Source: a virus
Taxonomy: Duplodnaviria > Caudoviricetes
Reading direction: 5' to 3' (one strand)
Virus record (IMG/VR): IMGVR_UViG_3300025000_000994
Location: 1-61,128 of that record
Length of the DNA: 61,128 nt
Part shown: positions 1 through 61,128 of the stretch, piece after piece
Numbering within the stretch: the first letter of the stretch is position 1
Layout of the letters: the number at the start of each line of letters is the position of its first letter
Notes under the pieces: generated by a model
The model's input: the letters and a program-made list of their open reading frames with translations, nothing else
Databases searched by the model: none
Told to the model about the DNA's origin: nothing
Position numbers and translations under genes: made by a program

Positions 1-17
1 ATTTTATAACCATCCTC

Positions 18-965
18 TCACAATCTCCCTTCCTCCACGCTCCGTCTCACATCGTTCAGCCTCGGTACCACATCTTTATTCACCAGGCTATACATCTGCA
101 GAGTAAGTAGTTGCTGTTTTATCGCTTCCAACTCATGGCACACAGTAACCAGCTCCAACAGATCCACAAACACACCGGCACGATACCAGGATTCAAAGGC
201 TCGATATATCTTGCTTGTTGCACCGTATTTCTCGGGTAGCAATCTGAAGGACCTCAAATTACACAGAGCATACAAGATACCATTGAAGTATTTGCGCTGC
301 TCCGTCTGCTTTCGGCCTTTACTGTTTTGCGGGAATACCGGTCTGATAAGCTGCCATGATACGTCTGATATCTCATTAAATCCATTGTGGGAAATTTCCC
401 TTAATTGGCTTAACCCATTGATACTACTATATTTCACATCATGCCGCTTGTTTTTGGCGTTAACCTTTTCCGCTACGACAGGCCATGGGTTTTTTGCATT
501 GTCGCCCAGAATATCCGTGAGAATGTCCCAGCTGTCAGCATAGTACCCAAATGCTGCATAATCCTTCTCGGCAAACGCATTCCATGCTTGCTGCTCATAT
601 TGGGTTCGGATAGCTTTAATATGTTCGTAGAGCTTCCCATCCGATTCATTCAGCATCTTTGTGAGCATCAACCATCTTTGCATATGTGAGCCGTATGCCG
701 TAAGATTGCCGCGTTCATAGGCTTTATGTGCTTTTTCTTCCTCTTGCTTAATTGCTGATTTTGCGCCCTCGATGGAATCAGCCTGAAGCCGATAATACCG
801 AGTTCCTCTTGTATTTTTATTATACTTGTACGATGTGACAATATTTATTATCGTACCTTTTGACACATTATACATTTCGCCCAAACGCCTATAAGATACG
901 CTGGTAGTGCGATACAATCTGATAATTTCAGCTTCCTCTTCCGGAGAACAATATTTTTCTGACAC
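18..965 (-). CDS. HTH protein fused to an IS5-family transposase N-terminal (DUF4096-like) domain, no DDE domain
   Basis: N-terminal HTH (SYRRLGEMYNVSKGTIINI); C-terminal ISDVSWQLIRPVFP..GR..RKYFNGILYAL..FRLLPEKYG..IYRAFESWYRAGVF fits the DUF4096 pattern. Confidence 0.65.
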   Translation of the reverse strand: MSEKYCSPEEEAEIIRLYRTTSVSYRRLGEMYNVSKGTIINIVTSYKYNKNTRGTRYYRLQADSIEGAKSAIKQEEEKAHKAYERGNLTAYGSHMQRWLMLTKMLNESDGKLYEHIKAIRTQYEQQAWNAFAEKDYAAFGYYADSWDILTDILGDNAKNPWPVVAEKVNAKNKRHDVKYSSINGLSQLREISHNGFNEISDVSWQLIRPVFPQNSKGRKQTEQRKYFNGILYALCNLRSFRLLPEKYGATSKIYRAFESWYRAGVFVDLLELVTVCHELEAIKQQLLTLQMYSLVNKDVVPRLNDVRRSVEEGRL

Positions 966-991
966 ATAAATTCCCCCCTTTAATCGTTTGT

Positions 992-1171
992 TTAAGCCCT
1001 AACCTTCATTACTCTGTCATATCTCATTTCGCTCACAGCGAATAGATCCTGCTTCGTCCTCCATTGCTGTGATTCATCCCGGTCTTTCTGTATCTCTCTT
1101 TTCGCCCGTTTAATATCCTCTCTGCGTTCAGCCAGGTCGCAGAATTGGGCTTTGGTTAGTTTATCTTGCAT
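992..1171 (-). CDS. Small hypothetical protein (59 aa, not in the ORF track)
   Basis: MQDKLTKAQFCDLAERREDIKR.. resembles MDKAKFLRMMEIRENIKR at 47693-47887; similar position after the RusA-like gene. Confidence 0.6.
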   Translation of the reverse strand: MQDKLTKAQFCDLAERREDIKRAKREIQKDRDESQQWRTKQDLFAVSEMRYDRVMKVRA

Positions 1172-1518
1172 ATTTCTACCTCTACCCGCGCATTCTCGCG
1201 GTCTACATAAAACTCATGCGATATACTTTTGACATATTTCTGGCTGTCGTCTTTGATGGTTCCGGCGTGTACCAGCGCATCCATAATAAACTTTGTACCT
1301 GCAGCTATATTGTCTATATCTCTCCTGCTGTCCGGCTCATACCACTTTATTGTTATGGCTACAACATTGTAGGGTGGAAGCTTCTTTGCCAGCCAGCCTA
1401 TCATATCGCCGTATTCGCGCTTCATGTTTGCGTATGGCTGATAGTTCCCTTTGCCCATTTTGGCAGCTTTGATTATTTCATTAAGTCCGGGTAGTTTACC
1501 GGGTATATCGAATTTCAT
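1156..1518 (-). CDS. rusA: RusA-like Holliday junction resolvase
   Basis: RRDIDNIAAGTKFIMDALVHAGTIKDD motif. Confidence 0.75.
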   Translation of the reverse strand: MKFDIPGKLPGLNEIIKAAKMGKGNYQPYANMKREYGDMIGWLAKKLPPYNVVAITIKWYEPDSRRDIDNIAAGTKFIMDALVHAGTIKDDSQKYVKSISHEFYVDRENARVEVEICKIN

Positions 1519-1708
1519 TTGCAGCCTCCCTCAGTCTGCGCCCACACATAGGGCAGAAATTTATTCCAACAGTATCAATAAATCCGGGGTATTCTTCGTC
1601 AAAAACCTGCATATATACGCCGCTTACACTTATAAAAATTCTTGGATTTGCATTCTCACAAATGCCTAAGTATTCAGATGGAGTTTTGCAATATTTGCAT
1701 TCACTCAT
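1496..1708 (-). CDS. Small Zn-ribbon phage protein
   Basis: CKYC and FCPMCGR motifs. Confidence 0.6.
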   Translation of the reverse strand: MSECKYCKTPSEYLGICENANPRIFISVSGVYMQVFDEEYPGFIDTVGINFCPMCGRRLREAANEIRYTR

Positions 1709-2109
1709 TCCCCCATCACCTCCGCTATCTTTGCAAGGGCTTCAAGCACCTCATTGATATGAGCTACCGCATAGCCTTTGGCATTTTCAAGTGCCACCCT
1801 TGCCACTTTCAACGCCTCACACTGCTTGCTTATAACATTATCCCTGTACCCCATCTGGATATTGGCGTCTGTTATATCTGCGCGGAATATCTCGTTTTCT
1901 GCCGCAAGCCTTTTCCAGTGATCGTTCGTCACCGCATAACAGTCCTGTATCCGCTCATTCTCCTGCTGCAAGGCTTCTATGGTGCCAAGCAATTCCAATA
2001 TCCAAGCTCTCGGTATTTCAATTTCTTTGGCTCGGAGTAAAACCAAATTTTGCTTAAACTGTTTTACAGTTACTTGTTCTAAAAGACTTTTTCCATCCGT
2101 CAACCTCAT
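1705..2109 (-). CDS. Coiled-coil phage protein
   Basis: Shares TIEALQQEN and IFRADIxDANxQM with 48388-48933. Confidence 0.6.
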   Translation of the reverse strand: MRLTDGKSLLEQVTVKQFKQNLVLLRAKEIEIPRAWILELLGTIEALQQENERIQDCYAVTNDHWKRLAAENEIFRADITDANIQMGYRDNVISKQCEALKVARVALENAKGYAVAHINEVLEALAKIAEVMGE

Positions 2110-2268
2110 CCCTCTACCTCACTTTCCGTATTTCCATTGCCTGTCAAACATTTTAGAGTATATCTTTTCTAGTTTTGCAAACTTTTCCTCATCATAGTTG
2201 ATTAAACAATCGCGCATCCAATCTGCTATTAAGCCGAGTACAGCTTTATTCATCCCTCTGCCTCACTT

Positions 2269-2463
2269 TCATCCATCCAACTCATTCTCTCGCCAAAAAG
2301 ATTCATCCGGCGGTTCCAATTCCTCTACCCTCTGCAGAGGCCACGGTATGCCGTTGATCCGGCAGAAATCCATAATACATGTCTCCGGTACACTTTTGCG
2401 GAAATCCCCATACATGCCCAGGTAGATTTCCTTGTACTGTTCAATTGCTTGCCGTGCATTCAT
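2269..2463 (-). CDS. Conserved small phage protein
   Basis: Near-identical to 48945-49154; strong RBS. Confidence 0.7.
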   Translation of the reverse strand: MNARQAIEQYKEIYLGMYGDFRKSVPETCIMDFCRINGIPWPLQRVEELEPPDESFWRENELDG

Positions 2464-2509
2464 GGCCTCAACTCTCCTTTCACAACTATGTGTTTAATCT
2501 ATATTCTAT

Positions 2510-2607
2510 AGCTTTGAGGATGGCGGCTATCCTCTGCCAGTTAGTGATATTAAGGAGGATGCCTCCTAAGGGGTAAATCTCACCGGTGCCGCCAAGCCGG
2601 TGGAGCT
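2510..2607. ncRNA. Candidate structured RNA with three hairpins and complementary loops
   Basis: Hairpins GAGGAT/ATCCTC, AGGAGG/CCTCCT and CACCGG/CCGGTG; loops GGCGGC and GCCGCC are complementary; absent at the syntenic position in prophage B. Confidence 0.4.
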
Positions 2608-2639
2608 TTTAGTTCAAACTATCTTGTTATTGCGAAATA

Positions 2640-2843
2640 TTAATATCTTACAGGCGTACGTCTGTCATAGACTTGTATCCTAATCATGTATGTGTCACTA
2701 GCGTTTACGCTTGATACAGTTCTATCCATGTGAGGCTGTAATTCAGCACAATTTGGCTGTCCGCTTGCAACGATTTTTGAACCTTCCATAATTGTGATAA
2801 TGTTTCCGTAAGGTATGACCTTAACAATCTCTTTAACCTTCAT
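2640..2843 (-). CDS. Hypothetical protein (67 aa) bracketed by two 24-bp palindromic sites
   Basis: RBS AAGGAG before the ATG at 2843; sites at 2613-2636 and 2855-2878. Confidence 0.6.
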   Translation of the reverse strand: MKVKEIVKVIPYGNIITIMEGSKIVASGQPNCAELQPHMDRTVSSVNASDTYMIRIQVYDRRTPVRY

Positions 2844-2878
2844 GCTACAACTCCTTCGCACTTTTTATATTTGTTGAA

Positions 2879-3448
2879 TCAATCTAACACATAAACCTCT
2901 AACCACTTCCTGCCAAACTCATTACACTCTACCTTACCAGCCATACATATATCCAGGTGACCATTGGTTATATCTCTGCCTCTGTCCATTACTATGAAAA
3001 CTCTATCGAAATAAGGAATATATACTCTCGCGCCAATCTCCAATTCCGGTCCTGCAGCAATAAATCCATCCTGAACCATTTGTCCTGATGCGGTAATGCC
3101 ATACTCAGGATCATCCGGTTCCTTCCCGCAAGATCCCTTCCAATATGCCGTGATTTCCATTATCATGCGAGTGCCGCGTTCACTGCCCCTGTCAACTTTA
3201 TCCTGCTTGGTGTCAAGCTGTTCCTGTAATGAGCCAATCTGCTCAGTTAGGGTGTTAATATATTGCTTATACTGAGTGCTCTCTGCTTGCATCGCATTAA
3301 CAGTATCTGTAAGGCTTAGAATTGCCGTTTTCTGTTTAGATAACATAATTTCATATTCGCGGCAGTTATCGTACAAACAAAGGGCAACTACGCAGGACAC
3401 AGTTATGATTAAAGCTATTATGTAATCTCTGCGTTTCAATCTATCCAC
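2879..3448 (-). CDS. Membrane-anchored 3D-domain (MltA-like) protein
   Basis: N-terminal hydrophobic helix, coiled coil, then ITAY..YGITASG..IAA..MDRG..LDI. Confidence 0.8.
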   Translation of the reverse strand: MDRLKRRDYIIALIITVSCVVALCLYDNCREYEIMLSKQKTAILSLTDTVNAMQAESTQYKQYINTLTEQIGSLQEQLDTKQDKVDRGSERGTRMIMEITAYWKGSCGKEPDDPEYGITASGQMVQDGFIAAGPELEIGARVYIPYFDRVFIVMDRGRDITNGHLDICMAGKVECNEFGRKWLEVYVLD

Positions 3449-3933
3449 TCCTTTACCGCCATACAGATATAACCTTGGGGTACAAACGGCTGTTTATCTA
3501 ATACATAAGGTACATCAAGCGTTACGGTATCCCCTGTGTAGCCTGTATAAGGATCATATTCCTCTAATACGAGAACGTCTCCAACTTGATAATCTCGGTC
3601 ATTCCAGCGGATTTCAAATGTCTTTTTACCGGATTTTATGACCTTAAAATATTCAGGCCATGTTTTAAGATGATGCGTTTTGTGTTTGTGATCTGGTTTA
3701 ATTCCATTGTGAATCTTTAATATCCATTCAGGAGCATCTATAAATTCAAACTCTCCTGGCTTAACACCTAAATGTTCACCATTTTCACATATTCCACAAA
3801 TTGCACCATGTGGATTTGATATTGCTGAGTATTCCATCCCGCTTCGTAAGATGGTACCTGGCTTTCCAGATACAACACCAAATGGGAAATCGGGTCTTAC
3901 ATTTTTTATCATGCGAATTTTAATTGTATCCAT
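3436..3933 (-). CDS. DUF3850/ASCH-like domain protein
   Basis: HHLKTWPEYFKVIKSGKKTFEIRWNDRDYQVGDVLVLEEY. Confidence 0.75.
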   Translation of the reverse strand: MDTIKIRMIKNVRPDFPFGVVSGKPGTILRSGMEYSAISNPHGAICGICENGEHLGVKPGEFEFIDAPEWILKIHNGIKPDHKHKTHHLKTWPEYFKVIKSGKKTFEIRWNDRDYQVGDVLVLEEYDPYTGYTGDTVTLDVPYVLDKQPFVPQGYICMAVKEWID

Positions 3934-3948
3934 TTCAATCCCCTTTCT

Positions 3949-4371
3949 TCATCCTACCACTACCTTCATTGTGAGCAAATCAGCCAGTGTAACCATTTCA
4001 ATCCTGCCGTGCCGATTCTTTATCAGTAATTTATCAGGATACTTTGTTTCAACTTCTCCGGATACACGCTGCGTTTTTCTACCCTCATACCGAGTCAAGG
4101 TTATTTTGCTACCCTTTTGGAGCTTTTCAATCTGTTGTTTTGCCCGGTTTATATTTACCGCAAGGCTTATTAATTTTTTATCTTCACACATGATTTTGTT
4201 ATTAAGCTTTATGTCATCGCTTTCATCTGGTTTAACTATTCCGCGCTTTTCATTGGTATAATGCTGTATTGTACTTTTACCGCAATTGTACAATTCACCT
4301 ATTTGCACATATGTCATACCAGCTTTGCGATGAGCGGATATTTCTTCTACTTGCTCAATTGTAAGTTTCAT
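3949..4371 (-). CDS. HTH domain phage protein
   Basis: GMTYVQIGELYNCGKSTIQHY HTH; near-identical to 50022-50444. Confidence 0.7.
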   Translation of the reverse strand: MKLTIEQVEEISAHRKAGMTYVQIGELYNCGKSTIQHYTNEKRGIVKPDESDDIKLNNKIMCEDKKLISLAVNINRAKQQIEKLQKGSKITLTRYEGRKTQRVSGEVETKYPDKLLIKNRHGRIEMVTLADLLTMKVVVG

Positions 4372-5996
4372 TGTGCAATTACCTCCTGTTGCTGGCACAA
4401 TTCCGGTAAATTCGCTTCAACCAACGCCTTTGAGAATGGCGGCGGCACACTGTTACCGCACCTGGCTACCTGAGCAGTTTTAGGATAAGGCTTTCCCGTG
4501 AAGTCCCTGTCAATGATGTAATCCTGTGGAAATCCCTGAGCCGCATATAATTCTTTTGGCTCCAGCATTCTCATGCCGATGTCCACAATTTGATAATCCT
4601 GTCCGTGAATGGTTACTATCCCGAAGCGATCTTTGCTGGTTATGGTCCTGAGTGGTTCATTAACGTTTTGTCCAATATCATCTTTGTTGCCGTAATAACT
4701 CATGAGGAAAGTTCTGACTTCTCCCCAATGACCTGGCCCAGCAACGATTGTTGGAATAGGCTCATTCATGGATCTCCCGTCACAATGGTTATTCATTTGT
4801 AAAAGGTGGCTTGTAACGATAGCATTATGGTCTTTGCCTGTTATGGTATGTATTGGTTCTGCAGTATCAGATCCTGCGCCATCATAAAACCCGCCATAAT
4901 ACTTAGATATGAACGCCGTAACAAGGCCGTAACGGTTTGATCCATCTAATGTCATTATGGGTTCCTCAACTGATTGCCCTCTGTGTTCGGAATGTGCTGT
5001 TTCGCTGTGATATTGAATAAGCGTGGGTGAAACTAACATATGCTCTGCTTTTGATACGATTGTTGAAAGCGGATCTTTAATGTCGTGCAGCCTATCACCA
5101 CCACCGGTTTGTCCGATTTGAGATATAACCGGAGTAAAAAGATAATGTCCGTTTACTGAAGTTACGGTGCTTAACGGTTTGGATATGCTTTCTGGCTCAT
5201 TGTCAAATTTGTAATTTACAATAAACGGCTTAGGATTATTCAGTACATATTTTTCAATGCCCTTTGCAATACGCTTCATGGTGTTCTCTGCAAGTGGCTT
5301 TTTACGGTCAAATATGCTAGGACACGGTATAGACCAATCAATACACTCTGCCGCTGTCCTGTATGGCTTTAGCAATCTGAACCTTACTTCTATTCTGTCG
5401 GGGTCTCCATGTGTGGGCTCAGGCCATATAATCGGTTTACCGTCACACCTTGCAATCAGGAAAAACCTCTTGCGGCTTGTAGGCGCTCCATAATCGCACG
5501 CCCTGAGTTCCCGGTATTCAACCTTATAACCTTGCCTTTTTAGTGCTTTAACAAACAGATTGAAGGTCTCACCTTTCTTAGCTGGGTCAGGCATATTATC
5601 TACCAGTAACGGGCCCCATGTTTTAAATTCCTCAACATTTTCCAACATAATTACTCTTGGGTGAACCATTTTCGCCCACTTGACAGCTACCCATGCAAGA
5701 CCTCTAATACTCTTTTCAACTGGTTTTCCACCCTTCGCCTTAGAGAAGTGTTTGCAGTCTGGAGAAAACCAACATAGCGCCACTGGTTGGCCTTTGGTTG
5801 CTTCTACCGGATTCACTTCCCACACGTTCTCACAGTACACTTTTGTGCCGTGGTGGTTCGCCTTGTACATAGCAATGGCGGCTGGATCGTGGTTAACCGC
5901 TATGTCAATCGGTCTGCCTATTGCCAACTCAATTCCTGTGGAAGCACCGCCACCACCGGCGAAATTATCAACTATAAGTTCTTTTATACTCTTCAT
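4368..5996 (-). CDS. C5 cytosine DNA methyltransferase with a repeat-expanded variable region
   Basis: Motifs DNFAGGGG, SPDC, ENV, RKR and GNSV; six P-x-x-T-[IVL] repeats. Confidence 0.9.
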   Translation of the reverse strand: MKSIKELIVDNFAGGGGASTGIELAIGRPIDIAVNHDPAAIAMYKANHHGTKVYCENVWEVNPVEATKGQPVALCWFSPDCKHFSKAKGGKPVEKSIRGLAWVAVKWAKMVHPRVIMLENVEEFKTWGPLLVDNMPDPAKKGETFNLFVKALKRQGYKVEYRELRACDYGAPTSRKRFFLIARCDGKPIIWPEPTHGDPDRIEVRFRLLKPYRTAAECIDWSIPCPSIFDRKKPLAENTMKRIAKGIEKYVLNNPKPFIVNYKFDNEPESISKPLSTVTSVNGHYLFTPVISQIGQTGGGDRLHDIKDPLSTIVSKAEHMLVSPTLIQYHSETAHSEHRGQSVEEPIMTLDGSNRYGLVTAFISKYYGGFYDGAGSDTAEPIHTITGKDHNAIVTSHLLQMNNHCDGRSMNEPIPTIVAGPGHWGEVRTFLMSYYGNKDDIGQNVNEPLRTITSKDRFGIVTIHGQDYQIVDIGMRMLEPKELYAAQGFPQDYIIDRDFTGKPYPKTAQVARCGNSVPPPFSKALVEANLPELCQQQEVIAQ

Positions 5997-6046
5997 TTCT
6001 TAAATTCCTGCCCTTCCAATACTGGTACTATTTTTATTTAAGCCCC

Positions 6047-6844
6047 TCACAATTTGTATAATCTATCAATTTCTTCGTCACTTGGTATTGATCGCTGCTC
6101 AAAATTGCCTTTTTGGGGTGTTGTATTTTGTTGTGCTTGTTTTGGCCGGTCTTTTTGAAGCAGTAATGTGTCGAACTTTTCTCGGAGCTTTTTGGCGGAT
6201 AATATATTTGATTTCCAAAAACTATCCTTTTGGCTGAATTCCATAACAACATTGATTTGTTCAAGTGTCCTTTTATCAAGCCGTGTCATTTTGTCAAACT
6301 CAGCTACCCACTTTGTTAAATCATCTGGTGTTTTTGCTCCTGGGTTATTTTGAAGCATAAGAGCTTTTAATTTTTCAGCCATCGTCATGTGTGACGATGA
6401 ATATATCTTTTCTTTATTCTTACATTCTTTAGTTCTTACATTCTTGTTAGTTGTTAGGTCTTTGTTACCCCTTTGTGACCCGTTTGTTAGTTGCTTTGTT
6501 AGGTCTTTGTCTGTCGACTGGTACAACTCCCAATTTAGAACGGTTACAAGCCTTGACTCCTTTGTTGATTCGTATGTTAGAAATTCAAGTTTTTCAAATC
6601 TAACAAAGGCAGTACGTATATTTTGTATTGAGATACCCTTACCACATTCTTTCTTAATTTTTGTAAGACTTGTAATTTTCTGTCCAGGTTTACATCTGTA
6701 CTTTTTACCCTTCCATTCCCATTCCTCTTCATCATGGTTAACCATACATAAAAGAGTAATGAGAATAGTTTTCTGTTCAGGTGTTGATAACTTCCATATT
6801 GGTTTTTCAAGGAGCACTCTGTAGAGTTTTATCCAGCCATCCAT
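6047..6844 (-). CDS. Phage replication initiator (replisome organiser)
   Basis: Starts MDGWIKLYR after RBS AAGGGTGA; C-terminal FWKSNILSAKKLREKFDTL; internal iterons. Confidence 0.8.
   Translation of the reverse strand: MDGWIKLYRVLLEKPIWKLSTPEQKTILITLLCMVNHDEEEWEWKGKKYRCKPGQKITSLTKIKKECGKGISIQNIRTAFVRFEKLEFLTYESTKESRLVTVLNWELYQSTDKDLTKQLTNGSQRGNKDLTTNKNVRTKECKNKEKIYSSSHMTMAEKLKALMLQNNPGAKTPDDLTKWVAEFDKMTRLDKRTLEQINVVMEFSQKDSFWKSNILSAKKLREKFDTLLLQKDRPKQAQQNTTPQKGNFEQRSIPSDEEIDRLYKL
6443..6520. repeat. Iterons, probable origin of prophage A
   Basis: TTGTTAGGTCTTTGT twice plus several TTGTTAG/TTTGT repeats next to an AT-rich tract inside the initiator gene. Confidence 0.65.
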
Positions 6845-6982
6845 TAAATCACCCTTTACATTCAAGAAGCGAAGGCCGCCTCTTGTCGGAATCCTTTGAA
6901 CAAATATTAAGTTTTTGATTATCAAAAGATAACCTTTCTTGTTTTATATTTTTATCCCTCTGCCTTCACCGAGGGGTAAAGT

Positions 6983-7693
6983 CTACTCTTGACACACTAT
7001 AACCATCTTGCCCGTAACTGCCTGTACTTCTCTTTTAAATCTTGCAGCATTACTATTACCGGCCGACAAATGAAGCAGGTATATTTCTCTCACCTGGCTC
7101 AGATCATTCACCCTTAAAAACTCCTTCACATGGTCCAGAGAAAAATGCGAGTGTACAAGCCGTGCTCTTTGTGCTTCTGGTAAGCTTCCTTTTGAAACAT
7201 TGGCCTGTAATATATCTGCAGAATAATTACACTCAAGCATGACGTAATTCAGTCCGACAAATCGGTATTTGCAGTAATACGAATCTGTTATGAAAACCAA
7301 TTTCTCACCAGTTACTATAGATTGAATCAGGAATCCTAATGAGCCCTCGCAATCATGCTGTGTCTCAAACGGCCGGACAATAAACGTGCCAATAGTAAAT
7401 TGCTTATGTGCCTCAATAGTATGTGCCCTGTGCTCGTCCTGCACGCCTATAGCCTCAATTGTCTCCGCAGATGTGTAAACATCTATCGAATTCTTTAAGA
7501 GGTCTTTTACAGCTTTACAGTGGTCGTTGTGTGAATGGGAAACAAGGCAACCATCTATCTCTGACAATTTATAATTCAGCCCTTGCTTTATCTTTTGTAT
7601 TGAAATACCTGCTTCCAGCAGCAGAGCAGTTTTATCGTCCGATATTCTATAACAATTCCCTGCACTACTGCTGGCGTAGCTAAGTATGTTCAT
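6983..7693 (-). CDS. MBL-fold metallo-hydrolase (probable exonuclease partner of RecT)
   Basis: SSSAGN, SHSHNDH, HD and HLS motifs; adjacent to recT. Confidence 0.85.
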   Translation of the reverse strand: MNILSYASSSAGNCYRISDDKTALLLEAGISIQKIKQGLNYKLSEIDGCLVSHSHNDHCKAVKDLLKNSIDVYTSAETIEAIGVQDEHRAHTIEAHKQFTIGTFIVRPFETQHDCEGSLGFLIQSIVTGEKLVFITDSYYCKYRFVGLNYVMLECNYSADILQANVSKGSLPEAQRARLVHSHFSLDHVKEFLRVNDLSQVREIYLLHLSAGNSNAARFKREVQAVTGKMVIVCQE

Positions 7694-8632
7694 TTAGAAC
7701 CCCCGTCTTGTAGATTTATTTACTGGAGGCATATCAATGACAGCTTGTTCTTGCTTTTTTGCATCCTCTTGCTTACTGCTTGCCGGTGGTACTTCATCCT
7801 CAACTGGTGTAGACTCAACTACTGGCTCAATATCAATGATCTCAGAGTTAGCATTTGCCCCTATCTCTTCTTCTGCTTCTGCTTCCTCAATATCCGAATA
7901 GCTTTGCTTTGCATATGAGGAAAGCAAACTAGCATCGCTGGAACCGTTTATTATCGGCTTGCAAGCTTTATTTGTAACAGTTTTCTTGCACATTTCAGCA
8001 GTAAACTTGCCATGCACACTACTCCCTTTCAATTCCCCTTTGTCGTCAAATACACCCATTTTTGATTGTTTCCACGCTTGGTGAATTTCATCGAGCGTCA
8101 TTATAGTGGCTTCTTCTTTACCAGATTTATATAACACCGTACAGTAAGCAGCTACGATCTTATCTTTCTTCACGTTCTCGATTTTCTGATTATGCTTTGT
8201 AACAAATGTCTTGCCACGCAGTTTGCCATATTCAAATTCATCACCCTCGTATACAACGTCAGGCAATATATCTTCAATGTCGGGGTTTACTGCTTTGGCA
8301 ACTGCCATGGACCCGAAGTATGAGCGCTGCATCTGAAGCTTGTTGCCGTATACGATAAAGTAACATTGCTTCTTGTCGGGATTCAGTCCTTGTACTACCA
8401 TACTGAGAAGCGAATTTGCGATGCTGTCTTTCGTGCAAACTTCAAGTGCAGGTTTATAATCTTTACTTTGTACCTCCTGCAGCTGTAGCCATGCTGATTT
8501 TAAGGCGTTCTCAGGGCTGTAGTTTTCAGGGAAGTATAACTCGTGGTTGTTCTGGAACTGCTTCACCTTTGCCGCTACGATGTCTACTGTTTCCCTCTTT
8601 ACTGCGATTTGTGTGTTCTGCTTAACTTCCAT
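7694..8632 (-). CDS. recT: RecT-family single-strand annealing recombinase
   Basis: SIANSLLSMVVQGLNPDKKQCYFIVYG..QRSYFG and EMCKKTV. Confidence 0.85.
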   Translation of the reverse strand: MEVKQNTQIAVKRETVDIVAAKVKQFQNNHELYFPENYSPENALKSAWLQLQEVQSKDYKPALEVCTKDSIANSLLSMVVQGLNPDKKQCYFIVYGNKLQMQRSYFGSMAVAKAVNPDIEDILPDVVYEGDEFEYGKLRGKTFVTKHNQKIENVKKDKIVAAYCTVLYKSGKEEATIMTLDEIHQAWKQSKMGVFDDKGELKGSSVHGKFTAEMCKKTVTNKACKPIINGSSDASLLSSYAKQSYSDIEEAEAEEEIGANANSEIIDIEPVVESTPVEDEVPPASSKQEDAKKQEQAVIDMPPVNKSTRRGF

Positions 8633-8634
8633 AA

Positions 8635-8823
8635 TTATTTTGCCTCCTTATTTTTAATAGCTGTAAATATTACATTGCCGCGAAAAATCGCTTTGTGCGC
8701 CATTTGAAGCTGCCAACTTAAAAACCAGCCCTTGTGAGTAACCTTGTTGTTCCAATATACAAATTCTTGCGAAACTAACTCATCAAGGCTTTTGATTGGT
8801 TCACCTTTTGAGTATTTTTTCAA
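8635..8823 (-). CDS. Hypothetical protein
   Basis: Tightly packed in the operon. Confidence 0.5.
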   Translation of the reverse strand: MKKYSKGEPIKSLDELVSQEFVYWNNKVTHKGWFLSWQLQMAHKAIFRGNVIFTAIKNKEAK

Positions 8824-10881
8824 CTATGCCGCCTCCGTTTCAATCCTCAACACTTTATCCTTCTCGCTTACTACAAGCCTGAATAATTGTGATTTTGTCT
8901 CTGCCAGTGCGGTAACTGACTCTGCGTTATCACAAAATATAGGAGCTTCAAAATTGTAGAATTCGGAAAGAGTATTTATGATGTCAATACCTCCGTTGAT
9001 CCTGCCACCAGCATTTGCATCAGAGTAAGGTGTCCAGCAGCCGTTTGTATTGATAAGCGCCTCACAGCATTCATTAAGAGCTCCGTTGATCTGAACATCG
9101 AATAACTTAAAGCGAACATACTTGAATCGGCTATTGATCTTGCTGTCGAGCATTTTGACCTTTGTGCGGATAAATTCCTCTGTAATGAATAGCTCCCCTT
9201 CAAGCCGCTCGTATTCCTTGGCAAGCTTCTTTTCATCTGCTTTGAGTTCTTCAATTCTGTTCTTCATTTTTTCACACTGATCAACCAAATTTATTTTTGC
9301 CTGAAGTTCTCTAACCTTCGCAGAAATGTCCGCGATATCACTTTGAATTTTACTAATTCTTTCGTTGTTGCCATTATGCAATTCAGCAATTGCAGCCTTA
9401 ACCTGTGCAGCTTCAGCAGATTTTAATTTATACTCTGGCGTTTCAGAAACGTCTATGAAGCTGGCTTGTGTGTCTAAAATTCTCTGACGGACAGCATTAA
9501 GAGATACTTCTACATTAGCCGACCTTTTTACAAGTTCCGCGTATTCAGCATTCAGGGTAACAAGAGAAGCCTTTTTAATTTCAAGGGTAGCTCTTGTATC
9601 CTTGCCGGTAGCTTTGATTTTTTCAAGCCTGTTGGACTTGTCCATGTTAAATGCTTCAAGCGCTATTTGCTTTGCTGCCTCATATTCCTGCTGCGCTATT
9701 TCTCTAACAGAATCAAGCCTTTCTTGCGGGATATCTTGTCCACAAGTAGGGCATACAGAATCTTGGTTGAGAACAAATTCTCTATATGAAAATGTTTCTG
9801 CCTCTGTCTTGTCATACTTTTCGTAAAGGTTCTCTATTTCAGTTTCAAGAGTTTTTATCTGCCGTTCACAAGCACTTATTTCATCCTGTTTTAAACTGAC
9901 CTTACCTGAAACAGTTCTGTAAGCCAAACTGGATTCAACCTCTTGCTTGGTTAACTCGCTCAAAGCATTGGTTTTCCTCTGTTCATTGGCGTTTTTCATT
10001 CCAATAAGCTCTGAGTTAATCTCTGCTAGCTTCTTATTTTTCTCTGCAATTTCGCCACCTGATGTTATCCTGGTGGACTCCTGCCTTAATACTTCCTGCT
10101 CTTTCAATAGTCCATCAATTTCACCCTGCACCACTGAAACAACAATTCCTGTGGTATCCGGCATCATATTTTTGTTTTCGGTGATCTTGGCAGGTATCTT
10201 TTCGAGTTCATCATTGATTTTGCTCTTGGCAGCCGCTATGATCTTCCTCTGGTCATCTATGCTATGAGTTCCAAGGATAGCTGATAAACCTTTCAACTTG
10301 GAATTGCCTTCGATAACTTCTGAATCAGCAATATCTCCGCACACTTGTAAAAGCATTTTGCGTCTATCTGTCCAATGAAGCTGCTCGTTGAAATATAGAG
10401 GATTAGTCAGAAGTTTAAAAGCCTTTTCGTCTGCTATGTCCTGTATACGCTTTTTGTATTCACCTTCACTTTTAGGAACACCATCAACAAAGTAATCTGT
10501 TGTATTTCCTGCAAATGCTTGTTCTGAAGTGCCTCTTTTTTTTGTCCATCTTTCATAAAACACCTTTTTCAAAGCTAGTGTGCTACCACCTAAATCAAGC
10601 ACAGCCTCAACCTCTGTTTCAATCCCGTGAATGACTTCCTGTGTCTCGGGATCTATCGGTTTAATGCCGAAGTCAGAACGATTTAAACTGTCCTTGCCGT
10701 TCAGGAGCCAATTGAATGAATCTGCAATGGTTGTTTTGCCGGTTGCATTATCGCCAAAGATATTGATGTTATACTTGCCTTTCATCGGAACAGCAACACC
10801 CGCCTGGACCCAAGCATCTGCAGTAATAACCAATTCTTTGATCCCTTTGAAATTCTTAATTACCAGTTTGTTTATCCTCAT
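8824..10881 (-). CDS. SMC/Rad50-like ABC ATPase
   Basis: IKNFKG, Walker A GDNATGKT, long coiled coil with a CPTC hook, PIFCDNAE; RBS GGAGG before the ATG at 10881. Confidence 0.8.
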   Translation of the reverse strand: MRINKLVIKNFKGIKELVITADAWVQAGVAVPMKGKYNINIFGDNATGKTTIADSFNWLLNGKDSLNRSDFGIKPIDPETQEVIHGIETEVEAVLDLGGSTLALKKVFYERWTKKRGTSEQAFAGNTTDYFVDGVPKSEGEYKKRIQDIADEKAFKLLTNPLYFNEQLHWTDRRKMLLQVCGDIADSEVIEGNSKLKGLSAILGTHSIDDQRKIIAAAKSKINDELEKIPAKITENKNMMPDTTGIVVSVVQGEIDGLLKEQEVLRQESTRITSGGEIAEKNKKLAEINSELIGMKNANEQRKTNALSELTKQEVESSLAYRTVSGKVSLKQDEISACERQIKTLETEIENLYEKYDKTEAETFSYREFVLNQDSVCPTCGQDIPQERLDSVREIAQQEYEAAKQIALEAFNMDKSNRLEKIKATGKDTRATLEIKKASLVTLNAEYAELVKRSANVEVSLNAVRQRILDTQASFIDVSETPEYKLKSAEAAQVKAAIAELHNGNNERISKIQSDIADISAKVRELQAKINLVDQCEKMKNRIEELKADEKKLAKEYERLEGELFITEEFIRTKVKMLDSKINSRFKYVRFKLFDVQINGALNECCEALINTNGCWTPYSDANAGGRINGGIDIINTLSEFYNFEAPIFCDNAESVTALAETKSQLFRLVVSEKDKVLRIETEAA

Positions 10882-10927
10882 TTGTCTTTCGACCTCCCAA
10901 TTATATTTATCTTTCGGCCCATCATAG

Positions 10928-11272
10928 CTATATTTCCAAGCTATCAACGATCTCCCTTGTGGATTCAATTGATTGCAGAAATTCATCTACAGCGCGTTTC
11001 AATATTAGCCTTTTTACTCCTTCTGGCATTTCTTTCTCAACCTTTGTATCAGCAACGAATACCTGCCAGCAATCAGTTCTTAAAGCACCGGTTGCCCATT
11101 TAACAAACGCTGCCCTATCAATATCGATGCCCGCTCCATTACCTTCTGGACAATATCGGTTCACGATATTTGCAAAGGCGTGAGCTGCGTCCTTAATTTC
11201 TTTTATACATTCCTTCTGTGCCTTCTGCAGTAACACTTCCTCAACCCTACCTGTGGTGATCTTCTCACTCAT
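10928..11272 (-). CDS. Hypothetical protein
   Basis: Co-oriented ORF in the early operon. Confidence 0.55.
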   Translation of the reverse strand: MSEKITTGRVEEVLLQKAQKECIKEIKDAAHAFANIVNRYCPEGNGAGIDIDRAAFVKWATGALRTDCWQVFVADTKVEKEMPEGVKRLILKRAVDEFLQSIESTREIVDSLEI

Positions 11273-11430
11273 ACTTTTTCATCCAATCTCTCCCGCAGGA
11301 GATCCCTTTCCTGCTCATTCAGCATTACTTTGTACTTCTCGCCGTTCTGCCCGACAAAGGTGATCCCGTCATACTCGATAACAATGTCGTGGATGAGCAT
11401 ATCAATTGTAAGCATATAGCACCGCCTTTC

Positions 11431-12168
11431 TCAGCTAAAAGATGCTTCTGGTTCTGCTTCTGGTTGAATCTCTGCTTCGTCTGACCAATTATCAATTTCA
11501 ATATCAGAATAATTTTGAGAAACTTTGATTAGATAAATTTGAAATCCGTTTACATGCCTTAAGGAACTGATATTACATTCCTCGTTAATTTGAAGCTTCC
11601 ATTTTTCGTTTTTCCATTTGCGGAGTTTTGCTTCAAAATTCATGTTCTCATCTTTCTCACACTCGAAGAAGATGCTTGCTTCTGAATAACTGCTCCATGA
11701 TTTACCTTCGTGTTCCTTTACCTCGTACGTTACTTCGACCGTTTCATATGACGGGCTATCATCAGTGCAAACCTCTAAATCACTTGTATCAACATTTTCA
11801 GCCACATGTTTACAGTATTCTTCAAACATATCAGACACTTTCAATATTTTAGGAATTTCAATATCGGTCATAAACTCCTTGAAGTTTTCAAGAATCTTTT
11901 TGTTGTCTAAGGCTGTATTCTTTAGTATTTCTGTCAACACACAGTCCAGTTTGACTATGTATTTTGAATAATCATAACCGGATAACTGCTTAATCATTAC
12001 TTCCTTAATGCTCTTCTCTATAACCTTTGTTACGTCACCATAGCTTCCTAAAAGGCTTTCAAGTGATTTGTTTATACCTTTTTCAAGGTTCTCAGCTACT
12101 AGCTTTTGAATTATGCCATCCTCCAGTTTGGAGGTAATAACATCTTTAATTGATTGTTCAATATTCAT
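11431..12168 (-). CDS. Acidic phage hypothetical protein
   Basis: 245-aa ORF with RBS. Confidence 0.7.
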   Translation of the reverse strand: MNIEQSIKDVITSKLEDGIIQKLVAENLEKGINKSLESLLGSYGDVTKVIEKSIKEVMIKQLSGYDYSKYIVKLDCVLTEILKNTALDNKKILENFKEFMTDIEIPKILKVSDMFEEYCKHVAENVDTSDLEVCTDDSPSYETVEVTYEVKEHEGKSWSSYSEASIFFECEKDENMNFEAKLRKWKNEKWKLQINEECNISSLRHVNGFQIYLIKVSQNYSDIEIDNWSDEAEIQPEAEPEASFS

Positions 12169-12293
12169 AATCTCTATCCCCCTTCTTTGTTGGCGGGCAA
12201 GGCCTACCCCAACCCGCCATATTGTAATTCCCGTTAAATGTGCTATACTGTAATTGAATATTTACTTGGTCGCTTACGAGCGGCCTTTTTCTA

Positions 12294-13007
12294 TTACGAG
12301 ATAATCTTTACGTTACAGCCTTCCAACTTCTCAGCCAGATAAGCCTTTACATTCTGCATAGCATAGATTTTCCAGATACCGCCGTCAGCTTCGAAAATAG
12401 CCGCTGAAGGTCCGGTTTTCATCCTGAACACAAACTTGCTTTCAGGCTGATCTACTTCGGCAAATGTACGGAACGGGCAAAGGATAACTGGATTAGGGAC
12501 AACTATTTCAGCAACTGTTGCAATTCCAGCCTTTGCGACAACCTTCTGTGAAACGCCATCATCACTTGTGTTCTGTACATTATCCTCCTTGATGTTGCCA
12601 ACAACCTTTAACACGGCTGCAGAGTGTTCATTCTGGAGGAAACAAGCCTGCAACATTATGTTAAAACTCTCAATATCCATGAATCTTTCGTATGTGATCT
12701 GTGGTGTCGATGCTTCACAGGAAATGTAGTTATCCCTGTTCATATCAGCCCTGAGCTCTGAATATGCCAGTACTTTTGTAGGAGAAACAACGTGTACTAC
12801 CATGGGATCAGTGATTTTATCAACATTGTTCTTTATGTAGTCAACGAGCCCTGTAAGAGTTTTAATGTTTATAGCCTGAGCATTTGGCTTTGGATCAAAC
12901 ACAGGCTTGATGTAATTCAAAGGTTCTGTAGAATAATTACTATCGCCAACCTTAATGACCTCTGTTTTCTTTAGTGAAACAAGATATTGTAATGCCTTCT
13001 CAATCAA
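12294..13007 (-). CDS. Conserved phage hypothetical protein
   Basis: LCPFRTFAEVDQPESKFVFRM motif common in Bacillota phage early regions. Confidence 0.75.
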   Translation of the reverse strand: MIEKALQYLVSLKKTEVIKVGDSNYSTEPLNYIKPVFDPKPNAQAINIKTLTGLVDYIKNNVDKITDPMVVHVVSPTKVLAYSELRADMNRDNYISCEASTPQITYERFMDIESFNIMLQACFLQNEHSAAVLKVVGNIKEDNVQNTSDDGVSQKVVAKAGIATVAEIVVPNPVILCPFRTFAEVDQPESKFVFRMKTGPSAAIFEADGGIWKIYAMQNVKAYLAEKLEGCNVKIIS

Positions 13008-13036
13008 CTTGGATTCCTCCGCTTTCTACCGGATTA

Positions 13037-13429
13037 TTACCGGTTGATATTTACTATCTTTCTGCCAGCCTTGTTGTCTGTAGCTTCCAAAATCTCGCCT
13101 GTTTCTTTATCAACTTGAATTGCCGTCTGCCCAGGTATAGTATGCTTTGCATATTCCTCAGCAATAACTTGACCGTTGTTGTCCTTTCCAAGAAATAGCT
13201 GTGTTAAAACTGGCGTGTATGGACTTACGGAGCTCTTTGCTTTGAGTCCTAATTGCACGCTTTCTCTGGTATCATCCATTGACTTGAATTCCAGTTCCAG
13301 AGTGACCTTTCTAGCCTTCTTCCAATCTGTGTTTTTGTCGAGAATGTTTTTGAGTACATTTTCGATTTCAACATCTGCCCTCTCCATGAGAGCTCCCTTT
13401 GCTACGCTTGCTATATTAAGCTTGTCCAT
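13037..13429 (-). CDS. Phage protein (family often labelled replication terminator protein)
   Basis: GALMER..ENVLKNILDKNTDWKKARKVTL; typically paired with the gene at 12294-13007. Confidence 0.6.
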   Translation of the reverse strand: MDKLNIASVAKGALMERADVEIENVLKNILDKNTDWKKARKVTLELEFKSMDDTRESVQLGLKAKSSVSPYTPVLTQLFLGKDNNGQVIAEEYAKHTIPGQTAIQVDKETGEILEATDNKAGRKIVNINR

Positions 13430-13517
13430 GTGTGTTTTACCTCCTTCCCTTAATAATTGGCATGTGATATAATTGATTTGGACATTTTGTTTCAGCCTCT
13501 TTGAGAGGCTTTTTCTT

Positions 13518-13769
13518 TTACTCTCCTGCATCTTTCAAGCACTTATGGCATACTTTTATACCATACTTTACTAATCCCTCAACCAGATCATCAGATTCCT
13601 TGCACACTCCGCATGTTGGTTGATACTTTTTGAGAATGATTTCTCCATTTTCGCCCATGAAGATTTCCAATGGAGTACCCTCATCAATTGCCTGTGTCGT
13701 GCAAATTTCCTGTGGAATAACCAATCTGTGGAGGCTATCCACCTTTCTTACAATGCCAGTAGCTTTCAT
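13518..13769 (-). CDS. AbrB/SpoVT-family transcription regulator
   Basis: MKATGIVRKVDSLHRLVIP..PLEIF..IILKKYQP plus a C-terminal CxxC pair. Confidence 0.85.
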   Translation of the reverse strand: MKATGIVRKVDSLHRLVIPQEICTTQAIDEGTPLEIFMGENGEIILKKYQPTCGVCKESDDLVEGLVKYGIKVCHKCLKDAGE

Positions 13770-13794
13770 TTCTTCAATCTCCTCTCCCTTCAAA

Positions 13795-14013
13795 TTAAAA
13801 AATATTGCCTTTCCAGTTATACTTCTTTGATATCTCAGCGAGCCTTATCAGCCGCTTTTGAACCCTTAACGTGTGTAGATATAAGTGCTTTACCTTGAAC
13901 CGCCTTACCCTACTGCCTTTCATATCGCGGATCATCCAACCGAATGTAAAGGATATGAAGCAAAGTAAAAGAATGAGTGAAACTGCCTGTAACGGACTTG
14001 CCCCTGTATCCAT
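13795..14013 (-). CDS. Small membrane protein
   Basis: Single hydrophobic helix and basic tail. Confidence 0.5.
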   Translation of the reverse strand: MDTGASPLQAVSLILLLCFISFTFGWMIRDMKGSRVRRFKVKHLYLHTLRVQKRLIRLAEISKKYNWKGNIF

Positions 14014-14027
14014 ATAACCCCTTCTTT

Positions 14028-14282
14028 CTACGCGTACATCTTGACAGGATGCCGCAGGTTGTAGTAGTACACTGCCCTGCGTTTCGGCTTGCTGAGCTTG
14101 CTCAGTTTGGTTGCTTTGCGGCGTTTCTCGATGATAGCAACCTTACGCGGATCCTTAGGATTGCGGATACCCGGAATGATTTTGCATCCTTCAAACTTGC
14201 TGGTGTGAATTGGATTGGTGTATCTGTTCCCGCCAGCTGACATTGCGAAGATTGCAGCGATTAAACTTTTTAATTTGTCCAT
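14028..14282 (-). CDS. Small basic protein
   Basis: RBS AGGAGG; K/R-rich. Confidence 0.55.
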   Translation of the reverse strand: MDKLKSLIAAIFAMSAGGNRYTNPIHTSKFEGCKIIPGIRNPKDPRKVAIIEKRRKATKLSKLSKPKRRAVYYYNLRHPVKMYA

Positions 14283-14289
14283 AACGACC

Positions 14290-14481
14290 TCCTATAAATT
14301 TATTTTGTTTCGGAGAGGACAGTCGCGACCTGCCTCTCCACCATTTGTACATACTGCCTAGGACTTAACACCCGTTTTTATATTGGACATTTCTGCCCTG
14401 CTCTTATGGGTTTTGGTGGAAGATATGAGATTGACTACTCACTGTCTCCCAGATAAAGCGGGTCGATTCACCGCCCGCTTT
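14290..14481 (-). ncRNA. Conserved structured intergenic RNA, copy A (contains a tRNA-like minihelix at 14414-14450)
   Basis: Homologous to 60020-60214 with stems preserved despite loop and stem-length changes. Confidence 0.55.
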
Positions 14482-14501
14482 GGTTTGCACAGTCACCGTA
14501 T

Positions 14502-14642
14502 TCAAACAAATCCAGTAGGATATCCGATTACCACCGACCTGCGGCGTGGACTATCGACTGTACCGCTTGCATAACAGACTGTGCAATGTCTTATCAAACT
14601 GTTCAGCCAATCGTACCAATCGAATCCGAATATTGCCTCCAT
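14502..14642 (-). CDS. Conserved 46-aa microprotein (not in the ORF track)
   Basis: RBS GGAGG; MEAIFGFDW...VIGYPTGFV matches MDGIFGYSW...VVGYPSGFV at 60271-60408. Confidence 0.7.
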   Translation of the reverse strand: MEAIFGFDWYDWLNSLIRHCTVCYASGTVDSPRRRSVVIGYPTGFV

Positions 14643-14725
14643 AGGCTTCCTCCGACACTTTTATTCTTTAGCCCGGTACATATCGACCTGTACCGAATAA
14701 TAGTGGGCTAGCTAGTTGGCTTTAT

Positions 14726-14763
14726 GGATGAACCCGCCAGAACCGCTTAGAAACTTTACAAAT
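14726..14763. repeat. 38-bp conserved element (further copies at 57310-57347 and 60496-60533)
   Basis: GGAT(G/A)AACCCGCCAGAACCGCTTAGAAACTTTACAAAT, at least 37/38 identical. Confidence 0.9.
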
Positions 14764-14970
14764 GAGTGGCATCACCTACCTTTGTGGATATAATTTGCAG
14801 ATAATTATTGCTCAATATTTTCTGAAATGGTATGAATGTACGTTTGTTCGTCAATTTCCAATTCCACAATATCGGTTTCGCTGTTATATCCGACTACTCT
14901 GCCAACATGCCCAGCACAAGCGCCTCCCTTTATTTCTGCCATGAGGTTAACGAAAACCTTTTTCACGTTC

Positions 14971-15105
14971 TCACTCCCCTTCCATCCCTATATCCACCAC
15001 CCGCCCATCCCGGACGGTAAAATATGTGCCTGTTAGCCTGTACCAGTCTGCGAACCAGTGGATGTCGGTTTGCTCATTGAGGATGATTGATTTTTCAAGT
15101 GGCAT
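14971..15105 (-). CDS. Conserved 44-aa protein
   Basis: MPLEKSIILNEQTDIHWFADWYRLTGTYF..; near-identical copy at 57544-57678; RBS AGGAGG. Confidence 0.7.
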   Translation of the reverse strand: MPLEKSIILNEQTDIHWFADWYRLTGTYFTVRDGRVVDIGMEGE

Positions 15106-15134
15106 GTGAGCCTCCTTTGTGCGGATTCTCCTTC

Positions 15135-15335
15135 TTATCCGCAATTACAATTATCACCTCTGGCCGTGATTGTACCCTTTGCTACCCTGGAATCTAAAAA
15201 TCTACCAGTATCAGTACCCTTTACACATTCAAAGCCATTTGCACCGCAAACAAGGTATCGGCAGCATTCATTGCCCTGTCCTATTTTGCATACGGTTTTT
15301 ACTTTGTCTATTTGTACCTTCTTTGTGTTTTCCAC
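15135..15335 (-). CDS. Small Cys-rich protein
   Basis: CKIGQGNECCRYLVC; copy at 60962-61128. Confidence 0.7.
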   Translation of the reverse strand: MENTKKVQIDKVKTVCKIGQGNECCRYLVCGANGFECVKGTDTGRFLDSRVAKGTITARGDNCNCG

Positions 15336-15386
15336 AATGCCCTCACTTTCTGCAATGTCTTATTGCACATCTTTATAAACTCCGTA

Positions 15387-15473
15387 CTACTCCACCTCCC
15401 ACACTTCCAACCATACCCTCCCAAACTCAAAGCATTTCTCCGCACTCGCCATGTACACGTCCAATCTCCCCTC
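15387..15473 (-). pseudogene. Remnant 3' end of a 3D-domain gene
   Basis: Translates GRLDVYMASAEKCFEFGRVWLEVWEVE*, almost identical to the end of 58892-59320; the upstream part is missing. Confidence 0.75.
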
Positions 15474-15531
15474 CCCTTATCTCCCTACACCGCAGCTGTG
15501 TACTCTGCCGGTGTCTCGGCGCTTATATCGC

Positions 15532-15804
15532 TTAAAGATACTCGATAAATTTATTAGCCAATTCCCTTCTGATTAAGCCAATTAGCACGCCTTGATGAAA
15601 GTTGCTGTGTTCGGATTTAAGAGAAATAAATATATTGTTTTCTTTCGCATACTCACCGAGCAAAGCCAGTTCGCTTGTTTCATAATCTTCTATTGGAATT
15701 GAGAGAATATAATCAATTTCAAGCGTTTTGTTTATAGCGTCCTCAACCTTTTGAATTGTCTTTGAATCAGCATCTTTAACAGCCCGCAATTTTGGCACAT
15801 TCAA
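15532..15804 (-). CDS. Hypothetical protein
   Basis: RBS GGAGG and TTG start. Confidence 0.6.
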   Translation of the reverse strand: MNVPKLRAVKDADSKTIQKVEDAINKTLEIDYILSIPIEDYETSELALLGEYAKENNIFISLKSEHSNFHQGVLIGLIRRELANKFIEYL

Positions 15805-15962
15805 GTTATCGCCTCCCGTTTTTATATTTCTCTTTTCGCTTTCACCGTCTACAGCACGTTCCTGTCGTGCATCGGTGCCCGGCTATGCAATTGTCAATGT
15901 ACAGCTTGTCCTATTTTGCAGACAACTTTTAAGCCCTCCGGAGAGGGTGAGTGTTTGCGTGG

Positions 15963-16712
15963 TTAGGCTGATAGAGCCTTTTGCTTGTCCAAAAACTTAT
16001 TTACAAAGTAGATTTGCCCTTTGCCGGTGATTAGAGTTGTTTTCGTGATTTTGCTTTCACCATCAGAACTAATACGAGTACCTTCTTTAATCTCCATAAC
16101 CTTCAGCTCCATAGACTTCTGCGTGGGCATGTTGTAGCTTCTTCCTCTTTCCTTGATTGCGTACTCGTTATCACGAAGCCATTCCCACAATCTGATTTCA
16201 CCAATTTCAACGCCATTCTTTTTGAGTATCTTCGCTAAATCTGCAACGAGAATTGATGTGCTAGAAGCCGTCACGGAATCGGCAAATAATTCTTTTGGCT
16301 TCATTTCTTCAACTCTTGATTCAAGTTGAAATACCGTTGATTCAAGAGAAAGGATTTTCCTGTCTGCCATTTTGATTGCTCTTGCCATGACAGCCTCAGG
16401 AGTGTTCCATTGTCTTTCAAGTTCGATGAAATATTGACGGGCTTGCTTGCCTTTTTCTGTCCGCTGAATCATACAGAGTTCTTTTGCCATTTCAACGGTG
16501 ATTTGGTGATCTTGTTTGTTCTGTCCTCCGTGACTTTCGCTTTCCAAATTTGGAAGGCAAGTTTGGAAGTCGATGTTTTCATTAAATCCATACTCTGTCA
16601 TCCTGTTGAACCATGTTGTATAGTTACTTTCTACTTCTAAAAATTCATGAAGTGTTCTTGCTGATACTGTCTGTCTGTCGTTGTCGTAGTTAATGGGGAT
16701 AAGATTATTCAT
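15963..16712 (-). CDS. Phage antirepressor (AntA/AntB plus KilAC/ANT domain)
   Basis: VSARTLHEFLEV..MAKELCMIQRTEKGKQARQYFI and TGKGQIYFVNKF. Confidence 0.9.
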   Translation of the reverse strand: MNNLIPINYDNDRQTVSARTLHEFLEVESNYTTWFNRMTEYGFNENIDFQTCLPNLESESHGGQNKQDHQITVEMAKELCMIQRTEKGKQARQYFIELERQWNTPEAVMARAIKMADRKILSLESTVFQLESRVEEMKPKELFADSVTASSTSILVADLAKILKKNGVEIGEIRLWEWLRDNEYAIKERGRSYNMPTQKSMELKVMEIKEGTRISSDGESKITKTTLITGKGQIYFVNKFLDKQKALSA

Positions 16713-16778
16713 ATTTGTACCTCACATTTCCATATTTCTACTTTTGTGATAATATTATGTCGAAAGGAAGGTGATAAA

Positions 16779-17069
16779 ATGCTTATAGTTACATACGACT
16801 TAGTTAATAATGCGTCCCTTGAAGATTACGAACGTGTTATTAATGGAATTAAGTCCAGCTACCCAAACGCTAAAAAACTTACTGAGTCCTGTTGGTTTAT
16901 CCCTAAACCGTTAAACCAAAGCTTTGTGCTGTCTGAGCTAGGCAAATTTGTAAAAAGCACGGATAGATTAATGGTAGCTGAAATTAAAACCTTTCCCTTG
17001 GGGAAGAACCTTTTAAGTGATGTAAGCCCTCTTCCGGGACTTACTCGGAAACCGTTGGGCTCTCTGTAA
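16779..17069 (+). CDS. Orphan Cas2/VapD-like ferredoxin-fold protein
   Basis: MLIVTYDL..DYERVINGIKS..LTESCWFI..DRLMVAEI; own RBS; opposite strand to the operon. Confidence 0.6.
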   Translation: MLIVTYDLVNNASLEDYERVINGIKSSYPNAKKLTESCWFIPKPLNQSFVLSELGKFVKSTDRLMVAEIKTFPLGKNLLSDVSPLPGLTRKPLGSL

Positions 17070-17304
17070 TTTCTTCTGTGGGCGGGTTGGTGCTTGCTGA
17101 CCCGCAAACTCCTTTCCTTGACTCCACCATACTTCTTGGCACTACATCCAATTGCCCTAGTCTCTCTTTCAGCAGTTCAATAAAAGCAAGTGTTCTAGTG
17201 AAATCAAACTGCTCCTGAACCATTTCCTCTATTGTCTTATTAACAAGGTAGCTTACTTCTGCCTGCTGGATTGGTCTTAAACTGTCAAAGTATTCCTTGT
17301 TCAT
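17041..17304 (-). CDS. Hypothetical protein
   Basis: RBS AAGGAGG. Confidence 0.55.
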   Translation of the reverse strand: MNKEYFDSLRPIQQAEVSYLVNKTIEEMVQEQFDFTRTLAFIELLKERLGQLDVVPRSMVESRKGVCGSASTNPPTEEITESPTVSE

Positions 17305-17629
17305 CCTTGTTACCTCCTTTCTTCCTATCCTCCGTATTGCTGTGTTAATATAACTACGATTCTGGAAATCTGCTCTGCAATTCTGCATTTTTCATCTGAT
17401 GCAGTTGCGCTGTCTTGAGCCTTTTGCAACTCTCTGATCTGCTCCTGTAATACTGATTGGTAATCCATTTGATATTCCTCCTTTCCTTTGATGATTATTC
17501 ATTAGCTTGTCCCTCCCTTACTGTAGAACATCAGTTTTGAATTGTTAATATTTGTAGGATTTTATATAATACACATAGCCCTATCGTTTGGCTGTCATAT
17601 TGCACCTTATTGGCGAGGGAGGTGATAAT

Positions 17630-17749
17630 ATGGCAAAGACGAAATCATCTGTACGCGGTGTCCAGAAAAAGAAAATCGTTGTTGTTAAGGCTCATACCAA
17701 GAGCAACGGTATTCATGTCTCTGAACATAGGCGTTCAACTCCAAACTGA
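17630..17749 (+). CDS. 39-aa basic microprotein with its own promoter and terminator
   Basis: TTGTTA-N17-TATAAT (17542-17570), RBS GGAGGTG, MAKTKSSVRGVQKKKIVVVKAHTKSNGIHVSEHRRSTPN, hairpin after the stop. Confidence 0.65.
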   Translation: MAKTKSSVRGVQKKKIVVVKAHTKSNGIHVSEHRRSTPN

Positions 17750-17878
17750 TGGGCGGGGTAACTCACTAAAAGTGGGTTACCTTCTTTTATAGGGCTATAT
17801 GTAATTATCAAAGTTCGTTCCTCCTATTTAGGCAAATAAAATAAGGTAAATGAACATTAGTCTCTCTGGAGCATGGTG

Positions 17879-18580
17879 TTAGGCTGATTTTTTCAGCTTT
17901 TCAATTATATAAATCTGACCTTTAGGCGTGACTTTATAAGTTCTGTAAGTCTCGCTACCATATGGTGTGCTATATGTGCCTTGCCTCGTTTCAAACCATC
18001 CAGCATCAAAAGCTTTTTGATAGGGCTCATTCTTATCGCTCACAATTCCCCATTCTCTTAGCTTCTGCCATAAACGTTTTTCGCCGATGGCAACATTCTG
18101 CTTGCTTGCCAATTTTGCTACTTCACGGACTAACAAACTGTCGTTTGAAGCTATGCAGGTTTCGGCGAATAACACAAGAGGCTTCTGTTGTTCAAGTTGT
18201 TGAGCCTTATGCGTGTTCTCTGTCTGCAGATGTTCTTTTTCCTCTTCTGCTGCTACCAGCGCCAGCAATGCTTCTTTATAATTGGTAGGCAACTGCTTGT
18301 CCTGTTCCATTGCTAGTTCAATTAACTTTGCTCTGACAACTGCATCATACCTGGCAGCTAATTGCAGGACACCTTCTTTGGTGAGGGTGTAGCAAGGCAT
18401 TTCTTTATTCTGTTCCGTAGTGTATGAGGATAACGCAAATTTGCGTTCACCGGAAATTCCGCCTGCCTCCAGCTTTTCGGATTCATCCCTAATGTCTCTC
18501 ATAATATCCGCGTGACGTTTCCCTGTTACTTCTGCGATTTCCATTGATGTCATTTTGGTGATAATGGTTAGATTTTTCAT
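17879..18580 (-). CDS. Rha-family regulator with an ANT/KilAC C-terminal domain
   Basis: MTSMEIAEVTGKRHADIMRDIR and VTPKGQIYI. Confidence 0.85.
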   Translation of the reverse strand: MKNLTIITKMTSMEIAEVTGKRHADIMRDIRDESEKLEAGGISGERKFALSSYTTEQNKEMPCYTLTKEGVLQLAARYDAVVRAKLIELAMEQDKQLPTNYKEALLALVAAEEEKEHLQTENTHKAQQLEQQKPLVLFAETCIASNDSLLVREVAKLASKQNVAIGEKRLWQKLREWGIVSDKNEPYQKAFDAGWFETRQGTYSTPYGSETYRTYKVTPKGQIYIIEKLKKSA

Positions 18581-18660
18581 TAGCTTGTCCTCCTGCATAA
18601 ATCATTTTAAAACCTTGGTATATTTCCGACTTTCACCGGATATACTTATACTGGGGAAGT

Positions 18661-19034
18661 GCTTCGTTTACGAATCAGTGCAGTAAAAAAATATCTAGCG
18701 TGAAAATCTGATCCATTGTTATTTCCGGATAATAACTTTTGAAATATTCCTTGATTTTTAGCATTTCCGAGCGTTTGAATTCGGTTTTGCCTTTGAGTTT
18801 TAAAGATGCTGCTTGCTGTGATACGTCAAGAATTGCGGCAATGTCCTTGTGTTTCATGTTTCTGAATGCCATGAGTTTGGCGAGTTCTGGATACATTGAT
18901 TTGACCCCTTTCCTTCGTACATTAGATTCGTTTACGAATCATCTATAAATAGGTTAGCACTTTGTGGCTTTGTTGTCAACAATTTTTATTGCATTTTTAA
19001 AACATTTATATTATACTTGATTCGTAAAGTAATC
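18661..19034. promoter_or_regulatory. Genetic switch: three operators and divergent sigmaA promoters
   Basis: GATTCGTTTACGAATC at 18925-18940 with variants at 18661-18676 and 19019-19034; TTGACA-N17-TAACCT (minus) and TTGCAT-N17-TATACT (plus, 18989-19017). Confidence 0.75.
18675..18896 (-). CDS. Cro-like XRE HTH regulator
   Basis: HTH KDIAAILDVSQQAASLKLKGKTEF; divergent from the repressor. Confidence 0.8.
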   Translation of the reverse strand: MYPELAKLMAFRNMKHKDIAAILDVSQQAASLKLKGKTEFKRSEMLKIKEYFKSYYPEITMDQIFTLDIFLLH

Positions 19035-19055
19035 AAATATGAAAGCGGTGTATAT

Positions 19056-19262
19056 ATGAGTGTTTTTGCAAGAAAAATTAGACGTTTACGCGAAGAAAAA
19101 GGAATGACAACAAGAATACTTGCTGAAAAGATGGGAATATCATGTGGGCATATAAGTAAGTACGAAAATGACAAACATGAGCCTACACTAAGTGTACTTA
19201 ATAAATATAAGGAAATTTTTAACGTTTCGCTTGATTATTTATGTAATGACGAGGAGGAATAA
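19056..19262 (+). CDS. CI-like XRE repressor (68 aa, no S24 peptidase domain)
   Basis: IRRLREEKGMTTRILAEKMGISCGHISKYEN..FNVSLDYL. Confidence 0.85.
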   Translation: MSVFARKIRRLREEKGMTTRILAEKMGISCGHISKYENDKHEPTLSVLNKYKEIFNVSLDYLCNDEEE

Positions 19263-19264
19263 TC

Positions 19265-20449
19265 ATGGCACGGCCTAAAAAACAGAACGACAAGCCATTA
19301 ACACGTAATCCTAATGGAATGGGCAACATTTATAAAAGACCTGATGGCAGGTATGAATGGAAGCAGATGGTTGATGGTGAGGTGCGGTACGAATCAGATA
19401 TAAATCTGTCTGAACTAAGAAGGAAAATAAAGAAACAAACAAACATAGGCATTAATAAGGATAAAACAAAATTATTTGAATGGATAGCCTACTGGCTTGA
19501 AAACTATGTTCAGCCTTATAAAAAACCTTCCACGTACAATAACTACAAATTCGCTTACGAAAAGTACATCAAAAAATATATGAGAAATGTCCAGCTAAGG
19601 CATGTTACAAAGATGGATGTTCAAAAAATGATAACAGACCTAATTAATGATAAGTATTCACCGTCATTAATAAAGAATGTTCGCAAGGCTTTAAGTGCTG
19701 CATTTATTTCAGCAAATGAGGAGGAACAGATCGTTGACTTCAACCCAACCAGAGACACTAAACTGCCCAAAGGCAGAACCCCTACCCGAAAAACTTTGAA
19801 ATTAGAGGAGCTAATTGCAGTTATTAATAAGTTTAAGACATCAAGGTGGTTATATGCTATCTTATTTATGCTTGCTACAGGATTGAGAAGGGGCGAACTA
19901 TTAGCCGTAAGATGGTCTGATATTGACTTTAAAGAAAAGCGTATCGGCATAGAAAACAATCAAACTCAATACGGGATTGACACGCCAAAAGACAATGAAT
20001 ACCACTATGTGCCGTTAACAGATCACGCCGTGGCCTATTTGTCTGGATGGAAAAACCAGCTTCAAAAGGAATACAACCCAGCCATATATCACAAAGTTGA
20101 TACTATTTTTGTATCAAAAAGTGGACAACCCTTACGACCTTCAAGTTTTAATAACACACTGGCAAAGCGCAAATTTGATTTTAAAGTAACGCCACACATG
20201 TTCCGGCATACCTTCGTATATCTCTCAAAGGGCAAAATAAGCCTGAGTGAATTGCAGGAAGCATTAGGACACGACCAGTCAACTACTACATTGGATATAT
20301 ACGGTCTTATGCTCGCTGATACTGTTGCTGTTGCTGATAAAATTGAAATAGCATACAAAGAATTGGATGAAGCTATGAAGGAAAATAAAAAGAAAAAGCA
20401 GGAAAGTAATGTTGTAGATTTCACACAAAGAAGATTAGCAAAACAATAA
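19265..20449 (+). CDS. int: Tyrosine integrase
   Basis: N-terminal arm-binding GNIYKRPDGRY; catalytic TGLRRGE, HMFRH, LGH and DIYG. Confidence 0.95.
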   Translation: MARPKKQNDKPLTRNPNGMGNIYKRPDGRYEWKQMVDGEVRYESDINLSELRRKIKKQTNIGINKDKTKLFEWIAYWLENYVQPYKKPSTYNNYKFAYEKYIKKYMRNVQLRHVTKMDVQKMITDLINDKYSPSLIKNVRKALSAAFISANEEEQIVDFNPTRDTKLPKGRTPTRKTLKLEELIAVINKFKTSRWLYAILFMLATGLRRGELLAVRWSDIDFKEKRIGIENNQTQYGIDTPKDNEYHYVPLTDHAVAYLSGWKNQLQKEYNPAIYHKVDTIFVSKSGQPLRPSSFNNTLAKRKFDFKVTPHMFRHTFVYLSKGKISLSELQEALGHDQSTTTLDIYGLMLADTVAVADKIEIAYKELDEAMKENKKKKQESNVVDFTQRRLAKQ

Positions 20450-20717
20450 TTATCGTAAAATTATCGTAATTTTGATGGATTTTTTAAAAGTGTAATTTCT
20501 GAGATAGGCTTGTATGTAGTGCTGTAAGGTTTGATATGGTATGAAGTAGTATTAACCCGCTGAGTTAATCCCCCGACATTATGCCGTTTTGTTAATAACA
20601 ATATAACACAATGTACAAGCCATTTACAAGCCCTGTTTCGTAAGTGAATCACCTATATTCTGTAAATTGTATCCTCAAAAATTATCGGTTAATTATCGGT
20701 TTTTCGTAAAATTATCG
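20448..20717. other. attP-like site (hybrid junction between the two prophages)
   Basis: Arm-type AATTATCG repeats on both sides (20448, 20459; 20680, 20691, 20710) of the core ATTAAC-CCGCTGA-GTTAAT (20551-20569). Confidence 0.75.
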
Positions 20718-20937
20718 GTGGCGCAAGTACAGAAATATGTTCTATAAGTTCTAGGGTGAGTTCATCAATTTTTAAAAATATCACTTTTGCTTCTTGGGAT
20801 AGCATTGGTAGAATTTCTCTTTCTAGTGCAAGAATTTCTTGGTTAAGGTTAACGCACCGTCCGTCATTTGCGATTATTTCTTCACATCTCTTTTGTAAGA
20901 ATTCTTGAAACGCTTGGCTGTTTAAAATTTCGTTCAT
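20689..20937 (-). CDS. Putatively SOS-regulated 82-aa protein
   Basis: RBS AAGGAG; promoter overlapped by a LexA box. Confidence 0.7.
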   Translation of the reverse strand: MNEILNSQAFQEFLQKRCEEIIANDGRCVNLNQEILALEREILPMLSQEAKVIFLKIDELTLELIEHISVLAPPIILRKTDN

Positions 20938-20969
20938 ACTGAATTCTCCTTCTGCTAATTAATTTAGTC

Positions 20970-21013
20970 CGAACATTTGTTCTTATTTTACTCCCTCAAT
21001 TACTGGATTGCAA
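20970..21013 (-). promoter_or_regulatory. SigmaA promoter with LexA (Cheo) box
   Basis: TTGCAA-N17-TAAAAT followed by GAAC-N4-GTTC (20971-20982) over the expected +1. Confidence 0.75.
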
Positions 21014-21218
21014 TACCAATAATATTATTATAATCCGTCCATAGACTCATTTACAATAATCTATAAGCCTATATAATCCGACATAATTTGCACAATTGTT
21101 CAGTGAGATTGCTTGTGAGAATAGATACAATAAGGCGTGTAAAATATTCGACAAAATATGATGTTACAGAAATTTAATTCTTTAAATAAATTACAGCAAA
21201 GGCAGACGTACGTAGGCG

Positions 21219-21419
21219 TTAACGCTTTAACGATATTATATCGCCTATTTCGACCTTTAGATGGCGTGCAAGAATTTCAAGAGTTTCAAGATGTATGTAT
21301 TCATCTTTATTAATCTTAGCAAGGGTTGTATGGCTTATTCCGGTTTCAATTTCAAGCGTTTTCATTTGTATTTCTCTTTCGGATATAATGTTTCTCAACT
21401 TTTTGTATGTTATCGCCAC
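21219..21419 (-). CDS. XRE/HTH_26 regulator
   Basis: ITYKKLR..GISHTTLAKINKDEYIHLETLEILARHLKVEIGDII. Confidence 0.8.
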   Translation of the reverse strand: MAITYKKLRNIISEREIQMKTLEIETGISHTTLAKINKDEYIHLETLEILARHLKVEIGDIISLKR

Positions 21420-21569
21420 TCAACGCACCCCGAAAGCCATTATATATTAAAATTCCAGCTTTCTTGCATAAATTCCAGATATCTTGCGTGTATTGTTTTT
21501 TTAACAATAGAAAACTTTTTATATTGCACACTGTAAATTAATGTTATATGATGGTGCAGGGGTGATGGT

Positions 21570-22463
21570 ATGGAAAATGAAAGAAAATTAAAAGCAACGC
21601 ATTATGGCACATTAAAAATAGGAGAAAAAGAGTTGAACTGTGCAGTGCTCGAAGATGGAACTAGAGTATTGTTTAAGTCGGCTATTTTTAAAGCTTTTGG
21701 TCGCACTAAAAGAGGCAGAACGAAGAATGAAGTTAGGGTGCTCAACATGCCTAGTTTTATTGATGCTAAAAACCTGCAGCCATTTATGTCAAAGGATTTA
21801 AGGGAGATGCTCATAAATCCTGTTAAATATCGCGCAAAAGGCAAAGATATGGAAGGATACCGCGCAGAAATTCTGCCGCTGTTATGCGATGTGTATTTAA
21901 GTGCCAGACAAAAGGATGTTTTAACTCCTAGCCAACAACAGCTTGCGGTGGTGTCAGAAATACTAGTTCGCAGCCTTTCTAAAGTCGGCATAGTTGCCTT
22001 GGTGGATGAAGCAACTGGATATCAGTATGATAGAGCTAGAAACGAATTGCAGCAGATTTTAAAAGCATACATTAGCGCTGAATTACTTCCGTGGACAAAA
22101 AGGTTTCCTGATGAATTTTATCAGCAATTATTCAGATTGCATAAATGGCAGTATAATCCTTTGAGCATTAAGCGCCCTGGGTATGTGGGAAAATTGACAA
22201 TGGAACTTGTGTATAACCAATTGCCCTCTGGAGTTGCTGAAGAACTCAAAAAAGTTACACCAAAAAGCGAGTCTGGAAATTATACAAAACGGCTTCACCA
22301 GAGTTTGTCTCTTGACATTGGCAACGAGCATCTTAAAAAACAATTGTATGAAGTAATTGCATTAATGAAAATATCTCCAAATTGGCGTACATTTAAAGCT
22401 TATTTCAATAAAGCGTTTGGCGGTCAATTGGAAATGGATGAAACAATAGAACTGGATAATTAA
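21570..22463 (+). CDS. P63C-domain protein
   Basis: VGIVALVDEATGYQ..LLPWTKRFPDEFYQQLFRL. Confidence 0.85.
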   Translation: MENERKLKATHYGTLKIGEKELNCAVLEDGTRVLFKSAIFKAFGRTKRGRTKNEVRVLNMPSFIDAKNLQPFMSKDLREMLINPVKYRAKGKDMEGYRAEILPLLCDVYLSARQKDVLTPSQQQLAVVSEILVRSLSKVGIVALVDEATGYQYDRARNELQQILKAYISAELLPWTKRFPDEFYQQLFRLHKWQYNPLSIKRPGYVGKLTMELVYNQLPSGVAEELKKVTPKSESGNYTKRLHQSLSLDIGNEHLKKQLYEVIALMKISPNWRTFKAYFNKAFGGQLEMDETIELDN

Positions 22464-22548
22464 AACACTGTTTTGTTTACTTTTATATTATCACTTTACA
22501 TTCTTAAGAAGCCTTCACAGGCTTTTTCATTTTTGTTATAATATCCCC

Positions 22549-22755
22549 ATGAAACTATTTACTTGTGAAACAATCGAACAATGGAATATCCTCTCCGCTA
22601 AACTCCACAAGTACGGCTATAGACCGTGGCAGTATCAATATGGATATTGGTGTGAAGAGGGGTTACATGTGTGGTTTTGGAAGGCTGGCAAAGAAGATAT
22701 TGAGGTGATCACGCATAGTGAGGAAGTACATAAGGCGATATATAAATTTGAATAA
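22549..22755 (+). CDS. Small aromatic-rich hypothetical protein
   Basis: TGtTATAAT lies just upstream of the ATG (possibly leaderless). Confidence 0.5.
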   Translation: MKLFTCETIEQWNILSAKLHKYGYRPWQYQYGYWCEEGLHVWFWKAGKEDIEVITHSEEVHKAIYKFE

Positions 22756-22800
22756 AAAAATAAACCCCCGGCATAGCGGTCGAAACCGTTACACCGAGGG
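22753..22800 (-). terminator. Intrinsic terminator after the lysis cassette
   Basis: CCCTCGGTGTAACGGT-TTCG-ACCGCTATGCCGGGGG followed by a U-tract. Confidence 0.8.
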
Positions 22801-22846
22801 CAAGGAGGAAGGCCCGTAAAGGCAATATCATTAATCTGTGGAGTTG

Positions 22847-23044
22847 TCAAAACGAAGTTTTATTTGTCGGATTATTAAGCAGCCCGAATAATACGCCAAG
22901 CTGCAGCACCCCTGCAACAACATCACCAACCATACCAGTGTCTATACCATACTTTGCCCATATGCCAGTGATTTGTCCTATACTGATTATCTGTGCTACT
23001 ACTGCCCCCCAAAAAACTGGGCTTCTAAACCTATTCTGTGTCAT
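22847..23044 (-). CDS. Holin
   Basis: QNRFRSPVFW, two TM helices, LNNPT. Confidence 0.85.
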   Translation of the reverse strand: MTQNRFRSPVFWGAVVAQIISIGQITGIWAKYGIDTGMVGDVVAGVLQLGVLFGLLNNPTNKTSF

Positions 23045-23592
23045 ATTAATTTTTCTCCCTTCAAATATTTATATATTCCATTTGCCAATCTTACTGCTAT
23101 TGAATTAAACTCATCATGAATCCATTCAGCCTGTTTCATTTCATCGTGGAAACTTACTTCTAAAATTGCTGATACCGCCAATGTCTGGTTTAATGCTCCC
23201 AGATCAGTACGCTTTCTTACTCCTACATCAGCGGTAGGCGTGAGGCTAGCAAGTTCATTATACAAGTATGTCGCAAGGATTTTACCCTTATCCGACACAT
23301 ACAGTGCCGAGCAACCTTTTGCGTATCCTCCGGCATCGCTGTGCAATTCGATGTGATAGCCTTTGCCACCATTAGCCTTGATAAACTTGTTTGAGAGTGC
23401 TATACTTGCCTTTAAATTGCCACTGTCTGTCCCTGTATTCTGCTTGGGTACTAAGTACACGTTTAACCGCTTATCCACGCTCAGAATGGCGTGTAGGCTT
23501 TTGGCTATAGTGTACATGTGGTCTTGCTCTGTATCACCCAGTTTACATTTGTTGTTCCTTTGCTGTGAGTAGGCTATTACTAGATTTATCAC
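23041..23592 (-). CDS. Endolysin, N-acetylmuramoyl-L-alanine amidase (Amidase_3), no cell-wall-binding domain
   Basis: TEQDH, IELHSDA, RTDLGAL and ILEVSFHD. Confidence 0.8.
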   Translation of the reverse strand: MINLVIAYSQQRNNKCKLGDTEQDHMYTIAKSLHAILSVDKRLNVYLVPKQNTGTDSGNLKASIALSNKFIKANGGKGYHIELHSDAGGYAKGCSALYVSDKGKILATYLYNELASLTPTADVGVRKRTDLGALNQTLAVSAILEVSFHDEMKQAEWIHDEFNSIAVRLANGIYKYLKGEKLI

Positions 23593-23885
23593 TTTGCCAC
23601 CTCTTTCATTTCGCTGATTTTGTGCCATGCTGATTTCAACGATTCCTCTGTTTTTGTTACCCTGTCACACAGTTCATAGTGCCGTAATTCGCCCGTTTCC
23701 TGCTTGCGCTTCAGGTCATCGACACCGGACTTTATATATCCGATGTCACTCATTAATGTGCCATTGTTTTTACTGTTGTCAGCAACCTCTTTTTTTGTGC
23801 CACGCTGATAGCCCATGTAGCCGAACAAAATGCTGCATATTGTCCCGACTATACCAATTAAAACAACTATGTTAACATTCTCCAT
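23589..23885 (-). CDS. Lysis-associated membrane protein (XhlA/holin-like)
   Basis: N-terminal TM plus coiled coil, overlaps the endolysin start. Confidence 0.65.
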   Translation of the reverse strand: MENVNIVVLIGIVGTICSILFGYMGYQRGTKKEVADNSKNNGTLMSDIGYIKSGVDDLKRKQETGELRHYELCDRVTKTEESLKSAWHKISEMKEVAK

Positions 23886-23917
23886 CTTGCACCGCCTTTC
23901 GTTGTGTGATAATATTG

Positions 23918-24008
23918 ATAGACCTTCCTTTGTTAGCGCACCGCCGACAAAAGGAAGGCAAAGTAAGAGCCGGTTGGAGTTTCAGTCCTTCCGGCTCTTG
24001 GGATTTTA
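23918..24008 (+). ncRNA. Candidate two-hairpin sRNA or terminator pair between virion and lysis genes
   Basis: TGtGATAAT upstream; hairpins CCTTCCTTTGTT/GACAAAAGGAAGG and AAGAGCCGG/CCGGCTCTT. Confidence 0.4.
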
Positions 24009-24015
24009 TTTAAGC

Positions 24016-27000
24016 TTAAAACAGTTCCTTCTTTGCGTATTCGTACGCATCATCGGCAAGTTTTTTCAAGGCTTTTGCCCTTGCTTCATTATTCGATTTC
24101 CCGTCTATCCTTTTATTGAAGTTATCGCTGTAATACTTACCAGAAATCTTTTGCCATTCTCGTTTTTGTTCTGCGGTAAGTTTTACCTTATTACCTTCTC
24201 TTGTGAAATCATCTGGCGCAAGCTTTGGGAATACTGTCTTATCATCTGTAGCCTTGTAAACATTGTATATGCGTTTCATGGTTACATTGGCCTTTTCTGT
24301 ATCACCAAAATATCCCGGACTAATAAACTGTTCAAATGCTCTTGCCAATGTGCCACGCCCTTGTGACTGCTTCTGTTCTTGCCCTAGTGTGTCAATCTTC
24401 TTAGGCAATGTCATACTTAACCCAGGGATCCTTGCTAACTGTTTATTTACTGTTTCACCTATTCCAGTATCTGCAGATGTATCTCTTACATATGGATCGA
24501 TTGTTTTTGCTACTTGTGAGCCGAGAGTAGGGGTAATAATGTTTGCTGTATTGAGCGCACTGTTTACAACTCCTGAGATTGGATTATAAGTATTCAAAAA
24601 TCTTGTTAAACTCTGCATCATACTTTGATTGAAAAACGTATTGCCGTACCCTTGTAAGGCTGCATTTAACTGTTCAGAAAAGTTATCCTTATTCATTCCG
24701 GAATAGTACGCGTCTGCTCCTGCCGCCAATACAGAACCTACCGGCTGCGCCCAATCAAAAGTATATGACTTTCCATCCACTACAAAGGAATATGAGTTAA
24801 TTCCCATCAATCTTTCAAGTGCCGCAACATCTTTGTCACTGTCTGTCTTACCTTTAATAATGCCTTTGCTTGCGGCTGCATACCCTAATAATGCAAGTCC
24901 TGTACCCGTCAAGCCTCTTGCAATATTATCCACAAAGTATTTTTGATTGAATACCGTTTTACCAGCTTTAGAGTATGCACCGTGTCCGATAGCTTTCGCA
25001 AGCCCGGCGGGAGAATATTCGAGTAACTTGTTGAGGATATTAGCAGGAGTCTTTGAGAACGGTATAATACCATTCATAATAAATCCCCACGCATCTTTTA
25101 ACCCTTGCGGAGCTTTAGCAGGTGGCGTTTTCAATGCTTTAAACACTTGTGCAATTCCGCTATCGTTTTGGAATACTCTTTCAAGTGCATAGTCGTTCGC
25201 CATATCCATCATTTCCTGTGTGACTTCTTTAGTTTTCCCCAGTTTTAACAGGTCACTGATACGCTCGTCATATGCAGCTTGGTAGAATGGCCTATCACCC
25301 AATTGAAGCATCTGCCCTACTAACTTGTCAGCTTTGTTCAATGCCCTACCTAAGAGTTTGTTATTGTCAAATACGTCCCTTCTCGGCATTTCAAGCATAC
25401 CAACTGTCGGTGATGTGTCAACTCCTGCTTTAATATCCTTTAATGCTTCACCTAATCCCTCCCCGCCTCCTTTCAATTGTGCTTTTAACCTTCCCGCACT
25501 TGGCAATGCTGTTGTTCTGTCACTCTTGCGAATAGCGGAGGTTACCTTGTCCACCATTGCACCAGGAAGATCCTTAATAGTTTCAGCGATATTCATAATG
25601 ACGTTGCCTGTAGGATTTCTAATTAACAGTGTTTTGGGATTCAATAAATATGATACTCTCTGTAGTCCTCTGAACTTATCAACCAATGTCGGAGGTATTT
25701 TATTGCTCATTATCTGCATAACCTTGTACCATGCTTCTTTAGCTTCCCTTGAACCCGGAATAGCACTTTTATACTTATCCATATAATCAGCAATAGCCTT
25801 AATATCGCCATCTGTCAAATCAGGCACATTGTATTTCCTTTTTACCTGCGACAATATCTTGTCGTAGTCTGCTTCCTTACCTTCCTTCTTTGCCTTGTCA
25901 AAAATTTCTCCCGCTTCTTTTTTAACCTTGTCCATCAATTTAGGATTTGTCTTTTTAATCCCATCCTCAATTTTGTCAACAACCTTTTGTGTAGAAGCGA
26001 TGACGCCCTCTTTTGTCCGCGTATACTTTGCAAATGCCTGTACGCCTCGTCCCTGTGTTCTTCCTGCTTGTGATACACCCTTTGCTGTTTTGCGGATATT
26101 GGCAATGTCCGTATCCGACAAATCAGTTTTATTGGACAGGTCATGTAACAATTCCATACCTACATTAACATCATCTTGGTTATATTGTGTCCTTGACAAG
26201 TCCTGTATGCGCTTCAATTCACCTTCCGCATCTGCATTTATTTTTGTTCTTGCGGTTTCAAGCTGTTGTTTTTCGGTAAGCGGGTCATAACGAAAATCAT
26301 CTTCATCGAGCAAGTTCTTGACTTCCTGTGGAATAGCATCCGTGTTCTTTAAAGTGTTAGAATAAACCTTGCTTAACCCTTCCAGTTTCTTTTTAGCCGC
26401 AAACAACTGCAAATTAATCTTTAACAGCTTATGTCCATCCTTCTCCACACTCTTTGCATTTTCCAGTTCTACAACCATTTTACCCAATTCATCCTCTGTA
26501 TCCGGCAACCTTGCCGTAACCTGTTCAACATACTTTTTTTGTGCGGTTGTCTTAGGGGAATAGTCGGTTACATCAGCTGTCTTAGCAAGCGTTTCCACAT
26601 TCGGAGTCGTGACATCCTGTACGCCATTCTGAACCACTTCATTTGCCGTAGGTGTGTTTACCTTCATAGATTGCGCTTCTGTCTCAGCAGTTCCATCAGC
26701 CGCTGCAATAGTCCTTCTAATGGTTTGCTCTTCGGGTACTGGTTTAGGTTGAACAGCTTTCTTTTTATGGTTTTCTTCCGCTTGCCTAGCCACTTCTTGT
26801 ACTCGCTGTTTGGCTATTTCTTCATTACTAAGTTTTGGCGTGTTTACTTGCTCTGCTTCTATTTTTGGCTGCACGGCTTGCGTAGGTTGTGCAATAGGCT
26901 GTTCCGCTTTAATATCATCCGCTACCCCTGCTACCTGCTTAACTGTATTCTTCGCAAGCATAGCCTGTTGTCTCTCGCCTACCAACTTGACAAATTCTGT

Positions 27001-27639
27001 AGAAGGCTTAGAAGCCTTGCCCATTACGCCAGCTCTCGACAAATCATCTACTATACCACCGCCGATATACGTTGTAGGGTCAAGCCCTGCACTTATCAAC
27101 ATATCAATTGCTTGACTTGCAATTGCACCGCCTTTACCGGTTTCAGCAAGGCTACGCAATGCCTTGTCATATGCAGGAGGAAGAATATCGTTCCTCAGTG
27201 ACCTTTCAGACCAATCAAGCGGTTTGCCTTCAACCGCATTGCCGATATTGCTCACCGTCTGCATCATAGCTTGCGGCACGGCGTTAGCTATTCTGATTGC
27301 TGTGCCAGCACCATAATTGACAATATCCTTGCCAACCTTTGCAAGCCCTGTATCTTCTTTGTAAACAGGGATAAGGTTCTGACCAACGACATTATACCGC
27401 GATGTGTCAATAGGCGTTTGTGTAGAAGGTTTCTGTACGGTTGGCTTCTGCGTTACAAGTTTAGTAGGAAGCGTTGAAGCCTTCTTTAAATTATCTGATA
27501 AGGCATAACTCATCGTCGGCTTGCTACCTTCATCAAGGCGCGATTCCTTAAATTCTTCATTTTTTTTGAGTGGTTTTTTCTCGGTCTTATTCCATGGTCT
27601 TGTTGATGTTGTTTGCTTTTTATTACTCCACTGTCTCAT
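24016..27639 (-). CDS. Large internal virion/ejection protein
   Basis: 1207 aa, helical with hydrophobic patches; last structural gene before lysis; internal NLQLFA motif. Confidence 0.65.
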   Translation of the reverse strand: MRQWSNKKQTTSTRPWNKTEKKPLKKNEEFKESRLDEGSKPTMSYALSDNLKKASTLPTKLVTQKPTVQKPSTQTPIDTSRYNVVGQNLIPVYKEDTGLAKVGKDIVNYGAGTAIRIANAVPQAMMQTVSNIGNAVEGKPLDWSERSLRNDILPPAYDKALRSLAETGKGGAIASQAIDMLISAGLDPTTYIGGGIVDDLSRAGVMGKASKPSTEFVKLVGERQQAMLAKNTVKQVAGVADDIKAEQPIAQPTQAVQPKIEAEQVNTPKLSNEEIAKQRVQEVARQAEENHKKKAVQPKPVPEEQTIRRTIAAADGTAETEAQSMKVNTPTANEVVQNGVQDVTTPNVETLAKTADVTDYSPKTTAQKKYVEQVTARLPDTEDELGKMVVELENAKSVEKDGHKLLKINLQLFAAKKKLEGLSKVYSNTLKNTDAIPQEVKNLLDEDDFRYDPLTEKQQLETARTKINADAEGELKRIQDLSRTQYNQDDVNVGMELLHDLSNKTDLSDTDIANIRKTAKGVSQAGRTQGRGVQAFAKYTRTKEGVIASTQKVVDKIEDGIKKTNPKLMDKVKKEAGEIFDKAKKEGKEADYDKILSQVKRKYNVPDLTDGDIKAIADYMDKYKSAIPGSREAKEAWYKVMQIMSNKIPPTLVDKFRGLQRVSYLLNPKTLLIRNPTGNVIMNIAETIKDLPGAMVDKVTSAIRKSDRTTALPSAGRLKAQLKGGGEGLGEALKDIKAGVDTSPTVGMLEMPRRDVFDNNKLLGRALNKADKLVGQMLQLGDRPFYQAAYDERISDLLKLGKTKEVTQEMMDMANDYALERVFQNDSGIAQVFKALKTPPAKAPQGLKDAWGFIMNGIIPFSKTPANILNKLLEYSPAGLAKAIGHGAYSKAGKTVFNQKYFVDNIARGLTGTGLALLGYAAASKGIIKGKTDSDKDVAALERLMGINSYSFVVDGKSYTFDWAQPVGSVLAAGADAYYSGMNKDNFSEQLNAALQGYGNTFFNQSMMQSLTRFLNTYNPISGVVNSALNTANIITPTLGSQVAKTIDPYVRDTSADTGIGETVNKQLARIPGLSMTLPKKIDTLGQEQKQSQGRGTLARAFEQFISPGYFGDTEKANVTMKRIYNVYKATDDKTVFPKLAPDDFTREGNKVKLTAEQKREWQKISGKYYSDNFNKRIDGKSNNEARAKALKKLADDAYEYAKKELF

Positions 27640-27650
27640 ATAACTACCTC

Positions 27651-29237
27651 CTATTTCGGAAGTCCTAATAAATCAGCAAGGGCATCCTTTTCATCCGGTT
27701 CAAGATTCTGCATATCAACATAATTGAAAATATCGTCAACCGTGTATCTAGGTTCATCGCCAATCTTTTCTTTCATCATGGAAACAGCACGGTCATAGAA
27801 TGGTTTTACCTTTTCAGGTATCGCCGGAGTATCCACTCCATAACTCTTTTGCGTTTTCATGGAACTCGACAACTCTGTCAATAGCTTGTTGTATAATTTG
27901 TCACCGATTAAGGCGATATTATCTTTTGAATGAGCCATCAGCCAATTATAGGCTTTGAGCGGGTCATTTGCGTATGCTCCATTGCCACCGCCAAAGTATA
28001 TATCCTTCAATTGGTAATACTGTGATACTTGTTGCTCTGTACCTAATTTTGATGGGTCTGCTGTGCTTTCTTCTTTTAATGCCGCAACCTTTACTTCTTT
28101 TTGATATTGAGCGTTAATAATTGCAAGCTGATTTGCAAGAGATTGTTTCTGTTCTGCTAACCTTTCAGCCGCCGCCTCTTTTGCTTCTCTTGCCTCTTTG
28201 CTCAATGTTCCTGCTGGAACGCCTAATGTAATAGAAGAAGCATTATCCACGTATCCTAACTCGCTTGTTCTATCCCACGCATCAGATATTTTAGTTCTCT
28301 CGACTTCAACCTTTGCCTCGGCATCCCTTACGCTGTCGCGCTGTGCGTTGTAGCGGTTCGTGTAGGCATCCTGCCACTTTTTATACTGGTTATTATCCAT
28401 CGCCATAACAGCATCAAGCACCTTCGCGTATCTTTCGCCTTCGTCTTGATACCTGTTGTATTGAGTTTCATCAATCCCCATGAGCATATCAACTTGCGAC
28501 ATCAACATGTTGCCTTCGTCTTGAAAGGCTTGGCGTGCAATCTGTTGATACTGTGGCAATAAATCAGCTACGCCTTGCTGTACTTGGTTCTCTGTAACGG
28601 TAGAGTTCAATATTCCTCTACTGTTCATGGTTTCCATGACATTTCGCGTAAGTTCCTTTGAAGCAAGTTGAAACTGTTTGTCATTGGCAGGATCATAATT
28701 AAACTGTCTCGCCAATATGTTCTTGACTAATGCTTCAATTTGAGGCGCATACTGCGAATTGTACGGTTGAGAAGCCCATTGTTGATATGCATCTAAAGCG
28801 GATTGTTCCTGCTCACTGTATGGATTCTGATACACATACGGTGAAAGCAACTGGTCAATCTGTTCCTGTGAGCCATAATACGTATTATTCTGATACCCGG
28901 CTGGTGCATTGCCTTCATAATTGGTCAATCCGGCCGTATTGATAGGCATACCGTTTATAGTCACACCGTTTGTAGCATCCCATCCAACTTGTACCCCTGC
29001 CTGTGTAGCTGCATCACGCAAGCCTATCATCCCTGTGTTTGCCTGAACTGTAGGTGTGGTTGGTGCGGCTTGTATAGCTTGCGTTGTAGGTGTAGCAGGC
29101 GCAACAGGCGCTTGCGTTATTGGCGTGGATGGCGTTGCGGTCTGCGTGTTAAATATCCCGCTTATTCTCGCTTCATAATCGCCTGAGTTCTCACCCGTTT
29201 GGCGGGGATTGGCGGAGAATATTTCATCTAAGGTCAT
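27651..29237 (-). CDS. Internal virion/ejection protein
   Basis: P/T-rich linker, stalk-like LRDAATQAGVQVGWD motif, Q/Y-rich helical region. Confidence 0.6.
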   Translation of the reverse strand: MTLDEIFSANPRQTGENSGDYEARISGIFNTQTATPSTPITQAPVAPATPTTQAIQAAPTTPTVQANTGMIGLRDAATQAGVQVGWDATNGVTINGMPINTAGLTNYEGNAPAGYQNNTYYGSQEQIDQLLSPYVYQNPYSEQEQSALDAYQQWASQPYNSQYAPQIEALVKNILARQFNYDPANDKQFQLASKELTRNVMETMNSRGILNSTVTENQVQQGVADLLPQYQQIARQAFQDEGNMLMSQVDMLMGIDETQYNRYQDEGERYAKVLDAVMAMDNNQYKKWQDAYTNRYNAQRDSVRDAEAKVEVERTKISDAWDRTSELGYVDNASSITLGVPAGTLSKEAREAKEAAAERLAEQKQSLANQLAIINAQYQKEVKVAALKEESTADPSKLGTEQQVSQYYQLKDIYFGGGNGAYANDPLKAYNWLMAHSKDNIALIGDKLYNKLLTELSSSMKTQKSYGVDTPAIPEKVKPFYDRAVSMMKEKIGDEPRYTVDDIFNYVDMQNLEPDEKDALADLLGLPK

Positions 29238-29319
29238 GTAATCAACTCCCTATTGTATAATTTTACATAAAAAAAGAACACCCCATTGGCGTTCTTTGGA
29301 TTATTTATTAAGTTGTATT

Positions 29320-29760
29320 TTATTTTAGATTTTTTACAGCTTCATTGATCATTTTCTGTACATCTGACTTTTTGATATATCCATTGTTATTTAACCATTG
29401 CTCTGTAGCAATTCTGCTGTTTCCAATATATCCCTCAGTTGTTGTTAGCCAAGTGTTGATTATGCCGTTATAGTTCATTATTTGCAGTATACCGGAATCT
29501 GTATCTTTTAAAGTCCCAAGCGCAACCCTGCTAAAATCTTCTGCTTCCTTATTGGCGTAGTTGTATAAGACTATTGTCCCACCGATATTTGCACCTTCAC
29601 CGGATTCTGCACCTATTTTCACATTTAATTCATCATCAGCATTGAATAATCTTATGACTTCGCCTTTAACATCATCATATATTTCTGCGGGTGAAGCAAA
29701 AACAGAAACACTAAATGCCAGGATAAATCCCACAACAACACCTAAAAATATTTTCTTCAT
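29320..29760 (-). CDS. Moron: signal-peptide-bearing paralogue of the adjacent tail needle/spike domain
   Basis: Signal peptide MKKIFLGVVVGFILAFSVSVFA; own promoter and terminator; clear similarity to 29807-30649. Confidence 0.75.
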   Translation of the reverse strand: MKKIFLGVVVGFILAFSVSVFASPAEIYDDVKGEVIRLFNADDELNVKIGAESGEGANIGGTIVLYNYANKEAEDFSRVALGTLKDTDSGILQIMNYNGIINTWLTTTEGYIGNSRIATEQWLNNNGYIKKSDVQKMINEAVKNLK

Positions 29761-29806
29761 AAATAATCAACTCCTTTGGAATAATATTGTACCATCTTTA
29801 ATAAAA

Positions 29807-30649
29807 TTATACAATACTTGTAATTATTCCGCCTAATACTGAAACAGTTTTCCCATCTGCCGTTGTGAAAGAACCACTTGCCCCGGAAATTATTGGTTGA
29901 AACTTACCATCTGCCCACGGCTGTGTTGCTATCGTCTGATTTGCGATATAGCCTCCACTTGACGATATGTACGATGATGATAAGTCACCCCAAAGCAATA
30001 TACTTGACACAACATCGCCACCGCCCGTACCATCATCAGCTTTCATTATTAAGCGTCCAACATTGTCATTTGTGTTCAGATTTATGATTCCCGAATGGTT
30101 TGAGCCAAGTATTCCAATCTCAACTCTTTGATAATTTATAGGATCTGCTCCACTCGGAACATCGTCATATAATATCATCGTTCCACCAGTGTTTACGCCA
30201 GCACCACTTTCAACACCGATTTTAGCGTTTAAGTTGCCACCAATATCGAATATTTTAAGCACACCGCCATATGTGTCCTTATAGGCATGAAGAAGAACCT
30301 TTGCGAGATATGTTATAAGTAATTGTCCATCAAGCACCTGTGTTCCGTTTTCGTCCAAGTACACGCTCTTTTTTCCGTTTGGGTCATAAATCTCGAACAC
30401 AAATTTAGCTTGAACCGAGTCATACCCCATCTGCAGCCTTAATACGGGTACAGTCTGTTTATCACTCATTTTTAGCACCGGCCCGTCAATCTGCGTTTCC
30501 CCGTTGGCACTCTGTATACTGCAATACTCCGTATATAGCCTCTTCACATTGTCATGGTCTAAGTTTGCCATAAGCCAATTTAATGTTCTCTTCAACATTG
30601 CTATAGTATCCTCTACCGATGGACCATCTCTTAATTCCATTATAGACAT
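29807..30649 (-). CDS. Tail needle/spike protein
   Basis: Follows the nozzle gene; beta-rich; ends SGSFTTADGKTVSVLGGIITSI, a spike-tip-like motif. Confidence 0.55.
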   Translation of the reverse strand: MSIMELRDGPSVEDTIAMLKRTLNWLMANLDHDNVKRLYTEYCSIQSANGETQIDGPVLKMSDKQTVPVLRLQMGYDSVQAKFVFEIYDPNGKKSVYLDENGTQVLDGQLLITYLAKVLLHAYKDTYGGVLKIFDIGGNLNAKIGVESGAGVNTGGTMILYDDVPSGADPINYQRVEIGILGSNHSGIINLNTNDNVGRLIMKADDGTGGGDVVSSILLWGDLSSSYISSSGGYIANQTIATQPWADGKFQPIISGASGSFTTADGKTVSVLGGIITSIV

Positions 30650-30652
30650 AAA

Positions 30653-32017
30653 TCACATCTCCAATCTCAAATCGTCACCGATATAGTAAATTGTTGCCGG
30701 GCCTGTTCCCGCAAATTTCAGCCTATACCATTCGCAACTCTCTATTTCATCCGTGTACACATCAACCCTTTGTTCCGTCGCTGAGGCTGTGAAGGTATGG
30801 ACTAACACAAAGTCGTTTCCGTCAACTGTTTTGCTCACAGATAAGGTCATGGTTGAACCTATTGGTAAGTCAAACACTATTGGAATACTCCCTAATGTCT
30901 TTGTTTTAAGGTTGTTCCGGTTTAATGCTCCTGTGGTATGATACCATGATATGGCTGTTCCATTGTCCGTCAATCCGCCTTCCATATCATATATAACCCC
31001 TGTAGGGCTTACGCCGTAACAACTCTCGCCAATGGTTACAAATTGGCTTATAGCAAGGCTGTGAACGTTCCATATTTTGAATTCTGTATCGTATTCAAGG
31101 ACTATGTTATTCTCTGTCACAGCTCCGTAAGGGATTGCCCAATAGATGTACTTGCCGTTCTTTCCAGCGCAGATTTTAGCCTTATGCGCCAAGGCTATAC
31201 CATCAATAAAACTCTTTACTGCATGGCTCATTTTGACAGGCTTGCTACCTGTATAGGCTTTAATCCATCCGTAGTCCATGAAGTATAAAACTCCACCATT
31301 TTCAATAACAGACCTGTCAGATATACACCCATCATCTGATAAATCTACAAGTTGATAATTGCCTGGATATGAGCCATAAAGTTCGTGCATGGATTGGCCT
31401 GTCCAGATTACGATGTGGTCGTTAAATTCCGTTATAGCTGCCCCATCACCTTTAGCATTGGTGATTGTTATACTTCCTGCATCATCTGCTGTTGTCCAGT
31501 CGGTTATGAGGTTTAAGGCTGAGAATTTCAATTCCTTTCCTTTTAAAGCGTATACTCTGCCTTTATGAACAGCATATAGTTTTGTTGCAGGTGCAGCGGT
31601 CAAACTTACTGCATTTGTTCCATCCCATGAATATGTATCCGTGCCGTTCACAAGAATGGTGTATAAGGTTGTTCCTGTGGCAAACTCAACTATTTTACCT
31701 GTTGCGCTTGTCAATGTATCTTTAACCGTCTGCCATGCCGAACCATCCCACCGTTTCCATACAGTTCCATCCTGTACATGAGGATATTGGTTATTCCTCT
31801 GTCCTAATGCATTAGGCGTGGTTATGGCAGTAAAGGCATCATCGGTCCCTGGGCGAACAGCAAGGGCCGGATATAACCGGCTCGATACATTTCTGGAATC
31901 CCTTGCCTCACCTTCTTTGATATTGAAAGGTGTGCCATACGTGTTAATCCCTCCGCCTAAATAGATAGGCGCAGAAGGTTGAACTTTATATCTCGGAGCT
32001 CTTAAAATTGGTTTCAT
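30653..32017 (-). CDS. Tail nozzle/tubular protein B-like protein (beta-propeller)
   Basis: GGIN..GEARDSRN, HKGRVY, LKFSAL..DW and GCISDRSV. Confidence 0.7.
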   Translation of the reverse strand: MKPILRAPRYKVQPSAPIYLGGGINTYGTPFNIKEGEARDSRNVSSRLYPALAVRPGTDDAFTAITTPNALGQRNNQYPHVQDGTVWKRWDGSAWQTVKDTLTSATGKIVEFATGTTLYTILVNGTDTYSWDGTNAVSLTAAPATKLYAVHKGRVYALKGKELKFSALNLITDWTTADDAGSITITNAKGDGAAITEFNDHIVIWTGQSMHELYGSYPGNYQLVDLSDDGCISDRSVIENGGVLYFMDYGWIKAYTGSKPVKMSHAVKSFIDGIALAHKAKICAGKNGKYIYWAIPYGAVTENNIVLEYDTEFKIWNVHSLAISQFVTIGESCYGVSPTGVIYDMEGGLTDNGTAISWYHTTGALNRNNLKTKTLGSIPIVFDLPIGSTMTLSVSKTVDGNDFVLVHTFTASATEQRVDVYTDEIESCEWYRLKFAGTGPATIYYIGDDLRLEM

Positions 32018-32018
32018 A

Positions 32019-32639
32019 TTATCTGCTCCAATCCTTTAATTTCTTTGAGCGTGGGTTGTTAAGATATTTAGCAAGAAGAATCTGTCCCATGAGTTCATTA
32101 TATTTCTGCGTGTAGTTATTCGCTGTGGTGGTGTCTGGATTGCTCCCCGATCCTGCTATTTCAGCGATTGCGCCATATACTAAAATCCTGTGCCAATCCT
32201 CTCTCAACTCCGGTGTTTCGCCCGTGTTGGATGAATTCATCAATGCAGGGCGTTTTTTGAATATTAACCTTATGTTCCATCCGGTAGTATCAGGCATGGG
32301 GTATAAGCCAATTAAGCCGTTGAAGGCATCAAAGTATCTGTATCCGCTCATGTTCTCATTTAAGTCTGCGAGAGTGTATTCCTGAAACTCTGAATTTGAA
32401 GTTATTACAGCATCTTTTGTCAAACCGACATATTCAAGAAACTCAACTTCGCAATTTGTGGGCAAAGAATAAGACCACTGATCAGCAACTGTGTTAAACT
32501 CATATATGTCTTTAATCTGTAGTTCTCTGAATATTTCTCTCTGTTCATCGTTCAGAATGCTTGTTATCTCGGCATCTGTCCATGTCGCGGCTTTCGGGTA
32601 ATACCGCTTTATTTTGGTTAATATTTCAGCGAGTGTCAT
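32019..32639 (-). CDS. Head-tail adaptor/tubular protein A-like protein
   Basis: MTLAEIL..LNDEQREI..LYPMPD..WHRILVYGAIAE. Confidence 0.7.
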   Translation of the reverse strand: MTLAEILTKIKRYYPKAATWTDAEITSILNDEQREIFRELQIKDIYEFNTVADQWSYSLPTNCEVEFLEYVGLTKDAVITSNSEFQEYTLADLNENMSGYRYFDAFNGLIGLYPMPDTTGWNIRLIFKKRPALMNSSNTGETPELREDWHRILVYGAIAEIAGSGSNPDTTTANNYTQKYNELMGQILLAKYLNNPRSKKLKDWSR

Positions 32640-32679
32640 TTGACCATCTCCTTACTTCACATAATTATCCGTATGCGTT

Positions 32680-32814
32680 TTAAAATAAGTTTATATAATC
32701 TTCGTAAACCTCAACATTTGTAAATTCAACGCATCCACCTTCACAGAAAATATCCAGTTCTTTTTGCTCATCAGATAACTCATTTAATTTTTCAATTAAT
32801 GCTTTAGCTTTCAT
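32680..32814 (-). CDS. 44-aa protein inserted in the tail module
   Basis: MKAKALIEKLNELSDEQKELDIFCEGGC, related to 45612-45818. Confidence 0.55.
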   Translation of the reverse strand: MKAKALIEKLNELSDEQKELDIFCEGGCVEFTNVEVYEDYINLF

Positions 32815-33011
32815 TTATCTCACTTTCCTTGTATACTACAAATTTGTCTCCGCTACGTTGTTTACGCATTCTCTTTCCTCTGCTGATATTTGCAGTTTGT
32901 TGGCAATGCTTTTTACCAACTCGTCAACACCGTATCCTTCAGAGACAGCCCATAATACAATTGACTGCATTTTATTTAATTCATCTTGAGAAAAAATTAT
33001 AACAAACCTCC

Positions 33012-34622
33012 TTATGCATTCGGTATTCTCAATACTCTGTATCCAGTGCCGCCAGAATCATTTGCACCGATTGACACGTCAAGTCCAGCATATTTAATTG
33101 CAGGTACACTAACCTTTCCAGAACCTGTCTGCCGCGTTAATCGCAAATCTCCTGTAGCTGTTTCAACATTAATATTCCATTTACTACTTGAGTCTCCAGC
33201 TAGTAACCCGATATGGGTATTAGAACCGCATATCATCATTGGCTCCGTTGCTAATGCTGCTAGTGCCGCTAATATTCCCGCATCTGAAGCCGCAAAAACA
33301 GTACTCTTCAATTTAAACTTGTTTTGATAGCCTAAACTTGTAGACCATGTTAATACAGCATCAGTTTCAATAACAGGATCTTTTGTTCCGTTTCCTTTGT
33401 CGATATACAGCACAGTGTTTTCCCGTGATGGATAAGTATAGCTTTCTGTACCACGGGCAATAATGGAATAGGCTAGTGTTTTGTTTGAAATGCCTACGTG
33501 CATAAAGAAGTTTCCTGCCGCGCCGCTGCTAATTAAATCATTTCTTCCTCGTAATTCTATTCCTGTACCCGTGCTTGTATTATCTAAAACATGAAAACGT
33601 GTTTGCGTAAAGAAATTATTATCCGCATCGTCTACAGTTATGCCGTTCCCATTATGAATACCACCTTGAATACTTTCAAAATAATTGTATGATGTATTAC
33701 CTTTTTTACCCGCAACAGATGTTCCGCCAGTCAAAAATAGCACAGCGCCATCTTTAATTCTTTGTTTACCTGTAATCATAGAAAATACGTTTTTTTGCGA
33801 ATCCGATGCTTCTGTAATTGCTCCCGTGGTGTCTACGCCGACATATAAACCCGCTACGCCAAATTCATTAAAATATAAAGAGTCAAATCTTGAATTATTC
33901 ACACTTTTTATTACTAGTCCATAATCTGCTAAATCATTTGCTATAAAAGATATATTGCTAATTTGGCATGAATCAATACGTGTAAGTGATGTTGCGTGTG
34001 GGCATAACTCCATCATTGTTCCATTCGCTGCACCAATCCAAGTAAATCTAGTAGCAGCAATATTTCCAGATGCATCATGTATGTCACCCATACCAAATCC
34101 TATTAAATGTATGTTTGAATTATCAATAACAACCTTCGAAGCGAGTCCATAATTAGCAGGAGGAAACACGATACGTGCTCCGTTTACAGATTTAGCATAT
34201 TGAATAATTGCGTTGATTGCCTCTGAATCGTCTGTACCATCACCTTTTACAGGAACTAATGGAGCAGGCGGAGCGAAAACATTAATATATACTTGTGCTG
34301 TAGCTGCCGTATGCGAAGTAAAACTATTTACGGTTATAGTTGAACCGCCCGTGATGGTTACATTGTTACCTAAAAATGTTATGCCTGTAGTATTGGTCAA
34401 GGCAGTTATTTTATAAGTCTTACCACTTACAAAGTTAATATCTGAAACGCCTGCCGCTATAGCCGCATCAACCGCCGCCTGTACTGCCAAAGTGTCGTCC
34501 GTTACTCCGTCGCCTACTGCGCCATAGGCAGATACCCATATCTGGCCTACTTTGTTTATAAAAAAATTGCTTATTTGTGATTGTGCCGTATAAATACTTA
34601 AGAGTTCAGCTGGAGTTGGCAT
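33012..34622 (-). CDS. Tailspike with a pectate-lyase-like beta-helix
   Basis: YGAVGDGVTDDT and KGDGTDDSEAI motifs, N/G-rich beta repeats. Confidence 0.8.
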   Translation of the reverse strand: MPTPAELLSIYTAQSQISNFFINKVGQIWVSAYGAVGDGVTDDTLAVQAAVDAAIAAGVSDINFVSGKTYKITALTNTTGITFLGNNVTITGGSTITVNSFTSHTAATAQVYINVFAPPAPLVPVKGDGTDDSEAINAIIQYAKSVNGARIVFPPANYGLASKVVIDNSNIHLIGFGMGDIHDASGNIAATRFTWIGAANGTMMELCPHATSLTRIDSCQISNISFIANDLADYGLVIKSVNNSRFDSLYFNEFGVAGLYVGVDTTGAITEASDSQKNVFSMITGKQRIKDGAVLFLTGGTSVAGKKGNTSYNYFESIQGGIHNGNGITVDDADNNFFTQTRFHVLDNTSTGTGIELRGRNDLISSGAAGNFFMHVGISNKTLAYSIIARGTESYTYPSRENTVLYIDKGNGTKDPVIETDAVLTWSTSLGYQNKFKLKSTVFAASDAGILAALAALATEPMMICGSNTHIGLLAGDSSSKWNINVETATGDLRLTRQTGSGKVSVPAIKYAGLDVSIGANDSGGTGYRVLRIPNA

Positions 34623-34699
34623 ATTGCCACCTACTTTCCATAAAAATAGGACCTACCTTATAGATAAGTCCTGTGTAATATATTCCGAGGTCGAAGTAA

Positions 34700-35524
34700 T
34701 TATACTGCCGTACCTGCCGAATCTACCCATCCATTGTTTGCTGCATTACGCCATATTGGTTTATTTAGTGTTGTGTCAAACCACTGCTCACCTGCTACTG
34801 TGTTGGTTGTTGGACGTGCCGCAGTAGTGCAAGTATTAACCATCTGAACCATTTTCGTAGCTGAGTCTCTTGCATCAGTTATCTTTACGGCTTTGCCAGC
34901 TTCGCGGGCTTTTAAAACAAGGTCACCTTTCACTGCATCATATATCTGACCGCCAGTAACGCCAGAAGGTGTTTGCAATGTAATTGTGGATGTAGCGCTA
35001 TCCCAGTTAAAGTATAATTTAATAGAACCTATGGAAGCTAAAGCAAGCATATATTTGTTATTGTATAGGCAATCAATTATAAAGGCCGCATCGGTTGTAT
35101 TTGCTGGTCTTTGGTTTTGCAGTATGGCTTGTCTATCACCCGTCCAATTGAAATTTGCATCCTTAGTAACTAAAAGTAAATCTCCCCTACCATATTCAGT
35201 GTCTTCCGTAAGTTTTATAAAACTACCAGTACCAACAAAATCTGCTGGCTTATCAGGTCTCCATGTTTCATTGTGTGCGTTTTTTATTACAAATACAGAA
35301 TTAGACGCGCCTACATTGTCTATCTGCATAGCTACACCATCAGTATAATGATGTAATGCTACTGCTAACGGTTCATTACCTAAACCCTGTTGAGCGAGAT
35401 TCTCTAAATTTACTATGCCTTCTGTATCCGTTGTAGTATTTGTTACTTCAATTCTTTTATTGTCTAGGTTCGACTTAGATGCCAAGTCTGCACGTGCTTG
35501 TTGGTCTGAAAAATAATTCAGCAT
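34700..35524 (-). CDS. Tail fibre/receptor-binding-like protein
   Basis: C-terminal TTAARPT..GEQWFDTTLNKPIW..WVDSAG motif. Confidence 0.65.
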   Translation of the reverse strand: MLNYFSDQQARADLASKSNLDNKRIEVTNTTTDTEGIVNLENLAQQGLGNEPLAVALHHYTDGVAMQIDNVGASNSVFVIKNAHNETWRPDKPADFVGTGSFIKLTEDTEYGRGDLLLVTKDANFNWTGDRQAILQNQRPANTTDAAFIIDCLYNNKYMLALASIGSIKLYFNWDSATSTITLQTPSGVTGGQIYDAVKGDLVLKAREAGKAVKITDARDSATKMVQMVNTCTTAARPTTNTVAGEQWFDTTLNKPIWRNAANNGWVDSAGTAV

Positions 35525-35525
35525 A

Positions 35526-36119
35526 TTACACCTCCAAGACATAAACCTGTGCCGTTGAGCCAGTTCCATCACTTATAAGCGATATGTACTTATATTCCGA
35601 TAACACAAGCAATTCGGCCGACATTCTGCCTGTGAGTTGTCCGCTTGCTCCTGCAATATTCGCCACGCCTTTAGTGTTAAACCATGTATTCCCTGCGATA
35701 TTTTCAACAATAATATCTCTGCCCGTCACATCAAAGTATAGACACCCTGTAGAAAGCTTACCTGCTGTAATGGTGGCTATAGCAAGACCGCCTGACTTCT
35801 CACGGATAGTAATTGTTCCTGTTGCTCTTGCACTGATATTGCCGTATTTATCACCCAAAAATGCGCCATAAAATGTTTTCCATTTTGGAACAAGAACGCT
35901 ATCAACAGCAGTCGTGCCGTTCAATGTGAGCTGTTTTGCTTGGAACACATCTGAGTTATCAATACCAAACAGCGTTATAATCTGCGTATCGCCTGCATTG
36001 TCCGATATAACCTGTATATCATCGTTGGCAGGCTGATTCGAAGTTGATATTGCTGTCAGTTCAAAGATTGGGATAATAGTTTTTATCGCTCTGTGAAGGG
36101 CTTTAACAAGTGTACTCAT
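35526..36119 (-). CDS. Virion structural protein
   Basis: Position and beta-rich composition. Confidence 0.55.
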   Translation of the reverse strand: MSTLVKALHRAIKTIIPIFELTAISTSNQPANDDIQVISDNAGDTQIITLFGIDNSDVFQAKQLTLNGTTAVDSVLVPKWKTFYGAFLGDKYGNISARATGTITIREKSGGLAIATITAGKLSTGCLYFDVTGRDIIVENIAGNTWFNTKGVANIAGASGQLTGRMSAELLVLSEYKYISLISDGTGSTAQVYVLEV

Positions 36120-36181
36120 ATTTCATTCTCCTTTTCAGAATGTTATTTTCAAAGTTAAAGGGGCATGGTTAGCCCCTATGT

Positions 36182-36691
36182 TCATACGTACTCCATCAAA
36201 ACCGTTATCGTGCCCAAGGCATAAGATGTCGCTGCACCAGAAGCCAGTTTCAAACATAGTGCGTCACCGGCTGCGAATGTGGCTGCTGCCGTGGTTACTG
36301 CTGCTTTGCTGACAGGTGTGTTGGCTGCGCTTGTGAGGTCAAAAGCTGCCGCAAGCAAAACGTCACCAGCACCCGGAGCCTCACCTGTGGTTAACTTTTC
36401 AATGGTCAATGTTCCTGCCTGACCCGCTACGGTTACATGGCGTTCATAGGCGGAAATTATCTTACAGGCTGCTGACGCTATAAAAAAGGTTTTGGCTACA
36501 TCTGCGGCTGCTACATCGTGGAATGTTACCATGAAGCGTGAGCCGGGTACGGCCTTGCCTGTGGCTATGCCTGCAAGAGTGTTTAGTTCTGCACCGGTAG
36601 GGGTTAAAGCTGTGCCTTTCTGGTATAGCGTTCCGTCTGTTCCGATGGCATCTACGCCATTGGTTTCTATAAGGTCTACAAAATTAGGCAT
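36182..36691 (-). CDS. Head-associated structural protein
   Basis: A/G/T-rich, directly after the capsid gene. Confidence 0.55.
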   Translation of the reverse strand: MPNFVDLIETNGVDAIGTDGTLYQKGTALTPTGAELNTLAGIATGKAVPGSRFMVTFHDVAAADVAKTFFIASAACKIISAYERHVTVAGQAGTLTIEKLTTGEAPGAGDVLLAAAFDLTSAANTPVSKAAVTTAAATFAAGDALCLKLASGAATSYALGTITVLMEYV

Positions 36692-36742
36692 CGTGTTACT
36701 CCTTTCATAAAGAGATGGGGGCAGTTGTTAGCTGCCCATTGA

Positions 36743-37633
36743 TTAAACTCCTGCGTTGCTTACAAATCCGAACCCGTCATGGATGATCGCACTCTTATAT
36801 CTCTCATAAGCGTTGAAGTACCACACAAGAGTATCTTTTGCATCAAACTCCGAATGAGTTTTTAAGCCCATTCTAATGAGCATGATTACGGAAGCAATGT
36901 TCTCGTCAATCAAGTGCCACGGTGCAGCAGACAAATACTTGCTGAGAATTACCTTCAAACTGGGAACGGTGTTCTTAGTGTTGGATGATTCCTGTGCTTT
37001 CAAGGTGGATTCAAGGACTGACTTAATCAGTGCACCTTTATCCTTGTGAGCTAAGATAGCCGTTGCAGAGGTGTCGAACACATCGCCATTGTGCTTTTTG
37101 ATTGCGTTGAACATGTTGTCAGCAGCAATGACGTTGTCGGGCGTAATCAGCCCGGATGTAGCAAGGTTGTCGTTTACTGCGGAAGTTCCTTTAAGCGGGT
37201 GGTCATTAGCGGCATAAGCTTTACCGTCTGCGCCTGTGTTTGTAAACACGCCATTCCACTGTGCGGCTACTGCTTTTTCTCTCGCCGTTATCATGGTGCT
37301 GTACAGGTCGTCAACCATAGGACCGTTGACTACGTTGTACTGATCGTCCTCATAGGTTTCAAGATCGATAGAAAAACCGTTTGTAACTTTTACAGGTTTA
37401 ACAGTAGTCTCATAGGCATCCTGTAATTTGCCGTATTCGATTGACCCGCCAGGTGCAGTTTCCTTTGCGGCAGGAAGGTTACCCAATGTCTCAAAGGTTT
37501 CCTCCATTTTAGTTGTATTCATTACTGTGGCGTAATCTCTCCAAGATTCCTTTTTAGGCTTTTCAAGATTCTTCTTCCACACTTCCATGTGGCCTACATA
37601 CATTTCCTTGTTCAGATCTGTTGAATTAATCAT
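36743..37633 (-). CDS. Major capsid protein (Mu gpT-like)
   Basis: YEDDQY and GADGKAYAANDHP; follows scaffold and cement genes. Confidence 0.8.
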   Translation of the reverse strand: MINSTDLNKEMYVGHMEVWKKNLEKPKKESWRDYATVMNTTKMEETFETLGNLPAAKETAPGGSIEYGKLQDAYETTVKPVKVTNGFSIDLETYEDDQYNVVNGPMVDDLYSTMITAREKAVAAQWNGVFTNTGADGKAYAANDHPLKGTSAVNDNLATSGLITPDNVIAADNMFNAIKKHNGDVFDTSATAILAHKDKGALIKSVLESTLKAQESSNTKNTVPSLKVILSKYLSAAPWHLIDENIASVIMLIRMGLKTHSEFDAKDTLVWYFNAYERYKSAIIHDGFGFVSNAGV

Positions 37634-37650
37634 CTATTATCTCCCCTTCC

Positions 37651-38049
37651 TTAACAATAAGTCAGCGCATCCGGTACTATGAAAGTAACCGTCTTTGCTG
37701 TGTTGTCGTAGCCTTGCAATACCGCAAAGCCGCCTGTGGTATCTGTGGCATCAATTACCAAGCCGCCTGTATCAAGGTCATAAACTTTGCCAAGGTCGGC
37801 ATCTGTGAATGTAACTGCTCCGGTAAATGGTGCTGTTACCTGTCTGCCTTTTACGGATTCAATAACAGCAACTGCGTTTTCGGCTACTGTTTCAGTAAAA
37901 ATACCAAGGCAAGTTGCCGCGCCGACTGTTCCGTCTCCACCAAGTACGGCTGTTACAGAGGAAAGTATTGCTACAGCCCCTGCTACTCCACCGCCTGTAC
38001 CGGCTACAAATTTTAACATTCTGCCAGGTTTGCTATCGCTTAAATACAT
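37651..38049 (-). CDS. Capsid cement/decoration protein
   Basis: Small, G/A/V-rich, between scaffold and capsid genes. Confidence 0.6.
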   Translation of the reverse strand: MYLSDSKPGRMLKFVAGTGGGVAGAVAILSSVTAVLGGDGTVGAATCLGIFTETVAENAVAVIESVKGRQVTAPFTGAVTFTDADLGKVYDLDTGGLVIDATDTTGGFAVLQGYDNTAKTVTFIVPDALTYC

Positions 38050-38064
38050 TTAAAATTCACCCTT

Positions 38065-38817
38065 TCATATTGATAGTTCCAAATATTGTTTTTTGGACAT
38101 TAGCGGTAGTCCTTGTAACTGCTTCTTTCTGTTAATGTTGGCTAAAATTCTTTCATCATCAGCCGACAACTTAACTGGCGTGTCCGCTTTTACATCGCCT
38201 GTTGTAATCTGCTTGCTCTTCGCTTTTTGCCTTGATAGAAGTGCTTCTTGTTCGGCTTTAGTCCGTATCTCTGCTGTGGTTGAGGCGTCAAGCTTTGCCT
38301 TACACAGTTCAGGCAGTGTAATAGCCCCCTTTGAAGCTTCTATAATGCCAATGAAGGAATCAAGATGGTCATATACGCCTGGATACTTTGAAGCGAGTTT
38401 ATCGGCTTGCTGACCGTATTTGATAGATTTCAACTCTCGTTTGAGTTCTTCTCTTTCCCTACGGTCTGATACCCTGTCCTCTGCTTCTTGCTCCGTCAAG
38501 CCATCGTCAATCAAACGCTGTTTAAGCTGTCTGTCTTTGTCGGCTTGTTCCCTGACTGCTCTATCTTTTTCAAGTGTTGCAAGTCTGTCACGAAGTTTTT
38601 TCCTTTCTTCTCTTTCCGCGTGCAAGGCTTTAAGAGGAACCATCTTCTCGGGCTTTGCCTTCTCAGGCTCTTCCATTTCGGTCTCGGTCTCTACCTCGGT
38701 TTCATCTCCCTCGGCTTCTTCCTCAAGTTCGACAGTATCCTCAACTTCTTCTTCAAGCTCGATGTCGTCAATTTCTTCTCCATCAGCAAAAAGTTGCAGA
38801 TTAATATTTTTGATCAT
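38065..38817 (-). CDS. Capsid scaffolding protein with an N-terminal Prp-type cleavage motif
   Basis: MIKNINLQLFA, acidic N-terminus, VPLKALHAEREERK coiled coil. Confidence 0.8.
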   Translation of the reverse strand: MIKNINLQLFADGEEIDDIELEEEVEDTVELEEEAEGDETEVETETEMEEPEKAKPEKMVPLKALHAEREERKKLRDRLATLEKDRAVREQADKDRQLKQRLIDDGLTEQEAEDRVSDRREREELKRELKSIKYGQQADKLASKYPGVYDHLDSFIGIIEASKGAITLPELCKAKLDASTTAEIRTKAEQEALLSRQKAKSKQITTGDVKADTPVKLSADDERILANINRKKQLQGLPLMSKKQYLELSI

Positions 38818-38922
38818 ATAAGCCTCCATGTCGTGTAGGTACACGTTACTGCCGTATCGCCGCAGACGCGAATTTGTGATAATAAAAAAGAGCCTGTTGG
38901 CTCAAATTTAACTTTATTGGTT

Positions 38923-39306
38923 TTATTCTTTCGCTCCCTCAGTAGCTTCCTTTATTTTTGCTAACAAGGTTTCCTCCTTCATGTTTTGAAGCACCCCTTT
39001 GACATTAAGGGCTTTCGCCTGTTCAATAAGATCCGCTTTATTTACTTCTGTTGTTCCCTCTTTCCCCTGGTCTTTCAGCAACAGTTTAAGTCCTTCCGCT
39101 GTCAATAAATCCTCGTCAACATAAATATCCATGATTTCAGTCTTATTCTTTTTGATACACAGCAAAAATCCTTCCTTTGTCTTGCCGAAATACTGAACAT
39201 TTCCGCCGTAATAGTCATACGGAAATCCCGTTACCTTTTTTTCTATTACATCGTTGTAAGTGAATAGTCTTCCTGCAATTATGGTCTTGCCCAATAGATA
39301 TTTCAT
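38923..39306 (-). CDS. Hypothetical protein
   Basis: C-terminal small helical (Rho-N/HeH-like) segment. Confidence 0.55.
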   Translation of the reverse strand: MKYLLGKTIIAGRLFTYNDVIEKKVTGFPYDYYGGNVQYFGKTKEGFLLCIKKNKTEIMDIYVDEDLLTAEGLKLLLKDQGKEGTTEVNKADLIEQAKALNVKGVLQNMKEETLLAKIKEATEGAKE

Positions 39307-39647
39307 ACTCCCGCTATCTCCTTTTCTATTTGTTCCATTTCCTCTGCCGATACGTCAAGATGCTCCATAAGATACTGCCTCATAGTGATTGCATAGGGCG
39401 TATCTTTGCCACATGCAAAGCAGTGGCAACTTCCTGGTGATGGTTGGTCATGCCAAGAGCCTAACCGTTCGCAATGACCGCATATAGGCTCGTCAAGCAG
39501 TTCGACACCTCCACCGGAAGAATACGCAAACTTCTTTTCAATATCGTTATGTTGGAAAATGTGATTGCCAAACGCCTTATTTTTATCAAGTATGAGTTTA
39601 TGTGTTGTTATATTTTGTGCGTGAGGCTGCCAGATTCTTTGTTTCAC
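39303..39647 (-). CDS. Zn-finger protein
   Basis: CGHC and CHCFAC. Confidence 0.6.
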   Translation of the reverse strand: MKQRIWQPHAQNITTHKLILDKNKAFGNHIFQHNDIEKKFAYSSGGGVELLDEPICGHCERLGSWHDQPSPGSCHCFACGKDTPYAITMRQYLMEHLDVSAEEMEQIEKEIAGV

Positions 39648-41524
39648 TTGCTCACCCCCATTGGTTGGTTACTCATTAACCCCGTTGCGCCTCCTGCACC
39701 TTCTATGTAGGGATTTGCTGCTGTGGCTTGCTGATTACCCATTGGTATATTCTGATTGACTGCACCACCGTTTGCGCCTGTCACAGCACCCATAACTCTT
39801 TCAGCTTCCGGCACAAGTTTTACAATAGGTATACCTATGATGTCCTCAACCAATCGTTGCACTTGCTGATAACTCAATAGTGATTTCGGTTGTCCTGTGA
39901 TTTCGTCCGGTAATACCATTTTGGAAAGTGAAAGGATAATATTCAATAGCGCCATTTTGTTGGATGGGACACCTTCGCCAATGCTTACCTCAACGTCGAA
40001 TATAGCCTTTTTAGTCTGTGGCTTTCCACCGTCCTCAGATTCCAATTGCATATATTGTGGTACCGGTTTATCGGGGTGCGCGGTTTTCCATTGATTCTCA
40101 TATGCTGAATCAACGGGGATCATAGCGGGAACATTTCTCAATTGCCTCGCATCTACCCATTCGGTTTCTTCTGATTCCTCTGATATGCGAACAGCTTTGG
40201 CGGCGGGCCAGAATTCCATCATCAAGCCGATCATGTACATGGTGGCTTCTGCTATGGCCTCCGAAGCATCCCCTCGCTTGTCGTCTATTCCTGCGTTACC
40301 CTGTTGTACCATGATACCGCTTTGTGTGGCTGTAATCTCCCTTGATGGTGCTGTACCCATCATTAGACTTGAGAACCGCGTAATGCGCTGTACCTCGGTT
40401 AATATGAGGTTGATAAGCTGTAACACTATCTGGTTGATTCCCTGCCCCTGCGTGGTCTTTACGTTCTTGCTGGGTTCTCGCACGTATATTAGGTGAGAAG
40501 GGTCCCCGTCTAATTGGTCTGGGTCAAGTCCACTATTAGGGTCAACGTATCTCTCTGCCTGTGCAGAATATTTGGCAGCAATGATACATTCATCCCACAA
40601 GTTATTGAGCAGGTTTTGAAGCCTTACAAGTAATTTGCCATCACCAAAACGATGAAATTTTCCTTCTTCCGGATATAGTCCGAAGAACTTATATGGATAT
40701 TGATTCTCGACAAACTCATAAAATGGCTTTGATGGGTCGCTTTCGTCCAGCATGATTCCACATAAACTTATATCAAGCCGTTGAAGGTTTCCTTCCTCAT
40801 TATTGCGTGTCCATACATGGAGCTTTGTAAAGCCATCCTTGTCATCGAATGTCTGGCTCCCGTCAAAGTCTGGGTCAGTGTTACCGAGTGATACGGCGTT
40901 GGCTATATCGTCGCCGTAGTCTTTGCGGGCGGATAAGATTGAGAATGAGCCTATTTCTTCAATGATGTATTCAGCCTTTTCAATGTCGAGCAGGTTCTTT
41001 ATCTTGCCATCCACGAACACCTTGCTTATCTGCGGTGTGCGCCAATCTGGTAAACCAAATCCATCTAAAGCGTCTGGATTCCAACCAATAGCAAAACAGC
41101 CTGTGCCAAACATAATATATCGCCTAATGCCCTGCTTAACCTTGCTCTTGATACGGATATTCCGATAAGCAAAGTCTGTCAATATCTGTCCTACATGAGC
41201 GAACTTCTGATCGGAATATCCTTCGCCCTTGACAGATGCAGATATATTCTTGTCGGACATGGAAGCTGTCTGACCTTCTACTACGGGAAGAATTAAAGGG
41301 TCAAAGCTGTTCGGGTCGTTCTCGCTCTTTTTCTCCCTCTCGCACCGGTACAACTTTTCAATTTCCTCGTCCTGTTCAAGCCGCGGCTGATATTCTGATT
41401 TGAGCTGTCTATATTTAGTCAGGTAAAAGTCTACTCTCTCCTGCTGTTCTTTGGTATTAACCTTATCCCTTGCAGAGGCAAAAGACGGTTTTTGGTCGTA
41501 TTGCTTTTCGTATATGTCTGCCAA
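39644..41524 (-). CDS. Portal protein (P22/podovirus-like)
   Basis: 626 aa after terL; GDGKLLVRLQNLLNNL and TATQSGIM. Confidence 0.8.
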   Translation of the reverse strand: MADIYEKQYDQKPSFASARDKVNTKEQQERVDFYLTKYRQLKSEYQPRLEQDEEIEKLYRCEREKKSENDPNSFDPLILPVVEGQTASMSDKNISASVKGEGYSDQKFAHVGQILTDFAYRNIRIKSKVKQGIRRYIMFGTGCFAIGWNPDALDGFGLPDWRTPQISKVFVDGKIKNLLDIEKAEYIIEEIGSFSILSARKDYGDDIANAVSLGNTDPDFDGSQTFDDKDGFTKLHVWTRNNEEGNLQRLDISLCGIMLDESDPSKPFYEFVENQYPYKFFGLYPEEGKFHRFGDGKLLVRLQNLLNNLWDECIIAAKYSAQAERYVDPNSGLDPDQLDGDPSHLIYVREPSKNVKTTQGQGINQIVLQLINLILTEVQRITRFSSLMMGTAPSREITATQSGIMVQQGNAGIDDKRGDASEAIAEATMYMIGLMMEFWPAAKAVRISEESEETEWVDARQLRNVPAMIPVDSAYENQWKTAHPDKPVPQYMQLESEDGGKPQTKKAIFDVEVSIGEGVPSNKMALLNIILSLSKMVLPDEITGQPKSLLSYQQVQRLVEDIIGIPIVKLVPEAERVMGAVTGANGGAVNQNIPMGNQQATAANPYIEGAGGATGLMSNQPMGVSK

Positions 41525-41536
41525 CTAAACCGCCTC

Positions 41537-41818
41537 CTATTCGCCAATATTTATAAAGGTTACAAGATCATCTTCTATTTCTGTACAAATTTCATGACCT
41601 TTGGTTACTTCAATTTCTTTGGTTAATACTTTTCCACAATAAGGACACATTAAAAACTTATTGCTTTGCTTTCCGTGTTCTTTGCAATATGTTTTTTGTT
41701 TTGTTGTTTTATAACCATTTTCGTAATAGTGTTTTACTTGACAAGCGCTACAGCAAAACCTTTTTCTGCCTCTATAAAACGGAAATTCTTTACCGCAATA
41801 TAAACAATTTTTAATCAT
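41537..41818 (-). CDS. Zn-finger protein
   Basis: CLYCGKEF..FCCSAC. Confidence 0.6.
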   Translation of the reverse strand: MIKNCLYCGKEFPFYRGRKRFCCSACQVKHYYENGYKTTKQKTYCKEHGKQSNKFLMCPYCGKVLTKEIEVTKGHEICTEIEDDLVTFINIGE

Positions 41819-42006
41819 AAATCCTCCTTTGGTATCGGTTTCCTATTCTTATAATTAAAAAGTCCCTCTTTAGTTAAGAAGGGTGAATCGCTTTGAATCG
41901 GTTTTTCTGCAAGTTGCAACTTTATTTCCTGCAAATCCTTTTGTATGCTGTCAAGTCGAATATTTATAGCCAGCATACCGGCTTCAAGTTCTTTGTTTCC
42001 AAACAT
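41815..42006 (-). CDS. Small coiled-coil protein
   Basis: In operon after terL. Confidence 0.5.
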   Translation of the reverse strand: MFGNKELEAGMLAINIRLDSIQKDLQEIKLQLAEKPIQSDSPFLTKEGLFNYKNRKPIPKEDL

Positions 42007-42010
42007 AGCA

Positions 42011-43651
42011 TCACTTCTCCCATGATTTTTTCATTTTCTTCATGATTTGCTTAACCTCATAAGGCTTAAACCCTTGGTCTTGAAGTTCATCGGGCGTATA
42101 ATAGCCATCTGTAGGCAATTCTTTATGCCCAAAACTAAAGGCGTACATAAGGCGGTTCAAAGCCATTGAACTCATGTCTACGAGATCGTCCTTTTGCACC
42201 TTTTTCCCAGGCTTGAAGTTGGCACATTGGTCAATTACGTCCTGTGCCCACTTGCATTTTTGGAACACTCCCGGGCTTACTTCGATTTCATCGGGTATGA
42301 ATACATTTCCTGATTCCCACACCGGAAGAACAGCGTTGACACGTTCCTCTTTGCTCTTGGTTGCTTGTACAGGTATCATGCCGGGAAGCTTTATTTTCAT
42401 CATAGTGATTACAGCGGAGCCATTGGCTTTATCCTCAATGAGTTTGCACAGTGCTTTAGGCCATTTCTTAGCCATAGAGGTAATGGCTTTCATGGTTGCA
42501 ATAATATCCATTCTCCTGTAATCAATGTCTAGAAGGAAGCAATTTGCCCCTATTCTTCCCCACGTTCCACCAGCTACAAGGTCAGAGTTTTTAGTATCCT
42601 TGAATGAACAATCCCACGATTGGAGCATTTCGTCAAAACCTTCACCTTTTTGCATCTTTAAGGTTAACTTATACCGTTGCCAATACTCGCGCTTTATAAG
42701 ATTGCCTTCCAGTGACGAGGGCTTGCCTTGCATAAGTGCGTTCCACGCTCTCAAGCCGCCACCCGTAGGGTCGTTAAGGAAGGACCTCTTATATTCTTCA
42801 AGCCACTTCTTGTCTTTACCAGCTTCTATAAGCAGCGGGTCGCCCGGCTCTCTCCCAGTTATTTCTTCGTATTCCTCCGCCTCTTGTGGAAAGTTCATAT
42901 AAAACCACTTGTCGGGTTCACTATCCAACAGATAGCCTATTAAATCATCTTCATTCCATCGGGTGTGAACAATGATATATTTGCACTTGGATGAAGCCCT
43001 CGTTTTGATAGTGTTGAACCACTCATTTATTACAAACTGCTTATACAATGGGCTGTCTGCGTCCTGTCTGTTTTTGTATGGGTCGTCGATTATGGTTAAG
43101 TCTGAAGGTGAACCGGTTATAGCTGCACCTAAACCACGACTGAGCATACCCCCACGGGTTACGGCGAGTTCAAATTCCTCCGCCGATTTCTTATCTTGGG
43201 ATAATTCAATATTGAAAATTTGTTTACCGTATTCGTTTATCTTTTCAATGTTCCTTCGCCCAAACCGGTTCGCCAGATCGTCACCGTATGATATTTCTAT
43301 AACATGGTCAGATGGATTCCGCCCTAAATAATACGATGGTAATGTTTCAGTGATGCAAGAGGATTTTCCTGTTTGTGATGGCTGCGAAAGCAAAATGCCC
43401 TCGTATGGTTCGCCATGTTTATTAATCAGTTTATTATCAAGTAATAAATCAATTTTGTTGCATATGTACTTTTGAAACTTAGCTATTTTAAACTTTTGGT
43501 TGTGGATATGTACATACTGAACATATGTGGCATAATCGGTCTTGGCAAGTTCGGGCATTATTTCAGCTTCAAGTTTAACCTTGCGTTCTTTGAGTTCCCT
43601 GAGTTTCTTTTTTATCTCAAGCTCTTTTTTGGGGTCAAGTGTTTCCTGCAT
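42011..43651 (-). CDS. terL: Terminase large subunit
   Basis: Walker A-like PSQTGKS, IIDDP, TRWNEDD, nuclease SWDCSFK, IEDKANG and DDLVD. Confidence 0.92.
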   Translation of the reverse strand: MQETLDPKKELEIKKKLRELKERKVKLEAEIMPELAKTDYATYVQYVHIHNQKFKIAKFQKYICNKIDLLLDNKLINKHGEPYEGILLSQPSQTGKSSCITETLPSYYLGRNPSDHVIEISYGDDLANRFGRRNIEKINEYGKQIFNIELSQDKKSAEEFELAVTRGGMLSRGLGAAITGSPSDLTIIDDPYKNRQDADSPLYKQFVINEWFNTIKTRASSKCKYIIVHTRWNEDDLIGYLLDSEPDKWFYMNFPQEAEEYEEITGREPGDPLLIEAGKDKKWLEEYKRSFLNDPTGGGLRAWNALMQGKPSSLEGNLIKREYWQRYKLTLKMQKGEGFDEMLQSWDCSFKDTKNSDLVAGGTWGRIGANCFLLDIDYRRMDIIATMKAITSMAKKWPKALCKLIEDKANGSAVITMMKIKLPGMIPVQATKSKEERVNAVLPVWESGNVFIPDEIEVSPGVFQKCKWAQDVIDQCANFKPGKKVQKDDLVDMSSMALNRLMYAFSFGHKELPTDGYYTPDELQDQGFKPYEVKQIMKKMKKSWEK

Positions 43652-43674
43652 TGGGTATCACGCCCTTATATATT

Positions 43675-44091
43675 TCATCTTCTATACCAGAAGTTCATAT
43701 TGCGCCCGTAGTAAAAATCTTCTCCACTATCAAAGAAGTCATATTTAAGTAACCGTCCATATACAGATTTTCTTTTATCATTTGACCACTCAATATGAAG
43801 TTCTGCCTTTTCTGGCATTGAATCTCTAAAATCTAGTACGTACCTCAGCGCTTTTGTTAACCCTTCAAGGCCGCACCTGCCAGTTTGAACATTGTTTAGT
43901 TTATATCTACTTTTGTTAAACCATCGGTTGGCTTCTTTTACGGATGGGCTTATACACAAGCCCATAGTCCAAACTGCAATTCCAGTTTCATTACAATGCT
44001 TTTGGAAAAATAAATTAAGCCATTGCCCATTAGACAATAGCTCATGTATGCGGTACTCGTGCTTTCGTTTGGTACAATTTTGAGGAAGCAT
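43675..44091 (-). CDS. Hypothetical protein in the terS-terL insertion
   Basis: RBS GGAGG; 138 aa. Confidence 0.6.
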   Translation of the reverse strand: MLPQNCTKRKHEYRIHELLSNGQWLNLFFQKHCNETGIAVWTMGLCISPSVKEANRWFNKSRYKLNNVQTGRCGLEGLTKALRYVLDFRDSMPEKAELHIEWSNDKRKSVYGRLLKYDFFDSGEDFYYGRNMNFWYRR

Positions 44092-44100
44092 AAACCCTCC

Positions 44101-44418
44101 TTATAGCCGTTCAATCTCTCTATACGTCATGCCGCCCAATCCCGGACTTTCACTTAAATCATTGTAGTGCGCTTCGGGATGTTGCGGGTACATGAACTCG
44201 ATCATAGCGAAGTTGGCTACATCGGCAAGGTATTCTGTGTTGCCAGTTTGTTTATACAGTTCAAGCCTTGAATCAATATTCTTTAATGCGCTTACAAGCC
44301 TTTCGCCATAGTTGATGGCTACGGGACCGTATTTGTCATACGATACAATCATTCTGTTCTTACGCAGCATGTCAAATCTATCTGAATACTCAGTTTTCAG
44401 TATTTTTTCGTTTGCCAT
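44101..44418 (-). CDS. Small helical protein with a MazG-like EYLADVAN motif
   Basis: YDKYG..GNTEYLADVANFAMIEF. Confidence 0.55.
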   Translation of the reverse strand: MANEKILKTEYSDRFDMLRKNRMIVSYDKYGPVAINYGERLVSALKNIDSRLELYKQTGNTEYLADVANFAMIEFMYPQHPEAHYNDLSESPGLGGMTYREIERL

Positions 44419-44496
44419 ATATCCTCCTTAAATCCCCATACCACCAGAAGCTAACTTCACATTAAACCGAACTTTTAGGCTGCGGTTGGGGGAGCA

Positions 44497-44859
44497 TTAA
44501 ACTTTATGCGTTCCTTCGATTCCCTTATTTTCTCTACCCATAGTTCTTTTCCTTAGCCACAATAAAGCTTCTTCAAGCTTGGTTATTGCAAGTGCGTTTT
44601 CGCGGCAGGAGAATTCAGATTTTTGGAAATGTTCAAGTCGACAAATAACCATTGCAATCAAATCCTCGTTCATTACGCCGTTCACGCCGCATTCTTTAAT
44701 AGGGCCTTCTTGGAAATGGATATCTGCAAAAACTACCGCAGGTTTTCCAGATACAATTACTTCAAAATTATGTGGTGCATTATATTCCATGTCCTCCGGG
44801 TCTTCGTGAAATACCTCTGTGTACTTCGATGTCAATAGGTCGTGTTTAAGTTTCATCAT
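44497..44859 (-). CDS. tad1: Tad1-family anti-Thoeris/CBASS nucleotide sponge
   Basis: HNF..IHFQEG..GVMNEDL..RLEHFQ..FSCRENALAITKLEEALLWL..R..R..GT matches the Tad1 pattern as recalled. Confidence 0.8.
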   Translation of the reverse strand: MMKLKHDLLTSKYTEVFHEDPEDMEYNAPHNFEVIVSGKPAVVFADIHFQEGPIKECGVNGVMNEDLIAMVICRLEHFQKSEFSCRENALAITKLEEALLWLRKRTMGRENKGIEGTHKV

Positions 44860-44908
44860 ACTTTTGACTTCCTTTCGTCACATTAATTTATCTGAAGCCG
44901 TTTGGCTG

Positions 44909-45454
44909 TCAGTCTACTTTATCGACTTGCTTAAATTCTTCCTGCATATTTAAATATTTTTCTATAACCCATTTTGGTAAGTGGTCTTTTAATTCTTCTT
45001 GAAAAGCTATAAACAGATATAACGGTATATAATGTGTTGTGTTGTAGTACAAGGGATTGAAGCAAAAGTATTCACAGCCGTTTATGACAATAGGCTTGAT
45101 TATTTTATTGTCAAGCATCTTATTCCAAAATGGTGAGAAGTTTGCCCTATGTACTCCAACAACTTCTATAACATCCTGTTTTGACAGTGGCATTATTGTA
45201 TTGTTTACTCTTTTAGCCAATAAGTTACTATCTGAATAAATGTGTTTGCTAAGCCTATACATTTTGCCACATTCGTTATCGGTGAAGCACTCAGGTAGTT
45301 CTATACCGAGATAACTTTTTATTACTGCTGATTTATACTTAAAATTATAACCTCTGCCGTCTTGAAATGGATTGTAAAACTTGCGTAGTTTGGGGTCTCC
45401 TATAGCCTCGCCATCAGAAGTTATAACCCGTTCCTGTTTAAAATACTCGTCCAT
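44909..45454 (-). CDS. RepL-like wHTH protein
   Basis: HTH then YFCFNPLYY; upstream GCGAAAACGCG direct repeats. Confidence 0.5.
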   Translation of the reverse strand: MDEYFKQERVITSDGEAIGDPKLRKFYNPFQDGRGYNFKYKSAVIKSYLGIELPECFTDNECGKMYRLSKHIYSDSNLLAKRVNNTIMPLSKQDVIEVVGVHRANFSPFWNKMLDNKIIKPIVINGCEYFCFNPLYYNTTHYIPLYLFIAFQEELKDHLPKWVIEKYLNMQEEFKQVDKVD

Positions 45455-45611
45455 GTATCACCTCTAAATACTATGTGCGAAAACGCGACAAAATCAAAAA
45501 TATATGTAGCGAAAACGCGCATTTTAAAATTAACATCACTCTTAGATACATAAGCCTTTGCGGATTTCGCCCAATCAAACACGTATAATACAATATGTAT
45601 ACGTCTCTGTT

Positions 45612-45818
45612 TTAACCCCTTATAGCCGTCCTATGAGGAGGAGCATAATAATAATACTTCCCGGGATAAACAGTTTCTCTTTTAGTATCTTCGTAATTTT
45701 TAATATCAATATCTGAACAGGTTTCTTCATCGTATTCGCAACCACCGGCTACAACTACCTTAATTTTTTTATCTTGGTCAAGTGCTTTTAATTGTTCTAT
45801 TAAATCTTTAACTTTCAT
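45612..45818 (-). CDS. Hypothetical protein
   Basis: MKVKDLIEQL; RBS AGGAGG. Confidence 0.6.
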   Translation of the reverse strand: MKVKDLIEQLKALDQDKKIKVVVAGGCEYDEETCSDIDIKNYEDTKRETVYPGKYYYYAPPHRTAIRG

Positions 45819-46070
45819 AAAAAGCCTCCTTGAAAAATTATTCTGAAAAATTTGTGAATTGTGAGAGGGTATTATATATAGCGTGACCGGGTGCCTCCCC
45901 CGATGGCCCCCGCCCCTACCCATCCAGTATCATCGCATAATCACGTACACATCAAATCATACTCATATACGCTACAAAATACACGCATAATATACTATGT
46001 ACGCTTACATACTGTAGGTACGTAGCCATATTTATACCCTTGATTACACGAAATAAACCATTCGCGTACT

Positions 46071-46700
46071 CTAACCTTCATCAATAACCTTGTAGTCTAC
46101 TCCCAGTAATGCTTCAAGGTTTTGTATCTCTGTGTCAAGTTGGGCGAGTTCTTGCTGTTTTTGAGGCAATTGGAAATTATTCACCGTAATATTGCCTATT
46201 TCGCCTTGTTTCGCTTGAATATAACCTGGCATATTATTACGAAAGTATAGGTCCATTGCGTTGACATCGGGTGGAAAGTATTGTTCCTCTTTATAATCAA
46301 CTACATCGCCGTCTTTGGTGACTTTCTGCTTATTTAGCACTACTTTAATACCATTAGCACGTTTAAAGCCGGAATTCATTGTGAGACAGTTGCGGGCATC
46401 GTGGGCGCGCACGAATAGTTCCGCAAATTCCTCATACTCACCCTTCCATCTTGATAATGTTTTATAATGTACTCCTATTTGATTGGCAATTGAATAATCG
46501 TTCATCCCCTCAGCTGACCATTGAATTATCTTGTTAAATAATGGTTTGGCCAATTGGGTATACTTTGTCTTTCTCTCTGCCTCGGTATCTTCCCGCCGGT
46601 CTGCATAATCCATACTAATATATTTATCTTGTACTATAATGCTTGTCTCTGCCGCTCCTGTAGGCTCTTTAACCGCCATATCCTTATCCAATATAATCAC
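46071..46700 (-). CDS. terS: Terminase small subunit-like HTH protein
   Basis: GMNDYSIANQIGVHYKTLSRWK and PPDVNA; first gene of the late operon. Confidence 0.7.
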   Translation of the reverse strand: MIILDKDMAVKEPTGAAETSIIVQDKYISMDYADRREDTEAERKTKYTQLAKPLFNKIIQWSAEGMNDYSIANQIGVHYKTLSRWKGEYEEFAELFVRAHDARNCLTMNSGFKRANGIKVVLNKQKVTKDGDVVDYKEEQYFPPDVNAMDLYFRNNMPGYIQAKQGEIGNITVNNFQLPQKQQELAQLDTEIQNLEALLGVDYKVIDEG

Positions 46701-46998
46701 CTACTTTATAACATGCTTTCTACTTTCCAGATAACTTGCCAGAAACATTTCACAGAGCTGCTTTACTGCTGCCTTTTCTTGTGTGCTACCATGTTTCCAT
46801 ATTGCATATAAGTCAATAATATTATTACGAATTGCCATGCTCATATATCTCACATCCCTCTACACAAAAATAGAGTCACCCTCTCGGACAACTCTCACAA
46901 TATTACGGCAAAATAAAAGAACCGCTCATGTGAACGGCTCTTGACTCTTTAAGTATAACACAATACAGTTCCATATTATGTGAGTAAAAAGTGAGTTT

Positions 46999-47223
46999 TT
47001 ATTTATTTTTGGGGTTATCTGGATGAACACAGCGATTATCTTGAAAGAATACACATGAGGTTATATCTCTTGCTTTGCTTAAATCCTCATTTGTAAATAT
47101 CGTGTACTCGTTTACGCTCTTCTTTGTTGTCTTTTTCATAACCGGAATATGTTTCCCATTGCACCAATGCCCCTTATGCCCACACTTATCTTTTATAAAT
47201 GCCTCCATCTGATCATTTAACAT
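46999..47223 (-). CDS. Small Cys/His protein
   Basis: RBS GGGGAA. Confidence 0.45.
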   Translation of the reverse strand: MLNDQMEAFIKDKCGHKGHWCNGKHIPVMKKTTKKSVNEYTIFTNEDLSKARDITSCVFFQDNRCVHPDNPKNK

Positions 47224-47224
47224 T

Positions 47225-47680
47225 CTATTTTCCCCCTTCAAGTAATTTTGTTTGAATTTTTCTTATGACCTTACAATCAATCTGTTTGCAATATTCTTCG
47301 TTTAAATCAACCTCAATTGATATTGATGCCCAACTATATTTGGGTTTCCTCACATCGTTTATCATCGGACTGATAAAGTACCGCATTTCTATGATTGTTC
47401 TCGCTGGCTCCTTAAGGTAAAAATATACTGAGTTGATTGCGTTCACAATACGCATCTTGCCATCTATTTTATTCTCTAAATCCGCCACATAATCAACTCT
47501 GTTTACTACAAGTGATTCTACTGTTGATGTCCCAGAATGGCATATAGGCATGTCTGTTATTACTTTAGGCTTCATTCCATCCATTAGCCTGTATTCTTTT
47601 AGGCTGTCGGATAATGCTTGTATTTCATCTTTAAGCTTATCGTAGCTGTGTAGATGGAATCTGATTTCATTTGTGTTCAT
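47225..47680 (-). CDS. ArpU/RinA-like late transcription activator
   Basis: ITDMP..RTIIEMRYF..SWASISIE; located before terS. Confidence 0.7.
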   Translation of the reverse strand: MNTNEIRFHLHSYDKLKDEIQALSDSLKEYRLMDGMKPKVITDMPICHSGTSTVESLVVNRVDYVADLENKIDGKMRIVNAINSVYFYLKEPARTIIEMRYFISPMINDVRKPKYSWASISIEVDLNEEYCKQIDCKVIRKIQTKLLEGGK

Positions 47681-48031
47681 CCGCTCACCTCACTATATCG
47701 CGTTATACAATCTACCGCTCACCCTTGCTATCCTGTGCGTTTCCACTGCCTGTATATCCTGCTTTTCCTGCCACTCCTGCAATGCTTTGCGCTTGCGCTT
47801 GATATTCTCGCGTATCTCCATCATGCGGAGAAATTTAGCTTTATCCATTTTTATTCCCCCATCATCTTTGCGCCACAATTGGCACAATAATTTGATTTAA
47901 CAACTGTTCCGTGTCTGCAAATACTACACCTGTAAAACCTTCTAGGAGCATATTTCGGCTCGTCAAATTCATCCATGCTTATAAACGCGTGTGCTGTCCA
48001 GCCTTTCCATGTTCCGAATTTATCCATTCCC

Positions 48032-48391
48032 TCACGCTCCTATCTCTTGTATTTCTACCTCAATGTGCGGATTTGCTTTATCTACCTCAAATCTATCCTC
48101 GAATCCTTCTATCTGCTTCCATCCATCATTTTCAAGCACTCCTGCGCTGACAAGCCCATCAAGTATAAATTTCTTTGCAAAACTTATATTGTCAGGGTCT
48201 TTTTTCTCATTCGCGCAGTACCATGTAAATATTATCTTTGCTTTAGTTTTTACAGGTGGTAATCTCCTGGCATACATAAAAGCTATGCCGGTATTTTCTT
48301 TCTTGATGTTTGCCGCTTGAAACTTGTTGCCTCTCTCGGCTTGTATGTATGTATTCAGATCGGTTAATAGGTGTGGTATGTCAAATTTCAT
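48032..48391 (-). CDS. rusA: RusA-like Holliday junction resolvase
   Basis: KDPDNISFAKKFILDGLVSAGVLENDG. Confidence 0.75.
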   Translation of the reverse strand: MKFDIPHLLTDLNTYIQAERGNKFQAANIKKENTGIAFMYARRLPPVKTKAKIIFTWYCANEKKDPDNISFAKKFILDGLVSAGVLENDGWKQIEGFEDRFEVDKANPHIEVEIQEIGA

Positions 48392-48933
48392 TCCCCCACC
48401 ACCTTATCTATTGATTCTATCGCGTATCGCATATTAACTAATATTTTTTGATTGTCTCCGGTATTTCTGCACTTTAAATTGCGTAACCCACTAGATAGCG
48501 CTTCTCTCGCTTGTTTCAACGCCGCCTTATACATCCCATTCTGCGCAAGTAGCTTTGCACATTGTGATTGCTCAAAATCATTCAACCTGGCGCACTTGTC
48601 ACGGAGTGATTTATTCTCCTGCTCAAGCCGCTCTATGTACTGATCTGCTTTGTCCAACGCACTACCGTTATATGTTTTTACTAAATCGCTATTTACAACA
48701 TCGAGAAGCGTTTTTGCCTGTAGTTGCTTGATCATCTTATCTCTATGCACCATCTGCACATTGGCATCTGCAATGTCGGCGCGGAAGATGTCATTCTCTT
48801 GCTGCAAGGCTTCTATTGTGTCAATGCAATCTAACCCCAACCTTGATAATGTAACTGTTAAGGATGATAAATTTGTGTCGTTGTAATTGTCAAAAGTTTT
48901 TCTAGTTTCTTTAACTTCCTTCTCGTTCAACAT
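48388..48933 (-). CDS. Coiled-coil phage protein
   Basis: Partially homologous to 1705-2109. Confidence 0.6.
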   Translation of the reverse strand: MLNEKEVKETRKTFDNYNDTNLSSLTVTLSRLGLDCIDTIEALQQENDIFRADIADANVQMVHRDKMIKQLQAKTLLDVVNSDLVKTYNGSALDKADQYIERLEQENKSLRDKCARLNDFEQSQCAKLLAQNGMYKAALKQAREALSSGLRNLKCRNTGDNQKILVNMRYAIESIDKVVGE

Positions 48934-48944
48934 TCCAATCCCTC

Positions 48945-49154
48945 CTATCCATCTGTTTCTTTTCCTCCTGGTTCCATCGTGCGCCAAAACGTTTCATCCG
49001 GCGGTTCCAATTCCTCTACACTTTCCAGAGGCCACGTAATACCGTTGATCCGGCAGAAATCCATAATACATACCTCTGGCACACTTTTGCGAAAATCCCC
49101 GTACATGCCCAGGTAAATCTCCTTGTACTGTTCAATTGCTTGACGTGCATTCAT
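48945..49154 (-). CDS. Conserved small phage protein
   Basis: Paralogue of 2269-2463. Confidence 0.7.
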   Translation of the reverse strand: MNARQAIEQYKEIYLGMYGDFRKSVPEVCIMDFCRINGITWPLESVEELEPPDETFWRTMEPGGKETDG

Positions 49155-49200
49155 GGCCTCAGCTCTCCTTTCTATGTTTGAACTATCTTGTTATGTTGAA

Positions 49201-50025
49201 CTAACTGATTAAACTTATTTGCTTGCCAACCGGCTCATAATTCATCCATAAAACTTCTTGCCTCTGCTGTCCACCTTCACACCTGGCTTGCCGTTTTTCT
49301 GTATGCCATCCCTCCAGGAGGTTGCTGTACAATTCACTTTCATACCCGGATATCATCACGGGCCCCGGATGTTTCTGCAGGAGCTCGAGTAATTGAGTGT
49401 GATCTTGATCTGTCATTTCATGAGCATAAATGCGGCCGCTGCGGGTACTTCTCACATACGGAGGATCCGCATATATGAAAACGTATGACCTTGCATATCT
49501 CTCTAAGAGTTGAGTAGCTGCCTGGTTTTCTATGTTTACTTGATGGCTTGGTACATGCTTAAATCTTTTGGATGTTTCTATAAGCCTTGCCGGTAACTTT
49601 GTAGCCCATTGGTCTACATTGCCGTTTAGATCCTGAATATTATTTCTCCATCCAGTTATATCACTTGTTTTGGATCCTATTGCCTGCCACATTCTTACGA
49701 GAAATCTTCTGGCATCCTCGAGGCTTTCACCGATCATTTCATAGCTGCTTTTATATTCCTGCCTGCTCCATGGTGTGAACTCGATCATGCGAGCCAGTTC
49801 TTCAGGGCAATCCCTAATTACTTTAAACAGGTTTACTACATTGCCATCCAAGTCATTGATTGTTTCTATAACCGACCGCTTTTTATTAAAAAATATAGCC
49901 CCGGATCCAAAGAAGGGTTCAAGATAAGTCATTTTCTCGTAGCCTTCCGGAAAGTATGAAATAATCCATTCTGCTGTACTCCATTTACTACCCGGATATT
50001 TTAACACTGTTTTTATATCACTCAC
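49201..50025 (-). CDS. Dam-like N6-adenine DNA methyltransferase
   Basis: KYPGSK, EPFFGSG, INDLD and ADPPY. Confidence 0.9.
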   Translation of the reverse strand: MSDIKTVLKYPGSKWSTAEWIISYFPEGYEKMTYLEPFFGSGAIFFNKKRSVIETINDLDGNVVNLFKVIRDCPEELARMIEFTPWSRQEYKSSYEMIGESLEDARRFLVRMWQAIGSKTSDITGWRNNIQDLNGNVDQWATKLPARLIETSKRFKHVPSHQVNIENQAATQLLERYARSYVFIYADPPYVRSTRSGRIYAHEMTDQDHTQLLELLQKHPGPVMISGYESELYSNLLEGWHTEKRQARCEGGQQRQEVLWMNYEPVGKQISLIS

Positions 50026-50444
50026 CCCACTACCACCTTCATAGTCAGCAGATCAGCCAGCGTAACCATTTCAATCCTGCCGTGCCGATTCTTTATTAGT
50101 AATTTATTAGGATACTTTGTTTCAACTTCTCCGGACACACGCTGTGTTTTTCTACCCTCATACCGAGTCAAGGTTATTTTGTTACCCTTTTGCAGCTTTT
50201 CAATCTGTTGTTTTGCCCGGTTTATATTGGTTGCAAGGCTTATCAACTTTTTATCTTCACACATGATTTTGTTATTAAGCTTTATATCCTCGCTTTCATC
50301 TGGTTCAACTATTCCACGCTTTTCATTGGAATAATGCTGTATTGTACTTTTACCGCAATTGTATAACTCACCTATTTGCACATATGTCATACCAGCCTTG
50401 CGATGGACGGATATTTCTTTTATTTGTTCAGTTGTAAGTTTCAT
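50022..50444 (-). CDS. HTH domain phage protein
   Basis: Near-identical to 3949-4371. Confidence 0.7.
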   Translation of the reverse strand: MKLTTEQIKEISVHRKAGMTYVQIGELYNCGKSTIQHYSNEKRGIVEPDESEDIKLNNKIMCEDKKLISLATNINRAKQQIEKLQKGNKITLTRYEGRKTQRVSGEVETKYPNKLLIKNRHGRIEMVTLADLLTMKVVVG

Positions 50445-51313
50445 GCCACACCTCCAAAATACCTTATTGCCTGTTGCCCTATCCATCGTCCCATATCTAC
50501 CGCAACCGCATTCCCGACCTGCTTGTATATATCCCGGTCTGATCCTGCAAACTTGAAGCTATCCAGGAAGCCTTGTAATCTTGCGTACTCTCTTGGTGTG
50601 TATGGCCTAATTCTGCTACCGTCTTTTACCAACCTTGTACTTACATCCTTAGAGTAATGAGCTACACAGCATGGGGCTATATCTCCTGCATCTGGATCTG
50701 ATATGATGGGCTTGTCCCGGTATGCACCATTCAAGCGGCTGTAAACATAATCCGGTATGTCAATGTCCGGGTCCTTCTCGAGAATGTCTTTTAGCCTTAA
50801 TGGTTGTGTGAATACTGCATATTGTAAGTTATTAAATGGCTTCCGCGTACCGAATACTATTAACCTTTTGCGCTCTTGCGGAAGCCATTCCCGGGCATTT
50901 ACCGGGCATTCCACACGAACGTAATAATCAGGTAGCTTTGTCATTGCTTCCATAACAACCGGGAATTTTCGCATCCCAGGAACATTTTCAACTATGTACA
51001 TTTCTGGCTGTTCAAGCGCTATGTGTCGCAGTGAATGCAGGAATAATTCATCACCTGTACGGGTCCCGTGAATATCTGCAACTGGTGAATACTTAGTGCA
51101 CGGATATGTAAAAACCATAATATCTGACTTTGGCTGATCCAGTACAGTTTTCTTGGTTATGTCTGTTTCAAGGACTTCATGTGTAAAATTCATCCTAAGT
51201 GTTTCACAACAAATCCGGTCTATCTCATACGATTGAATTATTTGTATTCCGGCATCCGACAGGCCGTAGTCCATACCGCCAGCCCCGGAAAAATAACTTT
51301 TAGCTGTAATCAT
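50441..51313 (-). CDS. C5 cytosine DNA methyltransferase
   Basis: SYFSGAGG, YPC, ENV, QERKR and GNAV. Confidence 0.9.
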   Translation of the reverse strand: MITAKSYFSGAGGMDYGLSDAGIQIIQSYEIDRICCETLRMNFTHEVLETDITKKTVLDQPKSDIMVFTYPCTKYSPVADIHGTRTGDELFLHSLRHIALEQPEMYIVENVPGMRKFPVVMEAMTKLPDYYVRVECPVNAREWLPQERKRLIVFGTRKPFNNLQYAVFTQPLRLKDILEKDPDIDIPDYVYSRLNGAYRDKPIISDPDAGDIAPCCVAHYSKDVSTRLVKDGSRIRPYTPREYARLQGFLDSFKFAGSDRDIYKQVGNAVAVDMGRWIGQQAIRYFGGVA

Positions 51314-51332
51314 TAGTCTAATTCCTGCCCCC

Positions 51333-52133
51333 TCACACATCTTTATAAAGTTTATTAAAGTATTCATCTGGGTACTGTCTCTGTTCAAAGTTTCCCGCCT
51401 GTGGCATTTTAGATTGCTGAATTTGTTTTGGTCGGTCTTTTTGGAGTAGCAACGTATCAAACTTTTCCCGGAGTTTTCCGGCTGACAATATAACTGCTTT
51501 CCAAAATGTGTCCTTCTGGCTAAATTCCATCACTGCGAATATTTGTTCGTCAGTCCGCTTGTCCAACCTTTTCATTTTGTCAAATTCAGATTGCCACTTT
51601 GTCAAATCCGTTGGCGTTTTTGCTCCGGAGTTATTTTGCAGGATAAGAAATTTTAATCTGTCAGCCATCTGAATTATTTCAGATGAATATATATCTTTTA
51701 ATTCTTTTAGTTCTTTATATTTATTGTTTGGCGTTTTCTGTGCGTTGAGTGTGCGTTTTCTGTGCGTTTTCTGTGCGTTGGGGATTCCTTCTGGTTCAGT
51801 ATTATCAGCGCTTTGATACACGCAATAATTTGTTACCTCATATAACGTGTAATGACGACTTGACAAGATGGTTATCATTTTTTCTTTAACCAACAGTTTA
51901 ATAAATTGTCTTACTGATGATTCAGACCATCCCCACATCTCAGCTAATTTATAATTACTTGAAATAAACTGGCCTCGCAACACCCATGTACAGTCACCAT
52001 ATCCAATTACTTTTTTACAAACATGATTACACCGGAACATCATATCTGTAAAAGCTTGACCTTTTGAAAATGGCTTGTCGTTCCAGATTGGGTTTTCTTG
52101 TAGCTTCCGGTATAACTTGATGTATCCGTCAAT
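51333..52133 (-). CDS. Phage replication initiator, probable ATT start codon
   Basis: ATT-GAC-GGA-TAC (IDGYIKLYR) aligns with MDGWIKLYR of the prophage A initiator; C-terminus highly similar. Confidence 0.75.
   Translation of the reverse strand: MDGYIKLYRKLQENPIWNDKPFSKGQAFTDMMFRCNHVCKKVIGYGDCTWVLRGQFISSNYKLAEMWGWSESSVRQFIKLLVKEKMITILSSRHYTLYEVTNYCVYQSADNTEPEGIPNAQKTHRKRTLNAQKTPNNKYKELKELKDIYSSEIIQMADRLKFLILQNNSGAKTPTDLTKWQSEFDKMKRLDKRTDEQIFAVMEFSQKDTFWKAVILSAGKLREKFDTLLLQKDRPKQIQQSKMPQAGNFEQRQYPDEYFNKLYKDV
51729..51780. repeat. Iterons, probable origin of prophage B
   Basis: GCGTTTTCTGT three times plus TGTGCGTT repeats next to an AT-rich tract. Confidence 0.7.
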
Positions 52134-52183
52134 TTGTAATCACCCCCTAAGAGGGGCTATGCACCCCTCATGTATCAATTTCC

Positions 52184-52588
52184 TTAAAATGGAAGTTCGT
52201 CATCCTCTAATAGTGTCGTATTATACTCACCGTCATTGCTCTGGCTTAATGGTTTATCTGCGCTTCCGGATTCAGATTTCTTCCCGTTGCAAAAAGTAAA
52301 ATCGTTTACAACAATCTCGGTAATAGTATGTTTTTTGCCTTCTTTGTCCGTCCATTCTCTTGTTGCAAGCCTCCCAGATATTCCAATCAGATCACCCTTG
52401 CCAAAAAACTTTGTAATGTTCTCCGCTGTCTTTGTCCATGCCTGACAGTTAAAGAAGAAAGTTTTCTTCTTGTCGCCAAACCCATCATCAACGGCTATTG
52501 AAAAACTGCATACCGCTGTGTTGTTGGCTGGCAAGTATCGTAATTCAATGTCCTTTGTGATGCGGCCTATAATATTAACACTGTTCAT
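52184..52588 (-). CDS. ssb: Single-stranded DNA-binding protein
   Basis: MNSVNIIGRITKD; acidic tail DDELPF. Confidence 0.92.
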   Translation of the reverse strand: MNSVNIIGRITKDIELRYLPANNTAVCSFSIAVDDGFGDKKKTFFFNCQAWTKTAENITKFFGKGDLIGISGRLATREWTDKEGKKHTITEIVVNDFTFCNGKKSESGSADKPLSQSNDGEYNTTLLEDDELPF

Positions 52589-52592
52589 GTTC

Positions 52593-53045
52593 TCAATCCC
52601 CTTTCCGCTTTTTATATAACTCCCTAAACTGTCCCAATATAAAATCCGCAGCCTTGTCCTTCTCTACAAACTTCAATTCAAGTTGAAACTTATGGCACCA
52701 GGTTGCAAGGAAACTTTTCAAATCGTTTGGCATCATTCTGCTACGGTACTGGTGGGCTTCTAGCTGCTCCATTGAAGCCTCAACCATTAATATGACCTTG
52801 CAACCTTTTGACCGCTCAAATTCCCGTTTAAAGCGTTCACGGCCTTTTGTAAAATTGCCGATTATTTCATCCAGTGAACCTTTGCGCTCGACAACAATTT
52901 CATTTTCATAGCTTTTGCCATCAACCTCAAAACTGTAATCTCCATAGTTTAATTTTCGCCGGACATATGGAATTTTGAGCGCATCGAGTTTTCTTAAAAT
53001 ATGTAAATCTTGCTCTCTGGTATCGACAATAATTGTGCCTTTCAT
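52593..53045 (-). CDS. ERCC4/XPF-family nuclease
   Basis: VDTRE..GDY..VERK. Confidence 0.85.
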   Translation of the reverse strand: MKGTIIVDTREQDLHILRKLDALKIPYVRRKLNYGDYSFEVDGKSYENEIVVERKGSLDEIIGNFTKGRERFKREFERSKGCKVILMVEASMEQLEAHQYRSRMMPNDLKSFLATWCHKFQLELKFVEKDKAADFILGQFRELYKKRKGD

Positions 53046-53046
53046 A

Positions 53047-53805
53047 TCAGCCGCAAAGCTCCAAATATTCAACCGGCTTGGTTAAGATCTTGGTTGACTT
53101 GCAATAGTCACACCTTCCGCACCGAGTAGGCACGATCAAGCCCTTTTTGATATCTGCAAATCTTGGAGCGTATTGTATAACCATATCAAGACAATAATCA
53201 AGTCTGGATTGTGGGATACTGATTATTTCTAAATCCGGTTCGGGCTTTTGTTTTGTGGCCCCAGCAATGAAGAATGGTAGGTTATTGTCCTCTATGAATT
53301 GATATATAGCAGCTTGAATGTCGTAGCCCCACGCCTCAACAAAAGAGAGTTTTAATCCATCTTTCCATATACCGTCGAAATCTTTCATTATCTTCAAATC
53401 AACAATCTTATCGCGCGGATGGTAACTGTCTATTTTGATTTTGAACGGGATGCCCATAATTTCACCAGTTTTAATAACTTGCTTCTCGCCAGACATATAT
53501 TGCTGAAACAGTTCATCACGTTCAAGCCGGGCAATTATGTACTCAGCATGTTTGTAGTCTGATTTAAGCTCACCCTTTTGCGTAAATATTTCTGGATTTT
53601 GTGCTTTGAATAAATCAAGTGTTTTTTCATAGTGCGCGTCAACATAAGATCCAACTAGCAAACTGACCGATTTTTCACGGGCATATTCACCTTTTATCTC
53701 CGCCAATGCAGCGGCTTCACATTCCATAAATGATTTGAATTGACTGCACCCCATGTATTTCATGTTCATTTCAGTAGAAAAATAGTTTTCAGCAGTAAGC
53801 ATCAT
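53047..53805 (-). CDS. PD-(D/E)XK exonuclease (DUF3799/RecE-like)
   Basis: KIKIDS..IVDLK..YDIQAAIY and CGRCDYC. Confidence 0.8.
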   Translation of the reverse strand: MMLTAENYFSTEMNMKYMGCSQFKSFMECEAAALAEIKGEYAREKSVSLLVGSYVDAHYEKTLDLFKAQNPEIFTQKGELKSDYKHAEYIIARLERDELFQQYMSGEKQVIKTGEIMGIPFKIKIDSYHPRDKIVDLKIMKDFDGIWKDGLKLSFVEAWGYDIQAAIYQFIEDNNLPFFIAGATKQKPEPDLEIISIPQSRLDYCLDMVIQYAPRFADIKKGLIVPTRCGRCDYCKSTKILTKPVEYLELCG

Positions 53806-54314
53806 TGTACGTTTTCCCCCTTCGACAATTCTTTTCGTATCCCAGCACATTCAACACATAATGGCAAGCCGTACTTTGTTAAATTGCGCTGTGCAACCTG
53901 TTCGGCTGTCATAGTTTCAAATCCGGTAATTTCTTTTTTGCAATCACCGCAAATTGTTGATATTTTTTTGTCGCTTGGAACCTTTGCTTTGATTCTTAAG
54001 GCATCCACAACCTCACCAAACGCCTTAATTCTATCAGTGTATAATTCAATCTTGCGTCCAGCCCATTCTTCAATGTATGGTGTGTTATAAAGCTTCTCAA
54101 TGGTCTTGGCGTTAGTAGAATTGACTATCATAGGCTTTGTTCCCGGAGGTTCAGAAAAAGTCATTACCATACATTCCTCTTTTTTGCCATCCGGACCGGT
54201 TACATTTTCATTCTTAACCGTTTTAATTGTGACGATCAATGTTTTGCCAGGTTCTAGTGCATATGCCCCGATATAATCGGGGTTATGCAGCTTCTTCCAA
54301 TGCGTCTGACTCAT
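53802..54314 (-). CDS. Recombination-module protein (possible ssDNA binding/annealing) with C-terminal Zn ribbon
   Basis: HWKK..NSTNAKTI..EEWAGRKIEL; between the SMC-like ATPase and the exonuclease. Confidence 0.55.
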   Translation of the reverse strand: MSQTHWKKLHNPDYIGAYALEPGKTLIVTIKTVKNENVTGPDGKKEECMVMTFSEPPGTKPMIVNSTNAKTIEKLYNTPYIEEWAGRKIELYTDRIKAFGEVVDALRIKAKVPSDKKISTICGDCKKEITGFETMTAEQVAQRNLTKYGLPLCVECAGIRKELSKGENVQ

Positions 54315-55741
54315 AATTGTGTAATCTCCAATTCATTGTTATTTGTAGTTCTGGTTGCAATAAACTGTAGCCCTTTCTCTTTGCACTTCTTGTACAGATT
54401 TGCCCGGCTGACTTCGTCCAGCTTTTCAGTTCCATCCAGCAAAATTATGCTCCATCCGGAAGGTTTGCTGATTGTAATATCTACGCACAAATCAAGCTTT
54501 TCGCCATCGGACAAGTTAGATACTGGCAGACCGTTAATGAGCGGAATACCATCTTTCACGGTCAACCCTTCAACCGGAATTGTAGCGACTTTAAGAATTT
54601 CGCCCGGTAACTCTCTGGCAAGCTCAATCTTTGCGGTCAGCGCTTCTGAATCAGCTTTGAGTTGTTCAAGTTCAGATTGCATAGTAACCATTCGCTGATA
54701 CTCGTTAAGATGTTTCTTCATGGCTTCAGCTGTGTTGATCTCTTCGTTCAGTTCAGCTACATCAGTCTGTGGTTTGTCGGCATATTTATTGGTGATCTGA
54801 ATATCTCCGTCTAGTTTTGCAACTTTTGTTTCATACTCAGATATGGCAAGTTTCTTCTTGTCCTCCAGTTTACTTGCCAACCCTTTAAGCTTGTCCTCTG
54901 CTGCAATAATTTCAGCTCTCATTCGTTCAATACTCTTGGTTAAGTTTTCTCTTTCAGATGCAATGGCTTTTTCCTCTGCCGATATGGCGATTTCTTTTTC
55001 AGCTTCATAGCCACGAATTTTATTGTTGTAGCTTTCTTTGAATACGATTGCCCGCTGGATTTCATTGTTTTGGTTCTTAATGGTTTCAAGCTGTCTATAC
55101 TTTGTGCCGAGATCATAAGCGTTCCATTTGGAATAGTCATAATCTTTCGGGATATCCTTTGCAATGTCATAGATGAAAGCTTGTTTGTTTCGTGCGTCCC
55201 GGTTCAAGTCCTGCCGAGTTTGAAAGTATACGCCGTTTTCAGCTTGAATATCAGCCAACACTTTCAAGATGTTCTGATCATAATTTACACCGGAAGGGAT
55301 CTCACCAAACTTTTCTTTTATCCAGTTCAGATCCCACTTGAAATCAATCAGGTCAAGGATGATTCTGTTCTGTTCCTGCCTATCCTTCTGGGTAAATTCA
55401 ACCGGGTTCAGGCTGAGTGGAGTAAATATCTCCTGGAGAAAACTTTCCGGCTTCGGAACGTCATGACCGTTTTCCTTGATACTCTTGTAATCAGATTGGC
55501 TCGAACGTTTCTTCCGGGTTATAGACAAGCCTGTGTCAGTTTCAATGATTATTTCTCCTTCGTTCTCTCCGTCTTTAATTATGTAATCGCGATCAGATTT
55601 GTTTGTCAGAGCATACCGTATTGCATCGATTACGCTTGTTTTGCCTGCTCCCTTTACTCCGGTTAGTTCAACACTTTTCCCATCCAGCGTTAGCTCTTTG
55701 ATGCCGAATAGATTTTTGATGATAATTTTGCTAGTTTTCAT
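54311..55741 (-). CDS. SMC-like ABC ATPase
   Basis: GVKGAGKT, LSDGE and ILLDG. Confidence 0.8.
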   Translation of the reverse strand: MKTSKIIIKNLFGIKELTLDGKSVELTGVKGAGKTSVIDAIRYALTNKSDRDYIIKDGENEGEIIIETDTGLSITRKKRSSQSDYKSIKENGHDVPKPESFLQEIFTPLSLNPVEFTQKDRQEQNRIILDLIDFKWDLNWIKEKFGEIPSGVNYDQNILKVLADIQAENGVYFQTRQDLNRDARNKQAFIYDIAKDIPKDYDYSKWNAYDLGTKYRQLETIKNQNNEIQRAIVFKESYNNKIRGYEAEKEIAISAEEKAIASERENLTKSIERMRAEIIAAEDKLKGLASKLEDKKKLAISEYETKVAKLDGDIQITNKYADKPQTDVAELNEEINTAEAMKKHLNEYQRMVTMQSELEQLKADSEALTAKIELARELPGEILKVATIPVEGLTVKDGIPLINGLPVSNLSDGEKLDLCVDITISKPSGWSIILLDGTEKLDEVSRANLYKKCKEKGLQFIATRTTNNNELEITQL

Positions 55742-56027
55742 TTACTTCTCGACCTCCCTATTTATTTGTTCCTGTAATTCCTCAATGCGGTTATATGCTT
55801 CATCCAACTGTTCCTCTAATATTTCAACCGCCTTACCATATTTTTTTACCATATTACCTATGTCGCTTAAATCAACATTACTTGGGAAATGGTCTGTGTC
55901 TATTGTGGTTCTCACCTTCTCACCTCCATTGCATATTTATACATTTACCGCATATTTGCGTTTCTGCTTGACCTGTGCTATACTCTGCTTAGTTGTTTAC
56001 CTTTGCCGCTTGTGTGAGCGGCTTTTT

Positions 56028-56639
56028 CTATGCCTTGATAAACCACTCGCCTTCAAACAACGCTTCAATATCAAGCACCCATCCATTGTCTGATACCAAC
56101 ATTGACCTTCCAGCCTTAAAGGTGTGCGTGATTGTTTCTCCCTGTTTATCTTTGAACCTGTATTCAATTTCCTTGCCTTTATACTTTGCCTCCACCGCCT
56201 CCATGAAGCTGACAGGCTGGGGTACAAGTTCCCAATCATCTGATAGCATGACGCTTTCGCCATCTGTCTGCTTAAGATATTTGCCTGTGATTTTGCCAGC
56301 ACGGATTTTATCTCCTAGCATTGTCCTTACTCCGTCAGACGGACGGACAAATGTAATTTCCGGATTCTCCGTCAGCGCCTTTACTACTTCCCATGTTTTC
56401 AATTTACCTTCCTCCTTCGCTAATTCCTCAAACATTTCATCCGTCCAGTTCATACCACTACCGTCTATTATGTATTTGCCAGCTCCAGTGATTCTTTTAA
56501 TAACAACATTTTTACCTATAAACTCTACCATTGAGTGTATAAAACTGTCGTGCTCGTGCTCCTGTGTTTTGTTGTAGTACGTTCTGCCAACCTCCAGATC
56601 ACTTCTTACCTTCACCTTATCCCCAACTTTGTACTTCAT
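56028..56639 (-). CDS. Phage protein with SH3-like N-terminus
   Basis: MKYKVGDKVKVRSDL..WTDEMFE. Confidence 0.65.
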   Translation of the reverse strand: MKYKVGDKVKVRSDLEVGRTYYNKTQEHEHDSFIHSMVEFIGKNVVIKRITGAGKYIIDGSGMNWTDEMFEELAKEEGKLKTWEVVKALTENPEITFVRPSDGVRTMLGDKIRAGKITGKYLKQTDGESVMLSDDWELVPQPVSFMEAVEAKYKGKEIEYRFKDKQGETITHTFKAGRSMLVSDNGWVLDIEALFEGEWFIKA

Positions 56640-56651
56640 TTCCCTCTCCCT

Positions 56652-56873
56652 TCATACCTTCTTCAAATATTCCGTTGCAAATCCACCTCTCACGCCATCT
56701 AGCAAAACAACTTCACTGCCGCATAAATTCCACGGATCGGATAAACAGGTAAACTCCTTATCCTTGTACTTATCGAGTCTTGATTCAGCACAAGTATGCA
56801 TTATAACTTTGTCGCCTACATGTAGTCCGCTTAGTTTTAGTTTTCTTTGTCTCATTTCAACCTCTCCCTTCAT
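56652..56873 (-). CDS. Small SH3-like phage protein
   Basis: VGDKVIMHTC. Confidence 0.5.
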   Translation of the reverse strand: MKGEVEMRQRKLKLSGLHVGDKVIMHTCAESRLDKYKDKEFTCLSDPWNLCGSEVVLLDGVRGGFATEYLKKV

Positions 56874-57054
56874 AATTTAAAATCAATATGCCTTTCCTTG
56901 CTCCCTATCGGCTTGCTTGCCTCCTGCTTGTCCAACGCTGTGTTAACCACGCAAAGCATATACCCAGTTCCACCCGCTATCATCATGCACAGGATGGTGG
57001 CAATAAGGATTTTGATAAATGGGTGCAAATCGTGTAAAATCATGATGTAGCCTC

Positions 57055-57261
57055 CTAACCTCTTGTCCTGCGTTCCATCTTCCTGCGCTTGCTTTGACTT
57101 CTGCGAGCGTTGTAGCCTAATTCCGCATTGCCGTCAAAATAATGTCCTCTGCCACCCATTGATTCAACTGGAGTATACGCCTTTGTGCCTTGCAATGCGC
57201 CGAATAAACTTGCAAGTAAGCCTACCTTCTTTGCGCTTGTTACTTTTGATGATGTCTGCAT
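57055..57261 (-). CDS. Small basic protein
   Basis: RBS AGGAGG; syntenic with 14028-14282. Confidence 0.5.
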   Translation of the reverse strand: MQTSSKVTSAKKVGLLASLFGALQGTKAYTPVESMGGRGHYFDGNAELGYNARRSQSKRRKMERRTRG

Positions 57262-57543
57262 CTTAACCCCTCCTATAAATTTATTAGCCTTTCGGCTGGT
57301 AGCGGGCTTGGATGAACCCGCCAGAACCGCTTAGAAACTTTACAAATGAAATGTAATTATCAGCCGGCTTTATTTGTCCGGCGCATGGGCATCACCTACC
57401 TTTCTGTGGAAACTACCAATATTTCAAAATAGCAATTATCGCTTTAAATAGCCATTTCAGACAAAAACCTGCAAATACAAGGTATCCAATAATTAGAACA
57501 CTTAAGACGATTGCAACCGGGATTGTGATATTTTCCATCTCCA

Positions 57544-57678
57544 TCACTCCCCTTCCTCCCCTATATCCACTATCCGCCCATCTCGGACGATAAAATATGT
57601 GCCTGTCAACCTGTACCAGTCTGCGAACCAGTGTATGCCGGTTTGCTCGTTGAGGATGATTGATTTTTCAAGTGGCAT
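57544..57678 (-). CDS. Conserved 44-aa protein (copy B)
   Basis: Near-identical to 14971-15105. Confidence 0.7.
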   Translation of the reverse strand: MPLEKSIILNEQTGIHWFADWYRLTGTYFIVRDGRIVDIGEEGE

Positions 57679-57716
57679 GTGAGACTCCTTTGTGTGGATT
57701 GTCTTGTTATTACGAA

Positions 57717-58847
57717 TTAACCCAATAAACTCATTTGACCTCTGATCTGGTTTTTGTATTCACGCAGCCGCTCGGCTTCCTTTTTCTGTTTGAGGGCCTT
57801 ATAATTGTTGTATTGCTGACGGTATCTGTAGCTATCACCAAACACATTCCACGCCGCCTTTACCAAATTTGGCTCAAACGGTCGTATCTTCTCTAAATCC
57901 TCTACTGCCCTTGCTGATATAGAACAACCACAACAACCTGTGCGCTTTAAGCCGTATACCTCATAAGCATCTGAGTATCTAATTTTGTGATAATCTTTGT
58001 ACCACTGCTTGTCCGCATCAGACACGTAATATAGTGGTCTAAGCCGATATTGCCCATCTGCCGTCTCGGCAAAACACATGGCCGTATTATCCTTGCGCGG
58101 GACAGATCGCATGCCGCCCTCGTCCCTGCGTTCGCCCGTAATTACCATGTCAAACGGCTTTTGGACGCTATGTGCAAGTTGCTTTTTGCAGCAATCACAA
58201 CATTTGTTGCTGACTTTAAACGAGATTGGATTCTCTTTGATGAAGTCCAGCATATACTTTGATGAATTTATAACCAGTTGAATATCGGGTCTGGGTTCTC
58301 CCTTGGAATTGCAGCAGCATAGGAAATTAATCGTTGTTTCGCACCCCGGATATCGTTTTTTAAGTTCCGCGCGTTTTGCCACCTTATCCTCTGCGTCTGC
58401 GTATTCTGCAGCGATCGATAGCGGGATGTTTTTCTTCTGAATTCCTTCGAGCCCGGCTGACATGATCTTCGATACAAACGGCTGACCATATTCCCTCGTG
58501 GCCTGTACTATGTTCTTCTTGGGTCGATGATCTCCAATTGTGATGCCGTACAACTCCTCCATTTTGCGTACATGGCGTTTTGTTGCCTCCATTTCAAGCC
58601 CGGTGTTAAAAAAGCAGTATTGGATAGGTGGGAGATTGAAAGTCTTACGCACGGTCTCGATTAAATGCAACATGATATCGCTGTCGCTACCTCCAGAATA
58701 AGAGCAAATCGCATTCGGATATTCAATCAACCTTTTGGCTATGATGCTTTTTATTGCCTCAAATTTGCGCGGCGCTTCAAAATCTGCGTACGGTGGCCTG
58801 TCTGTGTATACTCTACTTTTAAATTCTGTGTTCTTATTGGATCCCAT
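57717..58847 (-). CDS. PAPS-reductase-family (PP-loop, Fe-S) protein
   Basis: SYSGGSDS, CCDCCKK, TGERRDEG and RTGCCGC. Confidence 0.8.
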   Translation of the reverse strand: MGSNKNTEFKSRVYTDRPPYADFEAPRKFEAIKSIIAKRLIEYPNAICSYSGGSDSDIMLHLIETVRKTFNLPPIQYCFFNTGLEMEATKRHVRKMEELYGITIGDHRPKKNIVQATREYGQPFVSKIMSAGLEGIQKKNIPLSIAAEYADAEDKVAKRAELKKRYPGCETTINFLCCCNSKGEPRPDIQLVINSSKYMLDFIKENPISFKVSNKCCDCCKKQLAHSVQKPFDMVITGERRDEGGMRSVPRKDNTAMCFAETADGQYRLRPLYYVSDADKQWYKDYHKIRYSDAYEVYGLKRTGCCGCSISARAVEDLEKIRPFEPNLVKAAWNVFGDSYRYRQQYNNYKALKQKKEAERLREYKNQIRGQMSLLG

Positions 58848-58891
58848 ATAAAACCTCACTTTTTATTGCGCAATATTTATAAACTCCGTAC

Positions 58892-59320
58892 CTACTCCAC
58901 CTCCCACACTTCAAGCCATACCCTCCCAAACTCAAAACATTCCTCCGCACTCCCCATATACACATCCAGCCTTCCCCTTGTAATATCCCCGCCGCAATCC
59001 ATCACCGTGAATACTCTGTCAAAGTAGGGTATATACAGTTTCGTCCCTATCGGATATTCCTTCAGCCATGCCGCTATAAATCCGTCCTGCACACGTTCCC
59101 CGCTTGCCGTTATGCCGTATGTGGGGTCGCTCGGCTTCTTGCCGCAGGAACCTTCCCAATAGGCGGTACATTCCATTATGCGGCGGTCAACTCGCTCTGT
59201 GCCTCTGCTGGGCTTGTCCTGTTGTTCCTGCGCCTCTTTAACCTGTGCCGATAATTCATAAACTTGCTTCCGATTACTGGCCTTTTCTTTTGTTCTTCCA
59301 GGTTCCATGCCTTCCACCAT
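58892..59320 (-). CDS. 3D-domain protein (start uncertain)
   Basis: CTAYW..YGITASG..MDCGG..LDVY. Confidence 0.75.
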   Translation of the reverse strand: MVEGMEPGRTKEKASNRKQVYELSAQVKEAQEQQDKPSRGTERVDRRIMECTAYWEGSCGKKPSDPTYGITASGERVQDGFIAAWLKEYPIGTKLYIPYFDRVFTVMDCGGDITRGRLDVYMGSAEECFEFGRVWLEVWEVE

Positions 59321-59413
59321 CCCTGGACTTCTTTGACGACCTTCACAATAGCGATCAGGCAGGCGGCGATGATGATAAGCAGGAATATGCTGAATGTATC
59401 CATGGCGGACCTC

Positions 59414-60013
59414 CTAACCTTTCGGAGCATCGAGCATGGCAGCCTTTTCTTGCAAAGCTCTAAGCATTTCCGGTATATTAAGCCTTTGAATTATGTCGAT
59501 TGAAAGTTGATTTTTAAGTGTCGCTTCAAGAGTTTTGACAATGGTTTCCTCTGCGTCTTTGCGAGCTGTCTGAATCATTTTACTTACCTTTGACGCAAGC
59601 TCTTTTTCGAGGTACTTTTTGATGAAGTATTCATTGATGGACAATTTAGCATCATTTGAATATCTTGGTTCACAACCGTTTTCATCAAACACTTTTTTAT
59701 TAAGGAAACTTTCGTATTGCATACCAACAAACTTGCTCATGGGTATCATTTCAACCTTTGAATCCCAACTATTGCCCTTATGAGGAATTTTCATATTCTC
59801 AATTTTGCCCCTCAAAGTATCATTGAGAAATTCGTCAATAACCTTGCCTGTTGTCTCTTGAATTGTACTGCTTAGTTCTTTTGTGATTTCCTTTGTGGCA
59901 TCGGCTGTTATTTTGGATTTTAAAGACGATATGACTTCCTGCTTTATCGTGTCGTCTATTCCTCCACCTTCTTCCAACCAATCCAGTTCTACTTCAATGC
60001 TAAACTTAGCCAT
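59414..60013 (-). CDS. Phage hypothetical protein
   Basis: RBS GGGAGG; 199 aa, helical. Confidence 0.7.
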   Translation of the reverse strand: MAKFSIEVELDWLEEGGGIDDTIKQEVISSLKSKITADATKEITKELSSTIQETTGKVIDEFLNDTLRGKIENMKIPHKGNSWDSKVEMIPMSKFVGMQYESFLNKKVFDENGCEPRYSNDAKLSINEYFIKKYLEKELASKVSKMIQTARKDAEETIVKTLEATLKNQLSIDIIQRLNIPEMLRALQEKAAMLDAPKG

Positions 60014-60019
60014 CCTAAC

Positions 60020-60214
60020 CTCCCTATAAATTTATTTAGTTTCGGAGAGGACAGTCGCGACCTGCCTCTCCATTCCGTTGTACATACTGCCCAGGACTTA
60101 ATACCCTTTTTTATTCGGCTTTCGCCTGCTCTTATGGGTTTTGGTGGAAGATATGAGATTGGTTACTCACACTCTCCCAGATAAAGCGGGCGAACCTCAT
60201 TGATTAGCCCGCTT
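60020..60214 (-). ncRNA. Conserved structured intergenic RNA, copy B (minihelix at 60142-60178)
   Basis: Homologous to 14290-14481. Confidence 0.55.
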
Positions 60215-60270
60215 GTGTTATATTTAAATTTGTTGCTAGGCCGTATCGTGCGCCTCTCCGATGGAGTACG

Positions 60271-60408
60271 TTAGACGAATCCGCTTGGGTATCCGACTAC
60301 ATTTGAACGCTGTACTGGCTTGGTAAAGTAGTGGCATTGAACAAACTCAAACGGTTTAATGTAACACTTCAACGCCTCAAACCAGCTGTACCCGAAAATT
60401 CCATCCAT
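60271..60408 (-). CDS. Conserved 45-aa microprotein (copy B)
   Basis: RBS GGAGG; homologous to 14502-14642. Confidence 0.7.
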   Translation of the reverse strand: MDGIFGYSWFEALKCYIKPFEFVQCHYFTKPVQRSNVVGYPSGFV

Positions 60409-60601
60409 CCCTTTACCTCCGACACTTTTATTCTTTAGCTCAGCACGACCGACCGCGCGCTTTAATTATCTGCGAGCTTCACAAGTGGGCTTTATGGATA
60501 AACCCGCCAGAACCGCTTAGAAACTTTACAAATAAAAAATAAAATAATAATTATCAGCCGGCTTTATTTGTCCGGCGCATGGACATCACCTACCTTTCAA
60601 G

Positions 60602-60937
60602 TTATGCCATTATTTGCTCGCCACAATTTGGGCATTCCCTGTATAGCCAGTTACGTTTCCAAAAGCTCCACCCTTCGCACATTGCCATATCGTGAATAGT
60701 TAGCGGTATAAACTGGCCCTTAACCTCGCCCGTGATGTCGTAGTAGCTGTTTCCTATTTTTGTAACAATGTGGTCTTTCGTTTGAATAAAATAAGGCTCT
60801 GCATCGGGATAAATTACCCTTAAAAACTTGTAGAATTGATAGCAACCGCCGTTAAGATATATTTTCTCGATGTAGATAATGTCTGTATTTCTTAATGCAT
60901 CTATAAGGGTTATAGGGTTCAAATCCACCGTTATCAC
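60602..60937 (-). CDS. Hypothetical protein with GGCY motif
   Basis: YLNGGCYQF..HIVTKIG..YYDITG. Confidence 0.65.
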   Translation of the reverse strand: MITVDLNPITLIDALRNTDIIYIEKIYLNGGCYQFYKFLRVIYPDAEPYFIQTKDHIVTKIGNSYYDITGEVKGQFIPLTIHDMAMCEGWSFWKRNWLYRECPNCGEQIMA

Positions 60938-60961
60938 CTACCTTTGTGTGGATAATCTTGT

Positions 60962-61128
60962 TTATACACAATTACAATTATCACCTCTGGCTGTGATTGC
61001 GCCATTCGCCACCCTGGAATCTAAAAATTTACCAGTATCAGTACCCTTTACACATTCAAAGCCATTTGCACCGCAAACAAGGTATCGGCAGCATTCATTG
61101 CCCTGTCCTATTTTGCATACGGTTTTTA
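60962..61128 (-). CDS. Small Cys-rich protein (5' end cut by the window edge)
   Basis: Near-identical to 15135-15335. Confidence 0.7.
   Translation of the reverse strand, partial: KTVCKIGQGNECCRYLVCGANGFECVKGTDTGKFLDSRVANGAITARGDNCNCV

Follow-up and report, generated by a model that had tools for sequence, protein, structure and literature searches.

Short oriented linkers between early genes of related temperate phages most likely mark places of gene exchange by homology-driven recombination

How the mosaic genomes of phages arise is an old question, in which random illegitimate joining followed by selection is set against exchange at short conserved linkers. In lambdoid and dairy phages conserved boundary or linker sequences are present at the joints between modules. 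Integrons possess an IntI gene with an adjacent attI site and a cassette promoter, and their attC sites are long imperfect inverted repeats that fold in single-stranded form. In dif/pdif systems longer inverted arms surround a 6-bp centre, and modules are moved by host recombinases at sites of alternating orientation. Among the systems closest to the case described here are the T4-type phages, whose ORFs are reported to be shuffled via recombination between small repeated intergenic cassettes, the promoter-early stem-loops (PeSL), which combine a strong sigma-70-like promoter with a terminator stem-loop (PMC2839356, in excerpt). Phage Rad52-like recombinases have been reported as drivers of mosaic formation on short and diverged homology, with the minimal efficient pairing segment of Red-beta quoted as 23-27 bp (PMC3945230, in excerpt). 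In Cluster A mycobacteriophages the stoperators correspond to the operator of the phage itself, vary with its repressor and number up to about 30 per genome (PMC6550527, in excerpt).

The stretch of DNA analysed here (the window, WIN; 61,128 nucleotides) comprises early regions from two temperate phages that are related to each other and have their genes on the minus strand, region A running from 17.5 kb down to 1 and region B from 61.1 down to 45 kb. The two regions stem either from tandem prophages or from a strain mixture of which more than one genome length is present. The comparison set consisted of the window and five related contigs, all from groundwater phages, and four sequencing runs were analysed as contigs, a form in which neither circles nor rare rearrangements can appear. 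All sequences compared are metagenome assemblies; an assembler may cross from one relative to another present alongside it where both contain the same short repeat, so that some of the joints could be chimeras. A first-pass annotation had described nine 24-nt sites at early gene boundaries as one family of palindromes with an 8-8-8 arm-spacer-arm layout, between which promoterless RBS+ORF cassettes would be swapped by site-specific recombination. The sequences and minus-strand coordinates of the nine sites and of two weaker candidates (55952-55929 and 46068-46045) proved to be correct as claimed, and we could likewise reproduce that each of the nine overlaps a stop codon or begins 0-3 nt past one, that the next RBS follows closely behind most of them, and that AACAAGAY recurs at four sites and WTATAAA at three in a single orientation (Table 1).

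Table 1 Sites and genes of the window referred to in the text
Feature	Coordinates	Strand	Context
Linker copy, AACAAGA family	57693-57716	-	Between PAPS-reductase-like gene stop and RBS of 44-aa gene
Linker copy	49177-49200	-	Between Dam-type methyltransferase stop and RBS of 69-aa gene
Linker copy	2613-2636	-	Behind 67-aa gene; homologue of 49177
Linker copy	60947-60970	-	Overlaps stop of Cys-rich gene copy; YunG-like gene next; dyad 7/8
Degenerate linker copy	15120-15143	-	Region A, same place behind Cys-rich gene; dyad 7/8
Marginal linker copy	57405-57428	-	Resemblance in right third only (ATCCRCA-like, then RBS)
Second module, WTATAAA type	58867-58890	-	3D-domain gene trailer and PAPS-reductase-like gene leader; homologous to 15363-15386
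Second module, region A	15363-15386	-	3D-gene trailer (behind gene remnant) and Cys-rich gene leader
Second module	2855-2878	-	Behind another 3D-domain gene (2879-3439)
PAPS-reductase-like gene	57717-58847	-	PF01507, E 5.6e-15; unit of B where A has the Cys-rich gene
66-aa Cys-rich gene	15135-15335	-	Unit in A
Second Cys-rich gene copy	60963-61128	-	Interrupted by window end
44-aa gene	57544-57678	-	Downstream of swapped units; A copy 14971-15104
3D-domain gene 3'-end remnant	15387-15471	-	Homology with 58863-58976 only
Tyrosine integrase (prophage)	19265-20449	+	PF00589 and PF14659; beside cI-like gene
RecT-like single-strand annealing protein, region A	7694-8632	-	phrog_148, E 2.3e-62
Exonuclease, region B	53047-53805	-	phrog_1227, phrog_3490 and phrog_44 over this gene and neighbours

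The nine 24-mers do not form a single palindromic family. Seven of them ranked in the top 5-12 of 122,210 positions in a leave-one-out PWM analysis, and 57405 (rank 87) and 15363 (rank 341) did not. The WTATAAA trio is a separate module whose members all lie behind the ends of 3D-domain genes and connect the trailer of such a gene with the leader of the one that follows, the product of 2879-3439 matching the Pfam 3D domain slightly under the cut-off. The trailer part of 58867 is also found behind the 3D gene of the relative G001 and its leader part before the G001 PAPS gene, the right part of 15363-15386 matches the Cys-rich leader of G004, and 2855-2878 has a 20-nt tract in common with G003 4932-4987. 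Nor are the nine sites independent, as 2613/49177, 15363/58867 and 15120/60947 are homologous copies across the two phage regions. The PWM scan of the window proposed together with the family returned no members beyond the seeds, with 10 matches of at least 12 bits including the nine seeds versus 3.25 ± 1.8 in 60 Markov shuffles, and 26 matches of at least 8 bits versus 25.9.

The description as palindromes was borne out in one respect only, namely that pairing between the arms is above background. Complementarity was 5, 3, 7, 2, 4, 5, 4, 5 and 7 of 8 at the nine sites (mean 4.67) versus a mean of 1.99 over all 24-mers of the window, where 7/8 is reached by 23 of 61,105 and 8/8 by none, but good dyads are confined to 15120 and 60947 (two of nine). 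Across 15 linker copies 60.8% of arm cells were paired versus 54.7% in shuffles, a value reached by 5 of 500, with modest covariation at pairs 2-23 and 3-22, while pairs 5-20 and 7-18 were mostly unpaired; in the aligned copies left and right arms each come in many versions. When folded as RNA only 15120-15143, which has the best dyad and scores 13 bits with the PWM, was more stable than its shuffles (-8.9 kcal/mol, z -3.18) and the other eight lacked a stable fold, the z of 2613 and 2855 being about +1. A REP-like feature, that is a stable imperfect palindrome with a transcript hairpin, is thus absent from the nine sites save at 15120.

The real family is a linker of about 24-30 nt with the core AACAAGA, which lies on the coding strand and starts at a stop codon. 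Thirteen clear and five marginal copies were found in the window and the five related contigs, all of them on the coding strand, at or overlapping a stop codon and before an RBS, with variable flanks and weak dyad symmetry. Each genome carries 2-6 copies and most gene junctions are without one. At least eight genes with no relation to one another have the linker behind them, in several contigs that come from assemblies of different samples, and identical linker junctions are present in two assemblies, L199 and L200. In 27 of 34 pairs of similar copies the similarity is limited to about -9 to +31 around the 24-mer and the neighbours are unrelated. Tracts of perfect identity between copies measure 14-21 nt; 49177-49200 is identical to G003 4459-4482 over 21/21 positions and then diverges between unrelated flanks, and G001 23636 and G003 4459 agree over 15/15. 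The copies are themselves mosaic around the core, one left part occurring with various right parts and vice versa. The top-scoring member, 57693-57716, begins 0 nt past a TAA, and its 24-mer is retained behind the PAPS homologues of L118/G001 and L178/G002, with homology stopping directly after it.

In order to relate the motif to gene ends we counted its occurrences near called stops. AACAAGAY is not enriched in the window overall (9 matches versus 6.2 expected, with 18 of 100 shuffles reaching 9), and the expected enrichment at stop codons was seen, as three of the nine lie close to called stops, a neighbourhood that makes up 2% of the sequence (P 6e-4). When only the relatives are counted, the strict 8-mer was stop-adjacent in 1 of 9 cases (P 0.17) and the 7-mer AACAAGA, which was picked post hoc after the data had been inspected, in 5 of 38 (odds ratio 7.5, P 9e-4).

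Between the end of the 3D gene and the 44-aa gene, region A does carry the Cys-rich gene and region B the PAPS-reductase-like gene, and the general observation that short oriented sequences border small, apparently promoterless RBS+ORF units is supported. The two copies of the 44-aa gene share 90% DNA identity, and a linker precedes this gene in four contexts. The right third and RBS of 15120-15143 are homologous to 57693, and within B the 60947 and 57693 sites are direct copies (20/22 identical over +8 to +29) that bracket 3.26 kb missing from A, which has one hybrid site there. The G001 PAPS gene has a linker copy on both sides, and varied ORFs lie between the same types of boundary at WIN 2640-2843, G001 3516-3825 and G003 4473-4931. 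Mosaicism in the window also takes other forms, as the gene at 3949-4371 has been swapped against 50022-50444 exactly ORF for ORF with no site, and the remnant at 15387-15471 is a mosaic joint inside a gene.

Compared with other gene junctions, these sequences more often have a homology breakpoint on or next to them, both between A and B, as had been suggested, and between phages. BLAST homology endpoints lay no more than 12 nt away at 10 of 15 linker copies versus 71 of 225 other gene junctions (odds ratio 4.3, P 0.009), an excess that is partly ascertainment because the reader who picked the window copies had seen the breakpoints, and in the relatives alone breakpoints at 5 of 9 copies versus 32% elsewhere were not significant. 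Among 15 joints listed for contigs of two groundwater samples four had one end inside 57693-57716 or 60947-60970, and the joint of 57708 to 59213 was present in both samples. Logan contigs break at many linker junctions and among the pieces listed none spans the stretch. The homology boundaries occupy many positions from -9 to +31 in and around the 24-mer with no single crossover point; several lie at the border of spacer and right arm (57693 versus 15120 from +13, G004 versus 15120 at about +16), and that between 15363 and 58867 comes after the TATAAA tract. Such behaviour is not special to one site, and other short linkers act alike. Among 152 junction windows 81 pairs shared an exact tract of at least 12 nt without two-sided homology, compared with 12.3 (maximum 22) in coding controls, and these pairs span many leader and trailer families, about 6 of the 81 involving the AACAAGA linker.

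From these comparisons we infer that recombination has probably acted here with the linker as a substrate rather than a bystander. The linker would be a portable tract of about 24-30 nt between some of the small accessory genes, at or a few bases from the upstream stop, and one among several families of short conserved intergenic tracts comprising gene trailers and leaders. Upon meeting in one cell, related phages would swap, gain or lose genes at such tracts by homology-driven recombination on short and imperfect homology, and selection would keep the joints in which both ORFs and the downstream RBS are intact. Likely catalysts would be phage annealing or exonuclease functions (RecT-like in A, and in B the exonuclease, which adjoins an ERCC4-type nuclease at 52593-53045 and an SSB at 52184-52588) or host RecA, and no dedicated site-specific recombinase would be involved. 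As the identity tracts between linkers are under the length quoted for Red-beta, exchange would be rare. We give about an even chance to this reading, in which homology-driven exchange makes use of conserved intergenic linkers much as it does of PeSL elements in T4-type phages; it does not account for the precise placement of the linker start on the stop codon, for its weak dyad symmetry or for the modest covariation of the arms.

The strict orientation of the linker on the coding strand and its fixed place between a stop and the next RBS raise the question as to whether it is mainly a gene-expression signal acting on the polycistronic early transcript or its DNA. It might be an unstructured A-rich standby or enhancer tract for the independent translation of the next small gene, as sequences no more structured than shuffles would allow, and the actual RBS occupies the core position in L199 4880 and G004; alternatively a regulator with a dyad preference, from either host or phage, could bind to it, in keeping with the weak dyad and some covariation. 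Mosaic joints would then pile up at the linker because joints elsewhere are lethal. However, a conserved signal sits poorly with orthologous 24-mers that are 18 and 19 of 24 identical versus 80-82% for the PAPS gene, diverging about as fast as their neighbour, with the AACAAGA core absent from the orthologous positions G001 22442 and G002 6972, and most junctions manage without any of the few copies in each genome. No DNA-binding protein common to the linker-carrying phages was found, and at the B copies the coding strand showed no sigma-70-like promoter. The immunity operator was rejected as an identity for the linker, which is common to all three phages, whereas the operators are different palindromes of 16-18 bp, present in three copies in each of WIN-A, G001 and G003. 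We regard an expression signal as an unlikely main role. We consider it quite unlikely that the linker has no role at all, being a leftover of one ancestral intergenic region that hitch-hikes with either neighbour, accentuated by reader selection and possible assembly chimeras. The three homologous A/B pairs, the lack of PWM members past the seeds, the restriction of the family to a handful of contigs, the fact that the runs holding the window come from one study and the broken Logan contigs would all fit, but not the 24-mer behind so many unrelated genes in contigs from different samples, the identical L199/L200 junctions, the joint recovered from both samples, the enrichment of the core by stops in the relatives or the greater frequency of breakpoints at copies than at other junctions.

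The site-specific mechanism put forward in the first-pass annotation, in which a host Xer-like or phage tyrosine recombinase acts on arm-spacer-arm core sites and moves RBS+ORF cassettes in an integron- or pdif-like manner, is unsupported and in our judgement very improbable. Oriented sites at cassette-like boundaries, variable segments bracketed by direct copies, arm complementarity over background, the breakpoints at the spacer/right-arm border and a 131-nt insertion (2482-2612) that starts exactly at the right edge of 2613-2636 are what it would predict. However, the arms are not conserved, the spacers differ between copies (that behind the PAPS gene varies at the orthologous position in WIN, G001 and G002), and the homology boundaries are scattered. 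The A/B swap has an unrelated sequence module at each of its ends, so that a single enzyme would not recognise both; other linkers serve the same purpose, and joints also arise without any site and inside a gene. The PAPS-reductase-like gene has 64 related viral loci with diverse neighbours, and 62 of these 64 are without a linker site. The prophage tyrosine integrase is the sole site-specific recombinase found, being 37-39% identical to those of G001 and G003; among the early proteins scanned there was no integrase-like match, and the relatives carrying the linker have no recombinase in common except these divergent integrases and no other common DNA enzyme. It would be a long shot that the dyad-tending 24-mers are nevertheless real sites of a host Xer-type or unrecognised recombinase, with scattered integron-like exchange in the early operon. 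If so, each site would be divided between two cassettes, its stop-abutting left part going with the upstream one and its right part with the downstream one, and the 131-nt structured insert would be a captured non-coding cassette.

The analysis does not show a new recombination machine, and the linker most likely marks places where genes are swapped by ordinary homology-driven recombination rather than by an integron-like one. It provides a discrete, countable linker behind many unrelated genes in a natural phage population, next to other linker families, and thereby a concrete substrate for measuring the homology that phage annealing proteins really need.

Among the known systems, stoperators resemble the linker in being short and asymmetric, distributed over the genome for the most part away from promoters, and in one orientation relative to transcription, but here three phages with three operators have one linker in common and copies per genome are few. 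In integron cassettes, too, an oriented site comes at or near the stop of a promoterless ORF, and the sites vary in sequence and are imperfectly symmetrical; the linker differs in measuring 24 nt instead of being a long structured attC, in having no stable fold and in copies that are scattered over two early operons and not arrayed, and neither IntI, among the proteins scanned, nor an attI/Pc platform was found. With dif/pdif the linker shares inverted arms around a central region and short sites that bound modules, but its layout is 8-8-8 with poorly conserved arms, and its copies all face the same way relative to the genes, with none alternating. The joints of lambdoid and dairy phages and Rad52-like exchange also have joints at gene boundaries, short flanking patches of homology and phage annealing proteins, though here one discrete unit of 24-30 nt recurs behind many unrelated genes. 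Its identity tracts are shorter than the pairing segment quoted for such recombinases (PMC3945230, in excerpt). PeSL cassettes, too, are small intergenic repeats on either side of non-essential ORFs in variable regions, and they are exchanged by recombination between copies with no dedicated recombinase, and the insertions, deletions and replacements between related phages map to the motif copies, as they do here. The linker is shorter, starts at the stop codon and lies in a polycistronic early operon of temperate siphovirus-like phages, and a scan of 56900-61128 gave no coding-strand sigma-70-like match over 57405-57428, 57693-57716, 58867-58890 or 60947-60970 and 0 terminator-like sites. Homology-driven exchange at such linkers would carry 'regulatory cassette shuffling' beyond lytic T4-type phages and into temperate phages of Gram-positive-like lineages.

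The window covers all 61,128 bases of a viral metagenome record that is classified as linear, and its minus strand holds nearly all of its genes. Its two early regions, A, which follows a lysogeny module, and B, are collinear at an offset of ~46 kb yet homologous only in patches (73-92% identity), which indicates that the record comprises two related phages, laid out either as tandem related prophages or by assembly past one genome length through strain mixture. Logan contigs end at many junctions. Region A encodes an SbcC-like protein besides its RecT-like annealing protein, and B has genes for an SSB and two nucleases, an exonuclease and one of ERCC4 type. The large terminase (TerL) shares ~39% identity with the terminases of Staphylococcus and Bacillus phages. 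Searching phage records with the window DNA gave three weak matches and nothing more. Four sequencing runs, all groundwater metagenomes from two samples of one study, contain the window in contig form; none of the run contigs listed spans the whole stretch, and no RNA data set is listed as containing the sequence. A MazE/AbrB-type antitoxin domain (PF04014) was recognised in an 83-aa protein of early region A, for which no toxin partner was identified. A 315-aa protein combines DUF4096, the N-terminal domain of IS4/IS5-type transposases, with a sigma-70 region-4-like helix-turn-helix, and a catalytic transposase domain was not found in it.

Coordinates of the regions, genes and non-coding features discussed in the text
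Feature	Position (strand)	Remark
Early region A	17.5 kb down to 1	
Late genes	44-23 kb	
Early region B	61.1 down to 45 kb	
Rha/ANT antirepressor		lysogeny module beside A
cro-like gene	18675-18896	lysogeny module beside A
cI-like HTH gene	19056-19262	lysogeny module beside A
Tyrosine integrase	19265-20449	lysogeny module beside A
Operators of A, 16-bp palindrome, three copies	18660-18677, 18925-18941, 19018-19035	cI/cro switch region
Nine 24-mers (lower coordinate)	2613, 2855, 15120, 15363, 49177, 57405, 57693, 58867, 60947 (-)	arm letters paired, of 8: 5, 3, 7, 2, 4, 5, 4, 5, 7
Weaker candidate, upstream hairpin	55929-55952 (-)	
Weaker candidate, good dyad	46045-46068 (-)	arms 7/8
131-nt non-coding insert	2482-2612 (-)	
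Stretch with 17-nt leader	14283-14501, 60014-60270 (-)	leader before genes starting at 14282, 57261, 60013
Triple repeat	14725-14765, 57309-57404, 60495-60598 (-)	41 nt identical between 14725-14765 and 57309-57349
83-aa protein	13518-13769 (-)	
315-aa protein	18-965 (-)	

The first-pass annotation had described nine palindromic 24-mers (arm, spacer and arm of 8 nt each) as one family of candidate sites for an integron/pdif-like cassette exchange, in the layout of tyrosine-recombinase core sites. On re-reading all nine stand as written, either overlapping a stop codon or coming directly after one. Their symmetry lies above background but is good in only two sites, since arm matching averages 1.99 across the window and 7 pairs are reached by only 23 of its 61,105 24-mers. 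Folding as RNA was better than in shuffles for 15120 only, and a hairpin reading was rejected as eight of the nine have no stable fold. Nor are the sites independent, as three pairs (2613/49177, 15363/58867 and 15120/60947) each consist of a site in A and its homologue in B. A leave-one-out PWM places seven of the nine in the top 5-12 of 122,210 positions and leaves 15363 and 57405 outside, and scanning the window with the PWM of all nine found no members besides its own seeds. The three WTATAAA-type sites (2855, 15363 and 58867) all lie behind 3D-domain gene ends and are the trailer of that gene fused to the leader of the next gene, whichever gene that is. The weaker candidate past a hairpin is not behind a stop but ~75 nt downstream of one; the surrounding stretch is conserved in the related contigs G003 and G004 and contains a TATAAA-type box, and a promoter region is a likelier identity for the site than membership of the family. 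The other, 2 nt past the stop of an HTH-containing 206-aa gene, has neither AACAAGA-family similarity nor a PWM match.

In related phages we followed the linker, an intergenic repeat of ~24-30 nt with the core AACAAGA that starts at the upstream stop codon. Among 64 related viral loci collected via the PAPS-reductase-like gene of B (PAPS), only two have a similar 24-mer, both times directly behind the PAPS stop codon, and one of these, L118, which is part of contig G001, has a second copy ahead of the PAPS leader. Additional copies came from G001-G005 and G007, taken as whole contigs, and from further loci; counting the window together with five related contigs, the total is 13 clear copies plus 5 marginal ones. 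Every copy lies on the coding strand and is placed at a stop codon or overlaps it, with the next RBS usually 1-25 nt on. On alignment the core with AACAAGA is conserved and the arms are variable, and for 27 of 34 pairs similarity is limited to about -9 to +31. Of the 38 AACAAGA 7-mers in the relatives alone, 5 stand beside stops (odds ratio 7.5, P 9e-4), an enrichment that the strict 8-mer of the first pass does not have there (1/9). Over 15 copies 60.8% of arm cells are paired; shuffles have 54.7%, and 5 of 500 attain the observed value. Some covariation occurs at arm pairs 2-23 and 3-22, and most copies lack pairing at 5-20 and 7-18. In the viral collection a 21-nt degenerate pattern of the linker matched G001 only, so that its exact form is rare there. 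A 15-mer scan of viral contigs had, among the matches listed, hits in many unrelated samples, which we judged to be chance; the one locus used from the scan was L055, which is contig G001 itself, and the 112 loci of the scan were unfit as a negative set for the PWM as each contains the 15-mer by construction. No relatives turned up for the 69-aa gene or, among genome contigs, for the 134-aa gene.

The A/B swap reported previously is real. Region A runs from the 3D trailer through a 66-aa Cys-rich gene and the linker to a 44-aa gene, and B has PAPS in the place of the Cys-rich gene. Within B, 60947 and 57693 are direct repeats (20/22 identical over +8 to +29), and the 3.26 kb between them are missing from A, which has a single hybrid site there. 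The same kinds of boundary enclose different ORFs in the window, G001 and G003, and a linker copy precedes the 44-aa gene in four contexts with differing upstream genes. Homology endpoints lie within 12 nt of 10/15 copies and of 71/225 other junctions (odds ratio 4.3, P 0.009); in the relatives alone the figure is 5/9. Cassette-like exchange of genes is supported by the swapped ORFs between like boundaries and by the breakpoint excess. Of the 15 joints listed for contigs of the two samples, 4 end within 57693-57716 or 60947-60970, one of which, from 57700 to 60962 with 7 letters between, is the A arrangement itself; as their short sides are 25-44 letters, these joints show the linker in other contexts and no rearrangement caught in the act. 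The gene at 3949-4371 is swapped against 50022-50444 exactly ORF for ORF without any site, and a 3D remnant at 15387-15471 is a mosaic joint inside a gene. The non-coding insert lies exactly between the linker copy at 2613-2636 and the leader of a 64-aa gene, and has no counterpart at the matching position of B (from 49177 on); it is predicted to fold into several hairpins at -31.4 kcal/mol, and it has no second copy in the sequences compared and no Rfam match.

An integron- or Xer-like mechanism is not supported. Neither arms nor spacers are constant, not even in the orthologous site behind PAPS; homology boundaries are spread over the 24-mer and its surroundings; the A/B swap has two unrelated sequence modules at its ends; the only tyrosine recombinase found in the window is the prophage integrase; and other linkers act alike. 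The proteins common to the window, G001 and G003 are the antirepressor, the cI-like protein, the integrase (37-39% identical), SSB and a 57-aa protein, which looks hydrophobic by eye and is without a PHROGs match. As to a role as immunity operator or stoperator, the left arm resembles half of the operator of A, but the linker is shared by three phages despite differing operators and is therefore not an immunity operator: the switch regions of A, G001 and G003 have three copies each of a different 16-18-bp palindrome, in the same layout, and one operator of A begins directly at the cro-like gene stop codon. A sigma-70 promoter had no coding-strand match at the B copies, a terminator reading was rejected with 0 terminator-like sites in 56900-61128, Rfam gave 0 matches over the whole window, and a DnaA box in the right arm, a short motif, was not enriched (40 matches, 33.8 expected).

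Linker-like behaviour is general across junctions and not limited to the AACAAGA linker. Exact tracts of at least 12 nt without two-sided homology are shared by 81 pairs among 152 junction windows of four genomes, compared with 12.3 pairs (maximum 22) in coding controls; they fall into many leader/trailer families, and ~6 of the 81 pairs involve the AACAAGA linker. A conserved non-coding stretch common to A and B, part of which is also in G001 and G004, contains hairpins and a terminal 17-nt leader that stands before three different genes and at two G004 junctions, and is another portable linker family. The triple repeat is also present in G003, and two of its three copies are preceded by a GC hairpin and T-rich run resembling a terminator, although a consensus scan reported none.

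The first-pass observation is confirmed in part. On the most economical reading, to which we give an even chance, the linker is a conserved intergenic tract, one of several, where related phages exchange genes by homology-driven recombination. Such exchange would be inferred from sequence rather than from an event observed, and some joints could be chimeras because every sequence is a metagenome assembly. Phage Rad52-like recombinases are reported (PMC3945230) to act on short, diverged homology, which fits homology-driven exchange; the paper quotes a pairing segment longer than the identity tracts between linker copies (14-21 nt). Why the linker starts exactly at the stop codon and has a weak dyad is left unexplained, a weak point of this reading. 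From mycobacteriophage stoperators (PMC6550527) the linker is set apart by being shared across differing operators, and in its logic its exchange is comparable to that of the PeSL cassettes of T4-type phages (PMC2839356).

Follow-up and report, generated by a model that had tools for sequence, protein, structure and literature searches.

An exported paralogue of a phage tail module, encoded beside the tail gene, is a candidate receptor-interference protein

Morons are found in the late or tail operons of temperate phages, with HK97 gp15 and lambda lom and bor as examples; of these, gp15 acts at the membrane, as a membrane protein, by blocking the entry of DNA. Exported exclusion proteins include TP-J34 Ltp, lactococcal Sie2009, T5 Llp and the Cor proteins of phi80 and N15, which are lipoproteins or membrane proteins that bind the receptor or the tape measure via unrelated folds. 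A virus's own attachment protein can also interfere with the receptor, as in the case of envelope-expressed pIII of filamentous phages and of retroviral Env (Fv4-type). For phages infecting Gram-positive bacteria, the exclusion proteins known to us are few and are not predictable from sequence.

We compared these systems with a locus in a 61,128-nucleotide stretch of viral DNA (Caudoviricetes; IMG/VR record IMGVR_UViG_3300025000_000994, positions 1 to 61,128; hereafter the window), where a gene for a 146-aa protein with a signal peptide adjoins that for a 280-aa tail protein to which it is related. Like the morons, it is a small extra gene between structural genes, with its own terminator, a deviant composition and a patchy presence; however, we found no sequence relation between its product and these proteins, and the known morons are not paralogues of their own tail protein. 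It shares with Ltp, Sie2009, Llp and Cor a phage origin and a predicted location outside the cytoplasmic membrane, where those proteins stop adsorption or DNA injection, but they are unrelated to their own tail proteins, whereas the 146-aa protein lacks a lipobox and is homologous to a tail tip. The logic that we propose is that of pIII and Env/Fv4, in which the infected cell's copy of a viral entry protein fills the entry site. These belong to other virus classes and folds, and employ the full attachment protein instead of a dedicated truncated paralogue with its own gene and signal peptide. The C-terminal extensions of 'evolved' siphophage Tal proteins, described as carrying binding modules (PMC7533335), occupy the same position in Tal as the module shared by our two proteins (domain X), although domain X matches no described carbohydrate-binding module. 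Among cell-surface proteins of monoderm hosts, Clostridioides difficile CwpV is described as giving phage resistance (PMC4737114); it resembles the role proposed here but is host-encoded, phase-variable and unrelated in sequence. Searches of the openly available full-text literature gave no description of an exported tail-protein paralogue acting in exclusion.

The locus lies among structural genes, all on the minus strand. An SU10-type head-to-tail adaptor (32019..32639; PF24175, E=1.5e-23) is followed by a 454-aa protein in the nozzle position (30653..32017), with a weak PHROG match and homologues that are 52–53% identical and retain the gene order. Next come the 280-aa tail protein (29807..30649), the 146-aa gene and a 528-aa presumed internal or ejection protein (27651..29237), whose gene comes straight after the tail-tip gene where relatives have no insert. 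Adaptor, nozzle and needle are described as components of SU10-type podovirus tails (PMC9509320). The 280-aa protein occupies the needle position after the nozzle gene, and the name 'needle' is an unproven label given by gene position alone. It had no match in Pfam, PHROGs or PDB sequences; PDB sequence searches with its family and with the nozzle protein returned chance-level matches only, and the match of the portal to the SU10 portal family was under the cut-off (E=2.7e-4). Using tblastn against 50,697 phage records, the 280-aa protein matched Clostridium phage c-st only, in a hypothetical tail-region protein (33% identity over 38% of the query), and neither the 146-aa protein nor P0021 had a match in these records. 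Since the lysis cassette of the window comprises a holin-like ORF and an Amidase_3 endolysin, with no spanin seen, the host is probably monoderm.

The 146-aa gene, delimited by ORF, BLASTP and GC analysis, spans 29320..29760 on the minus strand, stop codon included. It had been predicted to encode a Sec-type signal peptide, and the sequence agrees: the N-terminus reads MKK, a 19-residue apolar core and V-F-A ahead of S-P, a classical Sec/SPase-I layout that assigns residues 1–22 (29695..29760) to the signal peptide, with predicted SPase I cleavage before S23. AlphaFold2 (AF2) placed a helix at residues 2–16 in this region. Reading 17 members of the small exported family by eye, we found the layout kept in all of them, with Ala (16/17) or Gly (1/17) at −1 and V (13), I (2), A (1) or T (1) at −3, and no lipobox Cys in any signal peptide. 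All 17 thus combine the four Sec/SPase-I features, namely a positive n-region, an apolar h-region of 15–22 residues, small residues at −3/−1 and the absence of a lipobox Cys. The sequence pattern argues that the 146-aa protein is Sec-exported, and from it we infer cleavage by SPase I. Residues 24–118 (29407..29691) form domain X, an antiparallel beta-hairpin meander recognized by BLASTP, profile search, AF2 and hmmalign, which is one hairpin pair (~23 aa) shorter here than in most relatives. The C-terminus (residues 119–146; 29323..29406) consists of an ATEQW-type neck and helices, identified by alignment, AF2 and the trimer model; these are peculiar to the small exported family and lie within the predicted trimer interface. 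The protein contains no recognizable wall or membrane anchor.

The mature part of the 146-aa protein is paralogous to residues about 115–250 of the 280-aa protein. BLASTP aligned the two at 41% identity over 69 aa (E=1e-13), and a search of the phage's own genome recovered the pair at E=1.2e-12. Three aligned segments had been proposed in the original prediction; the first two fall within the BLASTP alignment, while the third, GYIGNSRIATEQW versus GYIANQTIATQPW, occupies the same profile columns in hmmalign. The family alignment divides the 280-aa protein into a conserved N-terminal region (residues 1–114; 30308-30649), domain X (residues ~115–250; 29900-30307, defined by BLASTP and hmmalign) and a conserved C-terminal end (residues 251–280, within 29807..30649) of the form ...SGSFTTADGKTV...ITSIV. 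Both outer parts are missing from the 146-aa protein, which lacks the conserved N-terminal ~110 aa and the C-terminal end of the 280-aa family, as had been anticipated. On these alignments, domain X sits in the middle of the 280-aa protein as a swappable module and precedes a separate conserved tip.

A profile search identified 80 proteins with domain X at E≤1e-3. Most occurrences of this beta-hairpin meander are at the C-terminal end of Tal proteins from siphoviruses: among 10 long carriers scanned, 7 contained Pfam Prophage_tail (Tal, PF06605) and 1 a tail-fibre chaperone domain, and the carriers at loci L016 and L020 match tail or Tal PHROGs within a TMP–Dit–Tal gene order. In siphovirus tail-tip proteins it lies C-terminal to Prophage_tail; the carrier in the window is instead a podovirus protein. 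Recurring among the 80 matches is a form of 136–186 aa that shares its signal peptide and C-terminal helix with the 146-aa protein. This small exported form makes up a recurrent family that carries no annotation; its 17 sequences are conserved down to about 30% identity, and it is present in both sipho- and podovirus contexts. The 146-aa protein matched no family in PADLOC, NCBIfam, Pfam or PHROGs. A domain X tree of 86 rows and 123 columns was poorly resolved, with 45 of 83 branches open, and the small forms may have had one origin or several. No further small-family loci were found in the viral contigs scanned with A1, P0017, A7 and A9 or in the genome contigs scanned with A1 and A4, and a metagenome scan returned only L017 and a duplicate of L016.

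We used AF2 to predict the structure of the 146-aa protein. An alignment of 5 sequences gave a pLDDT of 35, and a 40-row alignment, used instead, gave 86. The homotrimer reached an ipSAE of 0.88 versus 0.24 for the best control, with three runs agreeing in at least 84% of contacts and a partner pLDDT of at least 82. In calibration, the ipSAE mark was reached by 20 of 30 proteins whose solved structure pairs one chain with itself and by 1 of 23 whose solved structure is a single chain, counts that hold only roughly for a trimer as two copies and own alignments were used. The exported protein is therefore predicted to be a homotrimer forming a short fibre. Attempts at fold assignment (Foldseek against PDB and BFVD, and a wide VIA-align search) were set aside, having yielded only generic beta-meander matches, including the OspA single-layer sheet (E=4e-3), TCP10, MORN and porin strands, together with the phiKZ and phi92 central spikes (Z 5.3–6.6). 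Because all matches fall short of Z 8, where the noise of the tool ends, we claim no fold family. ESM Atlas features point to trimeric fibre families, with all scores ≤0.83 and to be taken as leads only.

Genomic context was read at 4 distinct loci, representing 4 of the 17 known small-family sequences: the window, L016 (identical to L018), L017 and L020. At all four, the small gene adjoins a domain-X tail gene. In the 3 records that carry the small gene, domain X was matched exactly twice, once in the tail gene and once in the small gene itself. Domain X was absent altogether from 8 of 8 related records searched (3 of them 100% complete), whose tail genes lack it and which have no small gene. 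The domain-X module and the small gene may move as a cassette. In the window, L016 and L017, the small gene is in sense orientation within or after the late operon, and in L016 it lies just ahead of the genes for holin and endolysin. The copy in L020, a record classed as a provirus, is convergent (antisense) to the tail operon, with which it shares one 13-bp-stem terminator; it must therefore be transcribed separately there, the one locus at which orientation demands this. A second exported protein with a weak DUF4352 match is encoded right after the small gene of L016.

It had also been proposed that the specificity of the exported copy co-evolves with the tail gene. Across the whole shared module, the window pair is 35% identical over 100 columns, compared with a background of 36 ± 3% (rank 44 of 69), which is no closer than unrelated pairs; the comparison therefore does not support a mimic matched in specificity in this phage. 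Ranks were 55 of 69 for the close relative pair P0003/P0007 and 28 of 70 for the L020 pair. At L016 and L017, the tail gene most like the small gene was its own neighbour, with 50% and 47% identity over a background of about 0.35 ± 0.04, each pair ranking 1 of 70.

The 146-aa gene has an accessory distribution. Of 7 distinct related contigs from podoviruses, none has the exported gene in the slot behind its tail-tip gene (the records L012 and L013 share one slot sequence and count as one of the 7). The slot is just 10–19 bp in 4 of these contigs, holds an unrelated 65–75-aa ORF in 2, and in the last (L005) contains an antisense gene for a 103-aa signal-peptide protein. An eighth contig, L008, carries an antisense 200-aa ORF for an exported protein after its tail-tip gene. 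The GC content of the 146-aa gene is 34.9%, versus 0.414–0.440 in the flanking genes and 0.410 in the whole window. Sequence scanning and folding located an intrinsic terminator after the gene (29273..29297, minus strand) with a 10-bp-stem hairpin and a T run (−12.5 kcal/mol, z=−3.0; 2 of 200 shuffles fold as well), in line with the terminator originally predicted. Low GC, the terminator, absence from the slot in 7 contigs and an antisense relative in another prophage together mark a moron-like gene, as first suggested. The best explanation is that it was inserted behind the tail-tip gene, ahead of the structural gene that follows, in a short-tailed temperate phage with an SU10-type adaptor. 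We are highly confident in the anatomy as a whole, that of an exported tail-module paralogue that is a moron, and an ordinary virion component is unlikely.

The promoter elements originally described are present on the minus strand at 29786..29814 (TTGTAT at 29814-29809, a 17-nt spacer, TACAAT at 29791-29786 and TG at −15/−14, 29794-29793), overlapping the stop codon of the 280-aa gene. The extended −10, TGGTACAAT, is paired with a −35 that matches at only 3 of 6 positions, which is why a consensus scan did not list the site. As TGNTACAAT occurs twice in the window against 3.6 occurrences expected, the promoter is plausible from its sequence but no better than chance. The site also belongs to a duplicated intergenic block that brackets the 146-aa gene, with an upstream copy (TACAATA ... 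GGAGTTGATTA, including a Shine–Dalgarno sequence) at 29764..29806 and a downstream copy at 29239..29272, directly before the 528-aa gene, both on the minus strand. Being a diverged duplicate of a block before a structural gene, it would not have to be specific to lysogens. An L005-like phage from the same metagenome has 33 bases identical to those at 29235-29267. Contigs over the region included no variant without the 146-aa gene, and the only graph branch was at this 33-bp junction; the stretch was present in 4 DNA runs, all from one groundwater-metagenome study.

The sequence evidence is best read as superinfection exclusion by receptor interference, a reading that we put forward tentatively and rate a little short of an even chance. 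The 146-aa product would be exported by Sec and its signal peptide cleaved, after which the chains would assemble outside the membrane as a short trimeric fibre built of the same beta-hairpin module as the phage's axial tail-tip protein. This trimer would occupy an envelope or membrane-proximal site needed by domain-X tail tips, so that phages with such tips would fail to complete adsorption or to trigger DNA ejection. The model supposes that domain X binds a host envelope component, and that the 146-aa gene would be expressed in the lysogen and would exclude phages. That domain X is the receptor-engaging part, as originally assumed, is unproven; it may be a structural shaft and not a binding module, given that the 280-aa copy precedes a separate conserved C-terminal end. 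A freely secreted protein without a recognizable anchor might also diffuse away from a monoderm cell. For the other mode of action first suggested, jamming of the tail, co-assembly with the tail protein was rejected by argument, as exported and cytoplasmic proteins would not meet before folding. Extended to temperate phages of monoderm hosts, long- and short-tailed alike, the model becomes one of a mobile cassette of domain-X tip and secreted trimeric copy, acting by receptor interference at the site of tip docking or ejection, with occasional gene conversion keeping the match in L016 and L017. We regard this wider version as possible yet more doubtful.

The timing of expression bears on an unlikely alternative, in which the protein is made late, on a transcript with the structural genes, and covers the receptor or entry site on the dying cell and on what is left of it, sparing released progeny. 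The sense orientation in or after the late operon at 3 of 4 loci makes late-only expression possible; the L016 gene directly before holin and endolysin and the resemblance of the promoter-like block to that before a structural gene fit the same idea, and T5 Llp reportedly has a second role resembling late receptor coating. Against this, the L020 provirus copy is antisense to the late operon, and a terminator right after the gene and its low GC suit a separate unit. Late coating and exclusion in the lysogen could in any case coexist. We give about the same low weight to a lysogenic-conversion surface protein with another benefit to the host, such as wall binding, adhesion or aggregation, its likeness to the tail reflecting re-use of a trimeric wall-binding fibre. 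Export and a predicted fibre-like trimer agree with such a role, as do the unrelated antisense exported proteins in the slot of L005 and L008 and the second exported protein next in line in L016, but it leaves unexplained both the exclusive adjacency to domain-X tail genes, seen at all 4 loci read and with no small gene in the 8 records without the domain, and the two copies that most resemble their own tail gene.

The same adjacency, the possible travel as a cassette and the cis similarity at 2 loci could also be expected of a virion or assembly component, for instance an accessory protein of ejection or of the tail that inserts into the membrane, or a chaperone that helps domain X of the tail protein to fold. 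Tail-fibre assembly genes travel with fibre tips, and small ejection or accessory genes follow the needle in P22-like gene orders, a position like that of the 146-aa gene. We nevertheless consider this still less likely: a cleavable Sec signal would take the protein from the cytoplasm, where tails are assembled, the L020 copy is antisense, podoviruses of the same group manage without the gene, and no structural family in PHROGs or Pfam was matched. Least probable is a functionless remnant of partial duplication or recombination of tail-gene DNA. The duplicated junction blocks flanking the gene, and a slot that is a recombination hot spot common to a co-occurring phage, could have such an origin, but the gene retains an open reading frame, its family has gained a signal peptide and a C-terminal helix and kept both across 17 sequences down to about 30% identity, and the family occurs in sipho- and podovirus contexts alike.

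Receptor interference, the reading that we prefer, would offer a rule readable from genomes, that of a signal-peptide paralogue of a tail-tip module adjoining the tail gene. Should it hold, genome annotation could name exclusion genes from their sequence, domain X would stand out as the part that engages the envelope in many Tal and needle proteins, and the soluble trimers could serve as probes for the entry receptor. If true, closing the door with one's own entry protein would have evolved in tailed phages as it has in retroviruses and filamentous phages, and the exported paralogue would give bacterial viruses their equivalent of interference by retroviral Env.

The 61,128-bp record is complete (IMG/VR; CheckV completeness 100%) and, judged from its genes, the phage is temperate, because it carries a tyrosine integrase (19265-20449, +), two antirepressor-type genes and an Amidase_3 endolysin (23041-23628). 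Its structural module lies on the minus strand, in the order large terminase (42011-43651), portal (39644-41524), capsid (36743-37633), pectate-lyase-type tailspike (33012-34622), SU10-type adaptor (32019-32639; PF24175, E=1.5e-23), nozzle-position protein (30653-32017), a 280-aa protein (29807-30649), a 146-aa protein (29320-29760), a 528-aa protein and a 1207-aa protein. Coming after the adaptor and nozzle-position genes, the gene for the 280-aa protein occupies the needle position; the protein matched no family or solved structure in Pfam, PHROGs or PDB sequences, and 'needle' is a positional label only. Its sole cultured-phage match was CST127 of Clostridium phage c-st (locus L019), a 544-aa hypothetical protein with 33% identity over residues 86-191, whose gene sits downstream of tail genes resembling SPbeta YomG/YomH. 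The interval separating the tailspike gene from the adaptor gene contains two 44-aa ORFs (32680-32970, -), one of which has a close homolog at the equivalent place in the compared locus L010 (365-529).

The original prediction described the 146-aa protein as an exported, independently expressed copy of part of the 280-aa tail-tip protein. Paralogy was confirmed by BLASTP (41% identity over 69 aa, E=1e-13) and by a search of the phage's own genome (E=1.2e-12). All of the aligned segments quoted there, including the third, fall within the homology, with a profile alignment spanning the whole shared module at 35% identity across 100 columns. The Sec signal is of the textbook type (MKK, a 19-residue apolar core and V-F-A before S-P, with no lipobox), and the terminator proved to be a 10-bp hairpin with a T run 3' of the stop codon (-12.5 kcal/mol, z=-3.0). 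The promoter-like site is present in the sequence as described, but its -35 element matches at only 3 of 6 positions and the site is absent from the consensus-scan list; its extended -10 word occurs twice in the window against 3.6 expected. Across the 23-36 kb stretch, just one further strong terminator-like hairpin occurs on the minus strand (34648-34672, -; 11-bp stem); it lies between a 290-aa gene and the tailspike gene, so that the structural module seems to be divided into units.

In the 280-aa family, the N-terminal ~110 aa are conserved and the remainder is variable. Using a profile built from the 146-aa protein and four close homologs, we scored the shared module, here termed domain X (residues 24-118 of the 146-aa protein; window 29407-29691), against 1.84 billion representative proteins, obtaining 80 matches at E<=1e-3 and 28 at E<=1e-10. 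Most of these carry it near the C-terminus of a 300-1100-aa protein. A Pfam scan of 10 long carriers identified Prophage_tail (siphovirus Tal) in 7, a tail-fibre chaperone domain in 1 and nothing in 2; domain X is thus a mobile module at the distal end of axial tail-tip proteins, in long-tailed as well as short-tailed phages. The domain itself matched no family in Pfam, PHROGs, NCBIfam or PADLOC. In a third architecture (P0015, P0016 and P0059; 372-374 aa, from contigs of up to 481 kb), it is joined to an unrelated N-terminal domain of ~230 aa that matches nothing in Pfam or PHROGs. Many domain-X tail proteins (for example P0041, P0047, P0054, P0073 and the Tal of locus L020) end, after the domain, in a short His-rich motif of the type H-x-x-x-Y-H, while others, including the window's 280-aa protein, have the C-terminus ...SGSFTTADGKTV...ITSIV after the domain; the exported forms have neither end.

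AlphaFold2 produced a confident model of the 146-aa protein (pLDDT 86.4, 40-row alignment), in which a signal helix is followed by an antiparallel hairpin meander of nine strands (residues 25-117), with two helices at the C-terminus. One hairpin pair of ~23 residues, found in the tail proteins and the remaining small forms, is missing from this protein and from its closest relatives (P0002-P0005 and P0017). Predicted as three copies, the mature protein passed controls (ipSAE 0.88 versus 0.24 for the best control), with contacts along its whole length, at least 84% contact agreement between runs and a partner pLDDT of at least 82. The calibration covered 30 proteins whose structures were solved as pairs of one chain, 20 of which reached the mark, and 23 solved as single chains, of which 1 did; for three copies and our own alignment these counts are only a rough guide. 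This modelling suggests that the exported protein is most likely a short trimeric fibre.

Among the profile matches, a form of 136-186 aa recurs that shares the signal peptide and has a ...DVQKMI.EA...-type helix at its C-terminus; the signal-peptide layout was kept in all 17 small-form sequences inspected. Genomic context was available for four distinct loci, and in all four the small gene adjoins a domain-X tail gene. Besides the window, these are L016 (identical to L018), where the exported paralog directly follows a 590-aa Tal-like protein ending in domain X and precedes another exported protein, holins and endolysin; L017, where it follows a truncated tail ORF ending in domain X; and L020, classed as a provirus, where TMP and Dit precede a 591-aa Tal that has domain X at its end. 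The second exported protein of L016 (3448-4191, +) has 247 aa, a signal peptide and a weak DUF4352 match (E=5.8e-4). In L020, the small gene and Tal are on opposite strands, converge on each other and have a terminator (13-bp stem) in common, with a fibre gene next; the small gene is therefore outside the late transcript there. Searching whole records with the domain profile returned the tail gene and the small gene, with no further match, in 3 of 3 small-gene records, and no match at all in 8 related records (3 of them 100% complete) whose tail-tip protein lacks domain X. From these sequence comparisons, the small exported form is judged to travel with the tail module.

The GC content of the 146-aa gene is 34.9%, versus 41-44% in flanking genes, and a duplicated intergenic block (an exact 11-mer plus a 77%-identical 22-mer, copies 525-534 bp apart) lies on both sides of it. 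The downstream copy falls within a 33-bp stretch (29235-29267) that terminates with the start ATG of the 528-aa gene and is identical in a second, more abundant, L005-like phage from the same metagenome. Both flanks differ between the two phages and the assembly graph branches; given the identity and the branch, the site behaves as a recombination joint and looks like a conserved module junction. We surveyed the slot between the tail-tip gene and the next structural gene in 11 loci from the virus collection related through the tail-tip protein. It was complete in 7 distinct contigs (L012 and L013, identical in slot sequence, counted once): 4 had only 10-19 bp between the genes, 2 an unrelated 65-75-aa soluble ORF, and 1 (L005, a related 100%-complete podovirus) an antisense gene whose unrelated 103-aa product has a clear signal peptide (5615-5926, -). 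In L008, an eighth contig, the tail-tip gene is followed by an antisense ORF of 200 aa (5905-6507, -). The 146-aa gene was absent from the slot in all eight. Judged by these contents, the slot is a hot spot of small accessory genes, several of which encode exported proteins.

We then ranked each exported copy's identity to its own tail gene, over domain columns alone, against tail proteins with enough shared columns (69-70 per comparison). L016 (50%) and L017 (47% over 78 columns) each ranked 1 of 70, and L020 ranked 28 of 70. The window pair, at 35%, equalled the background (0.36 +/- 0.03) and ranked 44 of 69, while P0003/P0007, a close relative pair, ranked 55 of 69. These ranks, together with the missing hairpin pair, leave the predicted co-evolution of specificity with the tail gene unsupported for this phage. 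A quick tree, otherwise poorly resolved, grouped the L017 tail fragment within a small-form clade (SH-aLRT 95); exchange between tail tip and mimic seems to have occurred elsewhere.

The anatomy is solid: a Sec-exported, probably trimeric tail-tip-module paralog, encoded by an accessory gene that neighbours a tail gene with this module at each of the four loci. As to function, a structural or chaperone role in the virion or its assembly is improbable, as the predicted cleavable signal peptide, the antisense placement in the L020 provirus and the related phages that do without the gene all count against it. It is unlikely that the protein is a late-acting variant preventing readsorption, there is a similarly small chance that it serves an unrelated surface conversion, and we think it very doubtful that the gene is junk. 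Exclusion by receptor interference is the best functional reading, one we hold tentatively, at slightly under even confidence.

HK97 gp15, TP-J34 Ltp, Sie2009, T5 Llp and Cor exemplify moron-encoded exclusion proteins, and the 146-aa protein would work as one of this kind; it belongs to none of their families, having no sequence match in Pfam, PHROGs, PADLOC or NCBIfam. Filamentous-phage pIII and retroviral Env cause interference through the virus's own attachment protein, which is the closest logic to the proposed mechanism. Searches of mainly open-access full texts turned up no description, for tailed phages, of an exported paralog dedicated to copying a tail protein. Binding by domain X is putative, and the separate conserved end after the module in the 280-aa protein could be the true tip. 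On the receptor-interference reading, the envelope site that domain-X tail tips use would be taken up by the exported trimer, which would thereby shield the lysogen from phages with such tips, and possibly progeny at lysis too.

Follow-up and report, generated by a model that had tools for sequence, protein, structure and literature searches.

The tailspike encoded in the window (the whole 61,128 nt stretch of viral DNA that was analysed) is very probably a chimera, produced by ordinary exchange of a receptor-binding domain (RBD) cassette through general or short-homology recombination, without a dedicated site system. The module has mapped ends and is found in multiple contexts. It provides a natural example, in uncultured groundwater phages, of one receptor-binding cassette joined in frame to three unrelated anchors; both ends are placed to within a few nucleotides, and the joint is marked by a junction peptide that the anchor types have in common. 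The tailspike locus consists of the following features:

33012-34622, minus strand: tailspike, 536 aa, with PF12708 and PF12218 matches at residues 30-88 and matches to PHROG tailspike families
34314-34622, minus strand: anchor A, tailspike residues 1-103, kept in the lineage of the window phage
32661-34313, minus strand: RBD1 cassette, consisting of tailspike residues 104-536, two 44-aa ORFs and approximately 20 nt of 3′ non-coding sequence
32836-32970, minus strand: small ORF 1, a 44-aa passenger with 68% aa identity to its counterpart in contig L087 and a pN/pS of 0.39
32680-32814, minus strand: small ORF 2, a 44-aa passenger with 91-93% aa identity in contigs L087 and L091 and a pN/pS of 0.16-0.18
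32019-32639, minus strand: SU10-type adaptor gene (PF24175, E 1.5e-23), the first backbone gene past the cassette

The RBD1 cassette recurs in four other contigs (L087, L088, L089 and L091) at 87-88% nucleotide identity and in other gene contexts. Compared with L087, it forms a 1663-nt block that is 87.2% identical and has unrelated flanks. RBD1 proteins on other anchors show 89-98% aa identity, and the flanks are unalignable. The anchors are of the BppU_N type in P0013, P0014/L087, P0016/L088 and L089, the RBD of P0013 being 98% identical to that of the window, and of a third type, 240 aa in length, in P0015/L091. In the window, RBD1 is on anchor A and upstream of the adaptor. In L087 and L088, the BppU_N-anchored gene comes after a 524-aa gene, followed in L087 by a 311-aa gene. 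L089 has the same BppU_N-anchored gene, but behind a 1231-aa homologue of window 27639-24016. The pN/pS of the RBD is 0.08. Extra divergent contigs from public groundwater data cover approximately 32564-34255 at a depth 2-5 times that of the flanks.

The initial annotation had proposed that C-terminal RBDs are swapped as in-frame cassettes and that the small passenger ORFs travel with the tailspike cassette. The swap is borne out for the tailspike by the presence of RBD1 on other anchors, and for the fibre, a second receptor-binding protein, the backing is at the level of the family. The passenger ORFs do recur in the homologous block of the carriers. In L091, the segment corresponding to window 33012-32916, which includes the 5′ part of small ORF 1, is replaced by an insertion with an acyltransferase gene.

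Anchor A (residues 1 to approximately 104-107) is also present in L002, L003, L004, L083, L084 and L086, and the C-terminal part differs in all six. The tailspike is upstream of the adaptor gene in five of the five anchor-A loci that also contain the adaptor, and the adaptor displays 80% aa identity to that of L002. In relatives, the stretch separating the tailspike from the following tail gene contains glycan-related genes: L091 has an Acyl_transf_3 acyltransferase, L083 a methyltransferase and L084 an NAD-dependent epimerase/dehydratase.

The left end of the cassette maps to the His104 codon. Anchor homology stops at 34304 (L002) and 34311 (L003), and RBD homology begins at 34322 (L087 and L089), 34315 (L088) and 34313 (L091 and an X5 contig); the X5 data, from a separate study, also have a loose contig end at 34313. 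Upstream of the His104 codon, the anchor-A relatives L002 and L003 are identical to the window at 10-13 of 15 nt per bin, falling to 2-6 of 15 from +15 nt. In the RBD1 carriers L087, L088, L089 and L091, identity is low before the His104 codon (2-8 of 15) and rises to 9-15 of 15 from there onward. In the bin from 0 to +15, the window is matched by both the anchor relatives (8-9/15) and the RBD carriers (10-13/15). As the identities are 75-88%, the exchange events are old and the breakpoints are placed only to approximately 5-20 nt.

A junction motif of approximately 12-20 nt, [F/L]x[S/A]-H-x-A-[D/E], is common to all three anchor types. It is found in L002, L003, L087-L089 and L091, and the window version is FTSHTAA. 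The DNA of the motif is about CAT NNN GCA GA, and CAT-NNN-GCA-G terminates all three anchor types. A 13-mer, CACATTTGGCAGA, is identical in L002 and L087, as taken from the alignment, in genes that are otherwise unalignable; an ungapped direct match score of at least 13 is reached by approximately 0.06% of random window pairs. The junction in the window, TCG CAT ACG GCA GCT, is 3-4 positions off both parental types. As the motif is known from two or three independent lineages only, its conservation as DNA is inseparable from that of the peptide, and it could be purely structural, without a recombination role. The AF2 model of the tailspike is poor (mean pLDDT 52), strand-rich and below 50 from residue 359 onward. 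It has a pLDDT dip at residues 101-110, a predicted linker, and this dip gives weak backing to a domain border at that point. A comparison of the tailspike RBD with the PDB gave a single, weak match, to a putative pectin lyase, at residues 135-179.

At the right end, the window, L087 and L091 are near-identical through ...CGCATACGGATA(A/T)TTAT and then split. Divergence is at 32661/32660 for L087 and the X1 and X3 contigs and at 32658/32657 for L091; loose contig ends are found at 32661 in X1 and X3. Over its final 63 nt, the cassette reaches 98% identity to L087, compared with 87% overall, and L091 is similar, these being the three contexts available. The 3′ element is a mini-hairpin that lacks a T-run and is kept in two of the three contexts. 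A comparable 3′ element was not evident in L002-L086.

The region may be viewed as the host-recognition module of a temperate, SU10-adaptor-type groundwater phage. The 103-aa anchor would be inherited with the backbone, and the C-terminal receptor-binding/enzymatic domain would be joined to it in frame at His104. This domain would have been acquired horizontally within a 1.65-kb cassette, together with the two small ORFs and approximately 20 nt of 3′ non-coding sequence. The left crossover is placed inside the junction motif, where genes that are not otherwise related would have as many as 13 identical nt, and the right crossover would be in the short intergenic stretch before the ribosome-binding site (RBS) of the next gene. 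From the sequence comparisons, exchange probably proceeded by general or short-homology recombination, with selection for in-frame, foldable joints. Two recombination genes were detected in the record:

7877-8509: RecT, a RecT-family annealing protein
19802-20302: tyrosine integrase, the single Phage_integrase match, in the lysogeny region 12 kb away

A dedicated site-specific system would be unnecessary. There is no match in the record to Resolvase (serine recombinase), RVT_1 (reverse transcriptase) or ERF, and long direct repeats that would represent a DGR template/variable pair involving tail genes were not found. This agrees with the initial annotation, which had envisaged exchange without an adjacent invertase or DGR. 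The same annotation had concluded that the exchange gives host-range switching; the data represent evolutionary exchange between phages, not switching inside one genome, and no alternative cassette is present within the window. In Logan contigs from three runs, which can drop rare variants, the sole joint reported is a 100-nt skip between 32823 and 32924 in the X1 and X3 contigs, and no strand-change joints or joints at the four strings listed below were detected.

The chimera might also stem from pure illegitimate recombination followed by selection, whereby joints form anywhere, survivors are those at a linker or gap and the H-x-A-D/E motif is a structural cap only. This is doubtful. The breakpoints do coincide with the predicted linker at residues 101-110, the motif is kept as a peptide across unrelated anchors, and the interval from the stop (32680) to the RBS is only about 25 nt, such that two events 3 nt or less apart would be unsurprising (approximately 0.3, an estimate). 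The 13 identical nt at the joint in L002 and L087, at the low null frequency given above, speak against it, as does the presence of RecT in the phage. The higher identity of the last 63 nt relative to the body of the cassette also counts against it and resembles the situation at proposed hotspots (PMC10408124). A further reading was that of the initial annotation, in which four 24-nt strings bracketing the tail modules form one family of 8-8-8 recombination sites. All four strings are present at the positions, on the strand and with the coding content described, and are listed here with the neighbouring fibre gene and hairpin:

34700-35524, minus strand: fibre-type receptor-binding protein, 274 aa, an ORF with GGAGGTG 5 nt upstream of the ATG
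35469-35492, minus strand: site 1, encoding A12-S18 of the fibre, as read from the sequence with the ATG taken at 35524
34672-34695, minus strand: site 2, non-coding, starting 4 nt past the fibre stop (34702-34700)
34648-34672, minus strand: intrinsic-terminator-like hairpin and T-run in the gap between fibre and tailspike; its first base, 34672, is the last base of site 2
34294-34317, minus strand: site 3, encoding tailspike S103-A109 and containing the interval of the in-frame crossover as well as the F-T-S-H-T-A-A junction motif
32656-32679, minus strand: site 4, abutting the stop (32682-32680) of the second 44-aa ORF and holding the right end of the cassette

If the strings were a site-specific family shared with the early region, cassettes would be cut and pasted within the lifetime of the phage, and this deserves almost no credence. 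The drop in identity does fall where it had been predicted, at sites 3 and 4, with independently mapped homology breakpoints within a few nucleotides, and a tyrosine recombinase is present in the record. Sites 1 and 3 have the same codon phase, each beginning on the third codon base. Pairwise identities among the four 24-mers are 9-14/24, above the null mean of 6.3. Leave-one-out PWM ranks for sites 1-4, at 152, 18, 5 and 241 of 122,210 positions, do not place the sites beyond chance. Sites 3 and 4 have a 9-mer, CGCATACGG, in common (p approximately 0.007-0.011 for two 40-nt windows), but the breakpoint is within the 9-mer at the left end and 8 nt beyond it at the right, an unequal offset, and the other compared carriers, L087, L088, L089 and L091, lack the 9-mer at their left junction. 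As the initial annotation stated, the spacers of all four strings begin with YGG when read in the sequence; 13% of arbitrary positions have a YGG no more than 2 nt away, and at the homologous junction YGG is not kept, being TTG in L003 and TAG in L004. The left arm matches the reverse complement of the right arm at 3, 3, 3 and 5 of 8 positions for sites 1-4, where the null from all 24-mers of the window has its mode at 2-3, and the arms are thus not inverted repeats. The window contains 23 palindromes of the 8-8-8 form with arms at least 7/8 complementary, approximately the number expected by chance (about 24, calculated from a null frequency of 0.0004 per 24-mer), and none is at sites 1-4. 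In the early region, the sole recurring 8-8-8 palindrome found is TGTGKATA-N8-TATMCACA, at 15120 and 60947, and sites 1-4 do not match it at up to three mismatches. The TTCGACYT inner arms reported for the fibre module do form a 7/8 inverted match, but 29% of random window pairs of the same size would be expected to contain such a match, and the word has 5 matches in the window compared with 2.5 expected. In L087, the left junction and right flank differ and the site 4 hairpin is broken. The integrase is 12 kb off, there is no serine invertase or second cassette in the window, and the sole contig joint is away from the sites, although contigs may miss rare forms. The idea of a single site family fails on the non-palindromic arms and on carriers that do not have matching sites at both ends. 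A DNA palindrome better conserved than the peptide was likewise not found, the arms and YGG being kept in homologues only as the peptide demands. Because site conservation is lacking, the 8-8-8 model is largely refuted. The four strings do not constitute a family of recombination sites. Sites 3 and 4 happen to cover true module ends, and the apparent family is mostly pattern-matching that chanced on real domain borders.

Ordinary cassette exchange leaves one feature unexplained: in the window alone, TTACTTCR recurs at each of the four boundaries. The copies are:

32652-32659, plus strand: TTACTTCA, at the right breakpoint, inverted relative to the genes and overlapping the adaptor RBS
34314-34321, minus strand: TTACTTCG, at the end of anchor A
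34692-34699, minus strand: TTACTTCG, immediately past the fibre stop
35443-35450, plus strand: TTACTTCA, inverted, in fibre codons 25-28

Four of the nine copies in the 61 kb are clustered within 2.8 kb, every one near a module boundary. These repeats have been considered as the sites of a switch confined to the window, with inverted copies flanking the fibre body and likewise the RBD1 cassette, and with the copies at the fibre stop and the anchor end in direct orientation. Inversion or deletion would turn the tailspike RBD off and leave an anchor-only product ending in ...FTSHNYPYAF, or, alternatively, long-range pairing of mRNA would mask the adaptor RBS. Such a switch is very unlikely. The 7-mer TTACTTC is within 12 nt of three boundaries, which 11 of 40,000 random triples equal, and a 7-mer common to all four boundary windows was seen in 0 of 4,989 random sets, the fourth window having been set after the word was seen. 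The word was itself picked after exploration, however, and when any three of approximately ten boundaries are allowed, p is about 0.03 (an estimate). The ends of the window cassette display a direct match, TTTTAnnnCGCATACGG, of 14/17 (p 0.007) and an inverted match of 11/12 between 34321-34310 and 32663-32652 (p 0.013), and the latter would form a 12-bp RNA duplex with one G-U pair. The right flank of the window is also the reverse complement of the L002 anchor end at 13/13 positions. On the other hand, three of the copies have local explanations, as codons F-T-S, as codons I-E-V-T of the conserved family motif and as the GTAAGGAG RBS. Analogous boundaries in five relatives have nothing alike, the longest words in common being 0-5 nt. 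End-to-end scores (direct, inverted) are 11, 10 in the window and 8, 9 in L091, but are at the null in L087 (6, 5), L002 (5, 6) and L004 (5, 6). A 12-bp inverted repeat is also short next to the sites of known invertases, no oppositely oriented alternative C-terminal segment is present, and the contigs report no strand-change joint. It is extremely unlikely that the repeats work as sites of intragenomic rearrangement or regulation, e.g. in an inversion/excision switch by the tyrosine recombinase or RecT that turns the tailspike RBD off or exchanges it; if true, they would represent a new, invertase-independent form of programmed host-range variation.

Exchange of RBD cassettes by ordinary recombination fits what is already known of anchor/RBD modularity and conserved flanking motifs, and no new mechanism is involved here. 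In invertible tail-fibre segments (Mu Gin/gix, P1 Cin/cix and shufflons) and in DGRs, a constant N-terminal part is combined with alternative C-terminal receptor-binding parts. The window resembles these in its in-frame fusion of a constant N-terminal part to other C-terminal parts, but differs in having no adjacent invertase, serine recombinase, reverse transcriptase, opposite segment or conserved inverted-repeat sites. In T-even phages, Tetart et al. reportedly described in 1998 the swapping of tail-fibre adhesins via recombination between short conserved motifs, and gp38 is said to be modular in another study. As in the window, short conserved motifs bracket variable host-recognition segments and exchange is in frame, whereas the T-even motifs are His boxes and glycine-rich motifs in gp37/gp38 of myovirus long fibres. 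Temperate podoviruses carry serotype-conversion genes adjacent to the tailspike (Sf6 oac and P22 gtr). The glycan-related genes by the tailspike in L091, L083 and L084 are a parallel, and the window phage has an integrase; its own slot, in contrast, contains just two 44-aa ORFs of unassigned role.

The modular tailspikes and depolymerase receptor-binding proteins of Klebsiella and E. coli phages are close in organization, in that the anchor is lineage-bound and the RBD is found across unrelated anchors and contexts (PMC6872550, PMC8262889, PMC10408124). An N-terminal anchor with a horizontally transferred enzymatic domain has been described, as have second receptor-binding proteins held by peptides down to 7 aa, and the window likewise has a second such protein with a very short N-terminal part (PMC6872550). 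For E. coli phage genera, conserved DNA motifs of 44-95 nt and 20 nt, at the anchor end and in the non-coding 3′ flank of the RBD (the 3′ one terminator-like), were proposed as recombination hotspots (PMC10408124). Flanking motifs occur across unrelated phages in both cases, the comparison being by description; here the junction motif is approximately 12-20 nt and the 3′ mini-hairpin has no T-run. The window differs further in that the phages are uncultured, from groundwater, and have an SU10-type adaptor, that the N-terminal fragment forming anchor A is itself pectate-lyase-like (PF12708/PF12218) and that small ORFs, along with glycan-modifying genes in relatives, are part of the cassette. 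Junctions of this type are used by phage engineers for host-range retargeting and can aid prediction of host specificity from metagenomes.

The fibre, the second receptor-binding protein of the region, belongs to a widespread family and is cut down to the binding body and a short N-terminal helix. A protein database entry, P0001, is identical to the 274-aa fibre. The protein consists of the RBD only, with 5-28 residues before the family-conserved body and approximately 11 before the conserved start motif. HMMER detected 484 relatives at E ≤ 1e-3, and query residues 6-29 onward match internal or C-terminal parts of longer proteins; elsewhere the family is joined to varied anchors. The AF2 model (mean pLDDT 87) has a helix at residues 7-16, and the C-terminal 47 aa superpose on CBA120 TSP3. 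Site 1 is within this predicted N-terminal helix, just before the family motif K(S/T)NLxNKRxE, which marks the onset of homology to longer relatives. A close fibre relative that would place a DNA breakpoint at site 1 or 2 was not found. With Klebsiella and Bacillus phage fibres, DNA similarity stops near the fibre stop (query 2699-2722, window 34698-34721), outside site 2. At the same place between fibre and tailspike, L002 has a different hairpin, GGAGC...GCTCC followed by a T-run, as read by eye.

A receptor-binding cassette in the tailspike gene, on the minus strand of the tail-gene region, is exchangeable between phages, as borne out by contigs that carry the same cassette, by relatives that carry the same anchor and by public groundwater assemblies. 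The initial annotation had proposed site-specific swapping of receptor-binding modules, with neither an adjacent invertase nor a DGR, at four 24-nt sites of 8|8|8 form: site 1 (35492-35469), site 2 (34695-34672), site 3 (34317-34294) and site 4 (32679-32656). The cassette and its borders are upheld; a common site family and programmed switching are not supported. The ends of the window are classed as linear (IMG/VR record, 61,128 bp; CheckV 100%).

Features of the window
36119-35526, minus: 197-aa open reading frame
35524-34700, minus: fibre, 274 aa
34672-34648, minus: terminator-like hairpin after the fibre
34622-33012, minus: tailspike, 536 aa, with PF12708 and PF12218 at residues 30-88
34622-34314 and 34250-34150: tandem pectate-lyase-type starts in the tailspike
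32970-32836, minus: small ORF 1, 44 aa
32814-32680, minus: small ORF 2, 44 aa
32639-32019, minus: SU10-type adaptor (PF24175)
next after the adaptor, minus: tail proteins of 454 aa and 280 aa
19802-20302, plus: tyrosine integrase
7877-8509, minus: RecT-family annealing protein

Relatives of the backbone (contigs L002, L003, L004/L085, L083, L084 and L086) were located via the adaptor and the tailspike anchor, termed anchor A (residues 1-103). A single-protein adaptor query gave one relative and an alignment query five; the anchor alignment gave 258 relatives, swamped by pectate-lyase starts of the generic GDGVTDD type; 80 were retained, L003 and L004 alone proving useful. All backbone relatives share tailspike residues 1 to ~104-107 and diverge completely thereafter. 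DNA similarity of L002 to the window spans 34651-34304 and returns only from 32641; that of L003 stops at 34311.

Carriers of the window's receptor-binding domain, RBD1, were found by a reverse search with tailspike residues 104-536. Contig L087 matches window 34322-32661 (87.2% over 1663 nt) with unalignable flanks, the match begins at 34315 in L088 and at 34322 in L089, and L091 matches 34313-33013 and, following a 1.18-kb insertion, 32915-32658. Carriers at the protein level are P0013 (98% identity), P0014, P0015 and P0016. A BppU_N anchor of 139 aa (anchor B) precedes RBD1 in L087, L088, L089 and P0013, and a third anchor of ~240 aa does so in L091 and P0015. The L087 tailspike is flanked by genes of 524 and 311 aa, unlike that of the window; the gene before the L089 tailspike is a 1231-aa homologue of window 27639-24016, and blastp of the L091 neighbour genes against the window's proteins gave no match. 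Bin-wise comparison places a reciprocal identity switch exactly at the His104 codon. Among the groundwater contigs, extra divergent ones span ~32564-34255 with a summed depth above that of the flanks. Loose contig ends fall at 32661 (two runs, one study) and, in a run from a different study, at 34313, where the sequence ...EKANKSDFDA|H is that of the P0015 anchor; depth dips and uncovered bins were left out of the evidence. Because of the relatives' breakpoints, the His104 switch and the loose contig ends, sites 3 and 4 are concluded to hold both ends of a 1.65-kb cassette.

Pectate-lyase-type starts occur twice in the tailspike, one behind the other: GDGVTDDT (residues 37-44) lies in the anchor, and GDGTDDSEA (127-135) lies where the RBD begins. 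An N-terminal piece of a beta-helix protein therefore seems to have been recycled as the anchor. The AF2 model of the tailspike is of poor quality. Taken as a whole, the BppU_N-anchored tailspike gene also forms a module: L087 and L089 are 88% alike with differing upstream genes, the similarity beginning 2 nt ahead of the start codon (L087:3957 / L089:4573).

The two 44-aa ORFs move with the RBD1 cassette, in keeping with their earlier description as passengers. Values of pN/pS are 0.08 for the RBD, 0.16-0.18 for ORF2 and 0.39 for ORF1. A stretch of 100 nt at 32823-32924, comprising the end of ORF1 and the RBS of ORF2, is skipped or replaced in contigs of two groundwater runs; nucleotide identity in that bin is 71%, and no part of the cassette is less conserved than ORF1. 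A 103-aa ORF at 45612-45923 (minus), with 50% identity over 28 aa to small ORF 2, may be its distant paralogue.

In the relatives, the slot from the tailspike to the next tail gene carries glycan-related genes.

Passenger genes in relatives
L091:5405-6466: Acyl_transf_3 acyltransferase, inside the RBD cassette
L083:1983-2567: methyltransferase, between tailspike and next tail gene
L084:6878-7741: NAD-dependent epimerase/dehydratase, between tailspike and next tail gene

They suggest morons that modify receptor or surface glycans and lie next to the RBD cassette, or within it in L091. Serotype-conversion genes adjoin the tailspike in temperate podoviruses, an arrangement that the glycan-related slot genes, together with the integrase of the window phage, recall. 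The window phage is probably temperate.

At the left end of the cassette, [F/L]x[S/A]-H-x-A-[D/E] closes all three anchor types (FTSHTAA in the window), and 13 identical nt are present at the junction in L002, which has anchor A with another RBD, and in L087, which has anchor B with RBD1. On the right, the three sequences (window, L087, L091) stay near-identical through ...CGCATACGGATA(A/T)TTAT, past which each diverges, just before the RBS of the next gene. The final 63 nt of the cassette are 98% identical to L087 vs 87% overall. A small hairpin at this end, CGCATA/TATGTG, is intact in L091 and broken in L087. Inspection by eye of 26 stretches from eight loci gave no intergenic element that is generally conserved behind RBP genes. 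For E. coli phages, PMC10408124 describes conserved motifs, one where the anchor ends and one in non-coding sequence 3′ of the RBD, as proposed recombination hotspots; the cassette ends found here match these in placement.

The ends also resemble each other in end-to-end comparison, in the window only. There is a direct match, TTTTAnnnCGCATACGG (14/17, p 0.007), and an inverted one, TTACTTCGCATA vs TTACTTCACATA (11/12, p 0.013), and TTACTTCR has four copies within 2.8 kb, one per boundary. A 7-mer common to three boundaries (fibre stop, junction and right end; ±12 nt) arose in 11 of 40,000 random triples, or ~0.03 by our own rough correction for picking three of ~10 boundaries. Such repeats could be read as functional in the window phage; however, three of the four TTACTTCR copies have local grounds for being there (codons, RBS), nothing alike is present in five relatives and the RBD1 carriers are without matching ends, so that a functional role is improbable. 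Programmed switching inside one genome is likewise not borne out. No alternative cassette is present in the 61,128-bp window, and the only joint detected in the groundwater contigs is the 100-nt skip in the small-ORF region, with none at the sites, although rare forms can escape contigs. An invertase and a DGR are indeed absent, with no Resolvase, RVT_1 or ERF match among the record's proteins. The data represent exchange between phages over evolutionary time, and the best-supported route is short-homology recombination, on the left within the junction motif and on the right within the 3′ flank. Short homology at these two places would allow recombination between phages, which a phage RecT-type system or a host recombination system could promote, and selection would keep joints that are in frame and foldable. 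The window phage encodes its own recombination function (integrase and RecT). The outcome is a further case of an already known modular exchange.

With respect to the four 24-mers, their sequences, codon readings, stop distances and YGG spacer starts were correctly described. As one site family they are not supported: arm self-complementarity is 3, 3, 3 and 5 of 8 vs a null mode of 2-3, leave-one-out PWM ranks are 152, 18, 5 and 241 of 122,210, and YGG occurs within ±2 nt at 13% of positions. The inverted inner arms ascribed to the fibre module, a 7/8 match, are expected in 29% of random window pairs. Palindromes of 8-8-8 form whose arms are complementary at 7/8 or better number 23 in the window, about the count calculated from the null frequency, and none falls at sites 1-4. 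Nor are the arms and YGG at site 3 conserved past the peptide in L002, L003 and L004: TTCGCATA|CGG in the window becomes TTCACATT|TGG, TTCACATT|TTG and CACTCAAA|TAG, respectively. TGTGKATA-N8-TATMCACA, a reconstructed candidate for the annotation's early-region family and the sole recurring early-region palindrome found, gave no match to the tail sites at ≤3 mismatches. Recurring early-region elements at 15120-15143 and 60947-60970 (with 14771-14794 and 57391-57440) contain 8-8-8 palindromes of the type TGTGGATA-N8-TATACACA beside RBS-like sequence; they resemble operators and could be that early-region family.

For sites 1 and 2, at the fibre, nothing beyond placement speaks. A view of the fibre as an orphan was discarded: a word-indexed protein search gave 12 matches, only the query being full-length, and exhaustive HMMER gave 484 relatives. 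In the 15 best non-self HMMER matches (E≤1e-30) the alignment begins at fibre residues 6-29, and in 14 of these the aligned part lies 43-486 residues into a longer protein. The relatives' N-termini include BppU_N (6 of 51 scanned), fibre repeats, Mtd_N, BppL_N and coiled coils; by eye, P0018 has an anchor-A-like start, and P0020 and P0028 have anchor-C-like starts. Since the matches lie inside longer proteins with varied N-termini, the window fibre is taken as belonging to a modular family and as consisting of the RBD alone. Family homology starts with K(S/T)NLxNKRxE, a motif that closely follows site 1. The fibre DNA breakpoint is not mappable because the best relative is only 44% identical to the query. 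The AF2 model (mean pLDDT 87) displays a short helix at residues 7-16 followed by an extended body. Second RBPs of Klebsiella phages are modelled in PMC6872550 as held by a short N-terminal peptide, and by analogy the window fibre may be attached to the virion in this way.

The last 47 aa of the fibre are the sole part that matches a solved structure, the C-terminus of CBA120 TSP3; resemblance to hyaluronidase fibres of streptococcal phages was the only other Foldseek result and was not significant. A motif, ...WFDTTLNKPIWRNAANNGWVDSAGTAV, is present here (window 34700-34840, residues about 225-274) and also at the C-termini of the L002 tailspike and CBA120 TSP3 (PDB 5w6f, 6nw9). The region has 72-85% nt identity to tail-fibre genes of Klebsiella, Bacillus and Xanthomonas phages and is a promiscuous C-terminal module. 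In distant blastn against GenBank phages, 30 records match, each covering at most 3% of the 4.2-kb query, and no close isolate was found; 28 of the 30 are confined to the last 60-130 nt of the fibre (within query 2699-2829) and the remaining two match query 3217-3287.

The two ends of the record are linked by repeats. Window 1-15301 and 45800-61128 share six patches of 73-92% identity. A wrap-around genome is discounted, as the similarity amounts to only 1.5 kb in total; the patches represent either a pair of mosaic early regions within a single record or an assembly running through related strains, and the true genome length may be <61 kb. Positions 60941-61128, the final 188 nt, are 92% identical to 15114-15301.
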